Shown piece after piece: positions 1 to 64,000 of a stretch of DNA of 64,000 nucleotides. Where the stretch lies: positions 38,013 to 102,012 of the IMG/VR virus record IMGVR_UViG_3300033273_000550; one strand, 5' to 3'. The notes under the pieces were generated by a model. The model was given only the letters and a program-made list of their open reading frames with translations. It was not told the DNA's origin and did no database searches. Each line of letters begins with the position of its first letter. The stretch's first letter is position 1. Source of the stretch: a virus. The position numbers and the translations under genes are program-made.

Positions 1-2
1 CA

Positions 3-1820
3 GGCTCAGATGGACTTTACGACAGTCTTTATAGAAATGTTAACAGTGCCCTAGTTCCTGATTTCGTAGTTAAAAATTTAGATGATGTTCATGAATCACT
101 TTCTTTCTATAAAGTAAAAGGGACTGGATCAGCAGTTGAAAATATAGATGCTTTTGTGAGTGGGTTACCTTCTTCAAGTATGGTAATAAATTATTACAAT
201 GACGATACAGAAACAGTTCATAAAGGATACAGAGCTTTCAATATTATTTACGGATCAGAATTAGACCTTATTAACTTAGCAAACATCGAAGTATCAGCAG
301 TTTTAGATAAACCAACAGCACTCGCTTATGATAATGCTACTGTTAATAATCTAATTAACAATAAGCACTACTACGAATTTACTTCTAACCACCCTACTTT
401 TGATGGATATGGAGGAATTTTCGAATCAGATGAAATAGTAGATGTAAACGGAGATGCAGTTGCTATTGAAGATACAGTTGTTGGAAATTCTTACCGATCT
501 ACTTTTATTTCTGGTTCACCTGATTCGGATAACATCGAAGTATTTACTCAATGGACATACCCTGGTAGTTCACTACCTTCAGGTTCTTATGTTACTTCAT
601 CGGTATTAGTAAATAAGATTTCTCAAGACCTTCCTAATAACCTTATCTATCATATCCAAACAGCTGATAGTTCTTCTTTTAGAGTAAGTGCTAACCAGCA
701 TATGTTAGTCTTTGATTCAGGATCAAATCAACTTCAGTATAAGGATATTCACCACATAGATATTAATAATGATAAGTTACTTTCTATTTCTGGAAGTACA
801 GTTGATATTGCTTCTAAAGATATTGAAGTCTTGGATGGTGACTATAAAACTTATATCCTGGATATGGAATCAGAAGATACGTTTATTCTTTATAATGGAG
901 ATTTAAATGTTAAGATTATTACCCACAACTGCTTTCCAGCAGGTACTAAAATTTTATTAGAAGACGGTTCATATAAGAATATAGAAGAAATTACAACTCA
1001 AGATGTTCTTTTAACATATAATAATGATAAAAAAGAATACGGACTTGGTAAAGTAGGTAGCATCAGGGTATCTACACAATCTAAACTAATTAAGATTAAT
1101 ACTGAAAAAGAAGAACTTAAATCTACTCCTCGTCACAAAATGTTTACATCAGATGGATGGAAAGCAGCTGAAGAAGTAGCCGTCGGGGATTCTCTCTTTA
1201 ATAAACAAGGTGAATTAGTAGAGGTATTAAATATAGAAGTATTAGAAGGTGAGTTTGAAGTTTATCACCTAATTGACGTAAAAGATAATCATACTTACTT
1301 TGCAGAAGATTTATTAGTTCATAACCTTAAAGCTGTTCCTACTTGTTTCTCTGCTGGTACTCGTATTACATTATCAAACCACGATGAAAAATTTATCGAA
1401 GATATTGTTGTTGGTGATGAAGTATTAGGATGGGATGGTGAGAAATTAGTTCCTGCTAAAGTAATTGCTGTCGATAGTAGACACACAGTTGGTGACTCTG
1501 CTGAAGGCTGTAAAACATTAGGAGAAGAACCATCATTATTCACAATAAATGAAATTGGAATTGAATTTACTGCTGAACACCCTTTCTATACCAAAGATGG
1601 ATGGAAGTCTTTAGTACCAGATGTTAGACAAGAGCCATTCTTATCACAGCAAGAACCTAAGAGTTTAAATGTTGGTGATTATGTACTAAACAATGGTGAG
1701 TGGGAAGAAATCAAAGAGATTAGAGTAGTTCGTTCAAATCCTGAAGAAAAAGTTTACAATATAACAGTTGAAGGTGTTCACTCTTATGTTGCTGATGGAG
1801 TTGTTGTTCATAACAAATAA
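3..1820 (+). CDS. Tandem Hint (intein-like) domain protein, 5'-truncated by the window
   Basis: Frame is open from nt 3. Degenerate Hint ~414-929 ends IITHN. Hint 930-1325 runs CFPAGT..TPRHKM..LLVHN. Hint 1344-1814 runs CFSAGT..TAEHPF..VVHN-K. Confidence 0.85.
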   Translation, partial: GSDGLYDSLYRNVNSALVPDFVVKNLDDVHESLSFYKVKGTGSAVENIDAFVSGLPSSSMVINYYNDDTETVHKGYRAFNIIYGSELDLINLANIEVSAVLDKPTALAYDNATVNNLINNKHYYEFTSNHPTFDGYGGIFESDEIVDVNGDAVAIEDTVVGNSYRSTFISGSPDSDNIEVFTQWTYPGSSLPSGSYVTSSVLVNKISQDLPNNLIYHIQTADSSSFRVSANQHMLVFDSGSNQLQYKDIHHIDINNDKLLSISGSTVDIASKDIEVLDGDYKTYILDMESEDTFILYNGDLNVKIITHNCFPAGTKILLEDGSYKNIEEITTQDVLLTYNNDKKEYGLGKVGSIRVSTQSKLIKINTEKEELKSTPRHKMFTSDGWKAAEEVAVGDSLFNKQGELVEVLNIEVLEGEFEVYHLIDVKDNHTYFAEDLLVHNLKAVPTCFSAGTRITLSNHDEKFIEDIVVGDEVLGWDGEKLVPAKVIAVDSRHTVGDSAEGCKTLGEEPSLFTINEIGIEFTAEHPFYTKDGWKSLVPDVRQEPFLSQQEPKSLNVGDYVLNNGEWEEIKEIRVVRSNPEEKVYNITVEGVHSYVADGVVVHNK

Positions 1821-1835
1821 TAAAAAGGATATATT

Positions 1836-1976
1836 ATGGCAATAGTATACAAAACATTTACAAGAGAACAAATGGAGTCTAGAAGCATTACTAACGTAAG
1901 TGCTGCACAAAAGACTTCTATGCAAAATACTATTAGTAACTTTATTACTTATTTTAAAGCTAAACATTTATCATAA
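1836..1976 (+). CDS. 46-aa small protein (MAIVYKTF...KAKHLS), not in the ORF track
   Basis: ATG preceded by AAAGGA at 6-nt spacing; fills the gap between flanking genes. Confidence 0.65.
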   Translation: MAIVYKTFTREQMESRSITNVSAAQKTSMQNTISNFITYFKAKHLS

Positions 1977-1985
1977 AAAGATAAA

Positions 1986-2513
1986 ATGAGTTATGTGCTT
2001 CTTTCCGAAGAAGAATGTCAATACGTAAAGAGTTTTTTTAGCGAAGATACTGCATTAGACGGTAAAGATCCTCTAGTACTTGATATAGATTCTGAAAATA
2101 CTATTTCGATTAAGCGAAAAGCTAGTGCGAAATACTTAGATGTTAGTGACCCTGAGCTTATTAGCTTCCTTATCGATAAACTCTCTCCTTTAAAAATTAA
2201 ATCTATATCTAATAACACTGCTAAACTGGTAAGATATAGTCAAGGAGATTATTTCGCAAAGCATACAGACTTCTACAAGTACGGAAACGGAGCTAGCTAT
2301 AAAACACTAGTTATTCAACTATCTAACCCAGATGACTATAAAGGAGGAAATTTGGTTGTAAAAGACGTTCCTCAAAATAGGGAGTTAGGTTCTTTCTCTC
2401 TATTTAACAGTTCGGATATACACGAAGTTACATTGATTACCGAGGGTGAAAGATATTCTCTTACTTTATTCTTGGTTCATAACGATTTTATTCATAATTT
2501 ATCTTTAATATGA
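1986..2513 (+). CDS. 2OG-Fe(II) oxygenase (prolyl-hydroxylase-like)
   Basis: Y..GD.F..HTD, Y.GG.L and H.V..I..G.RYSL motifs. Confidence 0.85.
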   Translation: MSYVLLSEEECQYVKSFFSEDTALDGKDPLVLDIDSENTISIKRKASAKYLDVSDPELISFLIDKLSPLKIKSISNNTAKLVRYSQGDYFAKHTDFYKYGNGASYKTLVIQLSNPDDYKGGNLVVKDVPQNRELGSFSLFNSSDIHEVTLITEGERYSLTLFLVHNDFIHNLSLI

Positions 2514-2905
2514 CATTAATTAGCCCAGATAAGTTAGAAGTAAAACTCTCTCCAATTCACGGATATGGAGTATTCGCTACTGAAGATATTTTAAGAGGAG
2601 AAATTATAGAAGAGTGTTACGTAATTAAAATACCTGTCAAAAGAGGAGCAATGCCTCACTTATTTGCCGACTATAAATTTAAATGGATAAATGAAAATGA
2701 CGAAATAGAAGAAGTTCTACCTTTAGGATTCGGTTGCATTTATAATCATTCTAAGAATAATAACGCTCTTTGGAGACAGATTACTGATAAAAAAGTAATT
2801 CAATTCTATGCGTTGAAAGATATTAAGAAAGGAGAAGAGATATGTCATTTCTACGGAGGAGATAAGTATTGGGATGCTAAAGCTAAAATTCAAGAATTAT
2901 CATGA
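2510..2905 (+). CDS. SET-domain lysine methyltransferase
   Basis: HGYGVFA, YNHS...N and ALKDIKKGEEI..Y motifs. Confidence 0.9.
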   Translation: MTLISPDKLEVKLSPIHGYGVFATEDILRGEIIEECYVIKIPVKRGAMPHLFADYKFKWINENDEIEEVLPLGFGCIYNHSKNNNALWRQITDKKVIQFYALKDIKKGEEICHFYGGDKYWDAKAKIQELS

Positions 2906-3483
2906 ACCTTTTTGATATAGCTTATACTAAAACTAATTTTAATCTTGACTGGAATAATATAAAACCTATTGCAGAAGAGTCTGTTAGTATAGATAAACAG
3001 CATCACTTAGAAGAGCAAGGAGTAACATCATTTGAGAATACTGATATTCCAACAGAAGATTTAACTGAATTAGATTCTTATTATAACTTTATAATGCCTG
3101 AGGTTAGTTCTTTTGTTTTCGATACTTTAGGTTATTCTAGAGAGTATGAATTAGTAAAGCAGAATGCCTGGTTTTCTAAGTACCTTGATAAAGGATTCGT
3201 TCGTCAACATTCACATGAAGAATCTGTAGCAGTAGCTTGTCTATATATTGAACTTCCATCTAATGCAGGTAACATAGAATTTAAACACCCATATTATAAT
3301 CACAGAAAAGATTATATCGTGAGTGATGATAGTTGGTTATGGAAAGAAGTAAAAGTAAAACAGAATGACGTTATCATTTTCGACTCAGCTATTTGGCACA
3401 GGTCCCAACCTAACTTAAGTGGCAAACAAAGATGGACTCTTACCACTAATTTTGGATTAAAAACTAAAGAAAAGCTTTTTTAA
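2902..3483 (+). CDS. Putative 2OG-Fe(II) oxygenase
   Basis: W.S.Y..HSH, LYI...G.IEF and IIFDS.IWH..PN....R motifs. Confidence 0.75.
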   Translation: MNLFDIAYTKTNFNLDWNNIKPIAEESVSIDKQHHLEEQGVTSFENTDIPTEDLTELDSYYNFIMPEVSSFVFDTLGYSREYELVKQNAWFSKYLDKGFVRQHSHEESVAVACLYIELPSNAGNIEFKHPYYNHRKDYIVSDDSWLWKEVKVKQNDVIIFDSAIWHRSQPNLSGKQRWTLTTNFGLKTKEKLF

Positions 3484-3525
3484 TCGAAGAGTTTTTCTTA
3501 TATTATATATTATAAAACAAGTGTT

Positions 3526-3714
3526 ATGGAGAAGTTATATTTTTTACCTACTTACAAATTAAACCACTCAACTATTGATACAGTTATACCTGGATCACAT
3601 ATTAGAGTTGGTGATTATTATTACGAACAACTTTCTAGAAGACCTAGAAATAGGAGAGTAAAACAATCCTTACTTAGTATGGATGAAAAAACTCAAATTC
3701 TTATTTTTAACTAA
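3526..3714 (+). CDS. Hypothetical protein
   Basis: ORF behind a TATATTAT element with a GTTATG start context. Confidence 0.5.
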   Translation: MEKLYFLPTYKLNHSTIDTVIPGSHIRVGDYYYEQLSRRPRNRRVKQSLLSMDEKTQILIFN

Positions 3715-4073
3715 TGAAAGAACTTAACTGGACTTATATAATTATAGGAGCCGGTTTTACTTTTCTTGCTCAATTTGGTGCTTGGGTTCAGCATAATATG
3801 CAATTCAAGTATCCGGAACTAGACTATAAATGGTGGGGCTGGTATGCTTTAGGTATTCCTCTTACCTTTCTATTTCTTTTAGCTACAAAATATAATGTAG
3901 AAGGGTATGGAGGAAGTATCTGGGCAGGAAGGTTTGTAGGTTTTGCAATAGGTATTGCCATCTATGCAGTCTGTACTTGGATTGTATTTAAAGAGCCAAT
4001 ATCTACTAAAATTTTAGTTCAATTAATTTTATGTACAGCAATATTAGCTGTTCAAGCATTTTGGAAATCATAA
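3714..4073 (+). CDS. Small 4-TM membrane protein (SMR/DMT-like)
   Basis: Four hydrophobic segments; FKEPIS.K motif before the last helix. Confidence 0.6.
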   Translation: MKELNWTYIIIGAGFTFLAQFGAWVQHNMQFKYPELDYKWWGWYALGIPLTFLFLLATKYNVEGYGGSIWAGRFVGFAIGIAIYAVCTWIVFKEPISTKILVQLILCTAILAVQAFWKS

Positions 4074-4074
4074 T

Positions 4075-4785
4075 ATGAATTTAGCAGTATTAACAGATAT
4101 TAAAAAAGAATCGGAAAAGAATTGGAGATTTATATTTGAGTCTCCTATACATAATGAGTTAAATTATATCTCAGGACAATTAGTACAGCTTCATAAAGTT
4201 AGAGAGGACGGTACTACTCTTGTTCGGAACTATTCTCTTGCCTCTTGGGCTGATGGTAGTAACTTATTTGAATTGATAGTTACCAATTTGGAAGGAGGAG
4301 AAATGTGTAACTATCTTTTTAACGAAGCACAAATTGGAGATGAAATTATATTTAGAGGACCTATGGGAGTATTTACTCTTCCGGAAATTATAGACAGGCC
4401 GATTTACTTTGTATGTACCGGATCAGGAATTAGTCCTTTTAGATCTATGGCTAACGACGTAATTAGAAATAATATTCCATTTCAGAAGATGAAATTATTC
4501 TTTGGAACTAGGACTGAGGCAGACTTACTCTACTTAGATGAAATGAGAGAGTTGGAAAGTATGAATCCTAATTTTGAATATAAAGCTTCTCTTTCGAGAG
4601 AAAGTAAACAAGGTTACCATTCAGGTTATATTCATGATGTTTACCTTGCTGAGTTAGAAAAAGAAGAAGTTAAACCCTTGGTATACTTTTGTGGTTGGAG
4701 TGGTATGATAAATGAAGGTAGACAGCATTTAATTGATAGAGGATTTGAAATGAAAAAAGATATCAGAGTAGAAATATTTGGTTAA
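4075..4785 (+). CDS. FAD/NAD(P)-binding oxidoreductase (ferredoxin-reductase family)
   Basis: RNYSLAS, GGEMC, GPMG.F, TGSGISPF and YFCG motifs. Confidence 0.9.
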   Translation: MNLAVLTDIKKESEKNWRFIFESPIHNELNYISGQLVQLHKVREDGTTLVRNYSLASWADGSNLFELIVTNLEGGEMCNYLFNEAQIGDEIIFRGPMGVFTLPEIIDRPIYFVCTGSGISPFRSMANDVIRNNIPFQKMKLFFGTRTEADLLYLDEMRELESMNPNFEYKASLSRESKQGYHSGYIHDVYLAELEKEEVKPLVYFCGWSGMINEGRQHLIDRGFEMKKDIRVEIFG

Positions 4786-4789
4786 CAAT

Positions 4790-6061
4790 ATGCTTAATAA
4801 GTTATTTGATCATCTGGTTATTATCTTTTTAATTTTAATTATGATTCTAGCAGCATCTTGCTCGGTTGAACCGATTGAGATTGAAAAGGAAAAAGTAGAA
4901 GTTAAAAAGTATAAATATAAAGTACCGTCTTACGAATGGGATACTTTTACTCCTCAAATTGACTACGCTAATATACTTTCCTCTTTTGGGTACTCAGACG
5001 TAGATAAGTCTAATTCAAATACATCTCTTGCTATTGCTGACTTTAATCAGGATGGGTATTTGGATTTATATTTTCAAAGCGGACTAGAAGGAGATGAGGT
5101 TATAGTAAAGCATAACTTTCTAATCTATATTCCGGAAGTAGATACATATACTCAAGAAATAGATTTTAAGTTTGATGAAACAACAACTGCTCTTTTATCT
5201 AGAAAAACTATCGTAGGAGATTTTAATAATGATAACAAACCAGATGTAATTAGAGTAGCAGGAGCACACGATAACTTAGACTACCCGAATATTACTCTAA
5301 GTGATGAAGAAGGCTATGTCTTAAAAAATATTAATGATGCTCCTTTAAGTCAGTTTCATACTGTCTCTTCTGGTGACATAGATAATGATGGAGATTTAGA
5401 TTTATTCTTTGCCCATAATGGTCATCAAGATACTTTTGCAATTAATAGAGGAAACGGAGAATTTGATTGGGTAGCTATATCACAAGTTATATTAAATTTT
5501 GAACCAGAAGAGCCGACAGACCTTAATTGGAGATATGGAATATGGACCTCTGAAATGTTTGATTTTAATGAGGACGGATTTATGGATTTAGTATTAGCTG
5601 GTACTTATCCGGATCCAAACTCTCCTTGGGAGAAGGGAACTAAGCTTGATGGTATAACTATTTTATTAGGAAGCGGTAACGGTAAGTTTGATTATAACAA
5701 CTCTTTAATAGCTTTATCAGATGAGAGAATAATAGTTCATCATGATGTCGGGTATGGAGATGTGGACGGAGATGGATTCAATGAATTATTCTCTATGGGC
5801 GGTACATTAGATAATAGAGAAATATTCGATGTATATAAGAATAATAACAATGCGACATTAAATTACTATTCAGATCAATGGATAGAAGGTAATGTTGTTG
5901 GAGAGAGTATAAAAGGAATTACTTGGTTATTAATTAAAGACATTGATAAAGATGGATATTTAGATATAACTGAGAACGAATCTACAATCTTCCAGTTTAC
6001 AGGTACAGTTCGGAATGCTTTAAGATGGGAATGGAACGGGAAAAAGTTTAAAAATAACTAG
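4790..6061 (+). CDS. FG-GAP/VCBS-repeat beta-propeller lipoprotein
   Basis: Signal peptide ending LAASC; six D-[FIV]-[ND]-x-D-[GN]-x-x-[DE] repeats. Confidence 0.8.
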   Translation: MLNKLFDHLVIIFLILIMILAASCSVEPIEIEKEKVEVKKYKYKVPSYEWDTFTPQIDYANILSSFGYSDVDKSNSNTSLAIADFNQDGYLDLYFQSGLEGDEVIVKHNFLIYIPEVDTYTQEIDFKFDETTTALLSRKTIVGDFNNDNKPDVIRVAGAHDNLDYPNITLSDEEGYVLKNINDAPLSQFHTVSSGDIDNDGDLDLFFAHNGHQDTFAINRGNGEFDWVAISQVILNFEPEEPTDLNWRYGIWTSEMFDFNEDGFMDLVLAGTYPDPNSPWEKGTKLDGITILLGSGNGKFDYNNSLIALSDERIIVHHDVGYGDVDGDGFNELFSMGGTLDNREIFDVYKNNNNATLNYYSDQWIEGNVVGESIKGITWLLIKDIDKDGYLDITENESTIFQFTGTVRNALRWEWNGKKFKNN

Positions 6062-6068
6062 TGTAAAA

Positions 6069-6100
6069 GTTGCTCGTCTGATCCAAAAGTACTATATTTA
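6069..6100 (+). promoter_or_regulatory. Early promoter, Bacteroidota -33/-7 type
   Basis: GTTG-N20-TATATTTA, followed by AATAAAGGTTATG. Confidence 0.75.
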
Positions 6101-6130
6101 AGTATAGAAATTAATAAAACAATAAAGGTT

Positions 6131-7024
6131 ATGAACAATTCATTTATTTTTGAAGCTCTTGCAGCAAAAGAGTCTAAACTTAATGCTAAATTAGAAAAAG
6201 CTAGACAAGCTGATAACGAAGCTTCTAAAGCTAAAGACGAAGCTATCAAGCAAGTTTATGTAAAATACTTCAGTGATATCGAAACTGATTTAGTAGATGT
6301 TCAATTTGGTAGAACTTATGGTCATTCAGTAGAAATTACTGCTAGAGGTGACGAGTATGAAAAGCAAGTTTGGGACGAAGAGAAAGAGGATTACGTTATG
6401 AAAACTCTTTGGAGAACTAATGAAGTTGCTAATATTAAAGTTAGAGAAAAAAGTAGATATGATGATGAAAAATCTGATGCTCATTTTACTGACTTAGGTA
6501 TGAGCGTTTATTCTTCTTCTGATAACTACTCAGATTTTATGATCAACAGAATGTTGTTTAACGGTCAAGTTGCTATGATTATCAAAGATTTTAAAGATGA
6601 TATCTTAGCTGAATTAAATAAAGTTTACGAAGAGCAATCTGAGATTACTAAGAAGACTTGGAAAAAAGTTGACGATATTAGAAAGCAGCTTGATGATATT
6701 AGCGAGCAAAGAAGAAACTTTAGAGAAGATAATATTATTGAGGATCTTAAAAACGGTATCAAGATCTTAGGAGATAAGACTGCTTACATCCAAGAAAGAT
6801 ACGATGATGGTACCGGAGGTATCGTTGAAGCTAAAATTACTAGAATGTCTTACTCAGGTAAGTCTGCTGACTTAGAAGTTAAGATTAAAGGTAGAAGATG
6901 GAATTCTGAAACTGAAGCTTACGAAGATACTATCTACGATAGAACTTTAACTAAAGTAAGAAAGCAAAGAATTTTAGATACTTTCGTATCAGGATATAAT
7001 AACTTGACATGGGAGAGAGTTTAA
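6131..7024 (+). CDS. Hypothetical early protein, coiled-coil rich
   Basis: 297-aa ORF directly behind the promoter cassette. Confidence 0.75.
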   Translation: MNNSFIFEALAAKESKLNAKLEKARQADNEASKAKDEAIKQVYVKYFSDIETDLVDVQFGRTYGHSVEITARGDEYEKQVWDEEKEDYVMKTLWRTNEVANIKVREKSRYDDEKSDAHFTDLGMSVYSSSDNYSDFMINRMLFNGQVAMIIKDFKDDILAELNKVYEEQSEITKKTWKKVDDIRKQLDDISEQRRNFREDNIIEDLKNGIKILGDKTAYIQERYDDGTGGIVEAKITRMSYSGKSADLEVKIKGRRWNSETEAYEDTIYDRTLTKVRKQRILDTFVSGYNNLTWERV

Positions 7025-7233
7025 ATTTGATCATAACCAAAACCAAATCGGTGATCGGTAGCTGTCAAAATATGGAACAGCTGCTGATTGCCATGCGGTA
7101 CTCTGACCTAGCGTCAAAACGAATGAGTAATCTCATAGGTAGACTTACTGTACAAGATAATGCAGATAAGTATAATAGATTCAGAAAAAACATAAAACTC
7201 TGGATTGAGGATAAAGTAAAAGAATTTAATTAA
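7009..7233 (+). CDS. Hypothetical protein (start uncertain)
   Basis: ORF in an operon-like run. Confidence 0.5.
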   Translation: MGESLNLIITKTKSVIGSCQNMEQLLIAMRYSDLASKRMSNLIGRLTVQDNADKYNRFRKNIKLWIEDKVKEFN

Positions 7234-7237
7234 TTAT

Positions 7238-7435
7238 ATGTTAATAATAAAAATTGGTAAAAACGAAAATATAAACTCAGCGTTAAAAAGATTCAAACGT
7301 AAAGTTAAAAATACAGGAATGATTAAAGAGCTGAGAGAAAGACAACAGTTTGTTAAACCTTCAGTCGCTAAAAGAAAGTCAAAACAACAGGCAATAAAGA
7401 CTGAGAAATACAGAAGAGAAAATGAAGAAATCTAA
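7238..7435 (+). CDS. rpsU: Ribosomal protein bS21 (phage-encoded)
   Basis: MLII.I...ENI..ALKRFKRK...TG...ELRERQ.F.KPSV.KR signature, Bacteroidota-like N-terminus. Confidence 0.93.
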   Translation: MLIIKIGKNENINSALKRFKRKVKNTGMIKELRERQQFVKPSVAKRKSKQQAIKTEKYRRENEEI

Positions 7436-7574
7436 AAGACAGTATCGTTCTACGCAAGGAAGAACTCCTAAACAATATGAGGATAGTATGAGAGTAGTTG
7501 GCTTTGCTATGTTAATTTTAGCTGGAGGAGCATTTGTCGCTGCTATTGTTGAACTTATTGAAACAATATTCTAA
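7422..7574 (+). CDS. 50-aa membrane peptide, not in the ORF track
   Basis: MKKSKRQYRSTQGR... with one C-terminal TM helix; overlaps the rpsU end and stops just before the next ATG (1-nt gap). Confidence 0.6.
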   Translation: MKKSKRQYRSTQGRTPKQYEDSMRVVGFAMLILAGGAFVAAIVELIETIF

Positions 7575-7575
7575 A

Positions 7576-7749
7576 ATGGGAAAATCTAAACGTGATATAT
7601 ACAAGGATGAAGAGAGATATTCTAGAGGAGAGTTGTCACAATTAGCTAGGAGAAAGATGATACAGAAGCATCACGGAGATGCCTCTAAGTACAAACGGAA
7701 GCCTAAGCACAAAGGGAAATACCTTCCGGAAGATGATGAAAATTTTTAA
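7576..7749 (+). CDS. Small basic protein, ArfA/BrfA-like candidate
   Basis: MGKSKR...SKYKRKPKHKGKY; ATG 7576 preferred over TTG 7534. Confidence 0.5.
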   Translation: MGKSKRDIYKDEERYSRGELSQLARRKMIQKHHGDASKYKRKPKHKGKYLPEDDENF

Positions 7750-7767
7750 AAAATAACTGTGGAAATA

Positions 7768-7799
7768 GTTGCTAGTCTGAGTTGAAAGGACTATATTAA
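7768..7799 (+). promoter_or_regulatory. Early promoter
   Basis: GTTG-N20-TATATTAA. Confidence 0.78.
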
Positions 7800-7821
7800 G
7801 GTATATTTAAAAATAAAGGTT

Positions 7822-8067
7822 ATGTCAATTACAGCACAAAAGAAAGCTAACTTCAAAAAAGCACTTCAATTATTAATTAACGATTTCAATGCTCATAACA
7901 TTGACCATTCAGAAAGTGGAAGAATGAACTTCTGGGTTCCTAATGAGGATGGAGAGCCAGTAAGCGGAGAGATCTCTAGAGACTGTGATGTGTGTTTTTG
8001 GGATGAGCCAGAGTTAGAAGATCAGATTAATCAAGCAATCGAATCTAAAATTCTTAACTTATGCTAG
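7822..8067 (+). CDS. Hypothetical early protein
   Basis: First ORF behind the promoter cassette. Confidence 0.7.
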   Translation: MSITAQKKANFKKALQLLINDFNAHNIDHSESGRMNFWVPNEDGEPVSGEISRDCDVCFWDEPELEDQINQAIESKILNLC

Positions 8068-8258
8068 TACAGGATATGAAATTAGGTGAGGTGTACCTAA
8101 TGGAAGGCCTCACCTCTTCCGGAAATAAGATTATGGCTCCAGTCAGGCTGGTAAGGTATAATGGGATGAATAAGTACGTTGTTGAGTCTGGTAACAGGCA
8201 AAGGATTACAATGTTACTAGATGGAAATGATACTATTTATACTAAAGAAGAATTATGA
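8061..8258 (+). CDS. Hypothetical protein
   Basis: Coupled ORF. Confidence 0.6.
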   Translation: MLVQDMKLGEVYLMEGLTSSGNKIMAPVRLVRYNGMNKYVVESGNRQRITMLLDGNDTIYTKEEL

Positions 8259-8644
8259 GCAAATACGACGTTTACGTTTACGATGATAAGAGAGCAGCAT
8301 CTCATGCCGCTACAGGAACTAGTCTAAAGACTAAGTTGATTGGAATCACTTATGATGATTTGGTTAGCATTTTTGGGGAACCAATTTATGGTCCAGGAGA
8401 AGGAGATAGTAGTATCAACTTTGAATGGGTAGTAGACTTTAACGGAGATACTTTTACTATCTACGACTGGAAGTATCCTGATGCTAATTATGTGAAGAAT
8501 GAATTAGGTCATGATGGAGGTATAAGCTTTCACATTGGAGGTAAGAAGTATGCTGGAGACTTTGAAGACTTTATTGAAGATGCTAAGAGCAAGGGATTAA
8601 AGTTTGGATCCAATAAACATGATGATGACGAATTACCATTCTAA
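8255..8644 (+). CDS. Hypothetical protein, paralog of 9300..9653
   Basis: Shared G.TY.DLV..FGEP...GD...NFEWV..F.G...T.YDWK...FH.GG. Confidence 0.75.
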   Translation: MSKYDVYVYDDKRAASHAATGTSLKTKLIGITYDDLVSIFGEPIYGPGEGDSSINFEWVVDFNGDTFTIYDWKYPDANYVKNELGHDGGISFHIGGKKYAGDFEDFIEDAKSKGLKFGSNKHDDDELPF

Positions 8645-8853
8645 TGGTAGTACAAATTCCAATAACGGTTGCATACAAGAAGAAGTCTGGGTCTAAAGTC
8701 TGGTTAAAGACATTTACAGATCAGAGATGCCCAGATAGGATTATTAGTTTACGAGGAAGTCTTCTTCCAAAGGGATGTGAGATTCTAGACTTAGGAGTCG
8801 GATCAGCATTCGAAAACCTTTACAGAAAAAAGTACAAACTTTCCGGAAAATAA
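8644..8853 (+). CDS. Hypothetical protein
   Basis: TAATG stop/start coupling. Confidence 0.6.
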   Translation: MVVQIPITVAYKKKSGSKVWLKTFTDQRCPDRIISLRGSLLPKGCEILDLGVGSAFENLYRKKYKLSGK

Positions 8854-8864
8854 CTTAGTAAGTA

Positions 8865-8896
8865 GTTGGAATCCTGATCTATTATTCATATATTAA
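8865..8896 (+). promoter_or_regulatory. Early promoter
   Basis: GTTG-N20-TATATTAA. Confidence 0.78.
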
Positions 8897-8919
8897 GGTA
8901 TATTAAAACAATAAAGGTT

Positions 8920-9090
8920 ATGGATTCAGTATTAAGATTTTTCACTTGCGGACTTACAGGAGATGAGTGTGCTATTATCCTCAGAGGAGGAGAAGAGATT
9001 TGTGTAACAGCTAATGAGGCTTGGGATATAGAAGCTCAGTCTCAAGCTGCTCATGATGCATACGTTCAACGAGGAGAAAGAGGTTGGTAG
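8920..9090 (+). CDS. 56-aa protein (MDSVLRFFTCG...), not in the ORF track
   Basis: Starts at the cassette AATAAAGGTTATG. Confidence 0.7.
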   Translation: MDSVLRFFTCGLTGDECAIILRGGEEICVTANEAWDIEAQSQAAHDAYVQRGERGW

Positions 9091-9091
9091 T

Positions 9092-9295
9092 ATGTATAAA
9101 GTAGGAACAAAATTCAATAGTGAGCCAAGAAACGGATACAAAGATGTTCGTGAGATCGTAGGAATAGAATTAAATTGCTACGTTATAAGAAACACAAAGT
9201 ACCCTGAGTATGATACTAGAGGGGAAAAGAGAAAGATGTGGGACGAGCAGTTTCACGAGTTAGTTCAAAAAGGAGATTTTATTATTTTAAATTAA
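9092..9295 (+). CDS. Hypothetical protein
   Basis: In-frame ATG 9092 follows the upstream stop with a 1-nt gap. Confidence 0.6.
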   Translation: MYKVGTKFNSEPRNGYKDVREIVGIELNCYVIRNTKYPEYDTRGEKRKMWDEQFHELVQKGDFIILN

Positions 9296-9299
9296 GGTT

Positions 9300-9653
9300 A
9301 TGAAGACATTAGCATTAATTTCAGACAAAGAGAAAGCTTTAAAGCTTACTAACGGAACTCATCTTGTAGGAAAACTTACAGGAGTGACGTATCGAGATTT
9401 AGTTAACACTTTTGGCGAACCAACCTTCTTTCCGGAAGACTCTGGTGATGGTAAAGTGAATTTTGAATGGGTATTCCAATTCGGAGGAAAGTACTACACA
9501 GTCTACGATTGGAAAGTATCCGAGGAATATGCAAAGCATATTATGGGCCGTATGGATGAGATTCAATTTCATGTAGGAGGTACTTCAAATGCTTTTAGCT
9601 TTATCGAACATATCCAGAAAAAAGTCATGGAATCAGTTGGAAGTCTGAGCTAG
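9300..9653 (+). CDS. Hypothetical protein, paralog of 8255..8644
   Basis: See paralog; AAGGTTATG start context. Confidence 0.75.
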   Translation: MKTLALISDKEKALKLTNGTHLVGKLTGVTYRDLVNTFGEPTFFPEDSGDGKVNFEWVFQFGGKYYTVYDWKVSEEYAKHIMGRMDEIQFHVGGTSNAFSFIEHIQKKVMESVGSLS

Positions 9654-9667
9654 AATGACTATATTAA
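9636..9667 (+). promoter_or_regulatory. Early promoter
   Basis: GTTG-N20-TATATTAA. Confidence 0.78.
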
Positions 9668-9689
9668 GGTATCTTAAAAAATAAAGGTT

Positions 9690-9845
9690 ATGGTATTTCA
9701 AGCTAAAGTAGGATGGGAAATCGCAGATGGGGAGTTCATCTGGGATATGGGTAAGAAGTTTAACTCTAAGTTCGATGCTCAGCAATGGGTAAACGCACTA
9801 GTAAAGACCGGCAACTTCGACTCTGGAGTTGTCGAAAAAAGTTGA
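9690..9845 (+). CDS. 51-aa protein (MVFQAKVGWE...), not in the ORF track
   Basis: Single-gene cassette between two promoter repeats. Confidence 0.7.
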   Translation: MVFQAKVGWEIADGEFIWDMGKKFNSKFDAQQWVNALVKTGNFDSGVVEKS

Positions 9846-9863
9846 AAAATAACTGTGGGAACG

Positions 9864-9895
9864 GTTGGTAGTCTGAGCTAAAAGGACTATATTAA
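9864..9895 (+). promoter_or_regulatory. Early promoter
   Basis: GTTG-N20-TATATTAA. Confidence 0.78.
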
Positions 9896-9919
9896 GGTAT
9901 ATTTAAAAATAAAGGTTAT

Positions 9920-10435
9920 ATGTTAGTAAAAAATTCACGTACGGTAATTAAAGGTTTAAAGAACTCAGCTAAAGCTAAGAGCGAGAATAACGACTGTGTT
10001 GTTAGAGCTATGGCTACTGCGTTAGATATCAATTACGATACTGCTCATGATTTAGTAGCGAATGATATGGATAGAGTTTCCGGAAAGGGTACTCAGGATC
10101 TAGCTATTAGTAATGCAATGTCAAAGTATATTAAAGACGGCTTAGAAGTCGATGGTATGAAGTTCAATGTTAGTAAATGTGCTGACTATAAGGTTAAGAA
10201 TTATTATAATTTGTATGGTGAAAGAATCGCTAGACAGAAGACTGTTAAGAGCTTCATCAAAGATAATCCTAAAGGTACTTATATGGTGCTAGTTAGTAAG
10301 CATGCGTTTACTGTTAAGGATGGAACGTTGATTGATAACGTTGGTGAAGAATGGAGACCGACTAGAAAGGTTCAAAGAGCTTTTCAATTTACTCCATTGA
10401 ATGAGAAGAAAGATGTTCAACTTAAATTATTTTAG
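9920..10435 (+). CDS. Conserved phage protein, possible papain-like fold
   Basis: NDCVVRA...HAF.V.DG...D Cys-His-Asp pattern. Confidence 0.5.
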   Translation: MLVKNSRTVIKGLKNSAKAKSENNDCVVRAMATALDINYDTAHDLVANDMDRVSGKGTQDLAISNAMSKYIKDGLEVDGMKFNVSKCADYKVKNYYNLYGERIARQKTVKSFIKDNPKGTYMVLVSKHAFTVKDGTLIDNVGEEWRPTRKVQRAFQFTPLNEKKDVQLKLF

Positions 10436-10436
10436 T

Positions 10437-10649
10437 ATGGCAACGATGTTTGAAAAGATGGTTAGATCAGAGTTATTAGATACGATAGCTCTGAATAGGC
10501 TCAATGGAGTAGATATGGACTGGACTGATGAAAAGATAGATGCTTTGGTTCAGAGTATTATGTTTGACATAAATGAAGTAGGTCCAGACTCTTATGACCT
10601 AGATGAGATTATCAAATGGAACTTAGATCAAAACCTAACGCACGGATAA
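10437..10649 (+). CDS. Hypothetical protein
   Basis: In-frame ATG right after the upstream stop. Confidence 0.55.
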   Translation: MATMFEKMVRSELLDTIALNRLNGVDMDWTDEKIDALVQSIMFDINEVGPDSYDLDEIIKWNLDQNLTHG

Positions 10650-10798
10650 TGGCTGATATCACAATGTGCTCCGGGCGAGGATGTAGTGTTAAAGATAGTT
10701 GCTACAGATTTACAGCTCCAGTTAGTGAATGGAGACAATCGTACTTTATGGAAGTACCAGGTAAAGATAAATCTTGTGAACATTATTGGAACAGATAA
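10649..10798 (+). CDS. Small Cys-rich protein (MADITMC...C...CYR...C)
   Basis: TAATG coupling on both sides; four Cys. Confidence 0.6.
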   Translation: MADITMCSGRGCSVKDSCYRFTAPVSEWRQSYFMEVPGKDKSCEHYWNR

Positions 10799-11568
10799 TG
10801 AGTACTAATAAGATCTTTTGGGATGCTTATGTCTCGGATCTTTTATCGAATAAGTACAACTATGGAGTTACTCATTCGGCTACAAAGATAGAAAGAGAGT
10901 TCATGCAAGAGTTAAAAGGAAAGAAAATACTTCATCCTTTTTGTAACTTTGGTATGAACACCTTTGTGTTAGAAGATAAAGGAGGAGTAGTAACAGGATT
11001 AGATTATAATCCTTCAGCAATACAATATGCTAATGACTATAAGAAGAGGATAGGTTCTAATGTAGAGTTTATTTGTGATGACTTCTTTGAGTATGAGTTT
11101 AAAGATAAGTATGATGTTATCTTTTTAAGTTATGGTATATTAGATTGGGTAGAAGATATAGATGCTTTTATCGATAGGCTATATGACTTACTTGTAGATG
11201 AAGGTAGGTTGATTATGGTAGAGTTTACAACTCAATTCTTTGAGGCAAAGTTTAAACAACTTGGAGGTAAAGTGTTGAAGGATAATCAATATGAGATTAA
11301 AACCGATCTTACCTATAGAATCGGAACACCTAATAGTAGTATAATGGGAGGTAATATCTCAGAAGAGGAAGTAATAATGAGACCTTATCTACATAACACT
11401 AATAGGTTTATAAGTAAGTTATTGACAAAAGGGTTTAGAGAAGGGTATGTAAAGTATTATGATCATATAAACTTCAAGATGGGTAACGATATAGAGATAG
11501 GAAAGAATAGATATAAGAATAAAGATGTCGAAGGCAATATGTGCTTTGGCATGATATACATTAAATAA
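10798..11568 (+). CDS. Class I SAM-dependent methyltransferase
   Basis: ILHPFCNFG, VTGLD, FICDD, YDVIF.SYG and L..EGRL motifs. Confidence 0.8.
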   Translation: MSTNKIFWDAYVSDLLSNKYNYGVTHSATKIEREFMQELKGKKILHPFCNFGMNTFVLEDKGGVVTGLDYNPSAIQYANDYKKRIGSNVEFICDDFFEYEFKDKYDVIFLSYGILDWVEDIDAFIDRLYDLLVDEGRLIMVEFTTQFFEAKFKQLGGKVLKDNQYEIKTDLTYRIGTPNSSIMGGNISEEEVIMRPYLHNTNRFISKLLTKGFREGYVKYYDHINFKMGNDIEIGKNRYKNKDVEGNMCFGMIYIK

Positions 11569-11574
11569 TAAGTT

Positions 11575-11769
11575 ATGGATTATAAACAAAAGCTAGAGAG
11601 GTATAGAAAAGAGCTTGAGGGGTGGGGGTTTTCTCTTCCATCACCGAAGGTGCCACGCGCATTTTCGACTAACGTCTCAAATGATCTACCTAACAAAACA
11701 CTTACCAAACCTACTTATGAATGGGATAGTTACTCCGGCCTACCTGGTACTGGAGCTTATACGGAGTAG
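11575..11769 (+). CDS. Hypothetical protein
   Basis: AAGTTATG start context. Confidence 0.5.
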   Translation: MDYKQKLERYRKELEGWGFSLPSPKVPRAFSTNVSNDLPNKTLTKPTYEWDSYSGLPGTGAYTE

Positions 11770-12111
11770 TAAAAGACAGTCTGAGAGGTATGATAGACTT
11801 TGGTCAATACTAGATTGTAGTACCCTATAAGATCTAATCATAGATACCTTCTTTGATAACTTAGCATTGGGGTATCGGTAGTCTAATCACATGAAGCCTA
11901 TTAATTACATCGAGTGTATTATATATTTATATGAAGCTATATTGATATACTTATATGATTATATATCTTGTATAGAATAACGGTAGGTAGATGTGTGGAA
12001 TATCATAAAGAAACATCAGGGGCGTGTGTGTCCCTCTTACGGAATTCCTCTATAGACTAAAAAATCCTTACCGGCCTACCTAAAAATAATGGAAAAATAA
12101 CCGGTGAAACA

Positions 12112-12143
12112 GTTGGTAGTCTGCCAGATTATTCATAAATTAA
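12112..12143 (+). promoter_or_regulatory. Early promoter
   Basis: GTTG-N20-TAAATTAA, then AATAAAGGTTATG. Confidence 0.72.
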
Positions 12144-12172
12144 GGTAAGTTAAAAGATTAAAAATAAAGGTT

Positions 12173-12520
12173 ATGACGTATTCAGACAAGATTAAGAAAG
12201 CAGATCAAGTATTAGCAAACATGGCCCTTCTACAGGACAATGAGCATTTTGTGGTTACCTACGGTACAGACTATAATGGGGAGCCTCAGAGGTACCGTAT
12301 TAACTGTAATGTATTCAGCAACGGTAAGCCTTCATTCTCTATATATAAGGATGAGGTATTCGGCCTTAATGGTATGAATATAGATAAGGTAGGTAAGACA
12401 GTACTGAATGCCTATACTTATGATATGATGGGTCAACGTACTACCTATCGCTTTCCTCTATATGAGATGGAGGTAGTAGAGACTCCTTACAAAGAACAAT
12501 TACACTCACTTAAATTTTAA
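12173..12520 (+). CDS. Hypothetical early protein
   Basis: First ORF behind the promoter cassette. Confidence 0.7.
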   Translation: MTYSDKIKKADQVLANMALLQDNEHFVVTYGTDYNGEPQRYRINCNVFSNGKPSFSIYKDEVFGLNGMNIDKVGKTVLNAYTYDMMGQRTTYRFPLYEMEVVETPYKEQLHSLKF

Positions 12521-12523
12521 TCT

Positions 12524-12625
12524 ATGTCTAAGAAAGAACTATACGAAACTATAGCCGGATTCATCCTATTAGGTGCAGTAGCTTATATGGGCTATGTTGC
12601 ACTGTGGATTTTCTGTCCTTGTTAG
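12524..12625 (+). CDS. 33-aa single-TM peptide ending FCPC, not in the ORF track
   Basis: ATG 3 nt after the upstream stop; hydrophobic core. Confidence 0.5.
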   Translation: MSKKELYETIAGFILLGAVAYMGYVALWIFCPC

Positions 12626-12950
12626 TCCATCCGGACGGCACTTTGATCGCACCTTGCTATAACACTGCCGGTAATGTTCCCTAATGAGTTGGTAATGTGC
12701 GAGATTTTGCCAGACCTATCTTCCTCTCCCTAATGATATTTTGTGATATAGGTTATATATATTTATATACTTATATATCATCATTAATATCATCCATAGA
12801 AGCCGTTACAATCGAATAAGCCATATCGTACGCATCTTGCAGGTGTATGCGTGGATTATCTTGTCTTAATGATCTTACGGTATCAAATAACTCATCACGT
12901 TTGCCTATCTTATGTGCTGAGTATATAATATCTTCTATAGCACTCATTCT

Positions 12951-13145
12951 TTACTGCCCATTATAGATCTGTTTATTCTCTTCTCCAAACCCTATATCTA
13001 TCAAAAAGGTAATAAATCCAAGTCTTAGGTGAATACTATACCATGGGGCATCTTCATCCTCAGGTATTAAATCATACGCTAAACCGAAACCTTCGTGTGG
13101 CCATTTAAAATTAATCGCCAGTCCAAACCAAAAATTGTTCTCCAT
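12951..13145 (-). CDS. Hypothetical protein; only supported minus-strand gene
   Basis: Has its own early promoter and an AATAAAAGTTATG leader on the - strand. Confidence 0.7.
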   Translation of the reverse strand: MENNFWFGLAINFKWPHEGFGLAYDLIPEDEDAPWYSIHLRLGFITFLIDIGFGEENKQIYNGQ

Positions 13146-13162
13146 AACTTTTATTTTATACT

Positions 13163-13194
13163 TTAATATAGTACTTTTCAGTCAATTATACAAG
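13163..13194 (-). promoter_or_regulatory. Early promoter, minus strand
   Basis: CTTG-N20-TATATTAA on the reverse complement. Confidence 0.7.
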
Positions 13195-13257
13195 AAATAC
13201 AGGGGAAATTTTTTGACAAATTTTTCCATATATAGACCCTTCCTATTTATTAGTATA

Positions 13258-13689
13258 ATGAAAAAATTAGATCCACATACTATGTTTGCGCTCTTTGAAC
13301 AAGGAGATGAACAGATTTACAAAGAGCATGGCCTTGAACAAGAGCTAAACAACCCTTTTGTACTATTAGGAATGGTAATAAGAGGTGTTGAGAATTGGTA
13401 TCTACTTGATAAACTCTATATGAATAAGTATAGAGAGCACTATGAAGGGGTTAGAGACTCTACAAAATACAAATATTTCGTAAAAGTATACAAATATCTT
13501 GAAAGAATAGATACAGATAAGTTCGAATCTAAGTATGCTATAGGGACAGATTATGATGCCGGTAATACAAACGTTATTTTAGATGCCTTATTAAGATATT
13601 TCGAAGATTTAGAGCAATATGAACGATGTGCTGTTATAAAAAAGTACATTGACCTGTTATATGACCGTGTTGCTGACAGACAAGCGTAG
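13258..13689 (+). CDS. Hypothetical protein with C-terminal UVR-like hairpin
   Basis: ATG 13258 after TATTTAT; YFEDLEQYERCAVIKK. Confidence 0.6.
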   Translation: MKKLDPHTMFALFEQGDEQIYKEHGLEQELNNPFVLLGMVIRGVENWYLLDKLYMNKYREHYEGVRDSTKYKYFVKVYKYLERIDTDKFESKYAIGTDYDAGNTNVILDALLRYFEDLEQYERCAVIKKYIDLLYDRVADRQA

Positions 13690-13725
13690 AAAATCTCGTA
13701 TTTTCCCTAAAAATTCCTTGAAAAT

Positions 13726-14748
13726 ATGAAAGCTTGCATTAATCCGTTCCAATATTCCGAGATTACAGAGGTAAATCAAGCATTATGCTGCCCGGCTTGG
13801 TTAAAAAATGAGGTAAAAGACGTGATGATTACGTCAAATTACAAAGATAACTTCTATAGTAACAAAGCAAACATGTTAAGACAGTCTATTTTAGATGGAT
13901 CTTATAGATTTTGCAAGTCTCACATGTGTCCTCACTTATCTGCCCATAAAAAAGGGATGTTTTCCAATATGTTTGTCGATTCTAACCATGAAGACTTCAA
14001 AAATCCTGTACTCAAAAGGGTTTCTTTCGGGTTTGACCGGTCTTGTAACTTAGGTTGCCCTTCATGTAGGAGTAATTTTATCAATTTTACAGGTAAAAAG
14101 CGTGAGCAAATGGATAATATCCTAGATAATGTAGTAGAACAGCTTGGAGATGAGTTAAGAGCTATCAATATTTGTGGAGGAGGTGAGCCTTTTTACTCTA
14201 AAACCTTTATGAGGTTTATGAAAGAGTTCGATAGTAGTAAATTTCCTAAGCTAAAAGAGATAAGACTACATACAAACGGTATTCTATGGAGTGAAAAGTC
14301 ATGGAATGCTATAAAGCCTATACATGATTATGTAAAAAGATGTGAGATCTCTATAGATGCAGGCACAAAAGAGGTGTATAGAGATGTCAGAGTAGGCGGT
14401 GATTGGGATACGTTAATGGATAATATAGATTTTATACTTACCATAGATGGTCTAAAGGAGATAACCTATTCTTTTGTAGTACAACAAAGAAACTATAAAG
14501 ATATGGAAAACTTTTATAATCTTATTAATACAAAGATGTATGGAAGTACAAAAAAATATCGTATCTTGTATTATGCCGTAAGTGAATGGGGTGAATTTAA
14601 AGAGAAGAAGAGTTTTAGTCAACATGAGATTTATAACCCAAATCATATAGAGCATCAAGCTTTCTTAAAAGAGTTAAAAAAGATATATACACGTAAGAGA
14701 GTAGAGCATCCTTTTGATTACTTAATAGTAAAAGATTCACTAATATAG
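13726..14748 (+). CDS. Radical SAM protein with N-terminal SPASM/twitch-like Cys domain
   Basis: CNLGCPSC, GGGEPF, HTNG and ISIDAG motifs; N-terminal C..PF..CC..C....C. Confidence 0.88.
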   Translation: MKACINPFQYSEITEVNQALCCPAWLKNEVKDVMITSNYKDNFYSNKANMLRQSILDGSYRFCKSHMCPHLSAHKKGMFSNMFVDSNHEDFKNPVLKRVSFGFDRSCNLGCPSCRSNFINFTGKKREQMDNILDNVVEQLGDELRAINICGGGEPFYSKTFMRFMKEFDSSKFPKLKEIRLHTNGILWSEKSWNAIKPIHDYVKRCEISIDAGTKEVYRDVRVGGDWDTLMDNIDFILTIDGLKEITYSFVVQQRNYKDMENFYNLINTKMYGSTKKYRILYYAVSEWGEFKEKKSFSQHEIYNPNHIEHQAFLKELKKIYTRKRVEHPFDYLIVKDSLI

Positions 14749-14779
14749 TTGTAACTTAGAGAAAATATTCATATATTGT
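14748..14779 (+). promoter_or_regulatory. Early promoter
   Basis: GTTG-N20-TATATTGT, then AATAAAGGTTAT. Confidence 0.68.
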
Positions 14780-14801
14780 AGTATCAATAAAGGTTATAAG
14801 T

Positions 14802-15089
14802 ATGTCAAGTAGTAATCAAAGTCTCTCAGAACATAAGATCACACTTATTTCAGAGACTATAAACAAACATTTTCCATCCATAGAGATAGATCGCTTTTCG
14901 ATGGAGTCCAGTATATGGTCTCTCACTGTACCTCGTCTATGTACACTTACCCTGGTAATAAACAAAGATTATAATAAGGCCGAAGTGGTAGTATCGTCTA
15001 TATGGTCGTCCGAAGATAGTAAGGCCGTTGTAATGATGGCTGAGAATCTAACTAAGATATTAAATAACGTGTTATATAATTATAGATGA
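14802..15089 (+). CDS. Hypothetical protein
   Basis: ORF behind promoter. Confidence 0.6.
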   Translation: MSSSNQSLSEHKITLISETINKHFPSIEIDRFSMESSIWSLTVPRLCTLTLVINKDYNKAEVVVSSIWSSEDSKAVVMMAENLTKILNNVLYNYR

Positions 15090-15601
15090 GACAGTATATA
15101 CAAAAATTTTCGTGGCAACTTTGCGCGTTTTGCGCGGCGATCGCGATGCTCTCGTCTTGCTCTAAAGAAGATATAAGCACCTCCCCCTGCATCGACGGCG
15201 ACTGCACTGCTCAAATGGTCTTACCCGGGGTAAAAGATACAAACGGCTATTATCATATAGACCTCAATTGGGATTATAGGTATTTTACTATAGATGCTTA
15301 TGCTTCTAAGATGTTTGAAGAGTTTGAATATAATGGAATACAAGTAGTAGAAGCTAATTTTTATTCCGACGGTAGGAGAACTACTATTCATAACAATATA
15401 TCAGTTACAGAAGACATAGTTCAAAACTCTACTATATATTTTAGAGAACAAGATGGAAGATTACACACCCGTCGAGTAGTAGGACCTTTCCCAGACGGTG
15501 CTATTAACGATACTATTACTATAAGAATGGAGGTTTTTTGGGAGGCAGGTAACAGTTCTGTCTTAAAAACAAACTTTTTTGAAAAATTTATTGTAGAATA
15601 G
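15086..15601 (+). CDS. Lipoprotein
   Basis: Signal peptide ending LSSC-SKED. Confidence 0.7.
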   Translation: MRQYIQKFSWQLCAFCAAIAMLSSCSKEDISTSPCIDGDCTAQMVLPGVKDTNGYYHIDLNWDYRYFTIDAYASKMFEEFEYNGIQVVEANFYSDGRRTTIHNNISVTEDIVQNSTIYFREQDGRLHTRRVVGPFPDGAINDTITIRMEVFWEAGNSSVLKTNFFEKFIVE

Positions 15602-15632
15602 TTGATCTTTTGAATTTAAATCATTAACTTAA
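15601..15632 (+). promoter_or_regulatory. Early/middle promoter
   Basis: GTTG-N20-TAACTTAA. Confidence 0.55.
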
Positions 15633-15722
15633 TTATATATTAAGAATTATATATAAATATATAATAATATAATGAATATATAAATATATATAAATAATAT
15701 AATAAATAATAATTAATCTAAT

Positions 15723-16457
15723 ATGGCATTAACGGCGGAGAAAATCCATTCGAATTACGAGAAACATCTTAAAATTATAGATACTTACATTGGAGATAGA
15801 AAGGAACAGTGTAAAGAACTTATTTCTCACCTCGGAGAGGGGTATATTATGGCTCCTGCTAGTTCTAAGTCTTGGCATCACAATGCTTTTGCCGGAGGCT
15901 ATATAGACCACGTTAATAGAGTAGTACAATTTGCTATTGAACAGAAGAGAATGTACGAAAGATTAGGAGGAACTATAGATTTTACAGAAGAAGAGCTAGT
16001 TTTTGCCGCTATATTCCATGATCTAGGTAAAATAGGTGACGGAGAACAGGAAAATTATATACCTCAGACCGATAAATGGAGACAGGATAAGTTAAATGAG
16101 ATATATACTTTCAATCCAGACCTTGATTTTATGTTAATTCCAGACAGAAGTCTGTTTATACTACAAAAATTTGGTATAAAAGTATCTAAAAATGAGTTTT
16201 TAGGTATCAGACTACACGATGGAGTGTTTGATAAAGCTAACGAAGCATACTTTTTCAGTAATGTTCCTTCATCTAGAATGAAAACAAATATAGTATATAT
16301 TTTACATACTGCTGATTTCTTAGCGTCTAAGCTTGAATACGATCAATGGTTAAGTCAAGGAGGTTCAACAGCACCGAAAGTTAATAAGACACAATCTTCT
16401 ACAGGAAAATCAGTAAAATCTTCACAAGGCCTAAATAATATATTAAAAAACTTATAA
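15723..16457 (+). CDS. HD-domain phosphohydrolase
   Basis: APAS...HH...GG...H, HDLGKIG, HDG and H.AD motifs. Confidence 0.88.
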   Translation: MALTAEKIHSNYEKHLKIIDTYIGDRKEQCKELISHLGEGYIMAPASSKSWHHNAFAGGYIDHVNRVVQFAIEQKRMYERLGGTIDFTEEELVFAAIFHDLGKIGDGEQENYIPQTDKWRQDKLNEIYTFNPDLDFMLIPDRSLFILQKFGIKVSKNEFLGIRLHDGVFDKANEAYFFSNVPSSRMKTNIVYILHTADFLASKLEYDQWLSQGGSTAPKVNKTQSSTGKSVKSSQGLNNILKNL

Positions 16458-16458
16458 A

Positions 16459-16779
16459 ATGGCAGATTTAATTATATCCTCTAGTACAATTATTGGATTT
16501 TTAGTTGTATTGTTGGTTTTTTTATGCTATCTTTTATACAATCTCATGCGAAAAGTAGAGAAGTATGAAGATGTATTGCAAGATCAAGTAACATATCTTA
16601 ATAATATTTCAAAGACTATAGCAGAAAGTAAACAACACTTACAGAATCTCGATGAACGAGGGGTCTTTCAAAGCGACGACGAAGTGGGAGAATTTTTTAA
16701 ACAAATGCAATATGTTCAAGATGAATTGAACAGGTATATGCTCCCAGAAAATTATGGCAAGGAAGAAATCGAAAGCTAA
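16459..16779 (+). CDS. Membrane-anchored coiled-coil protein
   Basis: N-terminal TM helix plus heptads. Confidence 0.6.
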   Translation: MADLIISSSTIIGFLVVLLVFLCYLLYNLMRKVEKYEDVLQDQVTYLNNISKTIAESKQHLQNLDERGVFQSDDEVGEFFKQMQYVQDELNRYMLPENYGKEEIES

Positions 16780-17458
16780 TTACTTTACTAAAGAAACAGA
16801 AGAATATATAGTCAAATTTAATAACTCAGAAGATGAAGAGTATAGAAACCAAATCTTCACAGAGCACATATACTTTCCTTTTTACAAGTTAGCAGAAAAT
16901 ATTATTCATACTTTTAAATTCTACTATACTGATGTAGATAAGATAGAGAATCTTAAACATGAGATTGTATCTATATTATATGAGCAGAAAATAAATAAGT
17001 TTGATCCTACTAACGGTGCCAAAGCTTATTCTTATTTCGGCACTATAGTCAAAAGATGGTTGATAAACTACAACAACAAAAACTATAAAAAGCTCAAACA
17101 AGTAGGATCTTTTACGGATATACAAGAATCATACGAACAAGATGATGCTGTAGACCATAGATTTGCTAAGAATCTAAGCGACTTTATAGATATGTGGGTT
17201 GAACAGACATATAAGGTTGTTGACGATATGTTTGTTAAAGATCAAGAAAAACAAGTAGCAGACGCTGTACTCACAATATTTCAAAAGAGACACGATTTAG
17301 ATATATTTAAGAAGAAAGCATTATACATTTATATAAGAGAAATGACAGATTGTGAAACACCTCTGCTAACTAAGGTAATAAATGTATTAAAGCAGGATTT
17401 TAAGACACATTATCAAAAAGCATATGATTTAGGTTTCTTAGACAATACTTTAAAGTAG
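16754..17458 (+). CDS. Phage sigma factor (gp55-like late sigma)
   Basis: NYF, KFDP..G.KAYSYFGTIVKR (region-2-like). Confidence 0.72.
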   Translation: MARKKSKANYFTKETEEYIVKFNNSEDEEYRNQIFTEHIYFPFYKLAENIIHTFKFYYTDVDKIENLKHEIVSILYEQKINKFDPTNGAKAYSYFGTIVKRWLINYNNKNYKKLKQVGSFTDIQESYEQDDAVDHRFAKNLSDFIDMWVEQTYKVVDDMFVKDQEKQVADAVLTIFQKRHDLDIFKKKALYIYIREMTDCETPLLTKVINVLKQDFKTHYQKAYDLGFLDNTLK

Positions 17459-17479
17459 TCTATTTATTTTAAAAGACTT

Positions 17480-17851
17480 ATGAACTTAGATAAAGAAATC
17501 TTTAAAGGAAAAACCCTATCAGATTTATTTAGCGAGATTTATGATAATTCAAAAGAAACTAAATCTCAAGTAAAAGGGCTTATAGGTGAACTTAAACCTC
17601 TTATAGAAAACATAGGTGATGCTACTTTACTTGTTCCTATGATTAAAGAGTATATGGAAATAGGAGTAAAAAACGACGAACACCTAATTAAGCTAGCCAC
17701 AGTAATACAGAGATTAGAGATCGCTGCTACTAAAGGTGAATCTGGAGAATTTGATTTTTCTGACCTTCAAGACTTATTAGAAGAGCAAGAAGCAATGGAA
17801 AACGAAGTAAAACAAATAGGAACCGGAGAGGAAGAGAATGCCGACGACTAA
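17480..17851 (+). CDS. Conserved helical protein (weak terminase small subunit candidate)
   Basis: Size, helical/coiled-coil character, TATTTAT motif upstream; function unverified. Confidence 0.4.
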   Translation: MNLDKEIFKGKTLSDLFSEIYDNSKETKSQVKGLIGELKPLIENIGDATLLVPMIKEYMEIGVKNDEHLIKLATVIQRLEIAATKGESGEFDFSDLQDLLEEQEAMENEVKQIGTGEEENADD

Positions 17852-18971
17852 TTTTTTTGCGACTAAAACAAGAAGAGAGATTGACTCTTCTACCCCTACT
17901 TATATAGTAGCAAGGGTACGAGATGTTATTCTTGATTCTACCCATCCTAATTATGAAGACCTAGGTAAAGACCAATCGATAGGTGTAATAAAGTACGCTG
18001 CTTTAGAACAATCACTAGCTACAGAAAACCCAGAACCTCTTCCAATAGCTTTTCCACTTAATTTAACTGTTAGAGAATATCCTCTGATTAATGAAGTAGT
18101 TTTAATACAGAGAGCTACAAGTGAAGAGAATAGTGACAGCGTAAAAAAAGATTACTACTCAACAGTAGTATCGTTATTTCAACACCCTAATAATAATGCT
18201 TACCCATTAGATAGTAAATTAGGATTAGGTAAAGACATACCATCATTAAAGAATCTAAGTAGACTACACCCCTTTCCGGGTGATTTTATTTTACAAGGAA
18301 GATTAGGACAGAGTATAAGATTTACCGGTTATAAACACCCTAAAAACTTATTTACAAATGATTCTAATAACGCTAATCCTATTATTAAGATCGTTAATGG
18401 ACAGTTTGAAACAGAAGATAGCACACAAACTACCGTTGAAGATATAAACAAAGACGGTTCTAGTATTTACTTTCTATCAAATCATTTAAGCTCTTTAGAG
18501 CAAGTTAGGGATAAAAGCAAAGCATCAAAAGTAGAACCAGTAAAAAGTAATAATTACAAAGGCAACCAAGTATTAGTTAATTCAGGTAGAATATTCTTAA
18601 ATGCAAAAGAAGAAGATGTATTAGTTGCATCTAACGAATCATTCGGTGTAACATCTAAAGATGTACATTTAGATGGAGAAGACTATATAAGTTTAGATGC
18701 ATTAAAGATATATCTAGGAGAAAGAGCAAAACTGTTTGAAGGAGAGCCTGTAATCAAAGGAGATTCCTTAGAATACTTCTTAGAAGCTTTAATTAAACAG
18801 TTAGAGAGATTAGCTAAAAAGCTAACTAAAGCAAATGCAATGGGTAAACCTATACCTTTACTTAATAAAGAAGGACCTGTGATGCAAGCTAAGATGAAAA
18901 ACCTACTTAGCAGAATAAACCCAGGAGGAAAGATATCAGATCTAAAATCTAAAAAGACGTTTACTGAATAA
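17838..18971 (+). CDS. Baseplate hub/spike protein (gp5/VgrG-like)
   Basis: OB-fold-like YPLINEVVLI; GRLGQSIRF and beta-repeat C-terminal half; baseplate context. Confidence 0.6.
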   Translation: MPTTNFFATKTRREIDSSTPTYIVARVRDVILDSTHPNYEDLGKDQSIGVIKYAALEQSLATENPEPLPIAFPLNLTVREYPLINEVVLIQRATSEENSDSVKKDYYSTVVSLFQHPNNNAYPLDSKLGLGKDIPSLKNLSRLHPFPGDFILQGRLGQSIRFTGYKHPKNLFTNDSNNANPIIKIVNGQFETEDSTQTTVEDINKDGSSIYFLSNHLSSLEQVRDKSKASKVEPVKSNNYKGNQVLVNSGRIFLNAKEEDVLVASNESFGVTSKDVHLDGEDYISLDALKIYLGERAKLFEGEPVIKGDSLEYFLEALIKQLERLAKKLTKANAMGKPIPLLNKEGPVMQAKMKNLLSRINPGGKISDLKSKKTFTE

Positions 18972-19813
18972 TGCCACATACTATATTCAAATTAGAGGAT
19001 GGCAAATTAGCCGGTATAGCAGCAGAGTTAGTAGGACAAGCTGAAGCTTATGTTGTTTCTTATGCTCAAGAAAAAGTAGAAGAAGAAATACAAAAGTTTA
19101 TAGAACAGTGTCCACCACCACCAGTGCTTAACGCTATGTCTAGAACTATTAATCAAGTTCAGAGAATTACTGGAGCTATAACCAATAAAATAAAAAAAGT
19201 AGAAGGTATTACTAAAAAGCTAGATCCACCTATCATAGGAGCTAAGATAATTATAGATATTTTAACCCACGTACTTCAAGCTAAACTAACCGCTATAGGT
19301 TATATCCCTCCTACCGGTGGTCCCGTCCCTGGAGTAATAGTACCAGAAAGAGTAGGTAGAATATTAGACCAATCTGCCAGATTACAATTTGCTTTAGATA
19401 CAGTCGATAAATTAGAAAAGGAAAAAGATGCTATAGAAGATATAGTCTCTGACAGCGGTAGTGTGTTCGATCCTATGAATTCTAGGTTAGATCAACTACG
19501 TCTTCTTATAGAAAGATGTATGCAAGATCAAGATTTAACTAAAGATGAAAGAGAGCAGATTCTTAACGGATTGAGAGTAGCATCTAAAGATAGTAGTGGA
19601 GATTTATCTGAAGCTTATAGAAGTGAAAACGGTAAGGTTTATACAATAGAAATACAAGATGTACTAGATAACACAATCGATGTACCAAGAAGAAGAGCAG
19701 TAGCAAAAGATTTTAGAGGTATTGTAGTTATGAAAGGGCCTGCTTCTTATTCAAAAAACTTAAAAATATTAAAAGACGAAATAAAATTTAGAATTGATAA
19801 TCAACTTCCATAA
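18971..19813 (+). CDS. Hypothetical virion protein
   Basis: Baseplate context. Confidence 0.6.
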   Translation: MPHTIFKLEDGKLAGIAAELVGQAEAYVVSYAQEKVEEEIQKFIEQCPPPPVLNAMSRTINQVQRITGAITNKIKKVEGITKKLDPPIIGAKIIIDILTHVLQAKLTAIGYIPPTGGPVPGVIVPERVGRILDQSARLQFALDTVDKLEKEKDAIEDIVSDSGSVFDPMNSRLDQLRLLIERCMQDQDLTKDEREQILNGLRVASKDSSGDLSEAYRSENGKVYTIEIQDVLDNTIDVPRRRAVAKDFRGIVVMKGPASYSKNLKILKDEIKFRIDNQLP

Positions 19814-19830
19814 CTTAACTATTTATTAAT

Positions 19831-20262
19831 ATGAAACTAGATCAACTACGAAAAATAATTCGTGAAGAAGTAAGAGCAGCTGTTAAGGAAGAGTTACAGG
19901 ATATGCTTAACGAAGCAGTTAAACATGCAAGTACACCTGACAAGCAAACCGCAGGCTATAGGGCAGTTAAACAAAAAGATTTAGCTAGAACTTGGTCTAC
20001 CGGAAGAATGAATCCTGGGACTGTACCTTTAGAAGAAATGCTTAACATGACTCAACAGTCTATGACTGGAGAGGATTATAAAAACATTACTAACTCGCAA
20101 GGAGTACATAAGCCTAACTTTGCTTCTAATATCGCTACTGATATGGGATTAACTGAACATGCAGGACCAATGCCCGGTATTGATATTACAAAACTAGACT
20201 TTGTAAAAAATGCAAAAGCAATTTACGATAAATCTTTAGAAAAAGATAGAAATAGACTTTAA
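19831..20262 (+). CDS. Putative internal head protein
   Basis: MKLDQLRKIIREE leader; TATTTAT upstream. Confidence 0.55.
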   Translation: MKLDQLRKIIREEVRAAVKEELQDMLNEAVKHASTPDKQTAGYRAVKQKDLARTWSTGRMNPGTVPLEEMLNMTQQSMTGEDYKNITNSQGVHKPNFASNIATDMGLTEHAGPMPGIDITKLDFVKNAKAIYDKSLEKDRNRL

Positions 20263-20672
20263 TGGCATTAGACGTTAAAAAGATAAACCCTTTAGATTTA
20301 CAGCCTAGAAAAGCTGTAGGTGTCGACTTACCTTTTGGCGGCTCTGCTGTATTTAATTCAACATATCAAACTAAAGATGCGATTAAAGCTAATTTAATAA
20401 ATTACTTTTTAACTAATAAACAAGAAAGATATCTTAACCCCGGCTTTGGAGCTGGACTTAGAGATTTACTATTCGAAAATATAGACCCAGATACTATAGA
20501 AGAGTTGTCTGATAAAATAAAAGTTGACTTAAAAGCATTCTTTCCAAGAGTTATAGTTACGAGCTTAGAGTTAACTCCTGAATATGATCGTAATGCTATT
20601 CTTTTTAGTATGAGATATGCTATTAGAGACACAAACATTCAGGATGAGGTTTCGATAAATTTTGAACAATAA
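20262..20672 (+). CDS. Baseplate wedge gp25-like
   Basis: LT.K.ER..NP.FG.GL..LLFE and FPRV motifs. Confidence 0.88.
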   Translation: MALDVKKINPLDLQPRKAVGVDLPFGGSAVFNSTYQTKDAIKANLINYFLTNKQERYLNPGFGAGLRDLLFENIDPDTIEELSDKIKVDLKAFFPRVIVTSLELTPEYDRNAILFSMRYAIRDTNIQDEVSINFEQ

Positions 20673-22468
20673 TGGCAGAAAAAAGAAACATACAGTACAT
20701 TAATAAGAACTTTGACGATTTTCGTTCAGCGTTAATAGATTATACTAAAAACTATTTTCCTGATACTTATAATGACTTTTCAAACTCATCACCTGGTATG
20801 TTATTTATTGAAATGGCATCCTATGTAGGTGATATATTATCTTTTTATCAAGATACTCAACTACAAGAAACCTTCCTAACTCACGCTAAAGATCCTAAAA
20901 ACTTATTTAATTTAGCTTATATGATGGGATATAAGCCAAAAGTAAGTGTAGTATCAGAAGCAGAAATTACTTTGACACAAACAGTAGATGCTGATGTAAA
21001 CGATCTTCCTGATTGGTCTCAAGCAGCTATTGTAAGAGAAGGATCTACACTTGAGTCTACCGATTCATCTCAAACTAAGTTTCTACTTAAGGAGACAGTA
21101 GACTTTACCGTAAGTAGCTCTTACGATCCTACTAACGTTGTAATTGCAGCATTAGATTCTAGTAATAATCCAACTTCATTTACTTTAACTAAAAAAGCAA
21201 AAGCAGTATCTGCAGAGGTAGCTACAACGACTTTTACTATAGGTCCGGCTGAGAGATTTAAAACTATTACATTAAGTGATGAAAATATAATCGGAATAGA
21301 TTCAATCACAGATAGTGATGGAGTAGAATGGACTGAAGTTCCTTTCTTAGGACAAGATATAGTTTACAATTCTGCCTCTAATGCGGGGTCTGATGCTAAT
21401 GTAGTACCTTATGAATTTACTCTAAAAAAAGTACCTAATAGGTTCGTAACAAGATTTAGAGCTGATGGCTCGTTAACAATACAATTCGGTGCCGGAACAC
21501 TAAACAGTGATGACTCAGAATTCTTACCTGACCCTACTTTAGTTGGTAACGCTACCGATAACGGTGTTTCAAAACTCGACGATGCTTTTGACCCCTCTAA
21601 CTTCTTATATGGTTCATCATACGGTAATGTACCAGCCAACGTAACACTTACAGTAAATTATTTAAAAGGAGGAGGAGTGAGTGCTAATGTACCTGCTAAC
21701 TCTATTACAAAAGCAGGAACGATAGTAGGTACTAATACAACAGGAGTTTCTTATAATAATACTAAACCTGCCTCAGGAGGTAGAGATGGTGATACTGTTG
21801 AAGAATTAAGAGAAAACTCTCTTAGAGCATTTAACGAACAAAATAGAGCTGTAACATTACAAGATTATGCAGTAAGAGCAGCAGCACTACCCGCTAAGTA
21901 CGGTTCAACAGCTAAAGTATTTGCTACACAAGAATCAATTAGCGCAACTAATAAAGACTCGGTTCTTGATAATAACCCGCTAGCGATATCGTTATACGTA
22001 CTAGCATATGATAACGAAGGTAAGTTAACTACTGCTACTTCAACATTAAAAGAGAACCTGAAAAATTATATACATCATTATAAAATACTATCTGATAGCA
22101 TTAAAATTAGAGATGCCTTCATAGTAAATATTGGTGTAAGATACGAAATACTAACTAGACCTGGATACTCTGGTAGAGACGTTCTTTTACAGTGTAATAT
22201 AGCTTTACAAGACTATTTTAAAACTAGTAAGAGAAGTATAAATCAACCTATTAATTTAGCTGAGCTTTATACCCTATTAGATAAAATACCAGGAACGCAA
22301 ACAGTACAGAAAATAGAAATAACTAATAAACAAGGAGGTAATTATTCTCAATATGCTTACGATGTAAAAGGAGCAACAAGAGATGAGATAGTTTATCCAT
22401 CATACGATCCTTGTATATTTGAGGTAAAATATCCTAACACAGATATAGTAGGTAGAGTAATTAAATAA
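20672..22468 (+). CDS. Baseplate wedge gp6/BplJ-like
   Basis: NDF..SSPGM..IE..SYVGD.LSFY.D, FG.G and QNRAVT.QDY motifs. Confidence 0.9.
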   Translation: MAEKRNIQYINKNFDDFRSALIDYTKNYFPDTYNDFSNSSPGMLFIEMASYVGDILSFYQDTQLQETFLTHAKDPKNLFNLAYMMGYKPKVSVVSEAEITLTQTVDADVNDLPDWSQAAIVREGSTLESTDSSQTKFLLKETVDFTVSSSYDPTNVVIAALDSSNNPTSFTLTKKAKAVSAEVATTTFTIGPAERFKTITLSDENIIGIDSITDSDGVEWTEVPFLGQDIVYNSASNAGSDANVVPYEFTLKKVPNRFVTRFRADGSLTIQFGAGTLNSDDSEFLPDPTLVGNATDNGVSKLDDAFDPSNFLYGSSYGNVPANVTLTVNYLKGGGVSANVPANSITKAGTIVGTNTTGVSYNNTKPASGGRDGDTVEELRENSLRAFNEQNRAVTLQDYAVRAAALPAKYGSTAKVFATQESISATNKDSVLDNNPLAISLYVLAYDNEGKLTTATSTLKENLKNYIHHYKILSDSIKIRDAFIVNIGVRYEILTRPGYSGRDVLLQCNIALQDYFKTSKRSINQPINLAELYTLLDKIPGTQTVQKIEITNKQGGNYSQYAYDVKGATRDEIVYPSYDPCIFEVKYPNTDIVGRVIK

Positions 22469-22470
22469 CT

Positions 22471-23589
22471 ATGGCAACTTATAAGCTTTTTCCTGATAAA
22501 GATACATTCATATTTACCGAAGTAGTAACCGGTAATGCAGGGTATGATGAAATATTAGAGCTAGGAGGGTACCCAATACAGGGTATAGGACAGGCTCAAA
22601 GAATACTTGTTCACTTTAAAGATAGTGAAATTACAAATGTTGTATCGAATAAAATCGGACATTCTGATTATAGTGCCAGTTTAGAGTTCAAACTAGCTTC
22701 TGCATACGAGACACCTGTATCTCATTCTGTATATGCATGGCCAGTTTACGAATCATGGCAAGGAGGAGTTGGTAAGTATGCCGACGATATCTTAACCGGT
22801 TCAGCAGATAAATCAGGAGTATCCTGGAGGTACAGAGAAGCAGAGTCTACTAACCCGTGGACGCTATCTTCTTTTCCTGTTAATGTTACAGGCTCTTATG
22901 TAAGTAGATACCCTGGAGGAGGAACCTGGTATACTGCGTCTAATGCTGTTAGTCTAGAAGCAACACAGAGCTTTGAAACAAATGACGATCTAGACTTAAG
23001 CATTAATGTAACTACAGCAGTTGATCTACACAACTCAGGTACTATTGATAATAACGGATTTTTAGTAAAATTTGACGATACATTAGAACATTTTACTTCT
23101 GCGTCAATCAGACATAAATTTTTTAGCTCTGATACAAATACCATATACCCACCTTCATTAACATTTAGATGGGACGACAGCTCTTATAGTACAGGAAGTT
23201 TGAATGTTTTAAGTACTTCAATTGCTGAAGTAGATATTACAAATAATAAAGGTGAATACCCAGATGTAGGAAAAGTTAGGTTTAGATTATTGGCTAGACC
23301 ACAATACCCTACAAGAACGTTTACAACAAGCTCTATATATAAAACTAACTACGCATTACCATCAGGTTCAACTTATGGACTGAAAGATGAATTTACAGAA
23401 GAAATGGAAATACCTTTTGATTCACAGTTTACTAAAATTAGCTGTGATAGTACTGGTCCTTACTTCGATATTCATATGGACGGGTTGCAACCTGAAAGGT
23501 ATTATAGAGTTTTAATTAAAAGTGAATTAGACGGCACAACAGCTGTTTTTAATAACGATAATGTTTTTAAGGTAGTAAGAAATGGCTAA
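22471..23589 (+). CDS. Virion structural protein (DNRLRE-like beta domain)
   Basis: DTFI...N.G.DEILE...RIL.F...NNGF.VK...P.L. Confidence 0.55.
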   Translation: MATYKLFPDKDTFIFTEVVTGNAGYDEILELGGYPIQGIGQAQRILVHFKDSEITNVVSNKIGHSDYSASLEFKLASAYETPVSHSVYAWPVYESWQGGVGKYADDILTGSADKSGVSWRYREAESTNPWTLSSFPVNVTGSYVSRYPGGGTWYTASNAVSLEATQSFETNDDLDLSINVTTAVDLHNSGTIDNNGFLVKFDDTLEHFTSASIRHKFFSSDTNTIYPPSLTFRWDDSSYSTGSLNVLSTSIAEVDITNNKGEYPDVGKVRFRLLARPQYPTRTFTTSSIYKTNYALPSGSTYGLKDEFTEEMEIPFDSQFTKISCDSTGPYFDIHMDGLQPERYYRVLIKSELDGTTAVFNNDNVFKVVRNG

Positions 23590-23944
23590 GGTACCTATTA
23601 GAAAAACAGTATTAAATAAAACTGAATTTGATAAATCAGTCGATAGAAGTTTTAAAAGCTTTGTAACTGTACAAGATGTTGAAGAGGTACAGACGGTAGA
23701 TGAGTTTTTTAAACTCTATAATAAGCTATATTATGAAATACCTATTGACGGAGATGAAAATTCACATGAGTTTCTAGTAAAAGAAAGTTCTAAGTTAATT
23801 AAAATAGAAATTACTAACGAAGAACTAGAGCCACTTTTGCAAGAAATATCTGACCTAAGAGCTCAAATACTACAGTTAAATCAAGCTGCAGTTGAAAGAG
23901 AAGAAGAGTTTAGTAATTTAGAAAGAGATAATGGCAATAATTGA
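23582..23944 (+). CDS. Hypothetical virion protein
   Basis: Coupled ORF in the baseplate operon. Confidence 0.6.
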   Translation: MAKVPIRKTVLNKTEFDKSVDRSFKSFVTVQDVEEVQTVDEFFKLYNKLYYEIPIDGDENSHEFLVKESSKLIKIEITNEELEPLLQEISDLRAQILQLNQAAVEREEEFSNLERDNGNN

Positions 23945-26900
23945 TTATAGTATATTACCAGCAGATCCTCAAACGTTAGATGCTTTTAATAGTACCGACA
24001 CTGCTATTGTAGAGTCGTTTGAGATAAATTCTGCTTTTAAAGCTTTTGAACATAAGCTAGATCTACATGTATATAACGTAGATAATATACTTTTACAAAG
24101 TTTTCCAAACTCACAAGGATACCAGATCTTAGGTGATAGTCAAACAGACAATGACGGAAATGCTGATGCTCTTTATATAGATCCTATTAAAGATGTAAAA
24201 GATACAGGATACGCCGGACAGGATATAAAATTAGTATATAACTTCCTAGACGATCTATACTCTGAAAATAAACTAGGGGTAACATTTTTTATTGAAGAAA
24301 TCTCTTCTGATGGAACAGAGCTTAGACTTCTTACCACTGGACTTTCAGACGAAAGAGTAAAAGAAATTACCGATAAATTAAAAGAAGATTTAAACAGCTC
24401 TTCTTATTTAGATTCTTTTGTTCTTAACTTTGGAGATAATAATTTACTTATTGGTGTTAATATAGATACTCAACCTTATAGAGATTATAACTCTGTTGTA
24501 GTTAAACTATATAACCCATTACCACAAGAGTTTGGTTTAAAATCCTTACTTACCATTCAAAGACAGGTAGCTGATTCAGTAGCATATGTAGTTAATTCAA
24601 CTTTCATACCTGATAAAATAAAAGTACCTTACATTAAGGGTCCTAATTTTAATGTAGAGTTAGAAGAAGATTTAACTAATCCCACACAGTTTTTAAATTA
24701 TAACGATCTTTTTAGCTTTCCAGTTTCAAATAATTATAGAGAACTAAACTCTCTTTTTGCTGAAAGTAGTATCCCAATAAGTATAGACTACTCTAACTAC
24801 TCTAATTTTATTAGATTTAGTTCAGCAGAAGAAAGATTAAAAAACTTTAAGTATAAGTTAGATTTAATTGAAACTTATCAAAAGCAGTACGACAGTGCTA
24901 GTAATACAACTGAAGCTACATTTTATTCTTCTAGTACTAATTACCATCAAGCAAATATCAATGGTATTATAAATAACTTCGATCATTACGAAAGATTTTT
25001 ATACTACAGTACAGGATCTACTTCATGGCCTAAACAAGCACCTTATAATAAACCATACACAGTAGCAACAGGTTCAGCTACCGGCTCTTGGTATACTGCT
25101 AACCTACTATCAGCTAGTAATTACGATACAACTAACTACTCTAAGTTAACCGATAGTATTCCAGAGTTTATTAGAAACGATAGTGCTAACAATTCATTTA
25201 GCTTGTTTACTGATATGGTAGGTCAACACTTTGATAATTTATGGATATATACCAAAGCACTATCAGATAAGTACGACGGTGACAACAGGCCTGATTTTGG
25301 TGCTGCTAAAGGATTGGTAGAAGACCTATTAAAAAACTTTGGAGTAAAAGTATACAATAGCTCTAGATCAACAGAAAACTTATTTAAAACATTTACAGGA
25401 GAGTTATACGATTCAGGTAGTGAAAGTTTAATAGGAGGAGCTAATATAATATCAGCATCTAATTCTCCTACAAGCGAGGAAGTATATAGACAGGAAGTAT
25501 ATAAAAGAATGTACCATAACCTCCCTTACCTTTTAAAAACTAAAGGTACTGAAAGAGGTTTAAGAGCGTTAATAAACTCGTTCGGTATACCTTCATTACA
25601 TACAAGTACTACAAATAATGCTCTACATATTAGAACTCTCGGAGGTGGAAATAAACTACAAACAGTAAACTTCGGATTAGAGAATTATGTTAGCTCGTCA
25701 GAATATAAAGTAAGGTTAGATGATACCGGCAGTATTGTATCCGGTAATACCTTATCTCTTTATACTTCAATAAGAAAGGATGATATAAAAATGGCTGACG
25801 ATATTCATAGAACTGATATCGGCTACTCACCATCTGATCCTGTCAATGATGAAATCTACGCTTACTATGCTTCTACTGGATTTAATATTGATGACTATAT
25901 TGGTGATCCAAGAGATGCTTATAAAAAAGAATACCCTAACTTAGTAGCAACAGGAAGCAATGTAGTCGAAGAATTAACAACAAGCGGCAGTCATGATTAC
26001 TTTGATTTTGTAAGATCTCTTAAGTTTTTCGATAACGTAGTATTTAAGACCATTAAAGACTTCGTACCTGCAAGAACAAGTTTAAGTAGTGGTATAATTA
26101 TCAAACCACACGTATTAGAAAGAAGTAAGTTAAAACAAGTAGAAGTATCAGGTAGTCAAAAACCTATAAGTTCTTCTCAAGCCATAGCCGATCAATTTAC
26201 CGGCAATATTATATTAACAGGCTCTATTGAAATACTTGATTTAACAGGAAGTTCTGGCGGAGCTTTTGGACAAATAAATTCTCTTAACCTATCTCAAAGA
26301 AGAGGTCCCGGGTACTGGTACCCTTGGGGTGCATTAACAGCATCATACGAAGAAGAGGTGATGACTCCTGATGGTTTAAGAACTAAAACTTACCATGATC
26401 ATGAAGAAGCAAGATATGATGGGGAACTTTCCGGCAGTCTAATTAACCCTGTATTATCACCAGGAGAGCTAAATGACGAAAACTTATTTAAAAAAGATAA
26501 CCCAGACGAGCTTACCTATATTATAGAATCAGCTTCTCAAGGTATTGAACCATCACCAACACCTACTCCTACTATTACACCTACTCCTACTATTACACCA
26601 ACACCAACACCTACATATGATCCAGGAGCACCAACACCAACACCTACTCCTTCTGAAACCTACGATAATAGTGTATTGTGTTTTAGATTCCTAGTATGTG
26701 ATGGTAACTCTGGTACACAAGTTGGTGATGAAGTCTGGATACCTCAAAATGTAAATGCATTCGGTGTCATAGGAGGAACAGGACCTGGAGTTATATGCGG
26801 TGGTAGTTTCTTAACTAATAGAACAAGCTTACCTGCTCAAGGTGAATTCTATCAAATAGTAAATAACCCGGTGTGTAGTAATGAAACAAGAGATGATAAT

Positions 26901-27005
26901 ATTTTTGCTAAATATACAGGTGTCACAGCATATAAAGTACCTACAGCATACTTCTTCGATGATGTAGCAGGACAAGAAGATTGTGATGCAGGAGGATTAG
27001 GATAA
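23931..27005 (+). CDS. Large baseplate wedge protein (gp7/P2-I-like) with C-terminal Pro-Thr linker and Cys-rich domain
   Basis: KTKGTERGLRALINSFG motif; PT repeats at ~26550-26655. Confidence 0.6.
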   Translation: MAIIDYSILPADPQTLDAFNSTDTAIVESFEINSAFKAFEHKLDLHVYNVDNILLQSFPNSQGYQILGDSQTDNDGNADALYIDPIKDVKDTGYAGQDIKLVYNFLDDLYSENKLGVTFFIEEISSDGTELRLLTTGLSDERVKEITDKLKEDLNSSSYLDSFVLNFGDNNLLIGVNIDTQPYRDYNSVVVKLYNPLPQEFGLKSLLTIQRQVADSVAYVVNSTFIPDKIKVPYIKGPNFNVELEEDLTNPTQFLNYNDLFSFPVSNNYRELNSLFAESSIPISIDYSNYSNFIRFSSAEERLKNFKYKLDLIETYQKQYDSASNTTEATFYSSSTNYHQANINGIINNFDHYERFLYYSTGSTSWPKQAPYNKPYTVATGSATGSWYTANLLSASNYDTTNYSKLTDSIPEFIRNDSANNSFSLFTDMVGQHFDNLWIYTKALSDKYDGDNRPDFGAAKGLVEDLLKNFGVKVYNSSRSTENLFKTFTGELYDSGSESLIGGANIISASNSPTSEEVYRQEVYKRMYHNLPYLLKTKGTERGLRALINSFGIPSLHTSTTNNALHIRTLGGGNKLQTVNFGLENYVSSSEYKVRLDDTGSIVSGNTLSLYTSIRKDDIKMADDIHRTDIGYSPSDPVNDEIYAYYASTGFNIDDYIGDPRDAYKKEYPNLVATGSNVVEELTTSGSHDYFDFVRSLKFFDNVVFKTIKDFVPARTSLSSGIIIKPHVLERSKLKQVEVSGSQKPISSSQAIADQFTGNIILTGSIEILDLTGSSGGAFGQINSLNLSQRRGPGYWYPWGALTASYEEEVMTPDGLRTKTYHDHEEARYDGELSGSLINPVLSPGELNDENLFKKDNPDELTYIIESASQGIEPSPTPTPTITPTPTITPTPTPTYDPGAPTPTPTPSETYDNSVLCFRFLVCDGNSGTQVGDEVWIPQNVNAFGVIGGTGPGVICGGSFLTNRTSLPAQGEFYQIVNNPVCSNETRDDNIFAKYTGVTAYKVPTAYFFDDVAGQEDCDAGGLG

Positions 27006-27015
27006 ATAAAATAAT

Positions 27016-27828
27016 ATGGCAGAACCAATAAACATATCTACATCAGCACTCAACCATTACAGTGGTAGTTACTCCCGAGTTGGTGGTACTAACAGAATAA
27101 TTGTTAGAAGAGGGTTGAACCAACTGTATTATTCTAACTTTAATACAGGATCTGGTTTAGTAGTAGAAACAGGAAGTTATGATCAATTCAAAAATAATAA
27201 TTTTGATAACTTCTTAGAATCTTCTTTTGCAGTATCTGGTTCTAGAATACTAACCGGTAGAGGAGCTATATACTCGATACCAAGAGAGTTATTCGGTACT
27301 CACATAGAGCCTGGTTCTATTATTATATCTAGCTCATATAGTAAATTAGTAGATGATAAAGAAGGTAATTTAAGGTTGGATACTGTAACAGGAGCAGTAA
27401 AAGGCAATGTAATTTATAGTCACGGACAGTTAATCATTACTGATTTTGATACAGCTAACTTCTATGAAAGTGGCTCTGACGGTAGTGATCCTGATAACGC
27501 TCCTGGTGCTGCTATAATTACATTTAAATCTAATCAACCTATATATACTTATAACTATAACGTTAATATATCTGATTACGAATATAACTTTACCACTAAC
27601 CCGTCAGCACAGACCGGTAGTACAGTTTTAACCTATTCAGGTAGTAAATATCAAAGACCAAGCGGTGTACTTGCTGATAATGTAACTGGCTCTAATTTCC
27701 AACCATACATTACAACAGTAGGACTTTATAATGATTATCAGGAATTAATAGCAGTTGCTAAATTAGCTCAACCGCTTCCTAAACCTGCTAATACAGAATT
27801 AACCATACAAGTAAGATTAGATATATAG
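27016..27828 (+). CDS. Tail-collar/baseplate structural protein, paralog of 29931..30917
   Basis: C-terminal YITTVGLYND..ELIAVAKL..PL.K. Confidence 0.65.
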   Translation: MAEPINISTSALNHYSGSYSRVGGTNRIIVRRGLNQLYYSNFNTGSGLVVETGSYDQFKNNNFDNFLESSFAVSGSRILTGRGAIYSIPRELFGTHIEPGSIIISSSYSKLVDDKEGNLRLDTVTGAVKGNVIYSHGQLIITDFDTANFYESGSDGSDPDNAPGAAIITFKSNQPIYTYNYNVNISDYEYNFTTNPSAQTGSTVLTYSGSKYQRPSGVLADNVTGSNFQPYITTVGLYNDYQELIAVAKLAQPLPKPANTELTIQVRLDI

Positions 27829-29217
27829 ATGAACTCATACGGACCAAATGAATTTAGAGCAGTAGCACCAGGTGCCGGGAAAATTTTACTTTTCTACGAC
27901 ACAGACCTAATGCCTGGCGGTCAAGCTGTAATAGTTGAACAGATAAATATTAGTACAACTGATTGTGCCGGTAACAACAGAGCTACCGCTGTATCTAACT
28001 TAACCAGTATTACAATAGGAAGTAATACCTTTATCTTACAGAACCCTACAGCTTATAGCAGTCATTATAATTTCGATATAGGAGGTAAACCTCAAGCTCC
28101 TCGATCTACATACTATAATGAGGCTAACGATGGATCTTGTATAGATATAGATTTTGTTCCTACACCATTTGTAGAGTTTACATACAACGATTATAATGCA
28201 ACTTTAGGTAATGCACAAGAGTTAAGAAGATCAAACTTCTACTATGAAGTAGATAATGAAAGATCTGGCTCTTCTTCTAGACCTCAAAACATTATAAATA
28301 TTTTAAATGAGACTGCAGTAACTGCCTCTGTACAGGAATCTAATTATACTTCTCTTAGTATTACCCAAGGTAGATATGAAGGTACTACTACCGATGAAGA
28401 TGAATATGGAATACCAGCCGCATTAACTGGTAAAGTATTTAGAGGAGCTCTTTTTGATACTACAGCTGACCTAGGATTTATTATATCTTCAAGTCAAAAC
28501 GGCACCGTACAGTATAGAGAACTACTTCAAGTAGTTGATAGTAACTATTCGTTAGCAGTTGGTAATAATAGTCTTTACCATGTAAGAGGATCTAAAACTT
28601 TAGAAACTCCTAACGCTAGATACATAAATGTTCGTTACTCTAGCCTTACTTTGAGTAACATGCCTACTTATACTTTACCAACACTTTCTAATTCAGGTAG
28701 TTTGATGGTTACAGCATCTATGGCCTATCACGATTTAGCTACATATGAAGGCTCTGAAACTAATGTTAGAGCTATGCAAGACTTTGGAGGGTTTAAACCA
28801 GGAGAACCAATAATGCACGGTAGAGGTAATATATCCGGCTATACTAACCCAGCCTATGAGTTTGTAGCATTTAAAAGCTCTAGTTTCGATAGAGGTAATA
28901 CACTTTCTCGTACGTTTGAAACTACAGTATTTTTCCAAACCGGTAGTAGAAATTATCCTGAAGCTAAAATAGGATTTGATATTTTCGAAGATTATAATAC
29001 TAGAAACTCAGACAACACTATGGATGTAGGAAGAAGAACTTGGACTCAAGACCCTACAAACGTATATAAAGTAATAGGTGATAGTATATATGAATCATCT
29101 AACAATCAAATTAATAAAGTAGGAAATAAATTACTTTTAGTTGAATCTACCCAAGAAATTATGTATATTGATGAGAGCGGTAAGATTCTATTCAATATGG
29201 GTAATCAATTAACATAA
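27829..29217 (+). CDS. Hypothetical virion protein
   Basis: Ser/Thr/Gly-rich, structural context. Confidence 0.6.
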   Translation: MNSYGPNEFRAVAPGAGKILLFYDTDLMPGGQAVIVEQINISTTDCAGNNRATAVSNLTSITIGSNTFILQNPTAYSSHYNFDIGGKPQAPRSTYYNEANDGSCIDIDFVPTPFVEFTYNDYNATLGNAQELRRSNFYYEVDNERSGSSSRPQNIINILNETAVTASVQESNYTSLSITQGRYEGTTTDEDEYGIPAALTGKVFRGALFDTTADLGFIISSSQNGTVQYRELLQVVDSNYSLAVGNNSLYHVRGSKTLETPNARYINVRYSSLTLSNMPTYTLPTLSNSGSLMVTASMAYHDLATYEGSETNVRAMQDFGGFKPGEPIMHGRGNISGYTNPAYEFVAFKSSSFDRGNTLSRTFETTVFFQTGSRNYPEAKIGFDIFEDYNTRNSDNTMDVGRRTWTQDPTNVYKVIGDSIYESSNNQINKVGNKLLLVESTQEIMYIDESGKILFNMGNQLT

Positions 29218-29268
29218 GAAAATAAATAAAAGAAAAATTAATATATTTATATAAAAGAATAAAGTCAA

Positions 29269-29928
29269 ATGGGATACTTAAATAACAGCGTAGTAACAGT
29301 AGACGCTATCTTAACCAAAAAAGGAAGAGAGCTTTTAGCTAGAGGAGACGGCTCTTTCAAAATTACTCAATTTGCATTAGCAGATGATGAAATCGATTAT
29401 ACTCTTTATAATCCAACTCATCCATCTGGTTCGCAATATTATGGACAGGCTATTGAAAATATGCCTTTATTAGAAGCGTTTCCTGATGAAACGAAAATTA
29501 TGAAGTATAAGCTTGCTACTTTACCAAGAGGTACTTCTAAATTACCATTACTAGAAGCAGGATATTCTGCTATTAGATTAAAGCAAGGAGCTTCTCTAGC
29601 AATTACTCCTCAAACTTTAAACTATCTAGGAGCTACTTCTACTTTCGAAGCAGGAGGTTATACCGCAGAGATTGCCGATGTTAGAGTATTATCTAACTTT
29701 AGAGGAGTAGGAATCAATACAGAAGAAGCAGAAGCATTAAATACTAAAACTACCTTCGGTACTAACGTATCTAAAACAGTTATTGGTACTTCTATAAACT
29801 TAACTGCTACAACTGTAAATACTTTATTCGGTACAAATACTCAACTACAAACTACTATCCAAATTATAGGTAGAGATTCTGGAGCTAGAGTAACGATCCC
29901 AGTAACAATCATTAAAGTAAATCAGTAA
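29269..29928 (+). CDS. Tail-collar/fibre-attachment-like protein
   Basis: ILT.KGRELLA...ITQFALAD resembles a fibre N-terminal anchor domain. Confidence 0.55.
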   Translation: MGYLNNSVVTVDAILTKKGRELLARGDGSFKITQFALADDEIDYTLYNPTHPSGSQYYGQAIENMPLLEAFPDETKIMKYKLATLPRGTSKLPLLEAGYSAIRLKQGASLAITPQTLNYLGATSTFEAGGYTAEIADVRVLSNFRGVGINTEEAEALNTKTTFGTNVSKTVIGTSINLTATTVNTLFGTNTQLQTTIQIIGRDSGARVTIPVTIIKVNQ

Positions 29929-29930
29929 AA

Positions 29931-30917
29931 ATGTCGTATAAAAGATTTGACCAGGAAGATATAGTCGTTAGTTCAGACTCAGTTACTGCACCAGCTTGGA
30001 GTAATAACGTAGTTGAGCTATCAGACTTTTATTTAAAATCAACACAGATAAACGGAAGTAGTGGACCTTACTACCATAATGTATATGATACTGCAGCAAC
30101 TGAATCAATTCAATTTTCTGTAGCTCATGGTAATAGATTAGGTAGCGGTTCTGCAGCTTATGATGCAGCTGTACCATCAAAGTCATATAGTTCTACAGTT
30201 TACGGCCAGTTTAGAACTATGTTACTTGGAGATGAAGATACAGACTTTACCTTTGTAAGTAGTAGTACAACCTTAACCCCAGATAACGTTTTATTTATTT
30301 CTGTTGAAAGAGCTAGATATAAGGAAAAAATTCTACCTGGATCTTTATTTTTATCACTTTCAGGTTCAGGAGGAGAAGTTAAATTAGCTGATTACAGCTT
30401 AACAGCATCTACTGATACGTTTGTTGACGGTGGTAGAGTTTATTCAATCTATTCTGGTAGTAATTCAGGACTAGTAACAAGCACTGCAATCGAGTATGGA
30501 AAATTATATCCTGATGTAGGAGTTATAGCACTCAATGGTGATATTTTATCATCAAGTGATTATGTAGAGTTTGACGGTACTTCTTCTAACTATACTACAG
30601 ATAAAGCACATTTTCATTTTTACAACTCTATCGATACTGGTAGTTCGTTTAAATTAAGATCTGAAGAAACAGTATCATCTAATTATGTATTTATTAGAGC
30701 AAGAAACTCTGAGTTTAACTATTCAAACAACCCATCTAATATTACAGGTTCAGGAGAATTAAGACACAGTGTAATGATTGATAGTCCTCAGGCATACGTT
30801 ACAGCAGTAGGTTTATATAACGACAATAACGATTTATTAGCAGTAGCTAAACTATCAACACCTCTATTAAAAGATTTTACTAAAGAAGCATTAGTTAGAG
30901 TTAAACTTGACTATTAA
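29931..30917 (+). CDS. Tail-collar/baseplate structural protein
   Basis: C-terminal YVTAVGLYND..DLLAVAKL..PL.K. Confidence 0.65.
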   Translation: MSYKRFDQEDIVVSSDSVTAPAWSNNVVELSDFYLKSTQINGSSGPYYHNVYDTAATESIQFSVAHGNRLGSGSAAYDAAVPSKSYSSTVYGQFRTMLLGDEDTDFTFVSSSTTLTPDNVLFISVERARYKEKILPGSLFLSLSGSGGEVKLADYSLTASTDTFVDGGRVYSIYSGSNSGLVTSTAIEYGKLYPDVGVIALNGDILSSSDYVEFDGTSSNYTTDKAHFHFYNSIDTGSSFKLRSEETVSSNYVFIRARNSEFNYSNNPSNITGSGELRHSVMIDSPQAYVTAVGLYNDNNDLLAVAKLSTPLLKDFTKEALVRVKLDY

Positions 30918-30920
30918 TGA

Positions 30921-33653
30921 ATGGGTGCTTGGAAAAAGTTAAAACAGCAAGACGTCTACATAACCACGTATGTAGCTAATAAGGAATTTACCTTATCCGG
31001 TAGTGCTTTAATTAGTTCCAGCATTATATTTATCCCTTATGGTGAAACCGTTACTACAACTATAACTCCTACTCCAACTATAACACCATCTGTTACTCCA
31101 ACCCTTACAGTAACACCAACCATAACACCAACAGCAGATGCGAGTCCAACTCCTACTGCAACAGTTACCCCAACCGTTACACCTACTACAACAGTAACTC
31201 CTACTGTTTCTATTACACCGAGTACTACACCATCTAATACTCCAACCATAACTCCTACTACTACTGTTTCGGTTACTCCAAGTATTACCCCTACTAATAC
31301 TCCTGATGTATCACCTACACCAAGCGTGACACCATCAATTACTCCTTCTATTACTCCGACTAATACTCCTGATGTATCACCAACACCTTCTATTACGCCT
31401 TCAATTACACCGTCGATCACCCCGACTAATACTCCTGATGCATCACCTACTCCGAGTATTACACCTTCTATTACTCCGAGTATTACACCTTCTAATAGTC
31501 CTTCTATTACACCATCAATTACTCCAAGTATAACACCAAGTAATACACCTACTTTAACTCCTTCTATTACTCCAAGTATTACACCATCTACAACCCCTCC
31601 TATTACACCATCAGTAACACCTACTAATACAGCAACCGGTACACCATCACCATCAGTATCGGTGACTCCTTCTATTACACCATCAGTAACTCCATCAATT
31701 ACTCCTAGTATCACACCAACTGGTACTCCTGATCCTACATTAACTAATACTCCTACAGCAACAGTAACTCCAACTATAACTCCAACAGTGAGTCCTACTA
31801 TTACTCCATCAATTACACCTACTAAAACTGCTACAGTAACTCCAACAGTGAGTCCTACTGTTACCCCGTCTATTACACCTACTAACACACCAACGGTTAG
31901 TCCTAGTGTAACACCGTCTGTTACACCATCAATTACTCCTAGTATTACACCATCTGTAACTCCTTCTATTACTCCTACTTTAACCCCATCGGTTACTCCT
32001 TCTATCACACCATCAGTAACTCCTACATTAACACCAACAGTTACACCTTCTGATGCATTAGATGGTAGGTATTATAGATTAGCAGAAACATTAGAAGAAG
32101 CATGTTATGGTACTGGTGGTTCAACTATATTAGTATACGATGCTGATCAGCCATTAGAGCAAGGAGAGTATCTATATCAATCACCAAATGGTACTAACTT
32201 CTGGACTTGGACTGAATTACAGAATGAATTAAGTACATCACAGAATTCACTTTACCTATTTGATACATCGATGGGTAATACAACTATACTTACCATTGGA
32301 GATAACGGAGGTAATGGGTATGTCTATTCAACAGGAACTTGTCCTACACAAACTCCAACACCAACAGTAACTCCTACATTAACACCGAGTTTAACACCTT
32401 CTCTTACTCCAAGCATAACTCCTTCAGTAACTTCAACACCTGCTGATTGTCAAGAGTATCAAATCTCCAACTACAGCTTGAGTCAAAACTTAACATATAC
32501 ATTCACAGACTGTAACGGTCACGCTTATCCAACACAAACTCTAGCTCCTGATAGCGATACTATAGTATGTGCAACTGATACTCCTGTAAGAGTAGGTGGA
32601 TCGAATTCATACGACATAAGTAGTTTAGGAGTATGTAGTCCTGTTCCTTCTCCAACACCTACTGTAACTCCTACGATAGTTTGGAACTCAGTTACTGGAG
32701 TAGGCTACAGTAACGCTAGCTCTGATGCTGCTTGTACTGCTGCTCCTAGTCAATTACCAAGTACTACACTTTACTGGTATGCTTCTGATGGTTCTACTCT
32801 AGCAGATGCAACTAGAATATTTAGTGCTCCTGATAACTTTAGTGAAGTGACTCAAGGATGGTGGTCTGATGGTCAATATTGGATCTTTGCTAATAACTCT
32901 GATAGTCTACCTGGTAGTCAAGTAACTTCTGCTGGTTCTTGTCCTGCTACACCAACACCTACACCAACACCAACAATTACTCCAACAATTACATCTACTC
33001 CTACTCCTACAGTAACTCCTACTACTTCACCGACTAAATTCTTAGTAGGAACTATAACAAGCTTCTCAGGTACTGAAAGCTCTGCAGGTCTAGCTTGTGC
33101 TCAATTTACTGCTACAGGATTCTATGCTAATGTAACATCGTTTAGTGCTATAACAACAGGTACAGTAATTTACGAAACTTCTACAAGTGCAGCATTTAAT
33201 GGTCAATCGTACTGGTACGGTATTGCTTCTAGTACTGGAGAACCTACTCATGCTATTCAAATTAATAACGTAGGTCAAGTAATTAATAAAGTAAGCTGTA
33301 GCACTCCAACACCAACTCCAACTACTAGCGTACCTGTAACACCAACTCCAACACCAACTCCAACTGAAACACCTTCAGGAGGACCTGGATTAGGAGGTTG
33401 TACTAGCTTTACTGGTTCAGCAAGATTTACTAATGCAGCAAGTGCTTGTTCTGGATTAATTGCAACAACCTACTATCACGACGGTTCAAGTGCTGATCCT
33501 CAAGTAGGAGATTTAATTTTTACTGATTCTTCCTGCTCAACTTCGGCAGGAAACGGATCGAATACTCAATACATTGCTATTGGAACAGGTCTACAGTTTA
33601 TTTCTATAAACACTTTAGGAGAAGTAACAGCAATTACAACTTGTAGCTTCTAA
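30921..33653 (+). CDS. Thr-Pro repeat fibre/adhesin with Cys-paired C-terminal domains
   Basis: ~330 aa of T-P-[ST]-[IV] repeats, then five Cys-bounded domains with PT linkers. Confidence 0.8.
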   Translation: MGAWKKLKQQDVYITTYVANKEFTLSGSALISSSIIFIPYGETVTTTITPTPTITPSVTPTLTVTPTITPTADASPTPTATVTPTVTPTTTVTPTVSITPSTTPSNTPTITPTTTVSVTPSITPTNTPDVSPTPSVTPSITPSITPTNTPDVSPTPSITPSITPSITPTNTPDASPTPSITPSITPSITPSNSPSITPSITPSITPSNTPTLTPSITPSITPSTTPPITPSVTPTNTATGTPSPSVSVTPSITPSVTPSITPSITPTGTPDPTLTNTPTATVTPTITPTVSPTITPSITPTKTATVTPTVSPTVTPSITPTNTPTVSPSVTPSVTPSITPSITPSVTPSITPTLTPSVTPSITPSVTPTLTPTVTPSDALDGRYYRLAETLEEACYGTGGSTILVYDADQPLEQGEYLYQSPNGTNFWTWTELQNELSTSQNSLYLFDTSMGNTTILTIGDNGGNGYVYSTGTCPTQTPTPTVTPTLTPSLTPSLTPSITPSVTSTPADCQEYQISNYSLSQNLTYTFTDCNGHAYPTQTLAPDSDTIVCATDTPVRVGGSNSYDISSLGVCSPVPSPTPTVTPTIVWNSVTGVGYSNASSDAACTAAPSQLPSTTLYWYASDGSTLADATRIFSAPDNFSEVTQGWWSDGQYWIFANNSDSLPGSQVTSAGSCPATPTPTPTPTITPTITSTPTPTVTPTTSPTKFLVGTITSFSGTESSAGLACAQFTATGFYANVTSFSAITTGTVIYETSTSAAFNGQSYWYGIASSTGEPTHAIQINNVGQVINKVSCSTPTPTPTTSVPVTPTPTPTPTETPSGGPGLGGCTSFTGSARFTNAASACSGLIATTYYHDGSSADPQVGDLIFTDSSCSTSAGNGSNTQYIAIGTGLQFISINTLGEVTAITTCSF
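31047..32050 (+). repeat. Degenerate 12-nt coding tandem repeat (TPSI/TPTV)
   Basis: Visible in both DNA and protein; higher-order TNTPD[VA]SP units. Confidence 0.9.
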
Positions 33654-33685
33654 GTTGTTTAAAAGAAATAAAACTAATATATTAT
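33654..33685 (+). promoter_or_regulatory. Early/middle promoter
   Basis: GTTG-N20-TATATTAT. Confidence 0.65.
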
Positions 33686-33688
33686 AGT

Positions 33689-34168
33689 ATGGTAACAGTA
33701 CCCGGATGGACATACAACGGAAAACCAATCACAGAAATATCTGATATGCCTGAAGGAACTTATGGCTTTATTTACGAAGTACATCATATACCTACAGGTT
33801 TAAAGTATATAGGTAAAAAAGTTCTTTACTTTGAACGTAATAAACGCTTAGGAAAACGAGCACTTGAAGCCTTGAGACAAGAAAGAAAAGCAAAAGGTAT
33901 AGGAGGAAGAGTTCCATTAAAGCAGAAAGTAATAACAGAATCAGACTGGAAAGATTATTATGGATCCCATCCTGAAATAAAAAAACTAGTAAAAGAAAGT
34001 TCGCCACTAGATTGGACTAAAAATATTTTACAGTACGTTAGTAATAAAAAGCATTTAACGTATTTTGAATGTAAATACCTATTTATTAAAGAAGCCTTAG
34101 ATACTCGTTCAAATTATATAAACGATAATATACTAGGAAAATTCTATAGGAAAGATTTTTTATTATGA
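33689..34168 (+). CDS. GIY-YIG (Seg-like) endonuclease family protein
   Basis: GFIY...YIGKK, W..YYGS, E and YIN.NI motifs. Confidence 0.8.
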   Translation: MVTVPGWTYNGKPITEISDMPEGTYGFIYEVHHIPTGLKYIGKKVLYFERNKRLGKRALEALRQERKAKGIGGRVPLKQKVITESDWKDYYGSHPEIKKLVKESSPLDWTKNILQYVSNKKHLTYFECKYLFIKEALDTRSNYINDNILGKFYRKDFLL

Positions 34169-34950
34169 TAAAATTACAAGAAATAGTCGGAGTACCTTCA
34201 TTACAGTATCATATTGATAATGGACTAAGCTTACACGATAATGTCTACCGTTATAGTTCTGATGCTTTTATTAATCTATTTAAAGAAGCGAGAGAAGCTC
34301 ATAGAGACGGTAAAATACAGCTTAACGAAGAAGATACGAAGCTAATCGAGACCACTGATATAGGAGAATACGGGGAGTATAATGGAATGAAAGTTCCTTT
34401 AGATTTACCTATGGTTTCTCCAAAGTATAACCCTCTGTTTGAAATCGGCTGTATGATCGACGAAATGATCGAAGATGAAAATACAATCGATGAAGCTTCT
34501 TCGATAGATGAGATGATTGATTATGATTTAATCAAAGAATTGGTAGAATCTATTGGGGGTAACATAAACATGGACAAGTTTAGAAAAGCAGTACAAATTC
34601 AAAATGAATCATTTGATTACAATGGCTTTGAAATGCTTAAAGCGTCTGTTGATTACATACCGGAAGCTGAATACAGAGGCAAAAAGGTTCAGTTAAATAA
34701 ACCCAAGAGAGGTGGTTCAAAAAAGTTTTACGTTTATGTAAAATCAAAAAAAGGAAATGTTAAAAAAGTTTCTTTTGGTGACACAGGTCTTTCAGTAAAG
34801 TTAAAAAAGAGAGGTGCAAGAGCTTCTTTTGCTGCTAGACATAAATGTGCTCAAAAGAAAGATAAAACAAAAGCAGGTTACTGGTCTTGTAATATTGGCC
34901 GTTACTGGAAATCATTAGGCGGTGGATCAAACTTCTCAGGTTACTGGTAG
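34165..34950 (+). CDS. Multidomain putative head protein with basic C-terminal domain
   Basis: MIKLQEI leader; EAEYRG..KKFYVYV..VSFGD..SFAARH.C..AGYWSC. Confidence 0.6.
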   Translation: MIKLQEIVGVPSLQYHIDNGLSLHDNVYRYSSDAFINLFKEAREAHRDGKIQLNEEDTKLIETTDIGEYGEYNGMKVPLDLPMVSPKYNPLFEIGCMIDEMIEDENTIDEASSIDEMIDYDLIKELVESIGGNINMDKFRKAVQIQNESFDYNGFEMLKASVDYIPEAEYRGKKVQLNKPKRGGSKKFYVYVKSKKGNVKKVSFGDTGLSVKLKKRGARASFAARHKCAQKKDKTKAGYWSCNIGRYWKSLGGGSNFSGYW

Positions 34951-35209
34951 ACCATACTCTGAATTAGAGCAAGATGGTTATATAATAAGAGAGTTCTCTC
35001 AAGCTACTCCTTCATTTGAATTAGTATGGCATAGAGATAAAAAGGATAGGTATGTAGAATGCTTACATGAAACTGATTGGATGTTTCAATTAGACAATGA
35101 ATTACCTACAAGATTATCGAAAAACAAACTATTTATACCAAAAGAGACATATCACCGTTTAATAAAAGGAACAGGTGATTTAATAGTTAAAATAAAAGAA
35201 ATTGGCTAA
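34922..35209 (+). CDS. Small cupin-like protein
   Basis: WHRD...W.FQ.D..LP...IPK..YHRL. Confidence 0.55.
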   Translation: MDQTSQVTGRPYSELEQDGYIIREFSQATPSFELVWHRDKKDRYVECLHETDWMFQLDNELPTRLSKNKLFIPKETYHRLIKGTGDLIVKIKEIG

Positions 35210-35339
35210 AGGTATCAATTTAGGTTCGTACAGAGAAAAGGTTAAGAAGAAGCGTCCTGGTATTCATGCTAAGACTAAATCTTCTAAAAGCAAGAACTCT
35301 AAGAACTACCTTAAAGCTTATAGAGGACAAGGCAAATGA
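35202..35339 (+). CDS. 45-aa basic peptide ending YRGQGK, not in the ORF track
   Basis: TTG start; ATGA overlap with the next gene. Confidence 0.6.
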   Translation: MAKGINLGSYREKVKKKRPGIHAKTKSSKSKNSKNYLKAYRGQGK

Positions 35340-35695
35340 AACTATCAGACATTATCTTAGCAGAAAGCACTAAAGTAGTTAGTTTAAAAGATTTAACTTT
35401 TGATCTACTTGTGTCTATATTTAGAGATAAACCATTGTTTGGTTTTAATTTACCAAACCCAGACGACACTAGCAATAGTGTAAATAGTGATACCCAACTA
35501 GGATATTGGAAATCTAAAATAGAAGACAGGTACGGTAATGTTAACATTAAGATAGATACAGAAGCATCTTCTCCTTGGGAGAAAATACAAGTTCTTGATG
35601 ATAAGTTTAGAGCTGATAAAAAAGCATATGTAGACAGTAAAGCTGCTTGGTTAGATAAAGAAAGACAAGCAGGTAGATCATTTGGTTTAGATTAA
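35336..35695 (+). CDS. Putative internal head protein
   Basis: MKLSDIILAE leader. Confidence 0.6.
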   Translation: MKLSDIILAESTKVVSLKDLTFDLLVSIFRDKPLFGFNLPNPDDTSNSVNSDTQLGYWKSKIEDRYGNVNIKIDTEASSPWEKIQVLDDKFRADKKAYVDSKAAWLDKERQAGRSFGLD

Positions 35696-35699
35696 TATT

Positions 35700-35891
35700 A
35701 TGAAGTTATCAAAAGTCATTTTAGAAAATAATAAGATAGTAGAAAAGAAAGAGCTTCATTTAACTGAAGAAGATATTAATACTATTGCATCATTAATTGC
35801 TGAAAAACTAGACGATTATTTAGATGTAGGTAATGATACTATCTTAAAACAAGCAGTATCTGAGGCAATCTCGGAAGTAACTACGAAATAA
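35700..35891 (+). CDS. Putative internal head protein
   Basis: MKLSKVILE leader. Confidence 0.6.
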   Translation: MKLSKVILENNKIVEKKELHLTEEDINTIASLIAEKLDDYLDVGNDTILKQAVSEAISEVTTK

Positions 35892-35923
35892 GTTGCTTGT
35901 TAGAAGGTTTATTCTTATATTAT
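35892..35923 (+). promoter_or_regulatory. Early/middle promoter for primase
   Basis: GTTG-N20-TATATTAT. Confidence 0.65.
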
Positions 35924-35940
35924 AGTATAAGTTATGGACC

Positions 35941-36864
35941 ATGGACTACACTTTTCTTTTAGGTAGTATTGAAAGTATACTAGGCAAAAGTCACAAGAGA
36001 GCTAGAGATAATCATGCTTTTCACTGTCCTTTTTGTAATCATAGAAAACCTAAACTAGAAATAGACTTAGCTACTAACTCTGAAGGTAAGAATTTCTGGG
36101 AGTGTTGGGTTTGTAGAACGAGAGGTACTACTATTCGTTCATTACTTTACCAGTTAAAAATACCAAAACCACAGGCAGCGGAGATACTAAAATATGTTCC
36201 TAGAGGAAATGATATAGAGTATAAACAGCTATCTATAATAGAATTACCAGAAGAGTATCAGTTATTGAGTAAAGCTACCTCTACGTCAATAATAGCTAAT
36301 AAGGTAAAAAAATATTTATATGACAGAGGACTTACCGATAATGATTTTATTAAATACGACGTCGGATATTGTACAACTGGAGACTATGGAGGAAGAATTA
36401 TTATCCCAAGCTATTCTGAATCGAACCAGCTCAATTATTTTATTGCTAGAACTTATGAGGGTTCCTACTATAAGTACAAAAATCCTGAAGTCTCAAAGGA
36501 CGTAATATTTTTTGAGAATTTAATTAATTGGGATCAACCGGTTATTCTTTGTGAAGGAGTTTTTGATGCTATAGCTATAAGGCGAAACGCTATACCTATT
36601 TTAGGTAAAAGTTTATCTACTAAACTTATTAAAAAGTTAATTACTTCTAAATTTAAAGATTTATATATAGCTCTAGATACAGATGCTAGAGATCGAGCAT
36701 TAGAAATTGCAGAACAGTTTCAATCATATGATAAAAGGGTTTTCTTAATAGACTTACCTGATAAGGATCCTAGTGAAATGGGATTCATTAACTTTACCAA
36801 ATTAATTCAATCAGCAGAAGAATTAGATTTATCTAGTTTAATGATGCACAAATTACAATTATGA
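35941..36864 (+). CDS. DNA primase (Zn finger + TOPRIM)
   Basis: CPFC...CWVC, RIIIP, KYKN, EGVFD, LD.D and KDP motifs. Confidence 0.9.
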   Translation: MDYTFLLGSIESILGKSHKRARDNHAFHCPFCNHRKPKLEIDLATNSEGKNFWECWVCRTRGTTIRSLLYQLKIPKPQAAEILKYVPRGNDIEYKQLSIIELPEEYQLLSKATSTSIIANKVKKYLYDRGLTDNDFIKYDVGYCTTGDYGGRIIIPSYSESNQLNYFIARTYEGSYYKYKNPEVSKDVIFFENLINWDQPVILCEGVFDAIAIRRNAIPILGKSLSTKLIKKLITSKFKDLYIALDTDARDRALEIAEQFQSYDKRVFLIDLPDKDPSEMGFINFTKLIQSAEELDLSSLMMHKLQL

Positions 36865-37643
36865 TAAAACAAGGAATGAACATTCTAGAACAGAATGAAA
36901 AAAACAGACTTGATTTTAACCCCGAACTTAAACAGATCAACTTCTTAGATAGAAGAGTATATAAGAGAGGCGAAGGAGTATATTATCCGTCCGTAACTAC
37001 AATACTCCAGTATATGCCCAAGAATAAGTTTTTTGAGTCTTGGCTTAAAGACGTTGGGCATAACGCCGATCTTATTATGAAAAGAGCAGGTAAAGAAGGT
37101 ACACAAGTTCATGAAGCAGCTGAAGCTCTAGTAAAAGGACAAGAAGTATCTTGGATGGATGATTACGGTAATGCAAGGTATTCTCAAATAGTATGGGAAA
37201 TGATTCTTAAGTTTCACGATTTCTGGACAACTTATAAACCAGAATTAATATCTACAGAAGAGTTTGTATGGTCAGATGAGCATAAGTATGCAGGAACGGC
37301 TGACTTGGTTGTAAAGATGAACGATGAGGTTTGGTTGTTAGATATTAAAACTTCTAACTCTATACACAAATCATATGACCTTCAGTTAGCTTCATATGCT
37401 AAAGCATTAGGGGAATCAAAAGGTATTAATATAGAAAGAACAGGTATAATTTGGTTAAAAGCTCAATCAAGAGGACCATCAAAACAGAAGAACGTAATTC
37501 AAGGAAAAGGCTGGAAAGTATTGCAGATTGATGAGATAGATAAGAACTTTGAACTCTTTAAGATGATATACGAACTGTATAAGTTAGAAAACCCTGTTAC
37601 AGAACCTATTTATAATAGTTACCCAACATCAATAAAACTATGA
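36861..37643 (+). CDS. PD-(D/E)XK exonuclease
   Basis: PSVTTIL, GT.VH, E..AGTAD..DIKTS and QL..YA motifs. Confidence 0.88.
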   Translation: MIKQGMNILEQNEKNRLDFNPELKQINFLDRRVYKRGEGVYYPSVTTILQYMPKNKFFESWLKDVGHNADLIMKRAGKEGTQVHEAAEALVKGQEVSWMDDYGNARYSQIVWEMILKFHDFWTTYKPELISTEEFVWSDEHKYAGTADLVVKMNDEVWLLDIKTSNSIHKSYDLQLASYAKALGESKGINIERTGIIWLKAQSRGPSKQKNVIQGKGWKVLQIDEIDKNFELFKMIYELYKLENPVTEPIYNSYPTSIKL

Positions 37644-38281
37644 AATATATAAGTATACTTTTACTAGCTTTATTAGCTACCAGTTGTGGTACATATATGA
37701 TTTCTACAAAAAATTCAATAAAGATAGAAAAAGTATTAACTATAACATCAACTGGGGATACTTTAGCAGTACCGTTAAAACAGTTTCAAAAATATAATTA
37801 TAATAATGTTTTTGACAATTATAGATTTAATTCCTTTAACTACGGATTTTATAATTGGTATAGTCCTTATAATTGGAATTTTCTGTATAGCCCGAATAGT
37901 TGGTACTATAGAGATTGGTACTATAAACCACCTATTTATAACAATAACACATCTATCTTAAAGGAAAGAAGGTATTACGTAAATCCTGATCCAGTAAAAG
38001 GTAGAAGAGGAAGTAATAATTTTAGAACTAATAATAATAACGATGATAAGAATATCAGACTTAATCCTAGAAGCATCGAATCGCCCGAAGGCGGTAATAA
38101 TGGCTGGAGGGGCAGGAGCAGGGAAGACTTATTTACTAAACCAGTTGTCCCTGGACTCTCTAACCCAGTTCAACCCGGACAAATACGTCGAGGATCCAGA
38201 CCATCCGTACCACAACAATCTAGGGGCAGCCAGTCGTCAAGTGGACAAGGACGTGGATCAAGCAGCGGACCAAGGAATTAG
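37640..38281 (+). CDS. Lipoprotein with Tyr/Trp/Asn-rich region and disordered RGS tail
   Basis: Signal peptide ending LATSC; tail overlaps the next gene by 239 nt. Confidence 0.65.
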   Translation: MKYISILLLALLATSCGTYMISTKNSIKIEKVLTITSTGDTLAVPLKQFQKYNYNNVFDNYRFNSFNYGFYNWYSPYNWNFLYSPNSWYYRDWYYKPPIYNNNTSILKERRYYVNPDPVKGRRGSNNFRTNNNNDDKNIRLNPRSIESPEGGNNGWRGRSREDLFTKPVVPGLSNPVQPGQIRRGSRPSVPQQSRGSQSSSGQGRGSSSGPRN

Positions 38282-38987
38282 TTTTGTTTGGGATACCACT
38301 GCTTCTGGTAAAAAATTTGATGAAAACTTAAACAAACTTCTAAGCAAGAAGTATGACGTTTATATGGTGATGGTGTATACTCACCCAATGATTTCTTATA
38401 TTTCAAACTTTACCAGAGATTCTGAAAGAAATGTTCCTGCTGCATCGGTATTTTCAACTTGGAGAAATGCATACCAAAAAATAGGTGAATTAAATAAAAA
38501 ACTTGGAGGTAATTTATCTATTCATGTAAATGATAGAGGAGGTAAATTCGAGAAAGAAATTAACGGTTTTAATACTGCCGCTAAAAATGGAGTAGAGGGA
38601 ATAAAAGATTATTTAAAAGCTTATAATGAAAAGACAGGCTACGGTAAATCTTCATTCTTTAAACCTGTTGAAATGTCTAAAGAAGAAGAAGATGAATTCG
38701 TGAAAGCTATTCAAGGTATAGATTATGATAAAGATAATCGCTCTGAAGATAAAGCTATGAAAAATGCTTTTTTAAAGAGTTATAGAAAAATCGGTACCGG
38801 ACCTGGAGATGATAAAATGAGAGATGCTTTAAAAAAGTATAGAGATAATAAGGAAAAAAGAGATAAAGATAATGACGCAGTTTTAGAAAGCATTGCCGAA
38901 ATGTTATTTAGTCCTATGTTTCAAGAACTATTAGTACACTCTTCACCTCAAGAAATTGATTCTAAAGTACAGTCATTCTTAGCATGA
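38043..38987 (+). CDS. Zeta-toxin-like P-loop kinase
   Basis: GGAGAGKT, NPD and WDTT motifs; MIRISDLILE leader. Confidence 0.8.
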   Translation: MIRISDLILEASNRPKAVIMAGGAGAGKTYLLNQLSLDSLTQFNPDKYVEDPDHPYHNNLGAASRQVDKDVDQAADQGISFVWDTTASGKKFDENLNKLLSKKYDVYMVMVYTHPMISYISNFTRDSERNVPAASVFSTWRNAYQKIGELNKKLGGNLSIHVNDRGGKFEKEINGFNTAAKNGVEGIKDYLKAYNEKTGYGKSSFFKPVEMSKEEEDEFVKAIQGIDYDKDNRSEDKAMKNAFLKSYRKIGTGPGDDKMRDALKKYRDNKEKRDKDNDAVLESIAEMLFSPMFQELLVHSSPQEIDSKVQSFLA

Positions 38988-39058
38988 AAAAAATAAAAGA
39001 TATATTTTGGGAGTATTGGATTAGACCATGGAGCCCATCAGCACCAAAAACAATATGA
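38984..39058 (+). CDS. 24-aa Trp-rich coupling peptide, not in the ORF track
   Basis: ATGA overlaps at both ends. Confidence 0.45.
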   Translation: MKKIKDIFWEYWIRPWSPSAPKTI

Positions 39059-40269
39059 TAGCACTATACCCAGGGGCATATAAACCACCTCATAGAGGTC
39101 ATTTTGAAGTTGCTAAAGCACTACTTAGTGGTGGCTTCAAAGGTAAAGTATACGATGTTGATGACTATATAGCTGTTGGCAATAAAGTTCTACAGGGTGA
39201 ATCTGATAAACTTGAAGATATAGATAAGGTTATTATCTTTATAGGAGGACAGGAAAGAAACGGTATTAACGCAGAGTTATCTAAAAACGTATGGGAGATA
39301 TATAAAAAATATTTACCTAACATAGAGATAGTAGTAGGAGATAAGAATCCAATGATGGAGGCTAAAAATTACGCTAAAGCTCATCCATCTGAGAAGTTTT
39401 ATGCCGTAACTGGTATAAGAGAAACTGATGATTTAGTTGACTTAAGAAGAGTAACAACTTTTAAAAATAGAGAAAATGTAGACGGGTTAGTTATTACTTC
39501 CCCTCATACACAAACTATTAGAGCTACTAATTTTAGAAGTTCTATTTTAAGCGGTAATTTAGATAGAATCAGAGAATTTTTTCCTGAAGAACTATCTAGT
39601 GAAGAAATTTTAAAAATATTAAACATGTTAAAAGCTAGTATAGTTGCTGAAGATTTAAATAAAAAGATAGAAAGTACTATCTTAAATTTATTTGAAGAAA
39701 AAGAAGTTAAGGAAAATAACGGTGGTGCCCCTATAGCTCCTAGATCTGTTTTAAAATCTAAAGATAGAGCTCACTTAATAACTTTATATAAGAGAATAAA
39801 AAATCAAATAGGCTCAGACAATGTAGAAGTATCTTTTCATAATGATCACGTAAAAGTATCTCTTAAAGATGAATACAATAGTCATAATTTTGACTATACA
39901 CCTTTTATGGGTTCTATACTAGAGTATATGCTTGATCAGAAAATGAATATTACTCCATTACCTGAAATAAAAATAAAAAGAGATTTAAAAGAAGCATCTA
40001 ACTTCTTTGGAAGAACAGCATACTACAACCCAGAAATAAAAGAGGTAGTTCTTTATACTGAAGGTAGACACCCAAAAGATGTTATGAGGTCTTTCGTTCA
40101 TGAAATGATTCATCATATTCAAAATTTAGAAGGTAGATTAAAATCATACGGTACCACTAATACTAATGAAGATGAAGAATTAGTTGAAATAGAGAAAGAA
40201 GCATACATGCTTGGTAATATTACATTTAGAAATTGGGAAGATAAAATTAAAAATGAAGGTTATGAATAA
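39055..40269 (+). CDS. HxGH nucleotidyltransferase-like domain fused to HExxH metallopeptidase-like domain
   Basis: PGAYKPPHRGH and IRATNFR; HEMIHH...E.EA. Confidence 0.75.
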   Translation: MIALYPGAYKPPHRGHFEVAKALLSGGFKGKVYDVDDYIAVGNKVLQGESDKLEDIDKVIIFIGGQERNGINAELSKNVWEIYKKYLPNIEIVVGDKNPMMEAKNYAKAHPSEKFYAVTGIRETDDLVDLRRVTTFKNRENVDGLVITSPHTQTIRATNFRSSILSGNLDRIREFFPEELSSEEILKILNMLKASIVAEDLNKKIESTILNLFEEKEVKENNGGAPIAPRSVLKSKDRAHLITLYKRIKNQIGSDNVEVSFHNDHVKVSLKDEYNSHNFDYTPFMGSILEYMLDQKMNITPLPEIKIKRDLKEASNFFGRTAYYNPEIKEVVLYTEGRHPKDVMRSFVHEMIHHIQNLEGRLKSYGTTNTNEDEELVEIEKEAYMLGNITFRNWEDKIKNEGYE

Positions 40270-40807
40270 AAGTTTAGTAGATTTATTAGAAGCTTATCCT
40301 ATACAGGAAGAAAAAGAAAAACCACCGTATCAAATATATTGCGATATGGATGGAGTGTTAACTGATTTTGAAAAAAGATTTGAACACTTTACAGGTAAGT
40401 CACCAAAAGAATACGAATCAGAATTTGGATTAGAACAATTTTGGCATTTAATTGATGTGAAGATTGGTGTAAGATTTTGGGTGGGTATGGACTGGATGCC
40501 GGAAGGCAAAAGGTTATGGGATTTTATTAAACCCTATCAACCTCATCTTCTTACTTCTCCTTCTAGAGATAACACTTCTAGATTAGGAAAAAACTTATGG
40601 GTTAAAAATAATCTTAATCCTAAACCTAAAACTATTTTTGCATATTCTGCTGATAAGCAGAGATATTCACAAGAAAATGCTATATTAATAGATGATAAGA
40701 AATCTAATATAAACGAATGGGCAGCTAAAGGCGGTATAGCTATTAGATGTAAAGATGGTAATGTAGAACACGTAATAAATAAATTAAAAGAATTAGGATA
40801 TGAATAA
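40262..40807 (+). CDS. HAD-family 5'(3')-nucleotidase-like phosphatase
   Basis: DMDGVL, LTSP, K..W and LIDD motifs; MNKSLVDLLE leader. Confidence 0.85.
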   Translation: MNKSLVDLLEAYPIQEEKEKPPYQIYCDMDGVLTDFEKRFEHFTGKSPKEYESEFGLEQFWHLIDVKIGVRFWVGMDWMPEGKRLWDFIKPYQPHLLTSPSRDNTSRLGKNLWVKNNLNPKPKTIFAYSADKQRYSQENAILIDDKKSNINEWAAKGGIAIRCKDGNVEHVINKLKELGYE

Positions 40808-40967
40808 ATTATACAGATTTCCTAAAAAAGGATACATAGGGGGCGTATGTCATGGACTTGGTGTACATACTGGCGTTGATCCAATTCTTTGGAGAGTATT
40901 AGCAATCTTTGGAGGTTTTGGATTAATCTACCTTTTACTATGGATCTTTCTTAAAAAAGGAGAGTAG
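40800..40967 (+). CDS. pspC: PspC-domain membrane protein, not in the ORF track
   Basis: KLYR.....IGGVCHGLG...G.D....R........G.IYL.LWI. Confidence 0.8.
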   Translation: MNKLYRFPKKGYIGGVCHGLGVHTGVDPILWRVLAIFGGFGLIYLLLWIFLKKGE

Positions 40968-40969
40968 TT

Positions 40970-41551
40970 ATGAGTAAAGAATCGTTACTTAAAAAAGAAT
41001 TTAAAGAAGCAGATATACAAAGAGTTAGAAATATAGTTAATAAAGACTTTACTTCTGCTACTAAAATACAATCAGGTTACCGTAAAGAAACTAAAAGATA
41101 TAAAGAAGGCGATGTATGGGAAGAGTCTGGAAAAACTTGGACTATTAAAAACGGCCTTAAACAAAACATTACTAAGCTAGACGCAGCTAAAAAAGCTTTA
41201 AGAATACCTCTTACATGTCCTAAATGTGGCGGTCCTATGGAACATTGGTTAGCTAAAAAAATGTATAAAATACATGGCTTTTGTTTCGATCCTTGTGTAG
41301 TAGAATACGAAGCTAGTCTTAGAAAAGCAGGTTTATACGAACAGTACGAAAAGAGAATGATTACAGGTAATATCTCTGAGTTTGTCGACGATATTGAAAG
41401 ATGGATACTAGACTCAGTTGACGATAAACATACTTTTGTAACAGAAGCCGGTGATGTAGAAGACTGGGGAGGGATGTCAAATACTACAAGAGAAAAAATA
41501 CTAAAAGACCTATCCGATTATACTAGTACCATCCGTAAGCATATTTCTTGA
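40970..41551 (+). CDS. Conserved phage protein with Zn-ribbon
   Basis: GDVWEE.GK.W; CPKC...CF..C. Confidence 0.65.
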   Translation: MSKESLLKKEFKEADIQRVRNIVNKDFTSATKIQSGYRKETKRYKEGDVWEESGKTWTIKNGLKQNITKLDAAKKALRIPLTCPKCGGPMEHWLAKKMYKIHGFCFDPCVVEYEASLRKAGLYEQYEKRMITGNISEFVDDIERWILDSVDDKHTFVTEAGDVEDWGGMSNTTREKILKDLSDYTSTIRKHIS

Positions 41552-41574
41552 TATTTATATAAAAATATATTTTA

Positions 41575-41934
41575 ATGGCTACACAAAAAGAGGTATTAGA
41601 ATCGCTTTTATCCGAAATCAAACATATAAAAAATCATATGCCGAATGGAGAGCTCAAGACCATGCAAAGGGATTTGTGTGCTATGAAAGAAGATATATCC
41701 GATTTAAAATACACATTACTTAACCCAGACGATGGAGTAATCGTTAGTACAAATAAAAACACAGATTATAGATTAGAACTACAGGCAAACGAAAAAGATT
41801 TTCGTGGCAATATGTTAGAACTAGAAGAATTAAAAAGATGGAAAAATGGAGTTAATAAAGCTCTATGGATCATTTTTGGTTCATTAGTAGCAATTGTAGT
41901 TCGAATATTAATAATGCATTCTGATAAAGTATGA
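41575..41934 (+). CDS. Coiled-coil protein with C-terminal TM (holin-like candidate)
   Basis: Single C-terminal TM; TATTTAT upstream. Confidence 0.45.
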   Translation: MATQKEVLESLLSEIKHIKNHMPNGELKTMQRDLCAMKEDISDLKYTLLNPDDGVIVSTNKNTDYRLELQANEKDFRGNMLELEELKRWKNGVNKALWIIFGSLVAIVVRILIMHSDKV

Positions 41935-42380
41935 CGAACGAGCAGATACATAAACTTACATTAGAATCACTTCGAGACTGGTTTAAAAAAGAAAAATGGG
42001 TGCGCATTACAACTTCTGGTAATATAGCAGGTGATTGTGGCACCAGTAAAAATAAAAAGAACCCAGACCGCTGTCTACCAAAAGCTAAAGCACAGTCTTT
42101 ATCTAAAGCAGAAAGAGCAGCAACAGCTAGAAAGAAAAAAGCAGCCGGTTCAAAAGGAAAGACTGTCGTGGCAAATACAAAAAAAGCAAAAGTAACTAGA
42201 GAGGATATTAAAAACCTAGTAGTTGGATTAATTCACGAAATGCAAAACGAAAACACTATCATGGAAAAAGATGATAGATGTACTCGAATTGCTAAACAGA
42301 AATACGATACCTGGCCATCAGCTTATGCTTCAGGTGCAGTAGTAAGATGTAGAAGAGGAGAAATCTGGAAAAAGAAATAA
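41931..42380 (+). CDS. Basic two-module putative head protein
   Basis: LRDWFK.EKW..C..RCLP and D.C...AK.KY..WPSAYASG modules separated by x-x-E linkers. Confidence 0.6.
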   Translation: MTNEQIHKLTLESLRDWFKKEKWVRITTSGNIAGDCGTSKNKKNPDRCLPKAKAQSLSKAERAATARKKKAAGSKGKTVVANTKKAKVTREDIKNLVVGLIHEMQNENTIMEKDDRCTRIAKQKYDTWPSAYASGAVVRCRRGEIWKKK

Positions 42381-43634
42381 ATGAAACTAACCCAGCTTAT
42401 ACTCGAAGGGATTGTATATAGCAAACCTAACTTTAATCATGAGTGGGAAGAAGCTATACGATATCCTGAGTTTAAGGAAATGGGTAAAGATAGTTGGATT
42501 GAAATAGCAAATAAAGGCTATGTTACAACCTACTCTAAAATATCAGATGAATTAGGAAATGTAGATCTAAATTTTGTTGACTTAGAAGCACAGAAAAAGT
42601 ACCGATTTTTAGATGCTTATAATAAAGGTACAGTCGAAATGCCTATTGCTGTTAAGTTTTCTGACACAGATTACGACCTTGTAGCAGGTAATACTAGATT
42701 AGCAGGATTAGTACGGTATGGAATTGATCCTAAAATTTGGATTGTAGATTTATCTGATTTGCAAGAAAACTACGTTTTACAAAATTTAGAAAATAAATTC
42801 GATATTGATTTAGATTTACACGATGACGGTAAAGCTTTAACTCTTAGTAGAATTGTAATTCCAAAAGATAAAAGAGGACAAGGTATAGGTTCAAAAGTAA
42901 TGAATCTTATTACTCAATATGCAGATGCTCAAAATAAACCAATCTATTTAACACCTTCAAAAGATTTTGGTGCAACATCAACAGGTAGGTTAGAGCAGTT
43001 CTACAAGCAGTTTGGGTTTAAAAAGAAAGATAAATCTGACTTCTCAACCAGAGAAACAATGGTTAGAGAACCTCAAATCTCAGAAAACTACTCTGAACTT
43101 GAACAGTATAGGAAGTTAATACTTAAACAACTTATAGATTCAAAAATAGGCAAACAGATAAGAAATGCAGTTGAAGATAAAGTTGGAAAAGAAGCTGTAG
43201 AGGGAGTTTATATAATAGGATCTGTGTTAGATTCAAAAAAATTTCATGAAGAAAGCGATATAGACATAGCGGTGCTTATAAATGTTCCTAATATGGATAA
43301 GGGGACTAATGAAAAAATAAGCTATGAACTCTCCCAAACATATTCAATTCCAGATGGAGGTTTTGTTGATATATCTATATGGAATAGATCCAAACCTTTA
43401 GGGAAGATGGTAAAACTTAAAGAAAGGGAATACAATAAAAAAGTATCTGATTTTAAAGAAAACTACGCCGACGGTAAAGTAAAAGGAAAATCTAGACCCG
43501 GTAGAGTTAAAAGATCAGGAGCATCATGTAAAGGCTCAGTCTCCGACCTAAGAGCGAAAGCTAAAAAGTACGGAGGTGAGAAAGGAAAAATGTACCACTG
43601 GTGTGCGAATATGAAAGGTGGTAAGAAAAAATAA
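42381..43634 (+). CDS. Polyvalent protein: ParB-like + GNAT + minimal nucleotidyltransferase + basic tail
   Basis: PIAV..LVAGNTRL; RGQGIG..FYKQFGF; GS....SDIDI; ENY junctions. Confidence 0.8.
   Translation: MKLTQLILEGIVYSKPNFNHEWEEAIRYPEFKEMGKDSWIEIANKGYVTTYSKISDELGNVDLNFVDLEAQKKYRFLDAYNKGTVEMPIAVKFSDTDYDLVAGNTRLAGLVRYGIDPKIWIVDLSDLQENYVLQNLENKFDIDLDLHDDGKALTLSRIVIPKDKRGQGIGSKVMNLITQYADAQNKPIYLTPSKDFGATSTGRLEQFYKQFGFKKKDKSDFSTRETMVREPQISENYSELEQYRKLILKQLIDSKIGKQIRNAVEDKVGKEAVEGVYIIGSVLDSKKFHEESDIDIAVLINVPNMDKGTNEKISYELSQTYSIPDGGFVDISIWNRSKPLGKMVKLKEREYNKKVSDFKENYADGKVKGKSRPGRVKRSGASCKGSVSDLRAKAKKYGGEKGKMYHWCANMKGGKKK
42751..43467 (+). repeat. 24-bp direct repeat pair (22/24 identical) flanking the GNAT and NTase domains
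   Basis: TATCTGATTTgcAAGAAAACTACG at 42751-42774 and TATCTGATTTtaAAGAAAACTACG at 43444-43467; core AGAAAACTAC also at 43082-43091. Confidence 0.85.
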
Positions 43635-44191
43635 TGTTCCGATCAGATCTAATTCCTCATTTAGATTTTCACAAAGGGTACTGGTTTAAGTCTACATCTA
43701 GTAATTGGTACTACTTCAAAGAACTTCCTAGAGACTATAAACTAAGTCCTTATTTTAATTATACGTACATAGACGATGATTTATTAGGTATTGTAAAATA
43801 TCTGCATAAAAATAACATATACACTACACCTTCATGCTCTGGCCATAATTATACAAAAGAGCATTTTCAAATGACATATAGGAGTATTAAAGCTGAAGAA
43901 AAAATTATTCAAACTAAAGGACTACCCTTAATTAATACAGAGACATTACAAAAAGAGATCTTTTTAGATAAAAATTATACTTTTAAATATACAGAAGAAG
44001 AATTTATTAATCTTGCCGTACCTTACTCTTCTATAGGAATTTTAGGAATTCAAGGAGATTTTTCATATCTTAAGGATATAGTTAATTTAGAAATAACGAA
44101 AGATAGAGATATTACATTGGTTAAAGTGATCAATGACAATAAAAACACATGGAAATCAATAGAGTCTAAGCTCCTAAGTATTTCGAGATAG
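43634..44191 (+). CDS. Hypothetical protein with Tyw3-like T..SCSGH motif
   Basis: ID..L..IV..L...IYTTPSCSGH. Confidence 0.45.
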   Translation: MFRSDLIPHLDFHKGYWFKSTSSNWYYFKELPRDYKLSPYFNYTYIDDDLLGIVKYLHKNNIYTTPSCSGHNYTKEHFQMTYRSIKAEEKIIQTKGLPLINTETLQKEIFLDKNYTFKYTEEEFINLAVPYSSIGILGIQGDFSYLKDIVNLEITKDRDITLVKVINDNKNTWKSIESKLLSISR

Positions 44192-44232
44192 CAATCTATT
44201 TATTTATATACGTATATAAAACTCGCTTATAA

Positions 44233-47088
44233 ATGACTTACGAAGAAATAAAAAAGCGTCTTATTAAATGTGAGAAGACTCTTATTCAACTCAAAGGTGC
44301 TCCTAAGGATTCAATATTAGATTTTGATAGTAAAGTAGATCAATTAGAAACACTTAAAGAATCTCTTCAATCCAAACTTAACGAATTTAATAATAATATT
44401 ATAGTTAAGAATAAAAAAGGAGAAACATCTGTAATAAATAATATGGATGATAAAGAAGCTAACACTCTTAAAAAAGATCCTAATGTGACCTCCATGGAAA
44501 AAACTGATGGAACAAAACTTAAAGAAGGAGAAGGTATTTCTTTTGATTTAAACGAAACTAAAGCTATTGCAAAAGAAGTAGGTAAAGCTATAATAAAAGC
44601 ACTTAGAGACCTTGGAGACGAAATAGATAAAATATCAGCAAAGGATATTGAACCTAATTCTTTTGAAATATACGTTAGATATAAAAATGACTCTGATGAT
44701 CAGTTTTCTTTTTACATCAAAGAGGACACTTTACATTTAGTCGATTTTTCATTTGATAAGGAGCTTGTAGACATAGGAGTTAAACCATCAGGTGAAGCGA
44801 TAGTACACGTAGACCATTTAGCTAATGAGTTAAAGAAGCATTTTAAATCTTTAGGAGAAGGAATGTCTGATCAAGAATTTGCTGACGCAAAAGAAAAAGA
44901 AAGATTAGAAAAACACCCGGAAAGAGATATGATAAAAAAGATTCAAGCCCTTATACAGAATGCTAATAAGAATGAAGGTGAATATGCTGCTGATAAACAT
45001 AACGTAAATGTATATGGTTATCAAACCAGGCACTTTGATATTTGCCCAGGTGCAAAAGCTTTATTCGATAGAGTAATTAAAGACGGTAGCATTAAAGATA
45101 AAGAAGGACTAAAAAGATTAGCCGAGCTTCACGATATTTTATTTACTATTGAAAAAATTGCTTTAAAAGACTCTAATAGAGCAAAACAACTTTTAGATAG
45201 AGCTATTAAAGTTGCTTCAAACATATATGTTGTAGGTAACAGAATCGGTTTAGATCAGAATACAGACCTATCTTATATTCAAGGACATATTGAAAAAATC
45301 AATGATGCTGCTAGAGAAGACGTAGAGGAAATGAAACACCCTGGGTATTCAAGAACAAAAAATCAATATGCTGGCAGAGCACGTAGCGGTAAACCTAGCC
45401 CGGAAGAGAAAGAGAAACGAGCAAAAGAACACCAAGCTTTCTTAGACAGATTAAGAAAGAAAAATAAAGAGTTAGGTCTTGATGAAGAAGAAGTAAATGA
45501 AGCTCCTGATAATATGTACTATTTTAAGGTTAAAAAAACAGATAAGGCTAGCTTAAATGGACTTCAAGATGTAATCGAAACTTGGTATAGCCCAGTTGAA
45601 TTTGCTGATATAGTAGATGATGATGGAGCAGGTAATGTAATATTTTACATTAAAAAAGAAGACTATGATGAAGGAATGATAGATGATATACATGGCAACG
45701 GTGTTGATTTAGTTGATACTAATATACCCGGTATAGGAGACAGCTCTGATGTAGCAGATACAGATTATATGCAAAGAAGAAGAGCTGAAAAAGATTATCA
45801 GCAAGAAACCGCAGACGGAGATTACGATGCTGATCAAGCACAAAAAGACGATGAAGAGGAATATGAAAGAGGATACGATGACGATGGACTTCCATTAGGA
45901 GAAGATGCTTTAGGATTTAGCGATATAGAAAAATTAGGATCTAAAGCTGCTAGTGATATTGATATTTCAGTTAGAAGAGACCCTAATTATACTTTTGGTA
46001 AAAGACCTGGTGATGATGCTAGATTAAGATATAAGTATGCTAAACAATTAGGATACCTAGAAGAAAACGAAGCAGAAGATCAAGGAGGAGACTTAGATGT
46101 AGGTCATCAAGATGATGAACCAAGTATGCTTAAATCAACTTCTTATGAAGCAGCTACATATGCTGCTAAGCTATATAAAAAATTAGCTAAGTACGACCAA
46201 TTCGATGGAGAAGTAGATTTTCCTAACTGGTGGCAATCTAAACTAATCTTAGCAAAAGATTACTTATCAAAAGCATTCCATTATTTAGACTCAGAAGAGA
46301 AGCAACCTATGATTGATAAGCTTGCTTTAGAGGGAGCTATAAAAGAAGATTCTCAAGACTCTATATATGAATTACAAGACTTATTAGAAGAACTATACAG
46401 TATAAGTAACCGTGTTAAAAGTATAATGAGAGAAAACTTTCCTCAAGCATATAGACAAGGTGAAGCTTACGGTGCTTTTGACTTCGGAACTAGTACTAAT
46501 CAGTATGATACTACTTTTGAAAAGATTCTAGAGAACTTAGGTAGTGAAGAAGATATAGATGAATTATTTGGCTCTAAAGAAGTATCAAACTATGATCAAC
46601 TTATTGGTCCTATAGAAAAAGGCTTTGCTTACCTTAAAAAATACGTAAGCAAAAAAGAACCAGATGCAATGCCAGATCTACAAAAAGCTATCGACTTTTT
46701 CGATATCTTCGATGAAAAAATGTCGTACGGTACTCATATGGAATTAGAAGAAGGGCAAGCAGCTATTAAGAAGAAATTAGATAAGATAGATTTAGCTCTT
46801 AAACAGAATAAAGATAGAACTATAGCAGTTGCAAAAACACCAGTCGATAAGAGATCTGAAGAAGATAAAGCTCATTTAATTAAGATGACTGTTCTTACAA
46901 AGCAAAAAAAAGAACTACTAGACAAATACGGAGATGCTATTGCCGGTATCAATAGAAATCAAGAACTTGATGAAAAAATAATTGAAGAAGGTGCTACATG
47001 CTGCGGTAGATGTGGAAGAGTTCATGTTAAAGGTAGTGGGTGTAAAAGACCTTATTTGAAAGGAAAAGATCACTGTAGAAATAACTAG
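44233..47088 (+). CDS. 951-aa acidic multi-module putative internal head protein
   Basis: Many short modules separated by [LIV]-x-E linkers; C-terminal Cys/His cluster. Confidence 0.65.
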   Translation: MTYEEIKKRLIKCEKTLIQLKGAPKDSILDFDSKVDQLETLKESLQSKLNEFNNNIIVKNKKGETSVINNMDDKEANTLKKDPNVTSMEKTDGTKLKEGEGISFDLNETKAIAKEVGKAIIKALRDLGDEIDKISAKDIEPNSFEIYVRYKNDSDDQFSFYIKEDTLHLVDFSFDKELVDIGVKPSGEAIVHVDHLANELKKHFKSLGEGMSDQEFADAKEKERLEKHPERDMIKKIQALIQNANKNEGEYAADKHNVNVYGYQTRHFDICPGAKALFDRVIKDGSIKDKEGLKRLAELHDILFTIEKIALKDSNRAKQLLDRAIKVASNIYVVGNRIGLDQNTDLSYIQGHIEKINDAAREDVEEMKHPGYSRTKNQYAGRARSGKPSPEEKEKRAKEHQAFLDRLRKKNKELGLDEEEVNEAPDNMYYFKVKKTDKASLNGLQDVIETWYSPVEFADIVDDDGAGNVIFYIKKEDYDEGMIDDIHGNGVDLVDTNIPGIGDSSDVADTDYMQRRRAEKDYQQETADGDYDADQAQKDDEEEYERGYDDDGLPLGEDALGFSDIEKLGSKAASDIDISVRRDPNYTFGKRPGDDARLRYKYAKQLGYLEENEAEDQGGDLDVGHQDDEPSMLKSTSYEAATYAAKLYKKLAKYDQFDGEVDFPNWWQSKLILAKDYLSKAFHYLDSEEKQPMIDKLALEGAIKEDSQDSIYELQDLLEELYSISNRVKSIMRENFPQAYRQGEAYGAFDFGTSTNQYDTTFEKILENLGSEEDIDELFGSKEVSNYDQLIGPIEKGFAYLKKYVSKKEPDAMPDLQKAIDFFDIFDEKMSYGTHMELEEGQAAIKKKLDKIDLALKQNKDRTIAVAKTPVDKRSEEDKAHLIKMTVLTKQKKELLDKYGDAIAGINRNQELDEKIIEEGATCCGRCGRVHVKGSGCKRPYLKGKDHCRNN

Positions 47089-47089
47089 T

Positions 47090-47806
47090 ATGAAAAAAAG
47101 TAAATTCAAAAAGATTATTTTAGAAGCATATGAAGAAACATTATTAGAGTTCTCTTCTAAACTAAATGAATCTTTAGTAGATGAAATAGAAGATACAGAT
47201 AGATATAACGTTAAGGATAACGATTATGAAGTATCTCAAGATGGAATTAGACCTCTAGATATACAGGAAGAAGACGAACCTAAACCGGAAGAACCTGGAG
47301 AAGAAAAAGGAGCTGTACTAGAAGATGCCACAGATAAGATACTATCTAAATTCCCTACTTTAAAAGCTGCTTTAATTAAGCTACAGACAGAAGATTTTAA
47401 ACAATTTGTCGAAAGTATAGATTGGGTTTCTCCTAGACCTACTTCTTTTAGAATTAACCTTAAGAATGGACAAGATTTTATCTTGAAATGGCAAGGAGAA
47501 GGATTTGAAGCTAACATCTTAGGTAAAAGGTACTACCTTAACAAAATTGATGACTACCAACAAGCTTTAGATAAACTAGAAGTACTATACAGAGAAGCAC
47601 CTATGAAGGGAGCAGGAGAAGATGAAGAAGGAGCAGATTTTGATTCCGGTGGATCATCTGGTGGTGGAGGCGGAGATTTTCCTGGAGAAGAAGGCGGTGG
47701 AGACGCCGGAGGTGATAAAGCACCAGAAGCCGGAGGAGAAGAAGGTGGAGCAGATTTATCCGACGAACCAGTAGATTTTGAAGCAGGAGAAGAACCAGAA
47801 GCATAA
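47090..47806 (+). CDS. Putative head protein with acidic Gly-rich tail
   Basis: MKKSKFKKIILE leader. Confidence 0.6.
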   Translation: MKKSKFKKIILEAYEETLLEFSSKLNESLVDEIEDTDRYNVKDNDYEVSQDGIRPLDIQEEDEPKPEEPGEEKGAVLEDATDKILSKFPTLKAALIKLQTEDFKQFVESIDWVSPRPTSFRINLKNGQDFILKWQGEGFEANILGKRYYLNKIDDYQQALDKLEVLYREAPMKGAGEDEEGADFDSGGSSGGGGGDFPGEEGGGDAGGDKAPEAGGEEGGADLSDEPVDFEAGEEPEA

Positions 47807-47807
47807 T

Positions 47808-48815
47808 ATGGACTTAATTAATAAATTATATACCGAATGGGCCTGGAGATCTAAATCAGGTGCTCCTAATATTAATAACCCAGAAGATAAGGCTATACTT
47901 AATAGCATTATAAAAGAATTAACAGGTATAGAACAACTAGAAGAAGAATTAGTTGTAGTAGAGGCTGATGGCAGTCAATACGAACAAGTAATAGCGTATG
48001 CACTTTTTAAAGATACTAAAAAAGTAGATGAAATTCCTAACGTAAATAAAAAATATCAATTAGGGAGTAACGATAATGTAGACAGTAAGGATTTAGAAAT
48101 TTGGAAAAAACTTTATCCAGTTAAACCACCAAAAGCTGGTAAAGAAATAGGAACAGCTGGTTCCTTAGGTGCTGGGAATGGTGAAGTTGCACTTTACTGG
48201 TTACTCACCAGATCCGGGTACGATGTTGCTGATGGTAGAGGAGACGAACAACCAGACCTTGTTATAAATAACTCTATAGGACTTGAGGTTAAGGCATACG
48301 GTAAACGTAATATTACCTTAGGTAGATTTGGTAAAGATTATGATACAAGAAAAAAATTAGGATTGGTATTAGGTTTAGATGTACTTATTTCAAATCTTAC
48401 TGGAGAAGATAGAGCTGCATCAATAGATTCTTTTAATAAAGATGAATTGATTAGAGGTTTTGCAACTTTAGCTAAATTTTCTACTAATTCTAATTTAAGA
48501 GGAGCAGCAAATGATTTTGAAGTGATAAATGAAATTTATAAAAGAGTAGACGGTTTAACCGCAGATCTAGGATTAGACCAATCTTTTAAACCTAAAGAAG
48601 GAGCAGCTGCTATTTTAAGACAGTTATTAGAAACCAAAGCTTCTAAGAAACCAGGATACGGAGGATATATGGTTGATGTATCTGAGGATGGGAAACTACA
48701 ATATATTCAAGTTACAGAGGAAAAAATTAACGCATTAGATGCTGATACAATTCTAAAATACGTTAGTGCTAACGGATCAGCATTAAAAATATACCCAGAA
48801 GAGTTATTCGGGTAA
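47808..48815 (+). CDS. Putative PD-(D/E)XK nuclease-fold protein
   Basis: G.GE.AL...PDL...LEVK. Confidence 0.55.
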   Translation: MDLINKLYTEWAWRSKSGAPNINNPEDKAILNSIIKELTGIEQLEEELVVVEADGSQYEQVIAYALFKDTKKVDEIPNVNKKYQLGSNDNVDSKDLEIWKKLYPVKPPKAGKEIGTAGSLGAGNGEVALYWLLTRSGYDVADGRGDEQPDLVINNSIGLEVKAYGKRNITLGRFGKDYDTRKKLGLVLGLDVLISNLTGEDRAASIDSFNKDELIRGFATLAKFSTNSNLRGAANDFEVINEIYKRVDGLTADLGLDQSFKPKEGAAAILRQLLETKASKKPGYGGYMVDVSEDGKLQYIQVTEEKINALDADTILKYVSANGSALKIYPEELFG

Positions 48816-48821
48816 AACGTT

Positions 48822-50396
48822 ATGGCAAAAGACATAAAAAAAATAATCGCACAGGAGTATATTAAGTGCGCAAAAGATCCTGCATACTTCATGCGGAAGT
48901 ACTGTTATATACAACACCCTACTAGAGGTAGAATTTTATTTAGTCTTTATCCTTTCCAAGAAAAAGTATTACATTTATTTAGAGATAATCAGTATATCAT
49001 TACTCTTAAATCTAGACAGTTAGGTATTTCCACTCTAGCTTCTGCATACAGTTTATGGTTAATGATATTCCATAAAGATAAAAACGTTTTAGCCTTAGCA
49101 ACTACTCAAGCTACAGCTCGTAACTTAGTAACCAAAGTCATTTTTATGTATGACCAGTTACCTAAATGGCTTAGACTACCAGCTGTTGAAAAAAATAAAT
49201 TATCATTAAGATTAAAGAATGGTTCGAGAGTACAGGCTAAATCCTCTAATACTGATGCAGCAAGATCTGAAGCGGTATCTCTTTTATTAATTGATGAGGC
49301 AGCATTTATTGATAATATTGAAGAGACATTTACTGCAGCACAACAAACCCTAGCAACAGGTGGTCAGTGTATGGCATTATCAACTCCTAACGGTATTGGT
49401 AACTGGTTCCATTTAACATGGGAAAAAGCAGTTACTGGAGAAAATAGTTTTGTACCTATTAGATTACCTTGGACAGTACATCCTGAAAGAGACCAGAAAT
49501 GGAGAGACCAACAAGATGCTGATTTAGGTAACAGAATGGCTGGACAGGAATGTGATTGTGACTTCCTTGCTTCTGGTGATACTGTCTTTGAACCTGACGA
49601 TATGACATTCTACGAACAGACATATCAAACAGACCCTATGGAACGAAGAGGTGTGGATGGTAACTTATGGGTATGGGAAGGTGTAGATTATAGCAAATCT
49701 TATATGGTAGTAGCTGATGTCGCTAGAGGTGATTCTAGTGACTATTCTGCTTTTCATATCTTTGATATTGAAAACTGTACTCAAGTTGCAGAATATAAAG
49801 GTAAGTTATCTCCAAAAGACTTCGGTAATGTACTTGTTGGAATAGCTGCAGAATACAACGATGCACTTCTTGTAGTAGAAAATGCAAATATTGGTTGGGC
49901 TACTATAGAGCAAGTATTAGAAAGAGAATATAGAAATTTATACTACAGTTCTACTGCTAATATGGAATCAGTAGAATCCTATATGCATAAGTTTGAAAGA
50001 GATAAATTAGTACCTGGCTTTACTATGTCTGCTAGAACACGACCTCTAGTAATAGCTAAAATGATTGAGTATATAAGAGAAAAATCAGTTACCATACATT
50101 CAAAGAGACTTATGAATGAAATGAGAGTATTTGTATGGAAGAACGGTAAAGCTCAAGCTCAAGATAGATATAACGATGACCTTCTAATGGCTTGTGCTAC
50201 TGCATTATATGTAAGAGATACTGCACTTAGGCTTAGACAGCAAGGTATGGACTTAGCTAGAGCACAGCTATCTTCATTCTCTAATCTTAACGCTAAAAAT
50301 GCAGCTGTTATAAGAACAGTTGGAAATAAGGTAGAAAATCCTTATATTTTAAATACCCCTGGTGGACAAGAAGATATCACCTGGTTAATAAAATAG
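48822..50396 (+). CDS. terL: Terminase large subunit
   Basis: LYPFQ, KSRQLGIS, IDEAAF, STPNG, DVARG..DYSA and DDLLMA motifs. Confidence 0.95.
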   Translation: MAKDIKKIIAQEYIKCAKDPAYFMRKYCYIQHPTRGRILFSLYPFQEKVLHLFRDNQYIITLKSRQLGISTLASAYSLWLMIFHKDKNVLALATTQATARNLVTKVIFMYDQLPKWLRLPAVEKNKLSLRLKNGSRVQAKSSNTDAARSEAVSLLLIDEAAFIDNIEETFTAAQQTLATGGQCMALSTPNGIGNWFHLTWEKAVTGENSFVPIRLPWTVHPERDQKWRDQQDADLGNRMAGQECDCDFLASGDTVFEPDDMTFYEQTYQTDPMERRGVDGNLWVWEGVDYSKSYMVVADVARGDSSDYSAFHIFDIENCTQVAEYKGKLSPKDFGNVLVGIAAEYNDALLVVENANIGWATIEQVLEREYRNLYYSSTANMESVESYMHKFERDKLVPGFTMSARTRPLVIAKMIEYIREKSVTIHSKRLMNEMRVFVWKNGKAQAQDRYNDDLLMACATALYVRDTALRLRQQGMDLARAQLSSFSNLNAKNAAVIRTVGNKVENPYILNTPGGQEDITWLIK

Positions 50397-50424
50397 ACTA
50401 TTTATATATAAAAATTAAAGACTA

Positions 50425-52320
50425 ATGGCGGATACTTCATTGTTTGGTAGACTAAGAAGATTATTCTCCTCCGATATCGTGGTAAGAAACGTTGGGGGTA
50501 ATCAACTTAAGATCGCCGATGTAAACCAAATACAAACAACTGGTAGATACCAGACTAATTCGTTAGTAGATAGATTTAGTAGACTCTATATCTATAATAA
50601 TAAAAATATTTTTAATCCTAATCTTAACTACCAAACGTTAAGAATACAGCTTTATTCTGATTATGAAGCTATGGATACCGATCCTATCATTGCATCAGCA
50701 TTAGATATTATCGCTGATGAAGCTACAGTAAAAAACGATCAAAATGAGATTTTAACTATAAAATCCTCAGATGAGAATATTCAACGAGTTCTTTATAATT
50801 TATTCTATGATGTACTTAACATCGAGTTTAACTTATGGTCTTGGACAAGGAATATGTGTAAATACGGAGACTTTTTCTTAAAGCTAGAAATAGCAGAGAA
50901 GTTCGGAGTTTACAATGTTCTACCTTATACAGTATATCACATGGTAAGGCGAGAAGGAGAAGACCCAGAAAATCCTGCTAAAGTAATTTTTCAACTAGAT
51001 CCTGATGGATTAGCTTCTTCTCAAAACCCTAATTACCTTCCTAAACGTAAAAGTGATAAGAGAGTAGTAGATTTTGATAATTATGAAGTAGCTCACTTTA
51101 GATTAATATCTGATACTTCTTACTTACCTTATGGACGTTCTTACTTAGAGCCTGCAAGAAAGATATTTAAGCAAGTTACTTTGATGGAGGATGCTATGTT
51201 AATTCATAGAATAATGAGAGCTCCTGAAAAGAGAATGTTCTATATTAATGTAGGAAACGTTCCACCAAATGAAGTAGAGCAGTTTATGCAAAAGACTATC
51301 AATCAAATGAAAAAAACTCCTTATGTAGGAGAAGATGGTCAGTATAATCTAAGATTTAATTTGCAGAATATGATGGAAGATTTTTACCTGCCGGTAAGGG
51401 GAGGAGATTCTTCTACTAGGATTGAGACCACTAAAGGTCTAGATTATGACGGTGTAACTGACGTTAGGTACTTACAAGAAAAAATGTTTGCTGCTCTTAA
51501 GATACCGAAAGCTTATTTTGGCTTTGAAGGAGATCTTAACGGTAAAGCAACACTAGCCGCTGAAGATATTAGATTTGCTAGAACAGTAGAAAGAATCCAA
51601 AGAATAATGGAATCAGAGTTAACTAAAATTGCTCTAGTACATTTATACTCTCAAGGATTTACCGGTGAAAGCCTTACTAACTTTGAAATTAAACTTACTA
51701 CTCCATCTATTATTTTTGAACAAGAGAAAGTAGCACTACTAAAGGAAAAGGTTGATCTTGCTAATCAGATGAAAGATACTAAAATGTTCTCTACAGATTA
51801 TATCTATGAAAACATATTTGATATGTCAGAAGATGCTTATATGGAAATGAGAGATTTAGTTAGAGAAGATTCTAAGAGACTCTTTAGACTAGCACAGATA
51901 GAAGGTGAAGGAAACGATCCTGCTAAGTCTGGTATGACATACGGTACTCCTCATGATCTAGCTTCTATGTACGGTAGAAGAGCTACTTCTACTCCTAAAG
52001 GAGCAGGAGATGGTGAAGTACCTACTGGCTATGAAGATACCCCAAGCTGGGGGGAACCTGGACCAGAAGGTGGAAGACCAAGAGAAAAAGCATCTGTCTA
52101 CGGTACCAACGATAATCCGTTAGGAGGTAGAGATCCATTAGGACAGCATGGTATGAAAGGCGGATACCCTTCAGACAACGATAACGTTATGGAAAATACG
52201 TCTACTCAAAAAGTTTATTTACAAAATAAAGAAGATCTAAAGAATATTGTTTTTGAAAAAACTAAGGAGGAAGAGAGTAACTTACTTAAAGAGGACAATA
52301 TAAAAGATTTAGAGAAATAA
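50425..52320 (+). CDS. Portal protein (T4 gp20-like)
   Basis: PYGRS.LE, MEDAMLIHRI.RAPEKR.FYI.VG and EDFYLP.RG motifs. Confidence 0.93.
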   Translation: MADTSLFGRLRRLFSSDIVVRNVGGNQLKIADVNQIQTTGRYQTNSLVDRFSRLYIYNNKNIFNPNLNYQTLRIQLYSDYEAMDTDPIIASALDIIADEATVKNDQNEILTIKSSDENIQRVLYNLFYDVLNIEFNLWSWTRNMCKYGDFFLKLEIAEKFGVYNVLPYTVYHMVRREGEDPENPAKVIFQLDPDGLASSQNPNYLPKRKSDKRVVDFDNYEVAHFRLISDTSYLPYGRSYLEPARKIFKQVTLMEDAMLIHRIMRAPEKRMFYINVGNVPPNEVEQFMQKTINQMKKTPYVGEDGQYNLRFNLQNMMEDFYLPVRGGDSSTRIETTKGLDYDGVTDVRYLQEKMFAALKIPKAYFGFEGDLNGKATLAAEDIRFARTVERIQRIMESELTKIALVHLYSQGFTGESLTNFEIKLTTPSIIFEQEKVALLKEKVDLANQMKDTKMFSTDYIYENIFDMSEDAYMEMRDLVREDSKRLFRLAQIEGEGNDPAKSGMTYGTPHDLASMYGRRATSTPKGAGDGEVPTGYEDTPSWGEPGPEGGRPREKASVYGTNDNPLGGRDPLGQHGMKGGYPSDNDNVMENTSTQKVYLQNKEDLKNIVFEKTKEEESNLLKEDNIKDLEK

Positions 52321-52348
52321 TACATATTTATAATAGTAAACGTATATA

Positions 52349-53203
52349 ATGAAAATAAAACATTCAAAATATCGTAACACAGGATTAATATTCGAATTGC
52401 TAGTAAAGCAAATAGCAGTCGATACCCTGAATAACGAAGACTCAAAAGCAGTACAGATACTTAAGAAGTATTTTACTGGTAAGTCTGTATTAGGAAAAGA
52501 ATATAAATTATACGAATTTATTTCGAAAAATAATAAACTCAATCAAACAAAAGCAGAAGCAGTTTTATCTACAATTACTGAAGTATCGAGAAAGTTATCT
52601 CAAGATGCTTTAAAAACTCAAAAATATAATCTCATCTCTGATATTAAGGAGAGCTATAATATTGAAGAGTTTTTTGGTATGGAAGTAGCTAACTATAAAT
52701 CTCTTGCTGCATTATATTGTTTGTTAGAAGCTCAAAATAGTAACTCATTAGTTGATCCTCAATTTTTAGTTAACAATAAAGTAACTATATTAGAACATTT
52801 AACTTCTAATCCTCAAACTAAAGAAGACGTAAAAGATAGTCTTATTGAAGATTATAGTAAGTACGATAAGGATTTAAAAATGCTTACGTTTAAAATTCTA
52901 TTAGAAAAGTTTAACGATAAGTATAAAGATTTACTACCAGAGCAAAAAAATATACTAAAAGAATTTATAACCTCAGTTAATTCTAATAAGAAGCTACATA
53001 CATTAGTTAATACAGAATTAGAAAAAATTAAGAGTATAGTAGAGGAATTAAGTAATAACATTACCGATGATGTTACAAAAATTAAGTTGACTGAGATTTG
53101 TAAAGGTATTAAGTTAGTATCTAAAACTCAAAAGATTAATGATACTCATTTAGTTAACCTTATGCAATATTATGATCTAGTAAACGAGTTAAAAAACTTA
53201 TGA
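52349..53203 (+). CDS. Conserved head-module protein
   Basis: KHSK.RNTGL.FELL start; lies between portal and protease. Confidence 0.65.
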   Translation: MKIKHSKYRNTGLIFELLVKQIAVDTLNNEDSKAVQILKKYFTGKSVLGKEYKLYEFISKNNKLNQTKAEAVLSTITEVSRKLSQDALKTQKYNLISDIKESYNIEEFFGMEVANYKSLAALYCLLEAQNSNSLVDPQFLVNNKVTILEHLTSNPQTKEDVKDSLIEDYSKYDKDLKMLTFKILLEKFNDKYKDLLPEQKNILKEFITSVNSNKKLHTLVNTELEKIKSIVEELSNNITDDVTKIKLTEICKGIKLVSKTQKINDTHLVNLMQYYDLVNELKNL

Positions 53204-53433
53204 CAAGATCTCAACTAATTCAATTAGTAAAAGAAGTAATGCAGGAATTACATGAAGTAAACACTACCAGCTCAGGTGGCGCTTCATTTACACCAGGAGA
53301 CGGAGCACAATATGCTACTCCTGCTGCGTTTGGAAAAGCAACTAGAGCTAAAAAGACTTTAACAAAGTTAGGTTTTAAACAGGTAAGCCGACCTAAGAGG
53401 CCATCACATACTAAAGGATTTGACTATTTATAA
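53200..53433 (+). CDS. Putative internal head protein
   Basis: LVKEVMQELHE leader followed by a basic tail. Confidence 0.55.
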   Translation: MTRSQLIQLVKEVMQELHEVNTTSSGGASFTPGDGAQYATPAAFGKATRAKKTLTKLGFKQVSRPKRPSHTKGFDYL

Positions 53434-53435
53434 AG

Positions 53436-54932
53436 ATGAGACAAAAAACAGTAACTGAAAGATATAAAGCTGTCTGCGAAGGAAAGATGGCTGAAAGGGA
53501 ATTCGTTCGTCAAATGAGACAGGAATACCCAATGCATATTACTCAATTTAACGGATTTAAGGATTCAGTTCAGATACTTAAGAATAGAGGTTTACTTTTT
53601 GAAGAAAAGAAAATTTCTGTTAACCCTAAGTACGATGAAAGACCTAAAAGAGATTATCCATTAGATGCTCTTGAAAGAGGTATTAGATATGAACTAGAAG
53701 CATCCGGTGTTGACTCGGTAGATAAATTTAATATTACTGCAGATCAGTTTACTAAAGCTGAACAAAAAGCTAAGAAAAATTTAGAAAAAGATCCTTTACA
53801 TTATATAAATCTTATTTCTGGTGAATCATCTAAAGTTGATAAACACGACAAAGAAGTAGAAATAAAAAGAGGTGAAGGTAAGGTAGACGTATTTAACGGG
53901 CTTAAAAAAGCTAATCTTAGAGAAGGAGTAGAAGAAGCTGAAAAGAAAGAACTCCCTAAATCTATTGCAGATAAAGAAAGAGACCAGATTGAAAAAGATG
54001 CTAAGAAAGCTAAAGGAATGATAAAAGAAGATCCTAAAGAAAATATTATAGCTGTAGCGAAAGCGATTAGAGAAAAGTACGGCATGATACCTGGGTTTAA
54101 CATCTTATTAAAAGACTTCTTATTTACACATCAGCATGAAATTAAAGCTGGTGAAGTAACAGATCCGATTGGTGAGTTCGATAATTTTGTTGATGCAAAC
54201 TACGATAGATTAGATGAGAAAGAAGATGTAGTTAATGAAAGAGTAGGTGCATTACAAGAATTTATCTCTCTAATTCAAGATAGAGCAGCAGAATCAGGAT
54301 TTAGTGAAGCTGAAGAAGCTGCTGAAGTAATCGAAGCTTTACAAGATCATTATAACCTAAGCGAAAAGAAAGGAACAGATCACGACAAAGATGGAGATAT
54401 AGACTCAGACGACTACATGGCTGCTAAAGATAAAGCTATCAAAAAAGCTATGGGTAAAGATGAGCAGTTAAAAGAAGTAGTAAAGAACATAATTAGAAAA
54501 AGTTTAGAAGAAGGAGTACTTAACGAGGCAGCTACTAATCAACTAGCAGACATTGCTGATCAGTATGAAGGCTTTGAAGGAATGAAACAGACTATATTAG
54601 CTCTTCAAAACATAGTTACTGAGATTGAATTATTTTATGATAAGACTAGAGGTAAAGTCCAAAAGATTTATGATTCTATTGGAGAAGTTAGAAATGAAGA
54701 AGGACTTAAAGTAGGACCGTATCTAGCTCCTGCTATTGAAGCTGCTTTTAGAAAAGACCTTAATCCGGTAACAAAAGCTGGATTTACAAAAGGTTTAGAA
54801 GTACCTAAAGTAAGAGTAATTTCTCAAAAAGATATTGACGCACATAATTCCGGAGAAGCACCGCTAGGTGAATCAGAACCTAAACAAACAATATTTTCTC
54901 CTGTGAACGAAAAAAGAAATAACAATGAATAA
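53436..54932 (+). CDS. Multi-module putative prohead core protein
   Basis: Repeated [LIV]-x-E; DHDKDGDIDSDD EF-hand-like loop. Confidence 0.6.
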   Translation: MRQKTVTERYKAVCEGKMAEREFVRQMRQEYPMHITQFNGFKDSVQILKNRGLLFEEKKISVNPKYDERPKRDYPLDALERGIRYELEASGVDSVDKFNITADQFTKAEQKAKKNLEKDPLHYINLISGESSKVDKHDKEVEIKRGEGKVDVFNGLKKANLREGVEEAEKKELPKSIADKERDQIEKDAKKAKGMIKEDPKENIIAVAKAIREKYGMIPGFNILLKDFLFTHQHEIKAGEVTDPIGEFDNFVDANYDRLDEKEDVVNERVGALQEFISLIQDRAAESGFSEAEEAAEVIEALQDHYNLSEKKGTDHDKDGDIDSDDYMAAKDKAIKKAMGKDEQLKEVVKNIIRKSLEEGVLNEAATNQLADIADQYEGFEGMKQTILALQNIVTEIELFYDKTRGKVQKIYDSIGEVRNEEGLKVGPYLAPAIEAAFRKDLNPVTKAGFTKGLEVPKVRVISQKDIDAHNSGEAPLGESEPKQTIFSPVNEKRNNNE

Positions 54933-55170
54933 TTTTGATCTAAAAAAATTCTTAACGGAAAATAAATTAAAAAAAGCAGGGTATACTAGTATGCCTGGTA
55001 GACTAGCTATTCAAGGCTCAAAAGAGTTTGAATCAGCACACCATAACGGAGAGATTACTCCTGCTGAATATATGAAAGATGTTCTTAGTGGAATGAAAGA
55101 GTTAGACCATTTAGATCAAGAATCTGTTATTATTCTAAAAGCAATTGGTAGACAAGATTTAATCGGATAA
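54925..55170 (+). CDS. Putative internal head protein
   Basis: MNNFDLKKFLTE leader. Confidence 0.55.
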   Translation: MNNFDLKKFLTENKLKKAGYTSMPGRLAIQGSKEFESAHHNGEITPAEYMKDVLSGMKELDHLDQESVIILKAIGRQDLIG

Positions 55171-55174
55171 AATT

Positions 55175-55753
55175 ATGGCACAACTATTAGTAGACGTTAC
55201 ACCATTTAAACCTACACTCAGAGAGTCTAAATCTAGACCAGGAGTATTCGAGGTAGAAGGTGTTATGCAAAGAGCTAAAGCTCAAAATCAAAACGGTCGT
55301 GTTTATAAAAAAGAAATTTTAGAGAGAGAAGCTAAGAAGTATATGGAGGAGTTCGTAAAGAACGGTAATGCATTCGGAGAATTAGATCATCCTGAAACTC
55401 CTGTAGTTTCTCTAAAAAATGCTTCTCACGTAGTGAAAGACCTTTGGTGGAAGGGTGATGACCTAATGGGTAGAGTAGAACTACTAAACACCCCTGCAGG
55501 TAATATAGTAAAAGAAATTATTAAAGCAGGACATACTATAGGTATAAGCTCTAGAGGAACAGGCTCAGTACATCAGACTAATGAAGGAACCTTAGAAGTA
55601 CAACCAGATTTTGATTTAGTATGTTGGGATTTTGTATCTAATCCTTCTACTCATGGTGCTTTTATGAACCCTGTATCTCTACAGGAGAGTAAAGTTAAAT
55701 TACCAAAATACCACAACTTAAACAGTATTATTAACGATATTTTAAGAGCTTAA
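55175..55753 (+). CDS. Prohead protease (T4 gp21-like)
   Basis: NQNGRVY, GELDHP, GISSRG.GS and DFV..PST motifs. Confidence 0.95.
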   Translation: MAQLLVDVTPFKPTLRESKSRPGVFEVEGVMQRAKAQNQNGRVYKKEILEREAKKYMEEFVKNGNAFGELDHPETPVVSLKNASHVVKDLWWKGDDLMGRVELLNTPAGNIVKEIIKAGHTIGISSRGTGSVHQTNEGTLEVQPDFDLVCWDFVSNPSTHGAFMNPVSLQESKVKLPKYHNLNSIINDILRA

Positions 55754-55775
55754 TTAGTTTTTCTAAAACAGTATA

Positions 55776-55782
55776 TATTTAT
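55776..55782 (+). promoter_or_regulatory. Putative late promoter TATTTAT (representative copy)
   Basis: Same heptamer precedes late genes at 13244, 17461, 19820, 29244, 41552, 44197, 50399, 52325, 53425, 58712 and 61110. Confidence 0.65.
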
Positions 55783-55878
55783 ATAAAAGAATATACAGTC
55801 ACTTATACTGTATCAACTAATTAAATTTTCTAATTACGATTCCTAATAATCGTAGAAATCACAATTATTTTAATCACA

Positions 55879-57033
55879 ATGGCGAATAAGGATTTATTCA
55901 AGCAAGCGATTGCTGAAGCTAAATCGGTTAGAGAAGCTGCTATTGCCAATGCTAAAGAGGCTTTAGAAGAATCATTAACTCCGCATCTTAAAGATATGTT
56001 GGCTGCTAAACTTCAAGAAATGGAAGATAAATCTGTTGAAGAAGAAGTAGTAAACGAAATCGAAGAAGAGCTTGAAGAAGCTAATCACGATAAGAAAGAT
56101 GATGAGAAGATGGAGGAAGCTAAAGATGACAAAAAAGACGAAGCAATAGAAGAAGACTTAACTGAAGTACCAGCAGTTGCTGAAGAAGACGAAGCAGAGG
56201 ATGACTCAGACGAATCTGAGGACGATGCTGAGGTTGAAGAACCAGAGCATGACCACGACGAGGTTGACGGTGATGAAGATTTATCTAAACTATCTGTAGA
56301 TCAGTTTAAAGATTTAATCAGAGACATCATTAATCAAGAAATGGGTGCTGACGCAGCTCCTGATATGGACGGCGGTGATATCGAAGGTATGGGCGATGAG
56401 CCTGCTATCGAAGAACCAGCTGGAGATGATCTAGGAGGCGATGATGAAGAAGAAATCAATTTAGATGAACTTCTTCAAGAACTTGAAGCTATTTCTGAAC
56501 AAGAAGTAGAAGAAGGTAAAAAAGAAGACAAAATGGAAGAAGGCAACAAAGATAAAGTTGACGAAGCAGAAGAGTTAGAAGAAGACACTAACAATCAAAT
56601 GGAAGCTGAATCTGATACTAAAGATCACAACGTTAATAACGTACAATCAGGTGCTCTTAAAGAAGAATTAGATCAGGCTCTAGAAACGATTGAAACTCTT
56701 AAATCAGAGTTAAATGAAGTGAATATCTTAAACTCTAAATTACTTTACGTAAACAAGATCTTTAAAGCTAATTCTCTTTCAGAAAGTCAAAAAGTAAACA
56801 TTATTGCTGCTTTCGATAAAGCTGAAACAGTGAAAGAAGTAAAATTAGTTTACGAAACAGTTTCTGATAACTTCTCAAGTAAAAAAGAAGTTAAAAACGA
56901 AACAATCAAAGAAGCTAAAAATTTAAGCATGGCATCTAAAGCAGGCGGAACATCAGCTGCGAAACCAGAAGTTATCGCAGAGGTATCTGATACTGTGAGA
57001 AGAATGCAAAAATTAGCTGGAATCATTAAATAA
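55879..57033 (+). CDS. Prohead scaffolding protein (gp22-like)
   Basis: Acidic coiled coil between protease and MCP; C-terminal RMQKLAGI. Confidence 0.8.
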   Translation: MANKDLFKQAIAEAKSVREAAIANAKEALEESLTPHLKDMLAAKLQEMEDKSVEEEVVNEIEEELEEANHDKKDDEKMEEAKDDKKDEAIEEDLTEVPAVAEEDEAEDDSDESEDDAEVEEPEHDHDEVDGDEDLSKLSVDQFKDLIRDIINQEMGADAAPDMDGGDIEGMGDEPAIEEPAGDDLGGDDEEEINLDELLQELEAISEQEVEEGKKEDKMEEGNKDKVDEAEELEEDTNNQMEAESDTKDHNVNNVQSGALKEELDQALETIETLKSELNEVNILNSKLLYVNKIFKANSLSESQKVNIIAAFDKAETVKEVKLVYETVSDNFSSKKEVKNETIKEAKNLSMASKAGGTSAAKPEVIAEVSDTVRRMQKLAGIIK

Positions 57034-57059
57034 ATTAATTCATTTTTTAAACCTTAATC

Positions 57060-58655
57060 ATGGAAATTAACAACCTTTTAGAGAGCTCGAATACTTACAA
57101 AAGTATGTTAGCTGACTCTGTAAAGCTTGCTGAGAAGTGGAATGCATCTGGATTGTTAGAAGGTATCGGAGATGAGAGAGTCAAAAATAACATGGCTGTC
57201 ATCTTAGAAAACCAAGCTAAACAAGTAGTTGCTGAAGCAAATACTACTAACGTTGGTGGAGGATCTTTCTCTGCTGGTGCTGGTGAGCAGTGGGCTGGAG
57301 TAGTTCTACCATTAGTAAGAAAAGTATTCGCTCAAATCGTTGCTCAAGATTTCGTTTCTGTACAGCCAATGAACCTACCATCTGGTCTTGTATTCTATCT
57401 AGACTTCAAATACGGAGATACTAGAAATGGAAGATCATCAGGAGACAACTTGTACGGTAATGTATCTTCTGCATCTGCAAAAATGTCTGTAGACGAAGAA
57501 GTAAGCGGCGGTCTTTACGGTGCTGGACAGTTTGGTTATTCAATCAACTCTGCATCTAAAGCATTCAACAGTACAGCAACTGGATCTGCTACATCTGCAT
57601 CTATCGCTTATGACGATGATAAAGTAGTAGGAGACTTCAAAACATTAGCAGTAACTTTTGCTAATAGTGATAACGCTGACCTTAAAGGAGTAAGAGCATT
57701 TAGAATTTTATCTGCTTCTACTGACATTACATCACACCCAGAATTAACTACTGTATCTGGTAACACAGTAACTTTCGTAGTAACAGGATCTAACGTAACT
57801 GCTGCATCTGTAAACGCTACTGTAATATACCACAAACAGCCAGTTGATAATGACAGAGGTGATTTCGAAGCTGATGGAGGAGACGGAAACAACGTACAGC
57901 CTTCTATCGCTATCCCATCTATTGACGTCAAATTAGCTAGTGAAGCGATTGTTGCTAAGACTAGAAAATTAAAGGCTCAATGGACACCAGAATTCGCTCA
58001 AGATCTTAACGCTTACCACAGCATCGACGCTGAGGCTGAGTTAACATCTTTATTGAGTGAATATATCTCAATGGAGATTGATCTTGAGATTTTAGATATG
58101 TTAATCCAAGACGCTGTTACAACTGAAAGATGGTCTGTTAAATCAAACAGAGTATGGAATGGAACAGCTTGGGCTAACTTAAACCCAATTTATTACAATA
58201 CTCAAGGACAGTGGTTCCAAACTTTAGGAACTAAAATCCAAAAAGTATCTAATAAAATCCACCAAAAAACTTTAAGAGGTGGAGCTAACTTCATCGTATG
58301 TTCTCCAAACGTTGCAACTATCCTAGAATCTATTCCTGGATATGCTGCTAACACTGACGGAGATCAAATGGAGTTCAACATGGGAGTACAAAGAGTTGGT
58401 AGCTTAGCTAACAGATTCAAAGTATACAAGAACCCTTATATGACTGAGAACATCATGTTGTTAGGATATAGAGGATCTCAATTCTTAGAAACTGGAGCGG
58501 TATATGCACCATATGTACCATTAATGATGACTCCTCTAGTGTACGATCCAGACACTTTCACACCAAGAAAAGGTCTGATGACTAGATACGCTAAGAAGAT
58601 GATTAGACCAGAATTCTATGGTAAGATCTTTATCTCTGATCTAAACGATCTATAA
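57060..58655 (+). CDS. Major capsid protein (T4 gp23-like)
   Basis: SVQPM..PSGL.F, AKTRKLKA.W..E.AQDL.A.H.IDAE.EL, YAPY.PL and TRYA motifs. Confidence 0.96.
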   Translation: MEINNLLESSNTYKSMLADSVKLAEKWNASGLLEGIGDERVKNNMAVILENQAKQVVAEANTTNVGGGSFSAGAGEQWAGVVLPLVRKVFAQIVAQDFVSVQPMNLPSGLVFYLDFKYGDTRNGRSSGDNLYGNVSSASAKMSVDEEVSGGLYGAGQFGYSINSASKAFNSTATGSATSASIAYDDDKVVGDFKTLAVTFANSDNADLKGVRAFRILSASTDITSHPELTTVSGNTVTFVVTGSNVTAASVNATVIYHKQPVDNDRGDFEADGGDGNNVQPSIAIPSIDVKLASEAIVAKTRKLKAQWTPEFAQDLNAYHSIDAEAELTSLLSEYISMEIDLEILDMLIQDAVTTERWSVKSNRVWNGTAWANLNPIYYNTQGQWFQTLGTKIQKVSNKIHQKTLRGGANFIVCSPNVATILESIPGYAANTDGDQMEFNMGVQRVGSLANRFKVYKNPYMTENIMLLGYRGSQFLETGAVYAPYVPLMMTPLVYDPDTFTPRKGLMTRYAKKMIRPEFYGKIFISDLNDL

Positions 58656-58683
58656 GATATATCTTAGAATATAAATAAGAAAG

Positions 58684-58708
58684 GAGGCCTTCGGGCCTCT
58701 TTTTTTTT
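58684..58708 (+). terminator. Rho-independent terminator after MCP
   Basis: GAGGCC-TTCG-GGCCTC followed by T9. Confidence 0.92.
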
Positions 58709-58733
58709 ACCTATTTATAATAAAACTATAGGA

Positions 58734-59171
58734 ATGGCAAACTTAACTGTAAGAATATTCGAAAAACTTACACTCGACGATAACGTTCACGATAATGTAT
58801 ACGAAAAGACCTTCAGCGGTGTAAACTATATAGACCATAGGAGATTAAATGCTTCTAGTGGTTCCAATACCTCTATATTCAAAATTAATAATAATGTAGC
58901 AGCAGGTACCTTTGTTACTTCCTCTATAGTATACGGTAGAGTATCTAACTTAAGTACTGAGTATGACGTGAGTTTACAGGTTTCTAGCTCTACTGAAAGT
59001 TTTTATCAAAGGATATCCCCAGGAGGAACTTATGTTTTAAGTTCAACAGAGTTTACTGGAAGTGCTTATGCTGATTCTTCTGTAGCTTTATCTTTTGATC
59101 AAATAGAAGAATTAAAAGTAGAACCTATTTCTGGCTCAGCTAAGATAGAATACTACATAACAACTAGTTAA
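58734..59171 (+). CDS. Hypothetical virion protein
   Basis: Beta-rich ORF after MCP; TATTTAT upstream. Confidence 0.6.
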   Translation: MANLTVRIFEKLTLDDNVHDNVYEKTFSGVNYIDHRRLNASSGSNTSIFKINNNVAAGTFVTSSIVYGRVSNLSTEYDVSLQVSSSTESFYQRISPGGTYVLSSTEFTGSAYADSSVALSFDQIEELKVEPISGSAKIEYYITTS

Positions 59172-59173
59172 AT

Positions 59174-60316
59174 ATGGCTAATATACAGATTTGGGATGGG
59201 TCCGCTACCTTTAGTCCAGGTATGACACCATTTGGATTTTACGATAATGACACTGATTTCCAAACAGAAGCAGTTAAAGTAGCTAAATTTTGTGCTACTA
59301 GATTAGGATATCCTCTGATGGATGTGGAATTACAATCCGGATCTTTCTTTGCTTGCTTTGAAGAAGCAGTAACTACCTACGGTAATATAGTATTTCAGTA
59401 TAAAATTAGAGAGAACTACTTAACTATGGAGGGAGCTTCAAGTGAAACCTCTATTAATGATAAGTTAATTAATGCTTCTCTAGCTAGAATGATAGAAATC
59501 AGTCAAGAGTACGGTACTGAAGCAGAAGTAGGAGGAAAGGTAACATTACACACAGGTTCCCTTAGTTTATCGGTAAATAAACAGAAGTATGACTTAGATC
59601 AATGGGCTGTTGATAATAATATAGAAGGAGGAATAGAAGTTAGACGTATATTTTATGAAGCTCCTCCTGCTATCTTAAGATATTTTGATCCTTATGCTGG
59701 TACTGGAACAGGAATACAGTCGCTAATGGATGCTTTTGACTTTGGATCTTATTCTCCTGGTATAAACTTTCTATTAATGCCTGCATCTTATGATATGCTT
59801 AAGGTTCAAGCTATAGAATTTAATGATCAAGTAAGAAGATCATCATATTCCTTTGAAATAACTAATAATCAGTTAACTATCTTTCCTATACCTAAGACAG
59901 CTGCTAATTTAAGGTTTGAATACTATACTTTAGATGAAAAACAACAAGCTGTATTTCAAGACGGAAGAAATAAAATAAATAACGTATCAGAAGTACCATA
60001 TGATAACCCAGAATTTATCAAAATTAATACTCCTGGTAGGGATTGGATATATAGATATACTTTAGCATTAGCTAAAGAGCTTTTAGCATACGTAAGAGGT
60101 AAATATACAGTAGTACCTGTACCAGGTTCAGAAACTACCTTGAATCAAGCAGATTTATTAACTGATGCTAGAGCAGAAAAAGCAAAACTACTTGATGAAT
60201 TAGCTGAACTGTTAGCTATTGCTTCTAGAAAGAGTCAATTAGAGCAACAAGCTGCGGAAACTAACGCTTTACAGCAAACATTAGGTGGAGTACCAATGAA
60301 AATATATGTAGGATAG
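59174..60316 (+). CDS. Neck/head-tail adaptor (gp13-like)
   Basis: RLGYP..DVEL; WI..Y.LA.AKE.L...RGKY..VP.PG...LN. Confidence 0.82.
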   Translation: MANIQIWDGSATFSPGMTPFGFYDNDTDFQTEAVKVAKFCATRLGYPLMDVELQSGSFFACFEEAVTTYGNIVFQYKIRENYLTMEGASSETSINDKLINASLARMIEISQEYGTEAEVGGKVTLHTGSLSLSVNKQKYDLDQWAVDNNIEGGIEVRRIFYEAPPAILRYFDPYAGTGTGIQSLMDAFDFGSYSPGINFLLMPASYDMLKVQAIEFNDQVRRSSYSFEITNNQLTIFPIPKTAANLRFEYYTLDEKQQAVFQDGRNKINNVSEVPYDNPEFIKINTPGRDWIYRYTLALAKELLAYVRGKYTVVPVPGSETTLNQADLLTDARAEKAKLLDELAELLAIASRKSQLEQQAAETNALQQTLGGVPMKIYVG

Positions 60317-60618
60317 TGAAACTACTAGATATTATAAAGGAAATAATTAACTTTAATACATACGAAGGTATGGTACAAGTTATTTATGATGAAAGTGAAG
60401 GAAGTACTAAGGTAGCCGAATTAATAAGAGCGTTACCTGGAGTTACTACTGTAACTTTAGCTTCTGACGAAGGAAGAGGTAGAGAAACTTTAAAAGTAAA
60501 ACTAATATCTCAGAAATCCCCTAAAGAAGCCTTTGATAGTATGAAGAAAAATGCTATATCTAAATATACTCCTATAAGAGTAGTAAATATAGCGTATAAA
60601 ACTATAACTAAGAAGTAA
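60316..60618 (+). CDS. Putative internal head protein
   Basis: GTG start; MKLLDIIKE leader; IRALPGVT.V. Confidence 0.55.
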   Translation: MKLLDIIKEIINFNTYEGMVQVIYDESEGSTKVAELIRALPGVTTVTLASDEGRGRETLKVKLISQKSPKEAFDSMKKNAISKYTPIRVVNIAYKTITKK

Positions 60619-61118
60619 TGCTGTTTGGAAGTAATAGAGATTTCGACTTATTAGTCAATATCAACAGAGAACTGTTAAAAGACGTAATAGAACAAGAGAT
60701 TCTATACTATAAATTTAGTTTAGAAGATACTGATGTTAATATTTACGGTGAAGCTATGTCGAAAAACTACTGGACTCCTATTAAAATGAACTGTTTAGTA
60801 ACTAGAGGTGATCAAGTAGTAACAGCAGACCAATTAGAACTACCGGATCTTACAAGAGAAGCTTCTTTTGCTATGATTAGACAAGATTTAGAAGATTTAT
60901 CTTTAGTTCCTGAAGTAGGAGACATAATAAATTGGCAAGAAGACTACTATGAAGTAGATACAGTAAGGGAAAATGAACTATTTGTAGGTAAAGATAAGAG
61001 TTATAACTTAACTAACTACGGATCACGCTTTGGATCTTCACTTTCTATTATAGTAGACTGTCATCAGACAAGAAGAGAAAAAACTGGTATACAATTTGAA
61101 GGTACCACTTATTTATAA
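60618..61118 (+). CDS. Neck/head-closure protein (gp14-like)
   Basis: IYGEA; P.VGDII.W...YYEV. Confidence 0.72.
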   Translation: MLFGSNRDFDLLVNINRELLKDVIEQEILYYKFSLEDTDVNIYGEAMSKNYWTPIKMNCLVTRGDQVVTADQLELPDLTREASFAMIRQDLEDLSLVPEVGDIINWQEDYYEVDTVRENELFVGKDKSYNLTNYGSRFGSSLSIIVDCHQTRREKTGIQFEGTTYL

Positions 61119-61121
61119 TAT

Positions 61122-61409
61122 ATGAAACTAATTGATATCTTAAGGGAAGAAGAAGAATGGAGACAAGATACTCCAAGCTTTAAAACTAAACGCACTGGAC
61201 AAGATCCTGAAACAGGTACTATATCCTGGGATATTGAATATACCCCGCTAAAAGGCGTAGATAATGCTATAGATAAAGCTTATGAAGAGTATAAAGAAGT
61301 TTTGAGAAAGTATCCTGACGATCAAAAGTTAGATAAGTTATTTGACGTGTTTGCTTCCTTTAAAAAAGCATTTAGAACTCATGTAAGTAGAAAATATGGC
61401 AGACAGTAA
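61122..61409 (+). CDS. Putative internal head protein
   Basis: MKLIDILRE leader; TATTTAT upstream. Confidence 0.55.
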   Translation: MKLIDILREEEEWRQDTPSFKTKRTGQDPETGTISWDIEYTPLKGVDNAIDKAYEEYKEVLRKYPDDQKLDKLFDVFASFKKAFRTHVSRKYGRQ

Positions 61410-62253
61410 CGTAAATCCTAAAAGTCAAGCAGAATTAAGACGAGAAACTATTCAAACCTATGGTGTTGAAGGGTATTCTGGTTCATTAGCTGATCTTCCT
61501 AATAACAAAAAAAGAGAAGAACAACGATCAGTAAAGAATGATGATGTTCAAACTCTTAAAATTGGGTTAAGAGATATAGATGAAGCTATATTCTACTACT
61601 TTAAGAATGTTATTAAGCCAACTGTAATTCAAAATAACTCTCAAAAGAACGTTCCTGTACTTTACGGTTCACCTGAACGCTGGAAAGCAGTGCAAAAAGA
61701 CGGTTTTTTCCGTGATAGAAACGGTAAAATACAATTACCTTTAATACTTGTAAGAAGAGATAGTATAGAAAAGAATAGACAGTTAGGAAATAAGATGGAT
61801 GCTAACAATCCAAATAACTTTGGAGTGTTTGAAAAGAGATGGTCGAAGAAAAACCAATACGATCGCTTTTCTATATTAAATAATAGATCAGAAGTTACTG
61901 AGTATCATGCAGTTGTTATTCCTGATTACGTAAATATAACGTATTCTTGTATAATGTTTACAGAGTACTTTGAACAAATGAATAAATTAATAGAAGCAGT
62001 TAACTATGCTTCAGATTCTTACTGGGGTGACCCTGAAAAATTTAGTTTTAGAGCTATGATAAATGATTACAGCACAGTAACTGAAGTTAATCAAGGTCAA
62101 GATAGAACTGTAAGAACTAATTTTACTATAAACCTATTAGGACATATAATTCCTGATACAATTAACACTCTTCCTCAAGGATCTAGAAAGTATTTTAGCA
62201 AATCTTCTGTTTTATTTGGGTTAGAGACTGTAAAAGATATAAATGACATATAA
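61396..62253 (+). CDS. Tail terminator/sheath stabiliser (gp15-like)
   Basis: VPV.YG.PERW...LP.I; P.YV.I.Y...QMN..IE. Confidence 0.72.
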   Translation: MADSNVNPKSQAELRRETIQTYGVEGYSGSLADLPNNKKREEQRSVKNDDVQTLKIGLRDIDEAIFYYFKNVIKPTVIQNNSQKNVPVLYGSPERWKAVQKDGFFRDRNGKIQLPLILVRRDSIEKNRQLGNKMDANNPNNFGVFEKRWSKKNQYDRFSILNNRSEVTEYHAVVIPDYVNITYSCIMFTEYFEQMNKLIEAVNYASDSYWGDPEKFSFRAMINDYSTVTEVNQGQDRTVRTNFTINLLGHIIPDTINTLPQGSRKYFSKSSVLFGLETVKDINDI

Positions 62254-62657
62254 TGGCAAGATATTCAAAAACAAGAATCACATCCCGTTCGGTAAGATTC
62301 TACGATCAAGCGAATACTTCTTTAAATATACAAAATATTGAAGAATCTATGACAGCAGAACAAATATTATACTTAGGAACCAATAATGGATATACAAGTA
62401 ACAGTAAGACTGTAACTATAGATACTGGTTCTAATACAATTACTTTTGAAGAAGTACAGTTTGCTACACCACCTTCTGGGTTTCCTGCACAAACTAAGAA
62501 GGATTTCGTCGTATTTATAAATGGAGTATCAGTTGAATTTGATGCAATCGATTCCATTGTTGAATCTGGTGATGATGTAGTAATAACAGTTAACAATGCT
62601 CTTAATTTTGACATAGAACAAGATGATGAGTACATGATAACAGGTAAATTAGCGTAG
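62253..62657 (+). CDS. Hypothetical virion protein
   Basis: VFING...DD...I.GK beta-domain pattern. Confidence 0.55.
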   Translation: MARYSKTRITSRSVRFYDQANTSLNIQNIEESMTAEQILYLGTNNGYTSNSKTVTIDTGSNTITFEEVQFATPPSGFPAQTKKDFVVFINGVSVEFDAIDSIVESGDDVVITVNNALNFDIEQDDEYMITGKLA

Positions 62658-62660
62658 TAG

Positions 62661-64000
62661 ATGGCATTAATTAAATGGAAACAGATAAGTGAACAGTTAG
62701 GAGACTACGGAATACTATCCGGCTCTCTTAATATCTCAGGTTCAATTCTACTCAATGGAGCTAATTTAGCAGCATCTGGTGGTGTTCCTCAAACTTTATC
62801 TGTATCCGGTACTGATATTACAATTTCTGATGGAAATACGATCAGTATTGCAGGTACAACAGGAAGTTTAATAAATACTGCTTCTGTTTCTAATAATGTT
62901 ATTACTTTTACTAAAGGAGACGGTACTTCTTTTTCTTTAACTATAGATACTGGTTCAGGAGGTGGAGGAGCAACAGATATTTCTGCTCTAAATACTTTTA
63001 CTGGTTCTATTCAAGGAGAAGTTAATACAATCAAATCAGTTACTGGTTCATATGCAGTAACTTCTTCTAATACTTTTACAGGCTCTCAATTTTTTAGTGG
63101 AGCATTAATACCTGAAGCGTATAATTCTCAAAACGGTAAACACGATTTAGGATCTTTAACAAATCCTTGGAGAGATTTATATATTACTACAGGATCTTTA
63201 AATTTTGTTAAAGATGGAACATTAGTTTCTGTAGTATCTGGTGAACCTGATGCAATTAGAATTGGTAATATACTTATTACTACATCATCTATTGCAGTTG
63301 TAAGCGGATCTGGAGATAGTTTAACCGTAGTACAGAATGTAGTTAGTGCTTCTATATCTTCTTCCGGTGAAGTAGAAAACGTTGAACAAATTACAGCTCC
63401 TGACGGTACTGTAAGTAGCTCAGCACAAATTACAGCATTAGGATTTATATCAGAATCTTCTACTGGTTTAGTTTCTTCTTCTACTCAAATAACTGAGTTA
63501 GGATTTGTATCAAATGCTAATACAGCATCATTTCTAGTTAATTCAGATACTGCGTCTTTTATTACTAACGACGATACTGGTTCTTTTATTACTAACGACG
63601 ATACTGGTTCTTTTATTACGAGTGCAGTAACAGCATCTATGACTGTACTTTCAGCTTCTTATGCTATTTCATCTTCACATGAAATTATAACAGAGGTAAG
63701 TTCGTCTCATGCACAAAACGCTGATACAGCATCATTTATATCTGATACTTTTATTTCTGCTTCTGCAGTAAGAAGTGGGTTTGGTTCGGGAGGAGGTTCT
63801 ACTTCATATGACGGAAATAGAATAATCTCTAACGAATTACTACCAAGCTTATTTTCAGCTTCTTTTAATCCTGGTACTAGCGGCAGTATAACTGATTTTC
63901 TTAATGCAGTTTTTTATCCTAATAGTGCTCCAACTATTACCTCAACAGCAAATATAAACATAGCTGAATTTTTAGATTCAGGAAGTTCAATACATACTAT
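62661..64000 (+). CDS. Tail fibre-like protein, 3'-truncated, not in the ORF track
   Basis: MALIKWKQI...; Ser/Gly/Thr-rich with LNTFTGS and DLGS.TNPWRDLY motifs; no in-frame stop seen. Confidence 0.75.
   Translation, partial: MALIKWKQISEQLGDYGILSGSLNISGSILLNGANLAASGGVPQTLSVSGTDITISDGNTISIAGTTGSLINTASVSNNVITFTKGDGTSFSLTIDTGSGGGGATDISALNTFTGSIQGEVNTIKSVTGSYAVTSSNTFTGSQFFSGALIPEAYNSQNGKHDLGSLTNPWRDLYITTGSLNFVKDGTLVSVVSGEPDAIRIGNILITTSSIAVVSGSGDSLTVVQNVVSASISSSGEVENVEQITAPDGTVSSSAQITALGFISESSTGLVSSSTQITELGFVSNANTASFLVNSDTASFITNDDTGSFITNDDTGSFITSAVTASMTVLSASYAISSSHEIITEVSSSHAQNADTASFISDTFISASAVRSGFGSGGGSTSYDGNRIISNELLPSLFSASFNPGTSGSITDFLNAVFYPNSAPTITSTANINIAEFLDSGSSIHT
63555..63619 (+). repeat. 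27-nt perfect tandem repeat (SFITNDDTG) x2.4
   Basis: TCTTTTATTACTAACGACGATACTGGT twice plus a partial copy. Confidence 0.9.

Follow-up and report, generated by a model that had tools for sequence, protein, structure and literature searches.

The closest described system is that of phage T4. Its internal proteins IPI, IPII and IPIII and the enzyme Alt carry an N-terminal capsid-targeting sequence (CTS) of about 10 residues, which ends in L/I-x-Glu and is removed by the prohead protease gp21. The tag is 10 residues long (PMC9026906; PMC3012670), its N-terminal part does the targeting, and cutting follows the rule L/I-x-E (PMC9026906). The T4 propeptides that we retrieved were MKTYQEFIAE for ipII and ipIII, MAKINELLRE for gp24 and MLKEQLIAE for gp22. 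Functional analogues are the peptides that load cargo into encapsulins and the C-terminal helix by which the P22 scaffold binds the coat; in both, a short peptide brings unrelated cargo into an HK97-fold shell. These tags are C-terminal and are kept, whereas the leaders described here are N-terminal and predicted to be removed. In the giant phages phiKZ, 201phi2-1 and SPN3US, a protease related to gp21 cleaves many different head proteins behind a Glu (19 of them in 201phi2-1), and some of the cut proteins are ejected into the host (PMC9026906).

The window analyzed here, a stretch of 64,000 nucleotides, was part of a 191-kb genome related to Flavobacterium phage immuto; the phage is marine, of the Flavobacterium type, with a T4-like head. 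A T4-type head module was encoded, with portal, S77 prohead protease, scaffold and gp23-type capsid protein. The gene order of portal, small core proteins, protease, scaffold and capsid protein was shared with T4, in which gp24, gp22, gp67, gp68 and gp21 carry head propeptides. All genes given below with coordinate ranges lie on the + strand. The prohead protease (peptidase S77, T4 gp21 type; 55175..55753) was assigned by PF03420 (E 1.8e-35) and phrog_207, and it matched the T4 gp21 structure 5jbl with E 1.3e-24. GELDHP and GISSRG were aligned to GELNHP and GVSSRG of T4, and the His and the Ser of native T4 gp21, which are Ala in the solved chain 5jbl, were both retained. The gene is intact, and its product is presumed to be the enzyme that removes the leaders; in T4, too, the tags and a protease of this type occur in the same genome. 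Its own sites were TLRE17 and LQE171, and [LI]xE near residue 17 was found in 37/37 distinct ortholog N-termini. T4 gp21 likewise has such a site, LIE9.

A preliminary description of this DNA had proposed a dispersed family of N-terminal leaders on about 14 unrelated proteins. The family was real. All 14 N-termini were ORF starts where it had placed them, and 11 were solid, being kept in hundreds of related contigs with a hydrophobic-x-Glu end. The carriers were indeed unrelated when 20 mature parts were compared by BLASTP (E <= 0.1), apart from one 25-residue match. The list itself needed correction: the members at 34165 and 41931 were weak, the site in the capsid protein was one of several in a removed part, and about seven carriers were not on it, among them the scaffold, the protease and a protein resembling restriction endonucleases. 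Two types of leader were distinguished, as against one in T4. The first was M-K-L-S-x-I-I-L-E, with a longer form M-K-K-S-x-L-x-x-I-I-x-E, and the second was M-x-N-F-D-L-K-K-F-L-x-E followed by N/G-K. The leader would be a short stretch, 8-14 residues long and mostly amphipathic, with a hydrophobic-x-Glu end, which may recruit the protein to the scaffold core while the prohead is being assembled. The S77 prohead protease would then cleave after the Glu, and the trimmed proteins would be retained in the head with the DNA and reach the host at infection. We give a probability of roughly 0.6 to this reading, in which the leaders correspond to the N-terminal propeptides of T4 and are cut off by the head protease, and the cargo resides in the head and enters the host. 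Since the leader looks like the tag that loads T4 proteins into the head and is then cut off, it probably sends about 15-20 unrelated proteins, including several enzymes, into the head, from which they would be injected together with the DNA. Literature searches for this phage group returned no proteomic, N-terminal sequencing or packaging datum.

The carriers in the 34-48 kb block included small proteins and enzymes. A 119-aa protein (35336..35695) starts with MKLSDIILAE10, which ends in ILAE at residue 10 as the T4 tags end in FIAE at residue 10, and [LI]xE was present in 12/12 distinct ortholog N-termini. In a 63-aa protein (35700..35891) the leader MKLSKVILE9 was the most conserved stretch, with 8/9 first columns invariant against a mean column identity of 66 %; the motif was found in 31/31 distinct ortholog N-termini, with codon variety in the leader. 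Another 119-aa protein (41575..41934; MATQKEVLESLLSE14), absent from the preliminary list, kept [LV]LxE in 34/34. The enzyme labels given earlier held at the family level, namely a Zeta_toxin-type P-loop kinase, an NT5C/HAD nucleotidase, a GNAT and a Pol-beta-type nucleotidyltransferase. The 314-aa kinase (38043..38987; PF06414, 50.1 bits against a cutoff of 22.3, residues 11-154) consisted of the leader MIRISDLILE10, a short variable linker, the first strand and the P-loop. Such an N-terminus was found on all 75 homologs, and [LI]xE was kept in 47/47 distinct ortholog N-termini despite a variation of 1-2 residues in leader length. The 181-aa HAD nucleotidase (NT5C type; 40262..40807; phrog_2643, E 1.4e-22) had the leader MNKSLVDLLE10, a 12-residue linker and the DMDG motif, with LLE or LLxE in 38/40 distinct ortholog N-termini. 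Its start is an ATG inside an ORF that opens with TTG, and 58/61 homologous ORFs in relatives aligned from that ATG. Both leaders lay outside the enzyme profiles, which began at residue 11 in the kinase and about 20 residues in for the nucleotidase.

The 417-aa protein at 42381..43634 was modular by Pfam: the leader MKLTQLILE9, an unknown domain, GNAT, the Pol-beta-type nucleotidyltransferase and a 57-aa basic C-terminal module. Its joints were LQE129, ISE235 and FKE360, each followed by NY, and partial matches broke at about 233, 348 and 360. [LIVF]xENY occurred 8 times in the genome against 3.4 expected genome-wide, and 3/8 fell within this protein. The 57-aa module was widespread. At its junction P1 was Glu in 68/69 unrelated contexts, and P3 was hydrophobic in 55/69 compared with 7-22/69 at P2 and P4-P6. 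A very acidic, Gly-rich protein of 238 aa (47090..47806) carried MKKSKFKKIILE12, and 22/30 of its homologs (205-517 aa) retained the leader by the strict pattern. The 335-aa protein directly upstream of the large terminase (47808..48815; MDLINKLYTE10, W11), also missed earlier, had a 40-aa helical N-terminal module, a linker and a restriction-endonuclease-like domain, with E10 and W11 invariant in 27 sequences. Its AF2 model had pLDDT 88. The best fold matches were all weak (HinP1I Z 5.4, HhaI 5.0, MspI 4.9), the Atlas lead was R.HinP1I (0.84), and a Foldseek search gave no match at E <= 0.001. In the model, its leader-like start belonged to the conserved 40-residue module, with a high-confidence helix spanning the proposed cut.

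Across families, the motif was either nearly universal or almost absent. The families that kept it included one with 25-26/26 distinct ortholog N-termini. It was absent from primase (0/26), W40970 (0/35), W39028 (0/20), large terminase (0/19), portal (0/33), W59174 (0/27) and W60618 (0/16), and was found in 1/18 for W61396. The Glu was retained where leader length shifted, and fixed leader residues were encoded by synonymous codons (Leu TTA/CTT/CTA/CTC, Glu GAA/GAG). The slot between protease and scaffold was variable and was empty in 20/64 related loci. It held 57 ORFs of at least 60 aa, which fell into seven unrelated clusters, and 50/57 had the strict leader. These results showed that the leader family is real, that selection acts on the peptide, that only certain protein families have the leader and that it is carried by unrelated, interchangeable proteins. 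The motif matches the T4 cutting rule. We regard the comparative data as strong and even decisive support for the leader family.

The signal within a single genome was moderate. The pattern [LIVFM][LIV]xE with Glu at residues 6-13 was counted in all proteins of the 191-kb genome. It was found in 10/46 + strand proteins of the window from 19831 to 61122 against 7/199 elsewhere (Fisher p = 1.5e-4), with region bounds that were set by the preliminary description's own hits. From the rate of the pattern in protein interiors, 3.4 % of proteins would be expected to match, and 1-3 matches were obtained when the 8-residue window was shifted to offsets 10-80 within these 46 proteins. Over the whole genome, the bare motif was observed 17 times against 8.4 expected, only about a two-fold enrichment. 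In cultured immuto, it was found in 21/220 proteins against 8.0 expected, with 12/36 in the homologous region and 9/184 in the rest (p = 6.6e-6). In a motif-free test, residues 2-14 of all 245 proteins were compared with one another, and 28 pairs had a best ungapped 8-mer BLOSUM score of at least 25. The corresponding numbers were 7-13 for two interior control segments and 10-14 for three shuffles, a modest signal. The genome is AT-rich, with many Lys, Leu, Ile and Glu, and amphipathic N-terminal helices ending in hydrophobic-x-Glu might arise from composition by chance. [LIV]xE occupied 1.7 % of interior positions, and the 41 proteins with it at residues 6-13, against 31.9 expected, fit this explanation, as do the exonuclease and two early proteins that match by chance; in the exonuclease, NILE was found in 25/32 relatives and alternated with NILK. 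However, the regional enrichment in two genomes, the all-or-none conservation by family, the synonymous variation under fixed residues and the leaders of the variable slot all spoke against chance. It was contradicted by the comparative data, in which ortholog sets were 43-90 % identical and not near-identical copies, and we consider it highly improbable.

The head module carried leaders as well. The 77-aa basic protein between portal and protease (53200..53433), at the T4 gp67/gp68 position, had MTRSQLIQLVKE12 and a second site, LHE19. [LIV]xE was found in 44/44 distinct ortholog N-termini with synonymous codon variety. It was 52 % identical to the capsid protein over 25 aa (BLASTP), and its part after the leader resembles the mature N-terminal arm of the capsid protein. 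In contrast to the shared gene order, profile searches of the window's small core proteins gave no homology to gp67/gp68, and no gp24-type vertex paralogue was identified within the window. The 81-aa protein directly upstream of the protease (54925..55170) had the second leader type, MNNFDLKKFLTE12 followed by NKL, which is also found at the start of numerous unrelated proteins of relatives and of immuto. The acidic scaffold-like protein at the gp22 position (55879..57033) started with MANKDLFKQAIAE13, comparable in its QAIAE to QLIAE of T4 gp22. It contained 26 [LIV]xE sites, with the leader pattern in 5/5 distinct N-termini. Its C-terminal peptide was RRMQKLAGIIK, with VIAE368 just before, and this peptide recurred at the N-terminus of two immuto proteins. 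The gp23-type major capsid protein (57060..58655; PF07068, E 8.8e-83) had five [LIV]xE sites (8, 25, 34, 50, 59) in its N-terminal part. The first, MEINNLLE8, was retained in 27/27 distinct ortholog N-termini. In alignments with T4 gp23 and with chains of mature gp23, the T4 maturation cut fell at about residues 50-59. MEINNLLE was one of several sites in the removed part and not the address tag that had been proposed.

Further carriers were found around these genes. The 145-aa protein 3' of the capsid gene (58734..59171; MANLTVRIFE10), a new member, kept [LI]xE in 5/5 distinct N-termini, and the immuto ortholog starts with MAKFTYFIRE. Possible members were a 284-aa helical protein after the portal gene (52349..53203), whose LIFE16 was retained in 12/13 distinct N-termini, and a 498-aa charged protein between portal and protease (53436..54932; AVCE15), with V-x-E in 19/19 and [LI]xE in 0/19. 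The 100-aa protein at 60316..60618 had MKLLDIIKE9 before a small ferredoxin-like domain, and its GTG start was confirmed by relatives with ATG there. All 30 rows of the alignment kept [LI]xE although the Glu moved by 1-2 columns. Its model gave pLDDT 59 for the leader and 80-88 for the domain, with generic fold matches. The 95-aa protein at 61122..61409 had MKLIDILRE9, ending in ILRE where T4 gp24 ends in LLRE; only three homologs were seen, all with DILE.

Several leader carriers adjoin replication genes (primase, exonuclease) and not head genes, and the kinase and the nucleotidase lie on either side of an NMNAT-like enzyme that lacks a leader (0/20). A cytoplasmic pathway could be formed by these three enzymes. 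These neighbors favor an alternative in which only head-module proteins are true prohead substrates, namely the scaffold, the capsid protein, the small proteins resembling gp67/68 and the variable genes next to the protease. The kinase, nucleotidase, GNAT-nucleotidyltransferase and nuclease-like protein would then carry a look-alike helix for oligomerization or partner docking and act in the cytoplasm. The N-terminus at 47808, modeled as a folded 40-residue module, and that at 19831, conserved over 28 residues, would fit as well. However, the kinase and nucleotidase families follow the head-module rule and keep the Glu through length shifts, their leaders lie outside the enzyme profiles, and the GNAT-nucleotidyltransferase protein also has hydrophobic-x-Glu joints. 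We consider this alternative unlikely, although it is the strongest of those considered.

The hydrophobic-x-Glu motif was also present in the removed part of the capsid protein, in the scaffold and at the joints of the 417-aa protein, and joints of this sort would require cleavage without any packaging. What is conserved is the cutting motif. The leader might be a protease handle without packaging, with late trimming by the prohead protease or another Glu-specific protease that switches proteins on or off or times their decay. Against this, the T4 enzyme acts, so far as is known, only within the prohead. A review also ties the cleavages to prohead maturation (PMC9026906). In addition, Lys2, Leu3 and Ser4 were conserved upstream of the motif, which suggests that the leader does more than provide the P3-P1 cut site. 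A handle without packaging is in our view distinctly unlikely, and packaging with removal is the preferred reading.

Not all members were equally convincing. The 143-aa protein before the gp25-like baseplate gene (19831..20262; MKLDQLRKIIRE12) was uncertain. It had additional sites VKE20 and LNE28, and its entire 28-residue N-terminus, well past the Glu, was retained in 79/79 orthologs. Since conservation extended this far and the gene sits in the baseplate gene cluster, this N-terminus may serve another role. The proposal that leaders are not seen on early or baseplate proteins held broadly; the early proteins at 1986 and 6131 matched the bare pattern, about the chance number, and 19831 itself was the exception among baseplate genes. 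The 149-aa basic protein at 41931..42380 (MTNEQIHKLTLE12) was weak because P3 is Thr or Val in relatives. [LIV]xE was found in only 3/15 distinct N-termini, most had SLRDWFKK after the Glu, and the phrog_23735 profile began at residue 13. The 261-aa protein at 34165..34950 (MIKLQE6) was doubtful, with Glu6 replaced by Asp in relatives and [LI]xE in 18/34 distinct N-termini.

The motif CTATTTAT was found in 29 copies on the + strand and 1 on the - strand, and 15 copies were at most 40 nt upstream of a start. It had been stated that many leader genes follow TATTTAT. Among the listed genes this was directly so only for 19831 (4 nt), where the motif is late-promoter-like, and for 61122 (5 nt, a CTATTTAT-like copy). 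The genes at 41931, 42381, 47090, 53200, 54925, 57060 and 60316 lie in a co-directional run in which the motif directly precedes an upstream gene. The nearest copy was 78 nt upstream of 34165, about 200 nt upstream of 35336 and 103 nt upstream of 38043, and none was found just upstream of 35700 or 40262.

The analogy with T4 was borne out by the S77 protease, by the T4-like length and end of the leader and by a tag conserved on variable, unrelated cargo; it did not extend to the two weak members, to the capsid site, or to 19831 and 47808, which are conserved past the Glu. P3 was Val, Thr, Tyr or Phe in some families, whereas the T4 rule is strictly L/I. The giant phages, with their many head proteins cleaved behind a Glu, parallel the processing proposed for this phage; there, however, the motif is S/A-x-Glu and the propeptides are long and varied, whereas one short leader with hydrophobic-x-Glu is shared here. 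In T4, one tag is carried by a handful of unrelated, fast-changing proteins including Alt. The situation is similar here, but with about 15-20 carriers per genome, as read from the sequence, and without detectable sequence homology of the cargo. Among the proteins predicted to be packed are a P-loop kinase, a nucleotidase, a chain that combines GNAT and nucleotidyltransferase, and a nuclease-like protein. This would be an unusually rich enzyme cargo for a known kind of head-loading leader.

The window spanned bases 38,013-102,012 of its parent contig, which was a single contig of 191,416 bp with 33 % G+C, and nearly all of its genes were on one strand. Its nearest cultured relatives were four records of Flavobacterium phage vB_FspM_immuto (immuto below), which were ~71 % identical to it in DNA across the head genes and 77 % identical in the protease. 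After immuto, the nearest prohead proteases were those of cyanophages, which were ~40 % identical. The head module was of the T4 type, with a portal (PF07230, E 4.8e-73), a family S77 prohead protease (PF03420, E 1.8e-35), an acidic scaffold-like protein and a gp23-type major capsid protein (PF07068, E 8.8e-83). The protease aligned with the solved T4 gp21 structure 5jbl (E 1.3e-24). Its catalytic positions, the His of GELDHP and the Ser of GISSRG, were kept as in native T4 gp21, and the crystallised T4 chain had Ala at both. The viral contig collection contained 309 stretches related to the protease, 115 to the kinase 38043 and 340 to the protein 19831 (proteins are named by the start coordinate of their gene). 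The homolog search with the nucleotidase counted 1,678 related clusters. The phage lineage of the window is very common in marine metagenomes.

Signals in front of genes were also observed. CTATTTAT(A) occurred genome-wide, for example at 19820, 50399, 53425, 58712 and 61110, with a strand bias of 29 copies on the plus strand versus 1 on the minus strand. It was located 4-30 nt upstream of the portal, sheath-like, tube-like and other structural genes. It is likely a late promoter, and it is unlike the TATAAATA of T4. At 7822-12520, a repeated TATATTAAGGTAT...AAATAAAGGTT block stood immediately before the ATG of early-looking genes; the four occurrences of TATATTAAGGTAT were all on the plus strand and at most 40 nt from a start. 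A phage-encoded homolog of ribosomal protein S21 was located at 7238-7435 (phrog_21469, E 1.5e-13).

The preliminary description had listed 14 N-termini with a short leader and proposed an address tag for head loading. Every one of the 14 was present at its coordinate. The tag end, L/I-x-Glu, was found in 12 of them and failed for 53200 and 41931, where P3 (the residue two places before the Glu) was Val and Thr, respectively. A strict pattern was also applied, in which the Glu of [LIVFM][LIV]xE had to lie within residues 6-13; it gave 17 carriers in the whole genome versus 8.4 expected from the interior rate. The pattern was carried by 10 of the 46 proteins between 19831 and 61122, compared with 7 of the 199 others (Fisher p = 1.5e-4), a value that flatters the case because the region limits were taken from the preliminary hits themselves. 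Among these 46 proteins, 1-3 matches were obtained once the 8-residue segment was shifted to offsets 10-80. The repeat in immuto was independent of that choice of limits: 21 of 220 proteins were strict-pattern carriers versus 8.0 expected, with 12 of 36 in the homologous 100-134 kb stretch versus 9 of 184 elsewhere (p = 6.6e-6). The tagged candidates in immuto were proteins starting MKKSELVKLIKE, MENTFDLKKFLVE and MKKSQLRQIIKE, and also the nucleotidase. A motif-free test was performed on residues 2-14 of all 245 proteins, counting pairs with an ungapped 8-mer score of at least 25. It gave 28 pairs, compared with 7-13 in two interior control segments and 10-14 in three shuffles, and eight of the claimed proteins fell into the largest linked group, together with the scaffold and some noise. 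Within one genome, the leader signal was real but moderate.

Conservation across relatives was monitored using distinct ortholog N-termini with a hydrophobic-x-Glu within residues 6-17. The motif was either near-universal within a protein family or close to absent from it. It was kept in 35336 (12/12), 35700 (31/31), the kinase 38043 (47/47), the nucleotidase 40262 (38/40), 41575 (34/34), 53200 with Val allowed (44/44), 60316 (25-26/26), the capsid protein (27/27), the scaffold (5/5) and the protease (37/37). It was found in none of the orthologs of the primase (0/26), 40970 (0/35), the NMNAT-like 39028 (0/20), the large terminase (0/19), the portal (0/33), 59174 (0/27) and 60618 (0/16), and in 1/18 of those of 61396. 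Two families were intermediate, 34165 (18/34, Glu6 interchanging with Asp) and the exonuclease (25/32, NILE interchanging with NILK), and their pattern has the look of an unconstrained chance match. When the leader changed in length, the Glu shifted along with it. The ends were LILE, IILAE and LLE in the kinase family, LLE versus LLGE and LLKE in the nucleotidase family, and IIE, IILE, IILSE and ILRE in the 60316 family, where [LI]xE was present in 30/30 aligned rows. In the 63-aa protein 35700, the leader was the best-conserved part, with 8 of the first 9 columns invariant versus a mean column identity of 66 %. The codons varied synonymously under fixed residues (Leu TTA/CTT/CTA/CTC, Glu GAA/GAG, Lys AAA/AAG). 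This meant that selection acted on the leader peptide and not on an RNA or DNA signal, and a translation-start signal, which would explain the leaders at the nucleotide level, was rejected for this reason. We regard it as nearly certain that the leader family is real.

T4 genes were fetched, and their N-termini were compared directly with the leaders. T4 ipII and ipIII start with MKTYQEFIAE, gp24 with MAKINELLRE and gp22 with MLKEQLIAE; gp21 has LLIE and inh has YIAE, both at residue 9. The T4 propeptides are 10 (ipII/ipIII), 19 (ipI) and 10 (gp24) residues long. The window leaders, located at the extreme N-terminus with 8-14 residues, were like them in length and in end, and QAIAE13 of the window scaffold paralleled QLIAE9 of T4 gp22. 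Compared with the T4 IPIII tag, the window tags had in common only the M-K start and the hydrophobic-hydrophobic-x-E end, ten residues being too few for a homology test. According to the review by Kuhn and Thomas (PMC9026906), T4 gp21 cuts after the Glu of L/I-x-E, and the first 10 residues of IPIII are enough for packaging. Within this tag, the review names residues 4 and 7 as important for targeting and residues 8 and 10 as important for processing, which is blocked by Asp at position 10. The window leaders most likely mark substrates of the prohead protease. A complex prediction of the protease (our alignment A2) with 35700 (alignment A3) gave a score of 0.00 against a mark of 0.32, which spoke neither for nor against binding. 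In the case of the capsid protein, [LIV]xE was found at residues 8, 25, 34, 50 and 59, and the alignment to T4 gp23 placed the T4 maturation cut at approximately residues 50-59. Since several such sites precede the mapped cut, its MEINNLLE, previously taken as an address tag, was instead the first of several sites within the removed segment. For Flavobacterium-type and 'Far-T4' phages, a full-text literature search found no description of leaders of this kind, and it did not turn up a virion proteome of immuto either. The printed precedents are T4 and the giant phages, with none found for the lineage of the window.

The 417-aa protein 42381 combined GNAT and Pol-beta-type nucleotidyltransferase domains, both barely over the Pfam cutoffs. 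Inside it, three domain boundaries carried the sites LQE129, ISE235 and FKE360, and Asn-Tyr came after all three. The joints made up 3 of the 8 [LIVF]xENY in the genome, versus 3.4 expected genome-wide. Relatives matched the protein piecewise, with breaks near 233, 348 and 360, in keeping with recombination of modules at boundaries that bear the protease motif. The basic module formed by its last 57 residues recurred on at least 596 viral contig stretches. At the junctions of this module (69 distinct upstream contexts), P1, the residue before the presumed cut, was Glu in 68/69, and P3 was hydrophobic in 55/69 versus 7-22/69 at P2 and P4-P6. The shortest forms consisted of a leader fused directly onto the module. 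The joint data independently supported hydrophobic-x-Glu as a junction signal that works in these phages.

The module itself (window 43461-43634) was very conserved, basic and Cys-containing (...GKSRPGRVK..GASC.GSV..LR.KA.K..GE...MYHWCANMK.GK). It was located C-terminally on dozens of unrelated proteins or straight after a short leader, and it may be a putative DNA-binding or head-interior-binding module. A very basic 45-aa protein at 35202-35339 (...KKKRPGIHAK...YRGQGK), conserved in 46 related loci and immuto, had the RPG motif in common with it.

The interval between the protease and the scaffold was a variable slot, which was empty in 20 of the 64 related loci holding both genes. The non-empty intervals held 57 ORFs of at least 60 aa, which fell into 7 clusters by their mature parts. 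The strict leader was present in 50/57 and [LI]xE in 51/57; among the six ORFs lacking the latter, one read MKLSELFLE and one resembled a truncated ORF call. In the window, this slot was empty, and 54925, a protein with the second type of leader (M-x-N-F-D-L-K-K-F-L-x-E), was directly upstream of the protease. A passage in PMC3012670 describes the T4 internal-protein genes as encoding highly diverse proteins with only the targeting sequence in common, and likewise the unrelated slot proteins here shared the leader. The head module of cyanophage P-SSM7 had a single small gene in the portal-protease interval and lacked a variable slot.

The mature parts of 20 leader-bearing window proteins showed no BLASTP similarity to each other at E <= 0.1, with one exception. 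This was a 25-residue stretch of 53200 matching the capsid protein around the likely maturation site, where in both a Glu was followed by Ala or Val, by N-T-T and by a run rich in Gly. The identity was 52 % over 25 aa (53236-53320 versus 57222-57296). The 77-aa protein 53200 thus copies the likely maturation site and mature N-terminal arm of the capsid protein, which fits a putative gp67-like core protein mimicking the capsid subunit. The scaffold C-terminus (56986-57033) read RRMQKLAGIIK, with a VIAE site before it, and this peptide was C-terminal in 66/66 motif occurrences of related loci. At immuto positions 111675 and 25061, it was N-terminal on two other proteins (MKKQILSEQF-R/K-RMQ-K/F-LAGII...). 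It may represent a further, third type of tag for head binding that was copied from the tail of the scaffold.

We then considered the identities of the carriers. 38043 was a P-loop kinase of the zeta-toxin family (PF06414, 50 bits), and 40262 was an NT5C/HAD nucleotidase (phrog_2643, E 1.4e-22). A low-confidence leader preceded a small ferredoxin-like domain in 60316 (pLDDT 59 versus 80-88), and a fold search of this model gave generic ferredoxin-like matches (ribosomal protein S6, EF-1 beta, ACT) with no functional lead. The other carriers were small basic or very acidic proteins without a family. An NCBIfam profile search added no names over the cutoff. PDB sequence searches with the nucleotidase and the kinase gave nothing at E <= 0.01, so that the view of the leader as an add-on was based on Pfam and PHROG profile coordinates. 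The matches listed by the homolog search with the nucleotidase were close relatives (77-100 % identity), a list unable to reveal distant homologs lacking the leader. In 38043-40807, three genes were adjacent. The kinase and the nucleotidase, both leader-bearing, enclosed a leaderless nucleotidyltransferase whose start was of the (H/T)xGH type; the immuto counterpart of the middle part was a 907-aa multi-domain protein annotated NadR.

The preliminary description had overlooked 47808, which was directly upstream of the large terminase. In its confident model (pLDDT 88), a helical module of 40 residues at the N-terminus was connected by a floppy linker to a further domain. The best VIA fold matches of this domain were HinP1I (Z 5.4), HhaI (5.0) and MspI (4.9), all weak and below the caution line of 8, and Foldseek of the model against the PDB gave nothing at E <= 0.001. 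The consensus had a conserved E...DL...EVK pattern, which fits a restriction-endonuclease reading. 47808 is tentatively a restriction-endonuclease-like protein, with a putative PD-(D/E)xK fold.

Taken as a whole, the leader probably serves most of its carriers as a head-loading tag, with a probability of about 0.55-0.6 in our estimate. Two proteins raised doubts about this reading: 19831 sits among baseplate genes, with its first 28 residues fixed in 79/79 orthologs, and the Glu of 47808 lies within a confidently predicted helix. For the kinase and the nucleotidase, a cytoplasmic pathway instead of head cargo is a fair alternative, because both flank an NMNAT-like gene without a leader. Under the head-loading reading, the leaders of the window are notable for the number and the enzymatic nature of their carriers. 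It is possible, though less likely than not, that this abundant marine lineage loads a ready-made enzyme kit into the head and injects it with the DNA. The kit would comprise a zeta-type P-loop kinase, a 5'-nucleotidase, the GNAT-nucleotidyltransferase chain, a restriction-endonuclease-like protein and several small basic proteins, and the head protease would cut the chain into separate modules.

Proteins that enter the host together with the phage DNA are active within the first seconds, at a time when host defences settle the fate of the infection. To our knowledge, proteins injected along with phage DNA have been described for very few phages. Since immuto is cultured, on Flavobacterium sp. 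LMO8, the head-loading idea is directly testable. If the leader is a true head-loading tag, it would be a computable label, and thousands of uncultured phages could have their injected proteins listed from sequence alone. It would also mean that the tagging system of T4 is old and widespread and able to carry whole enzymes and cut-apart enzyme chains.
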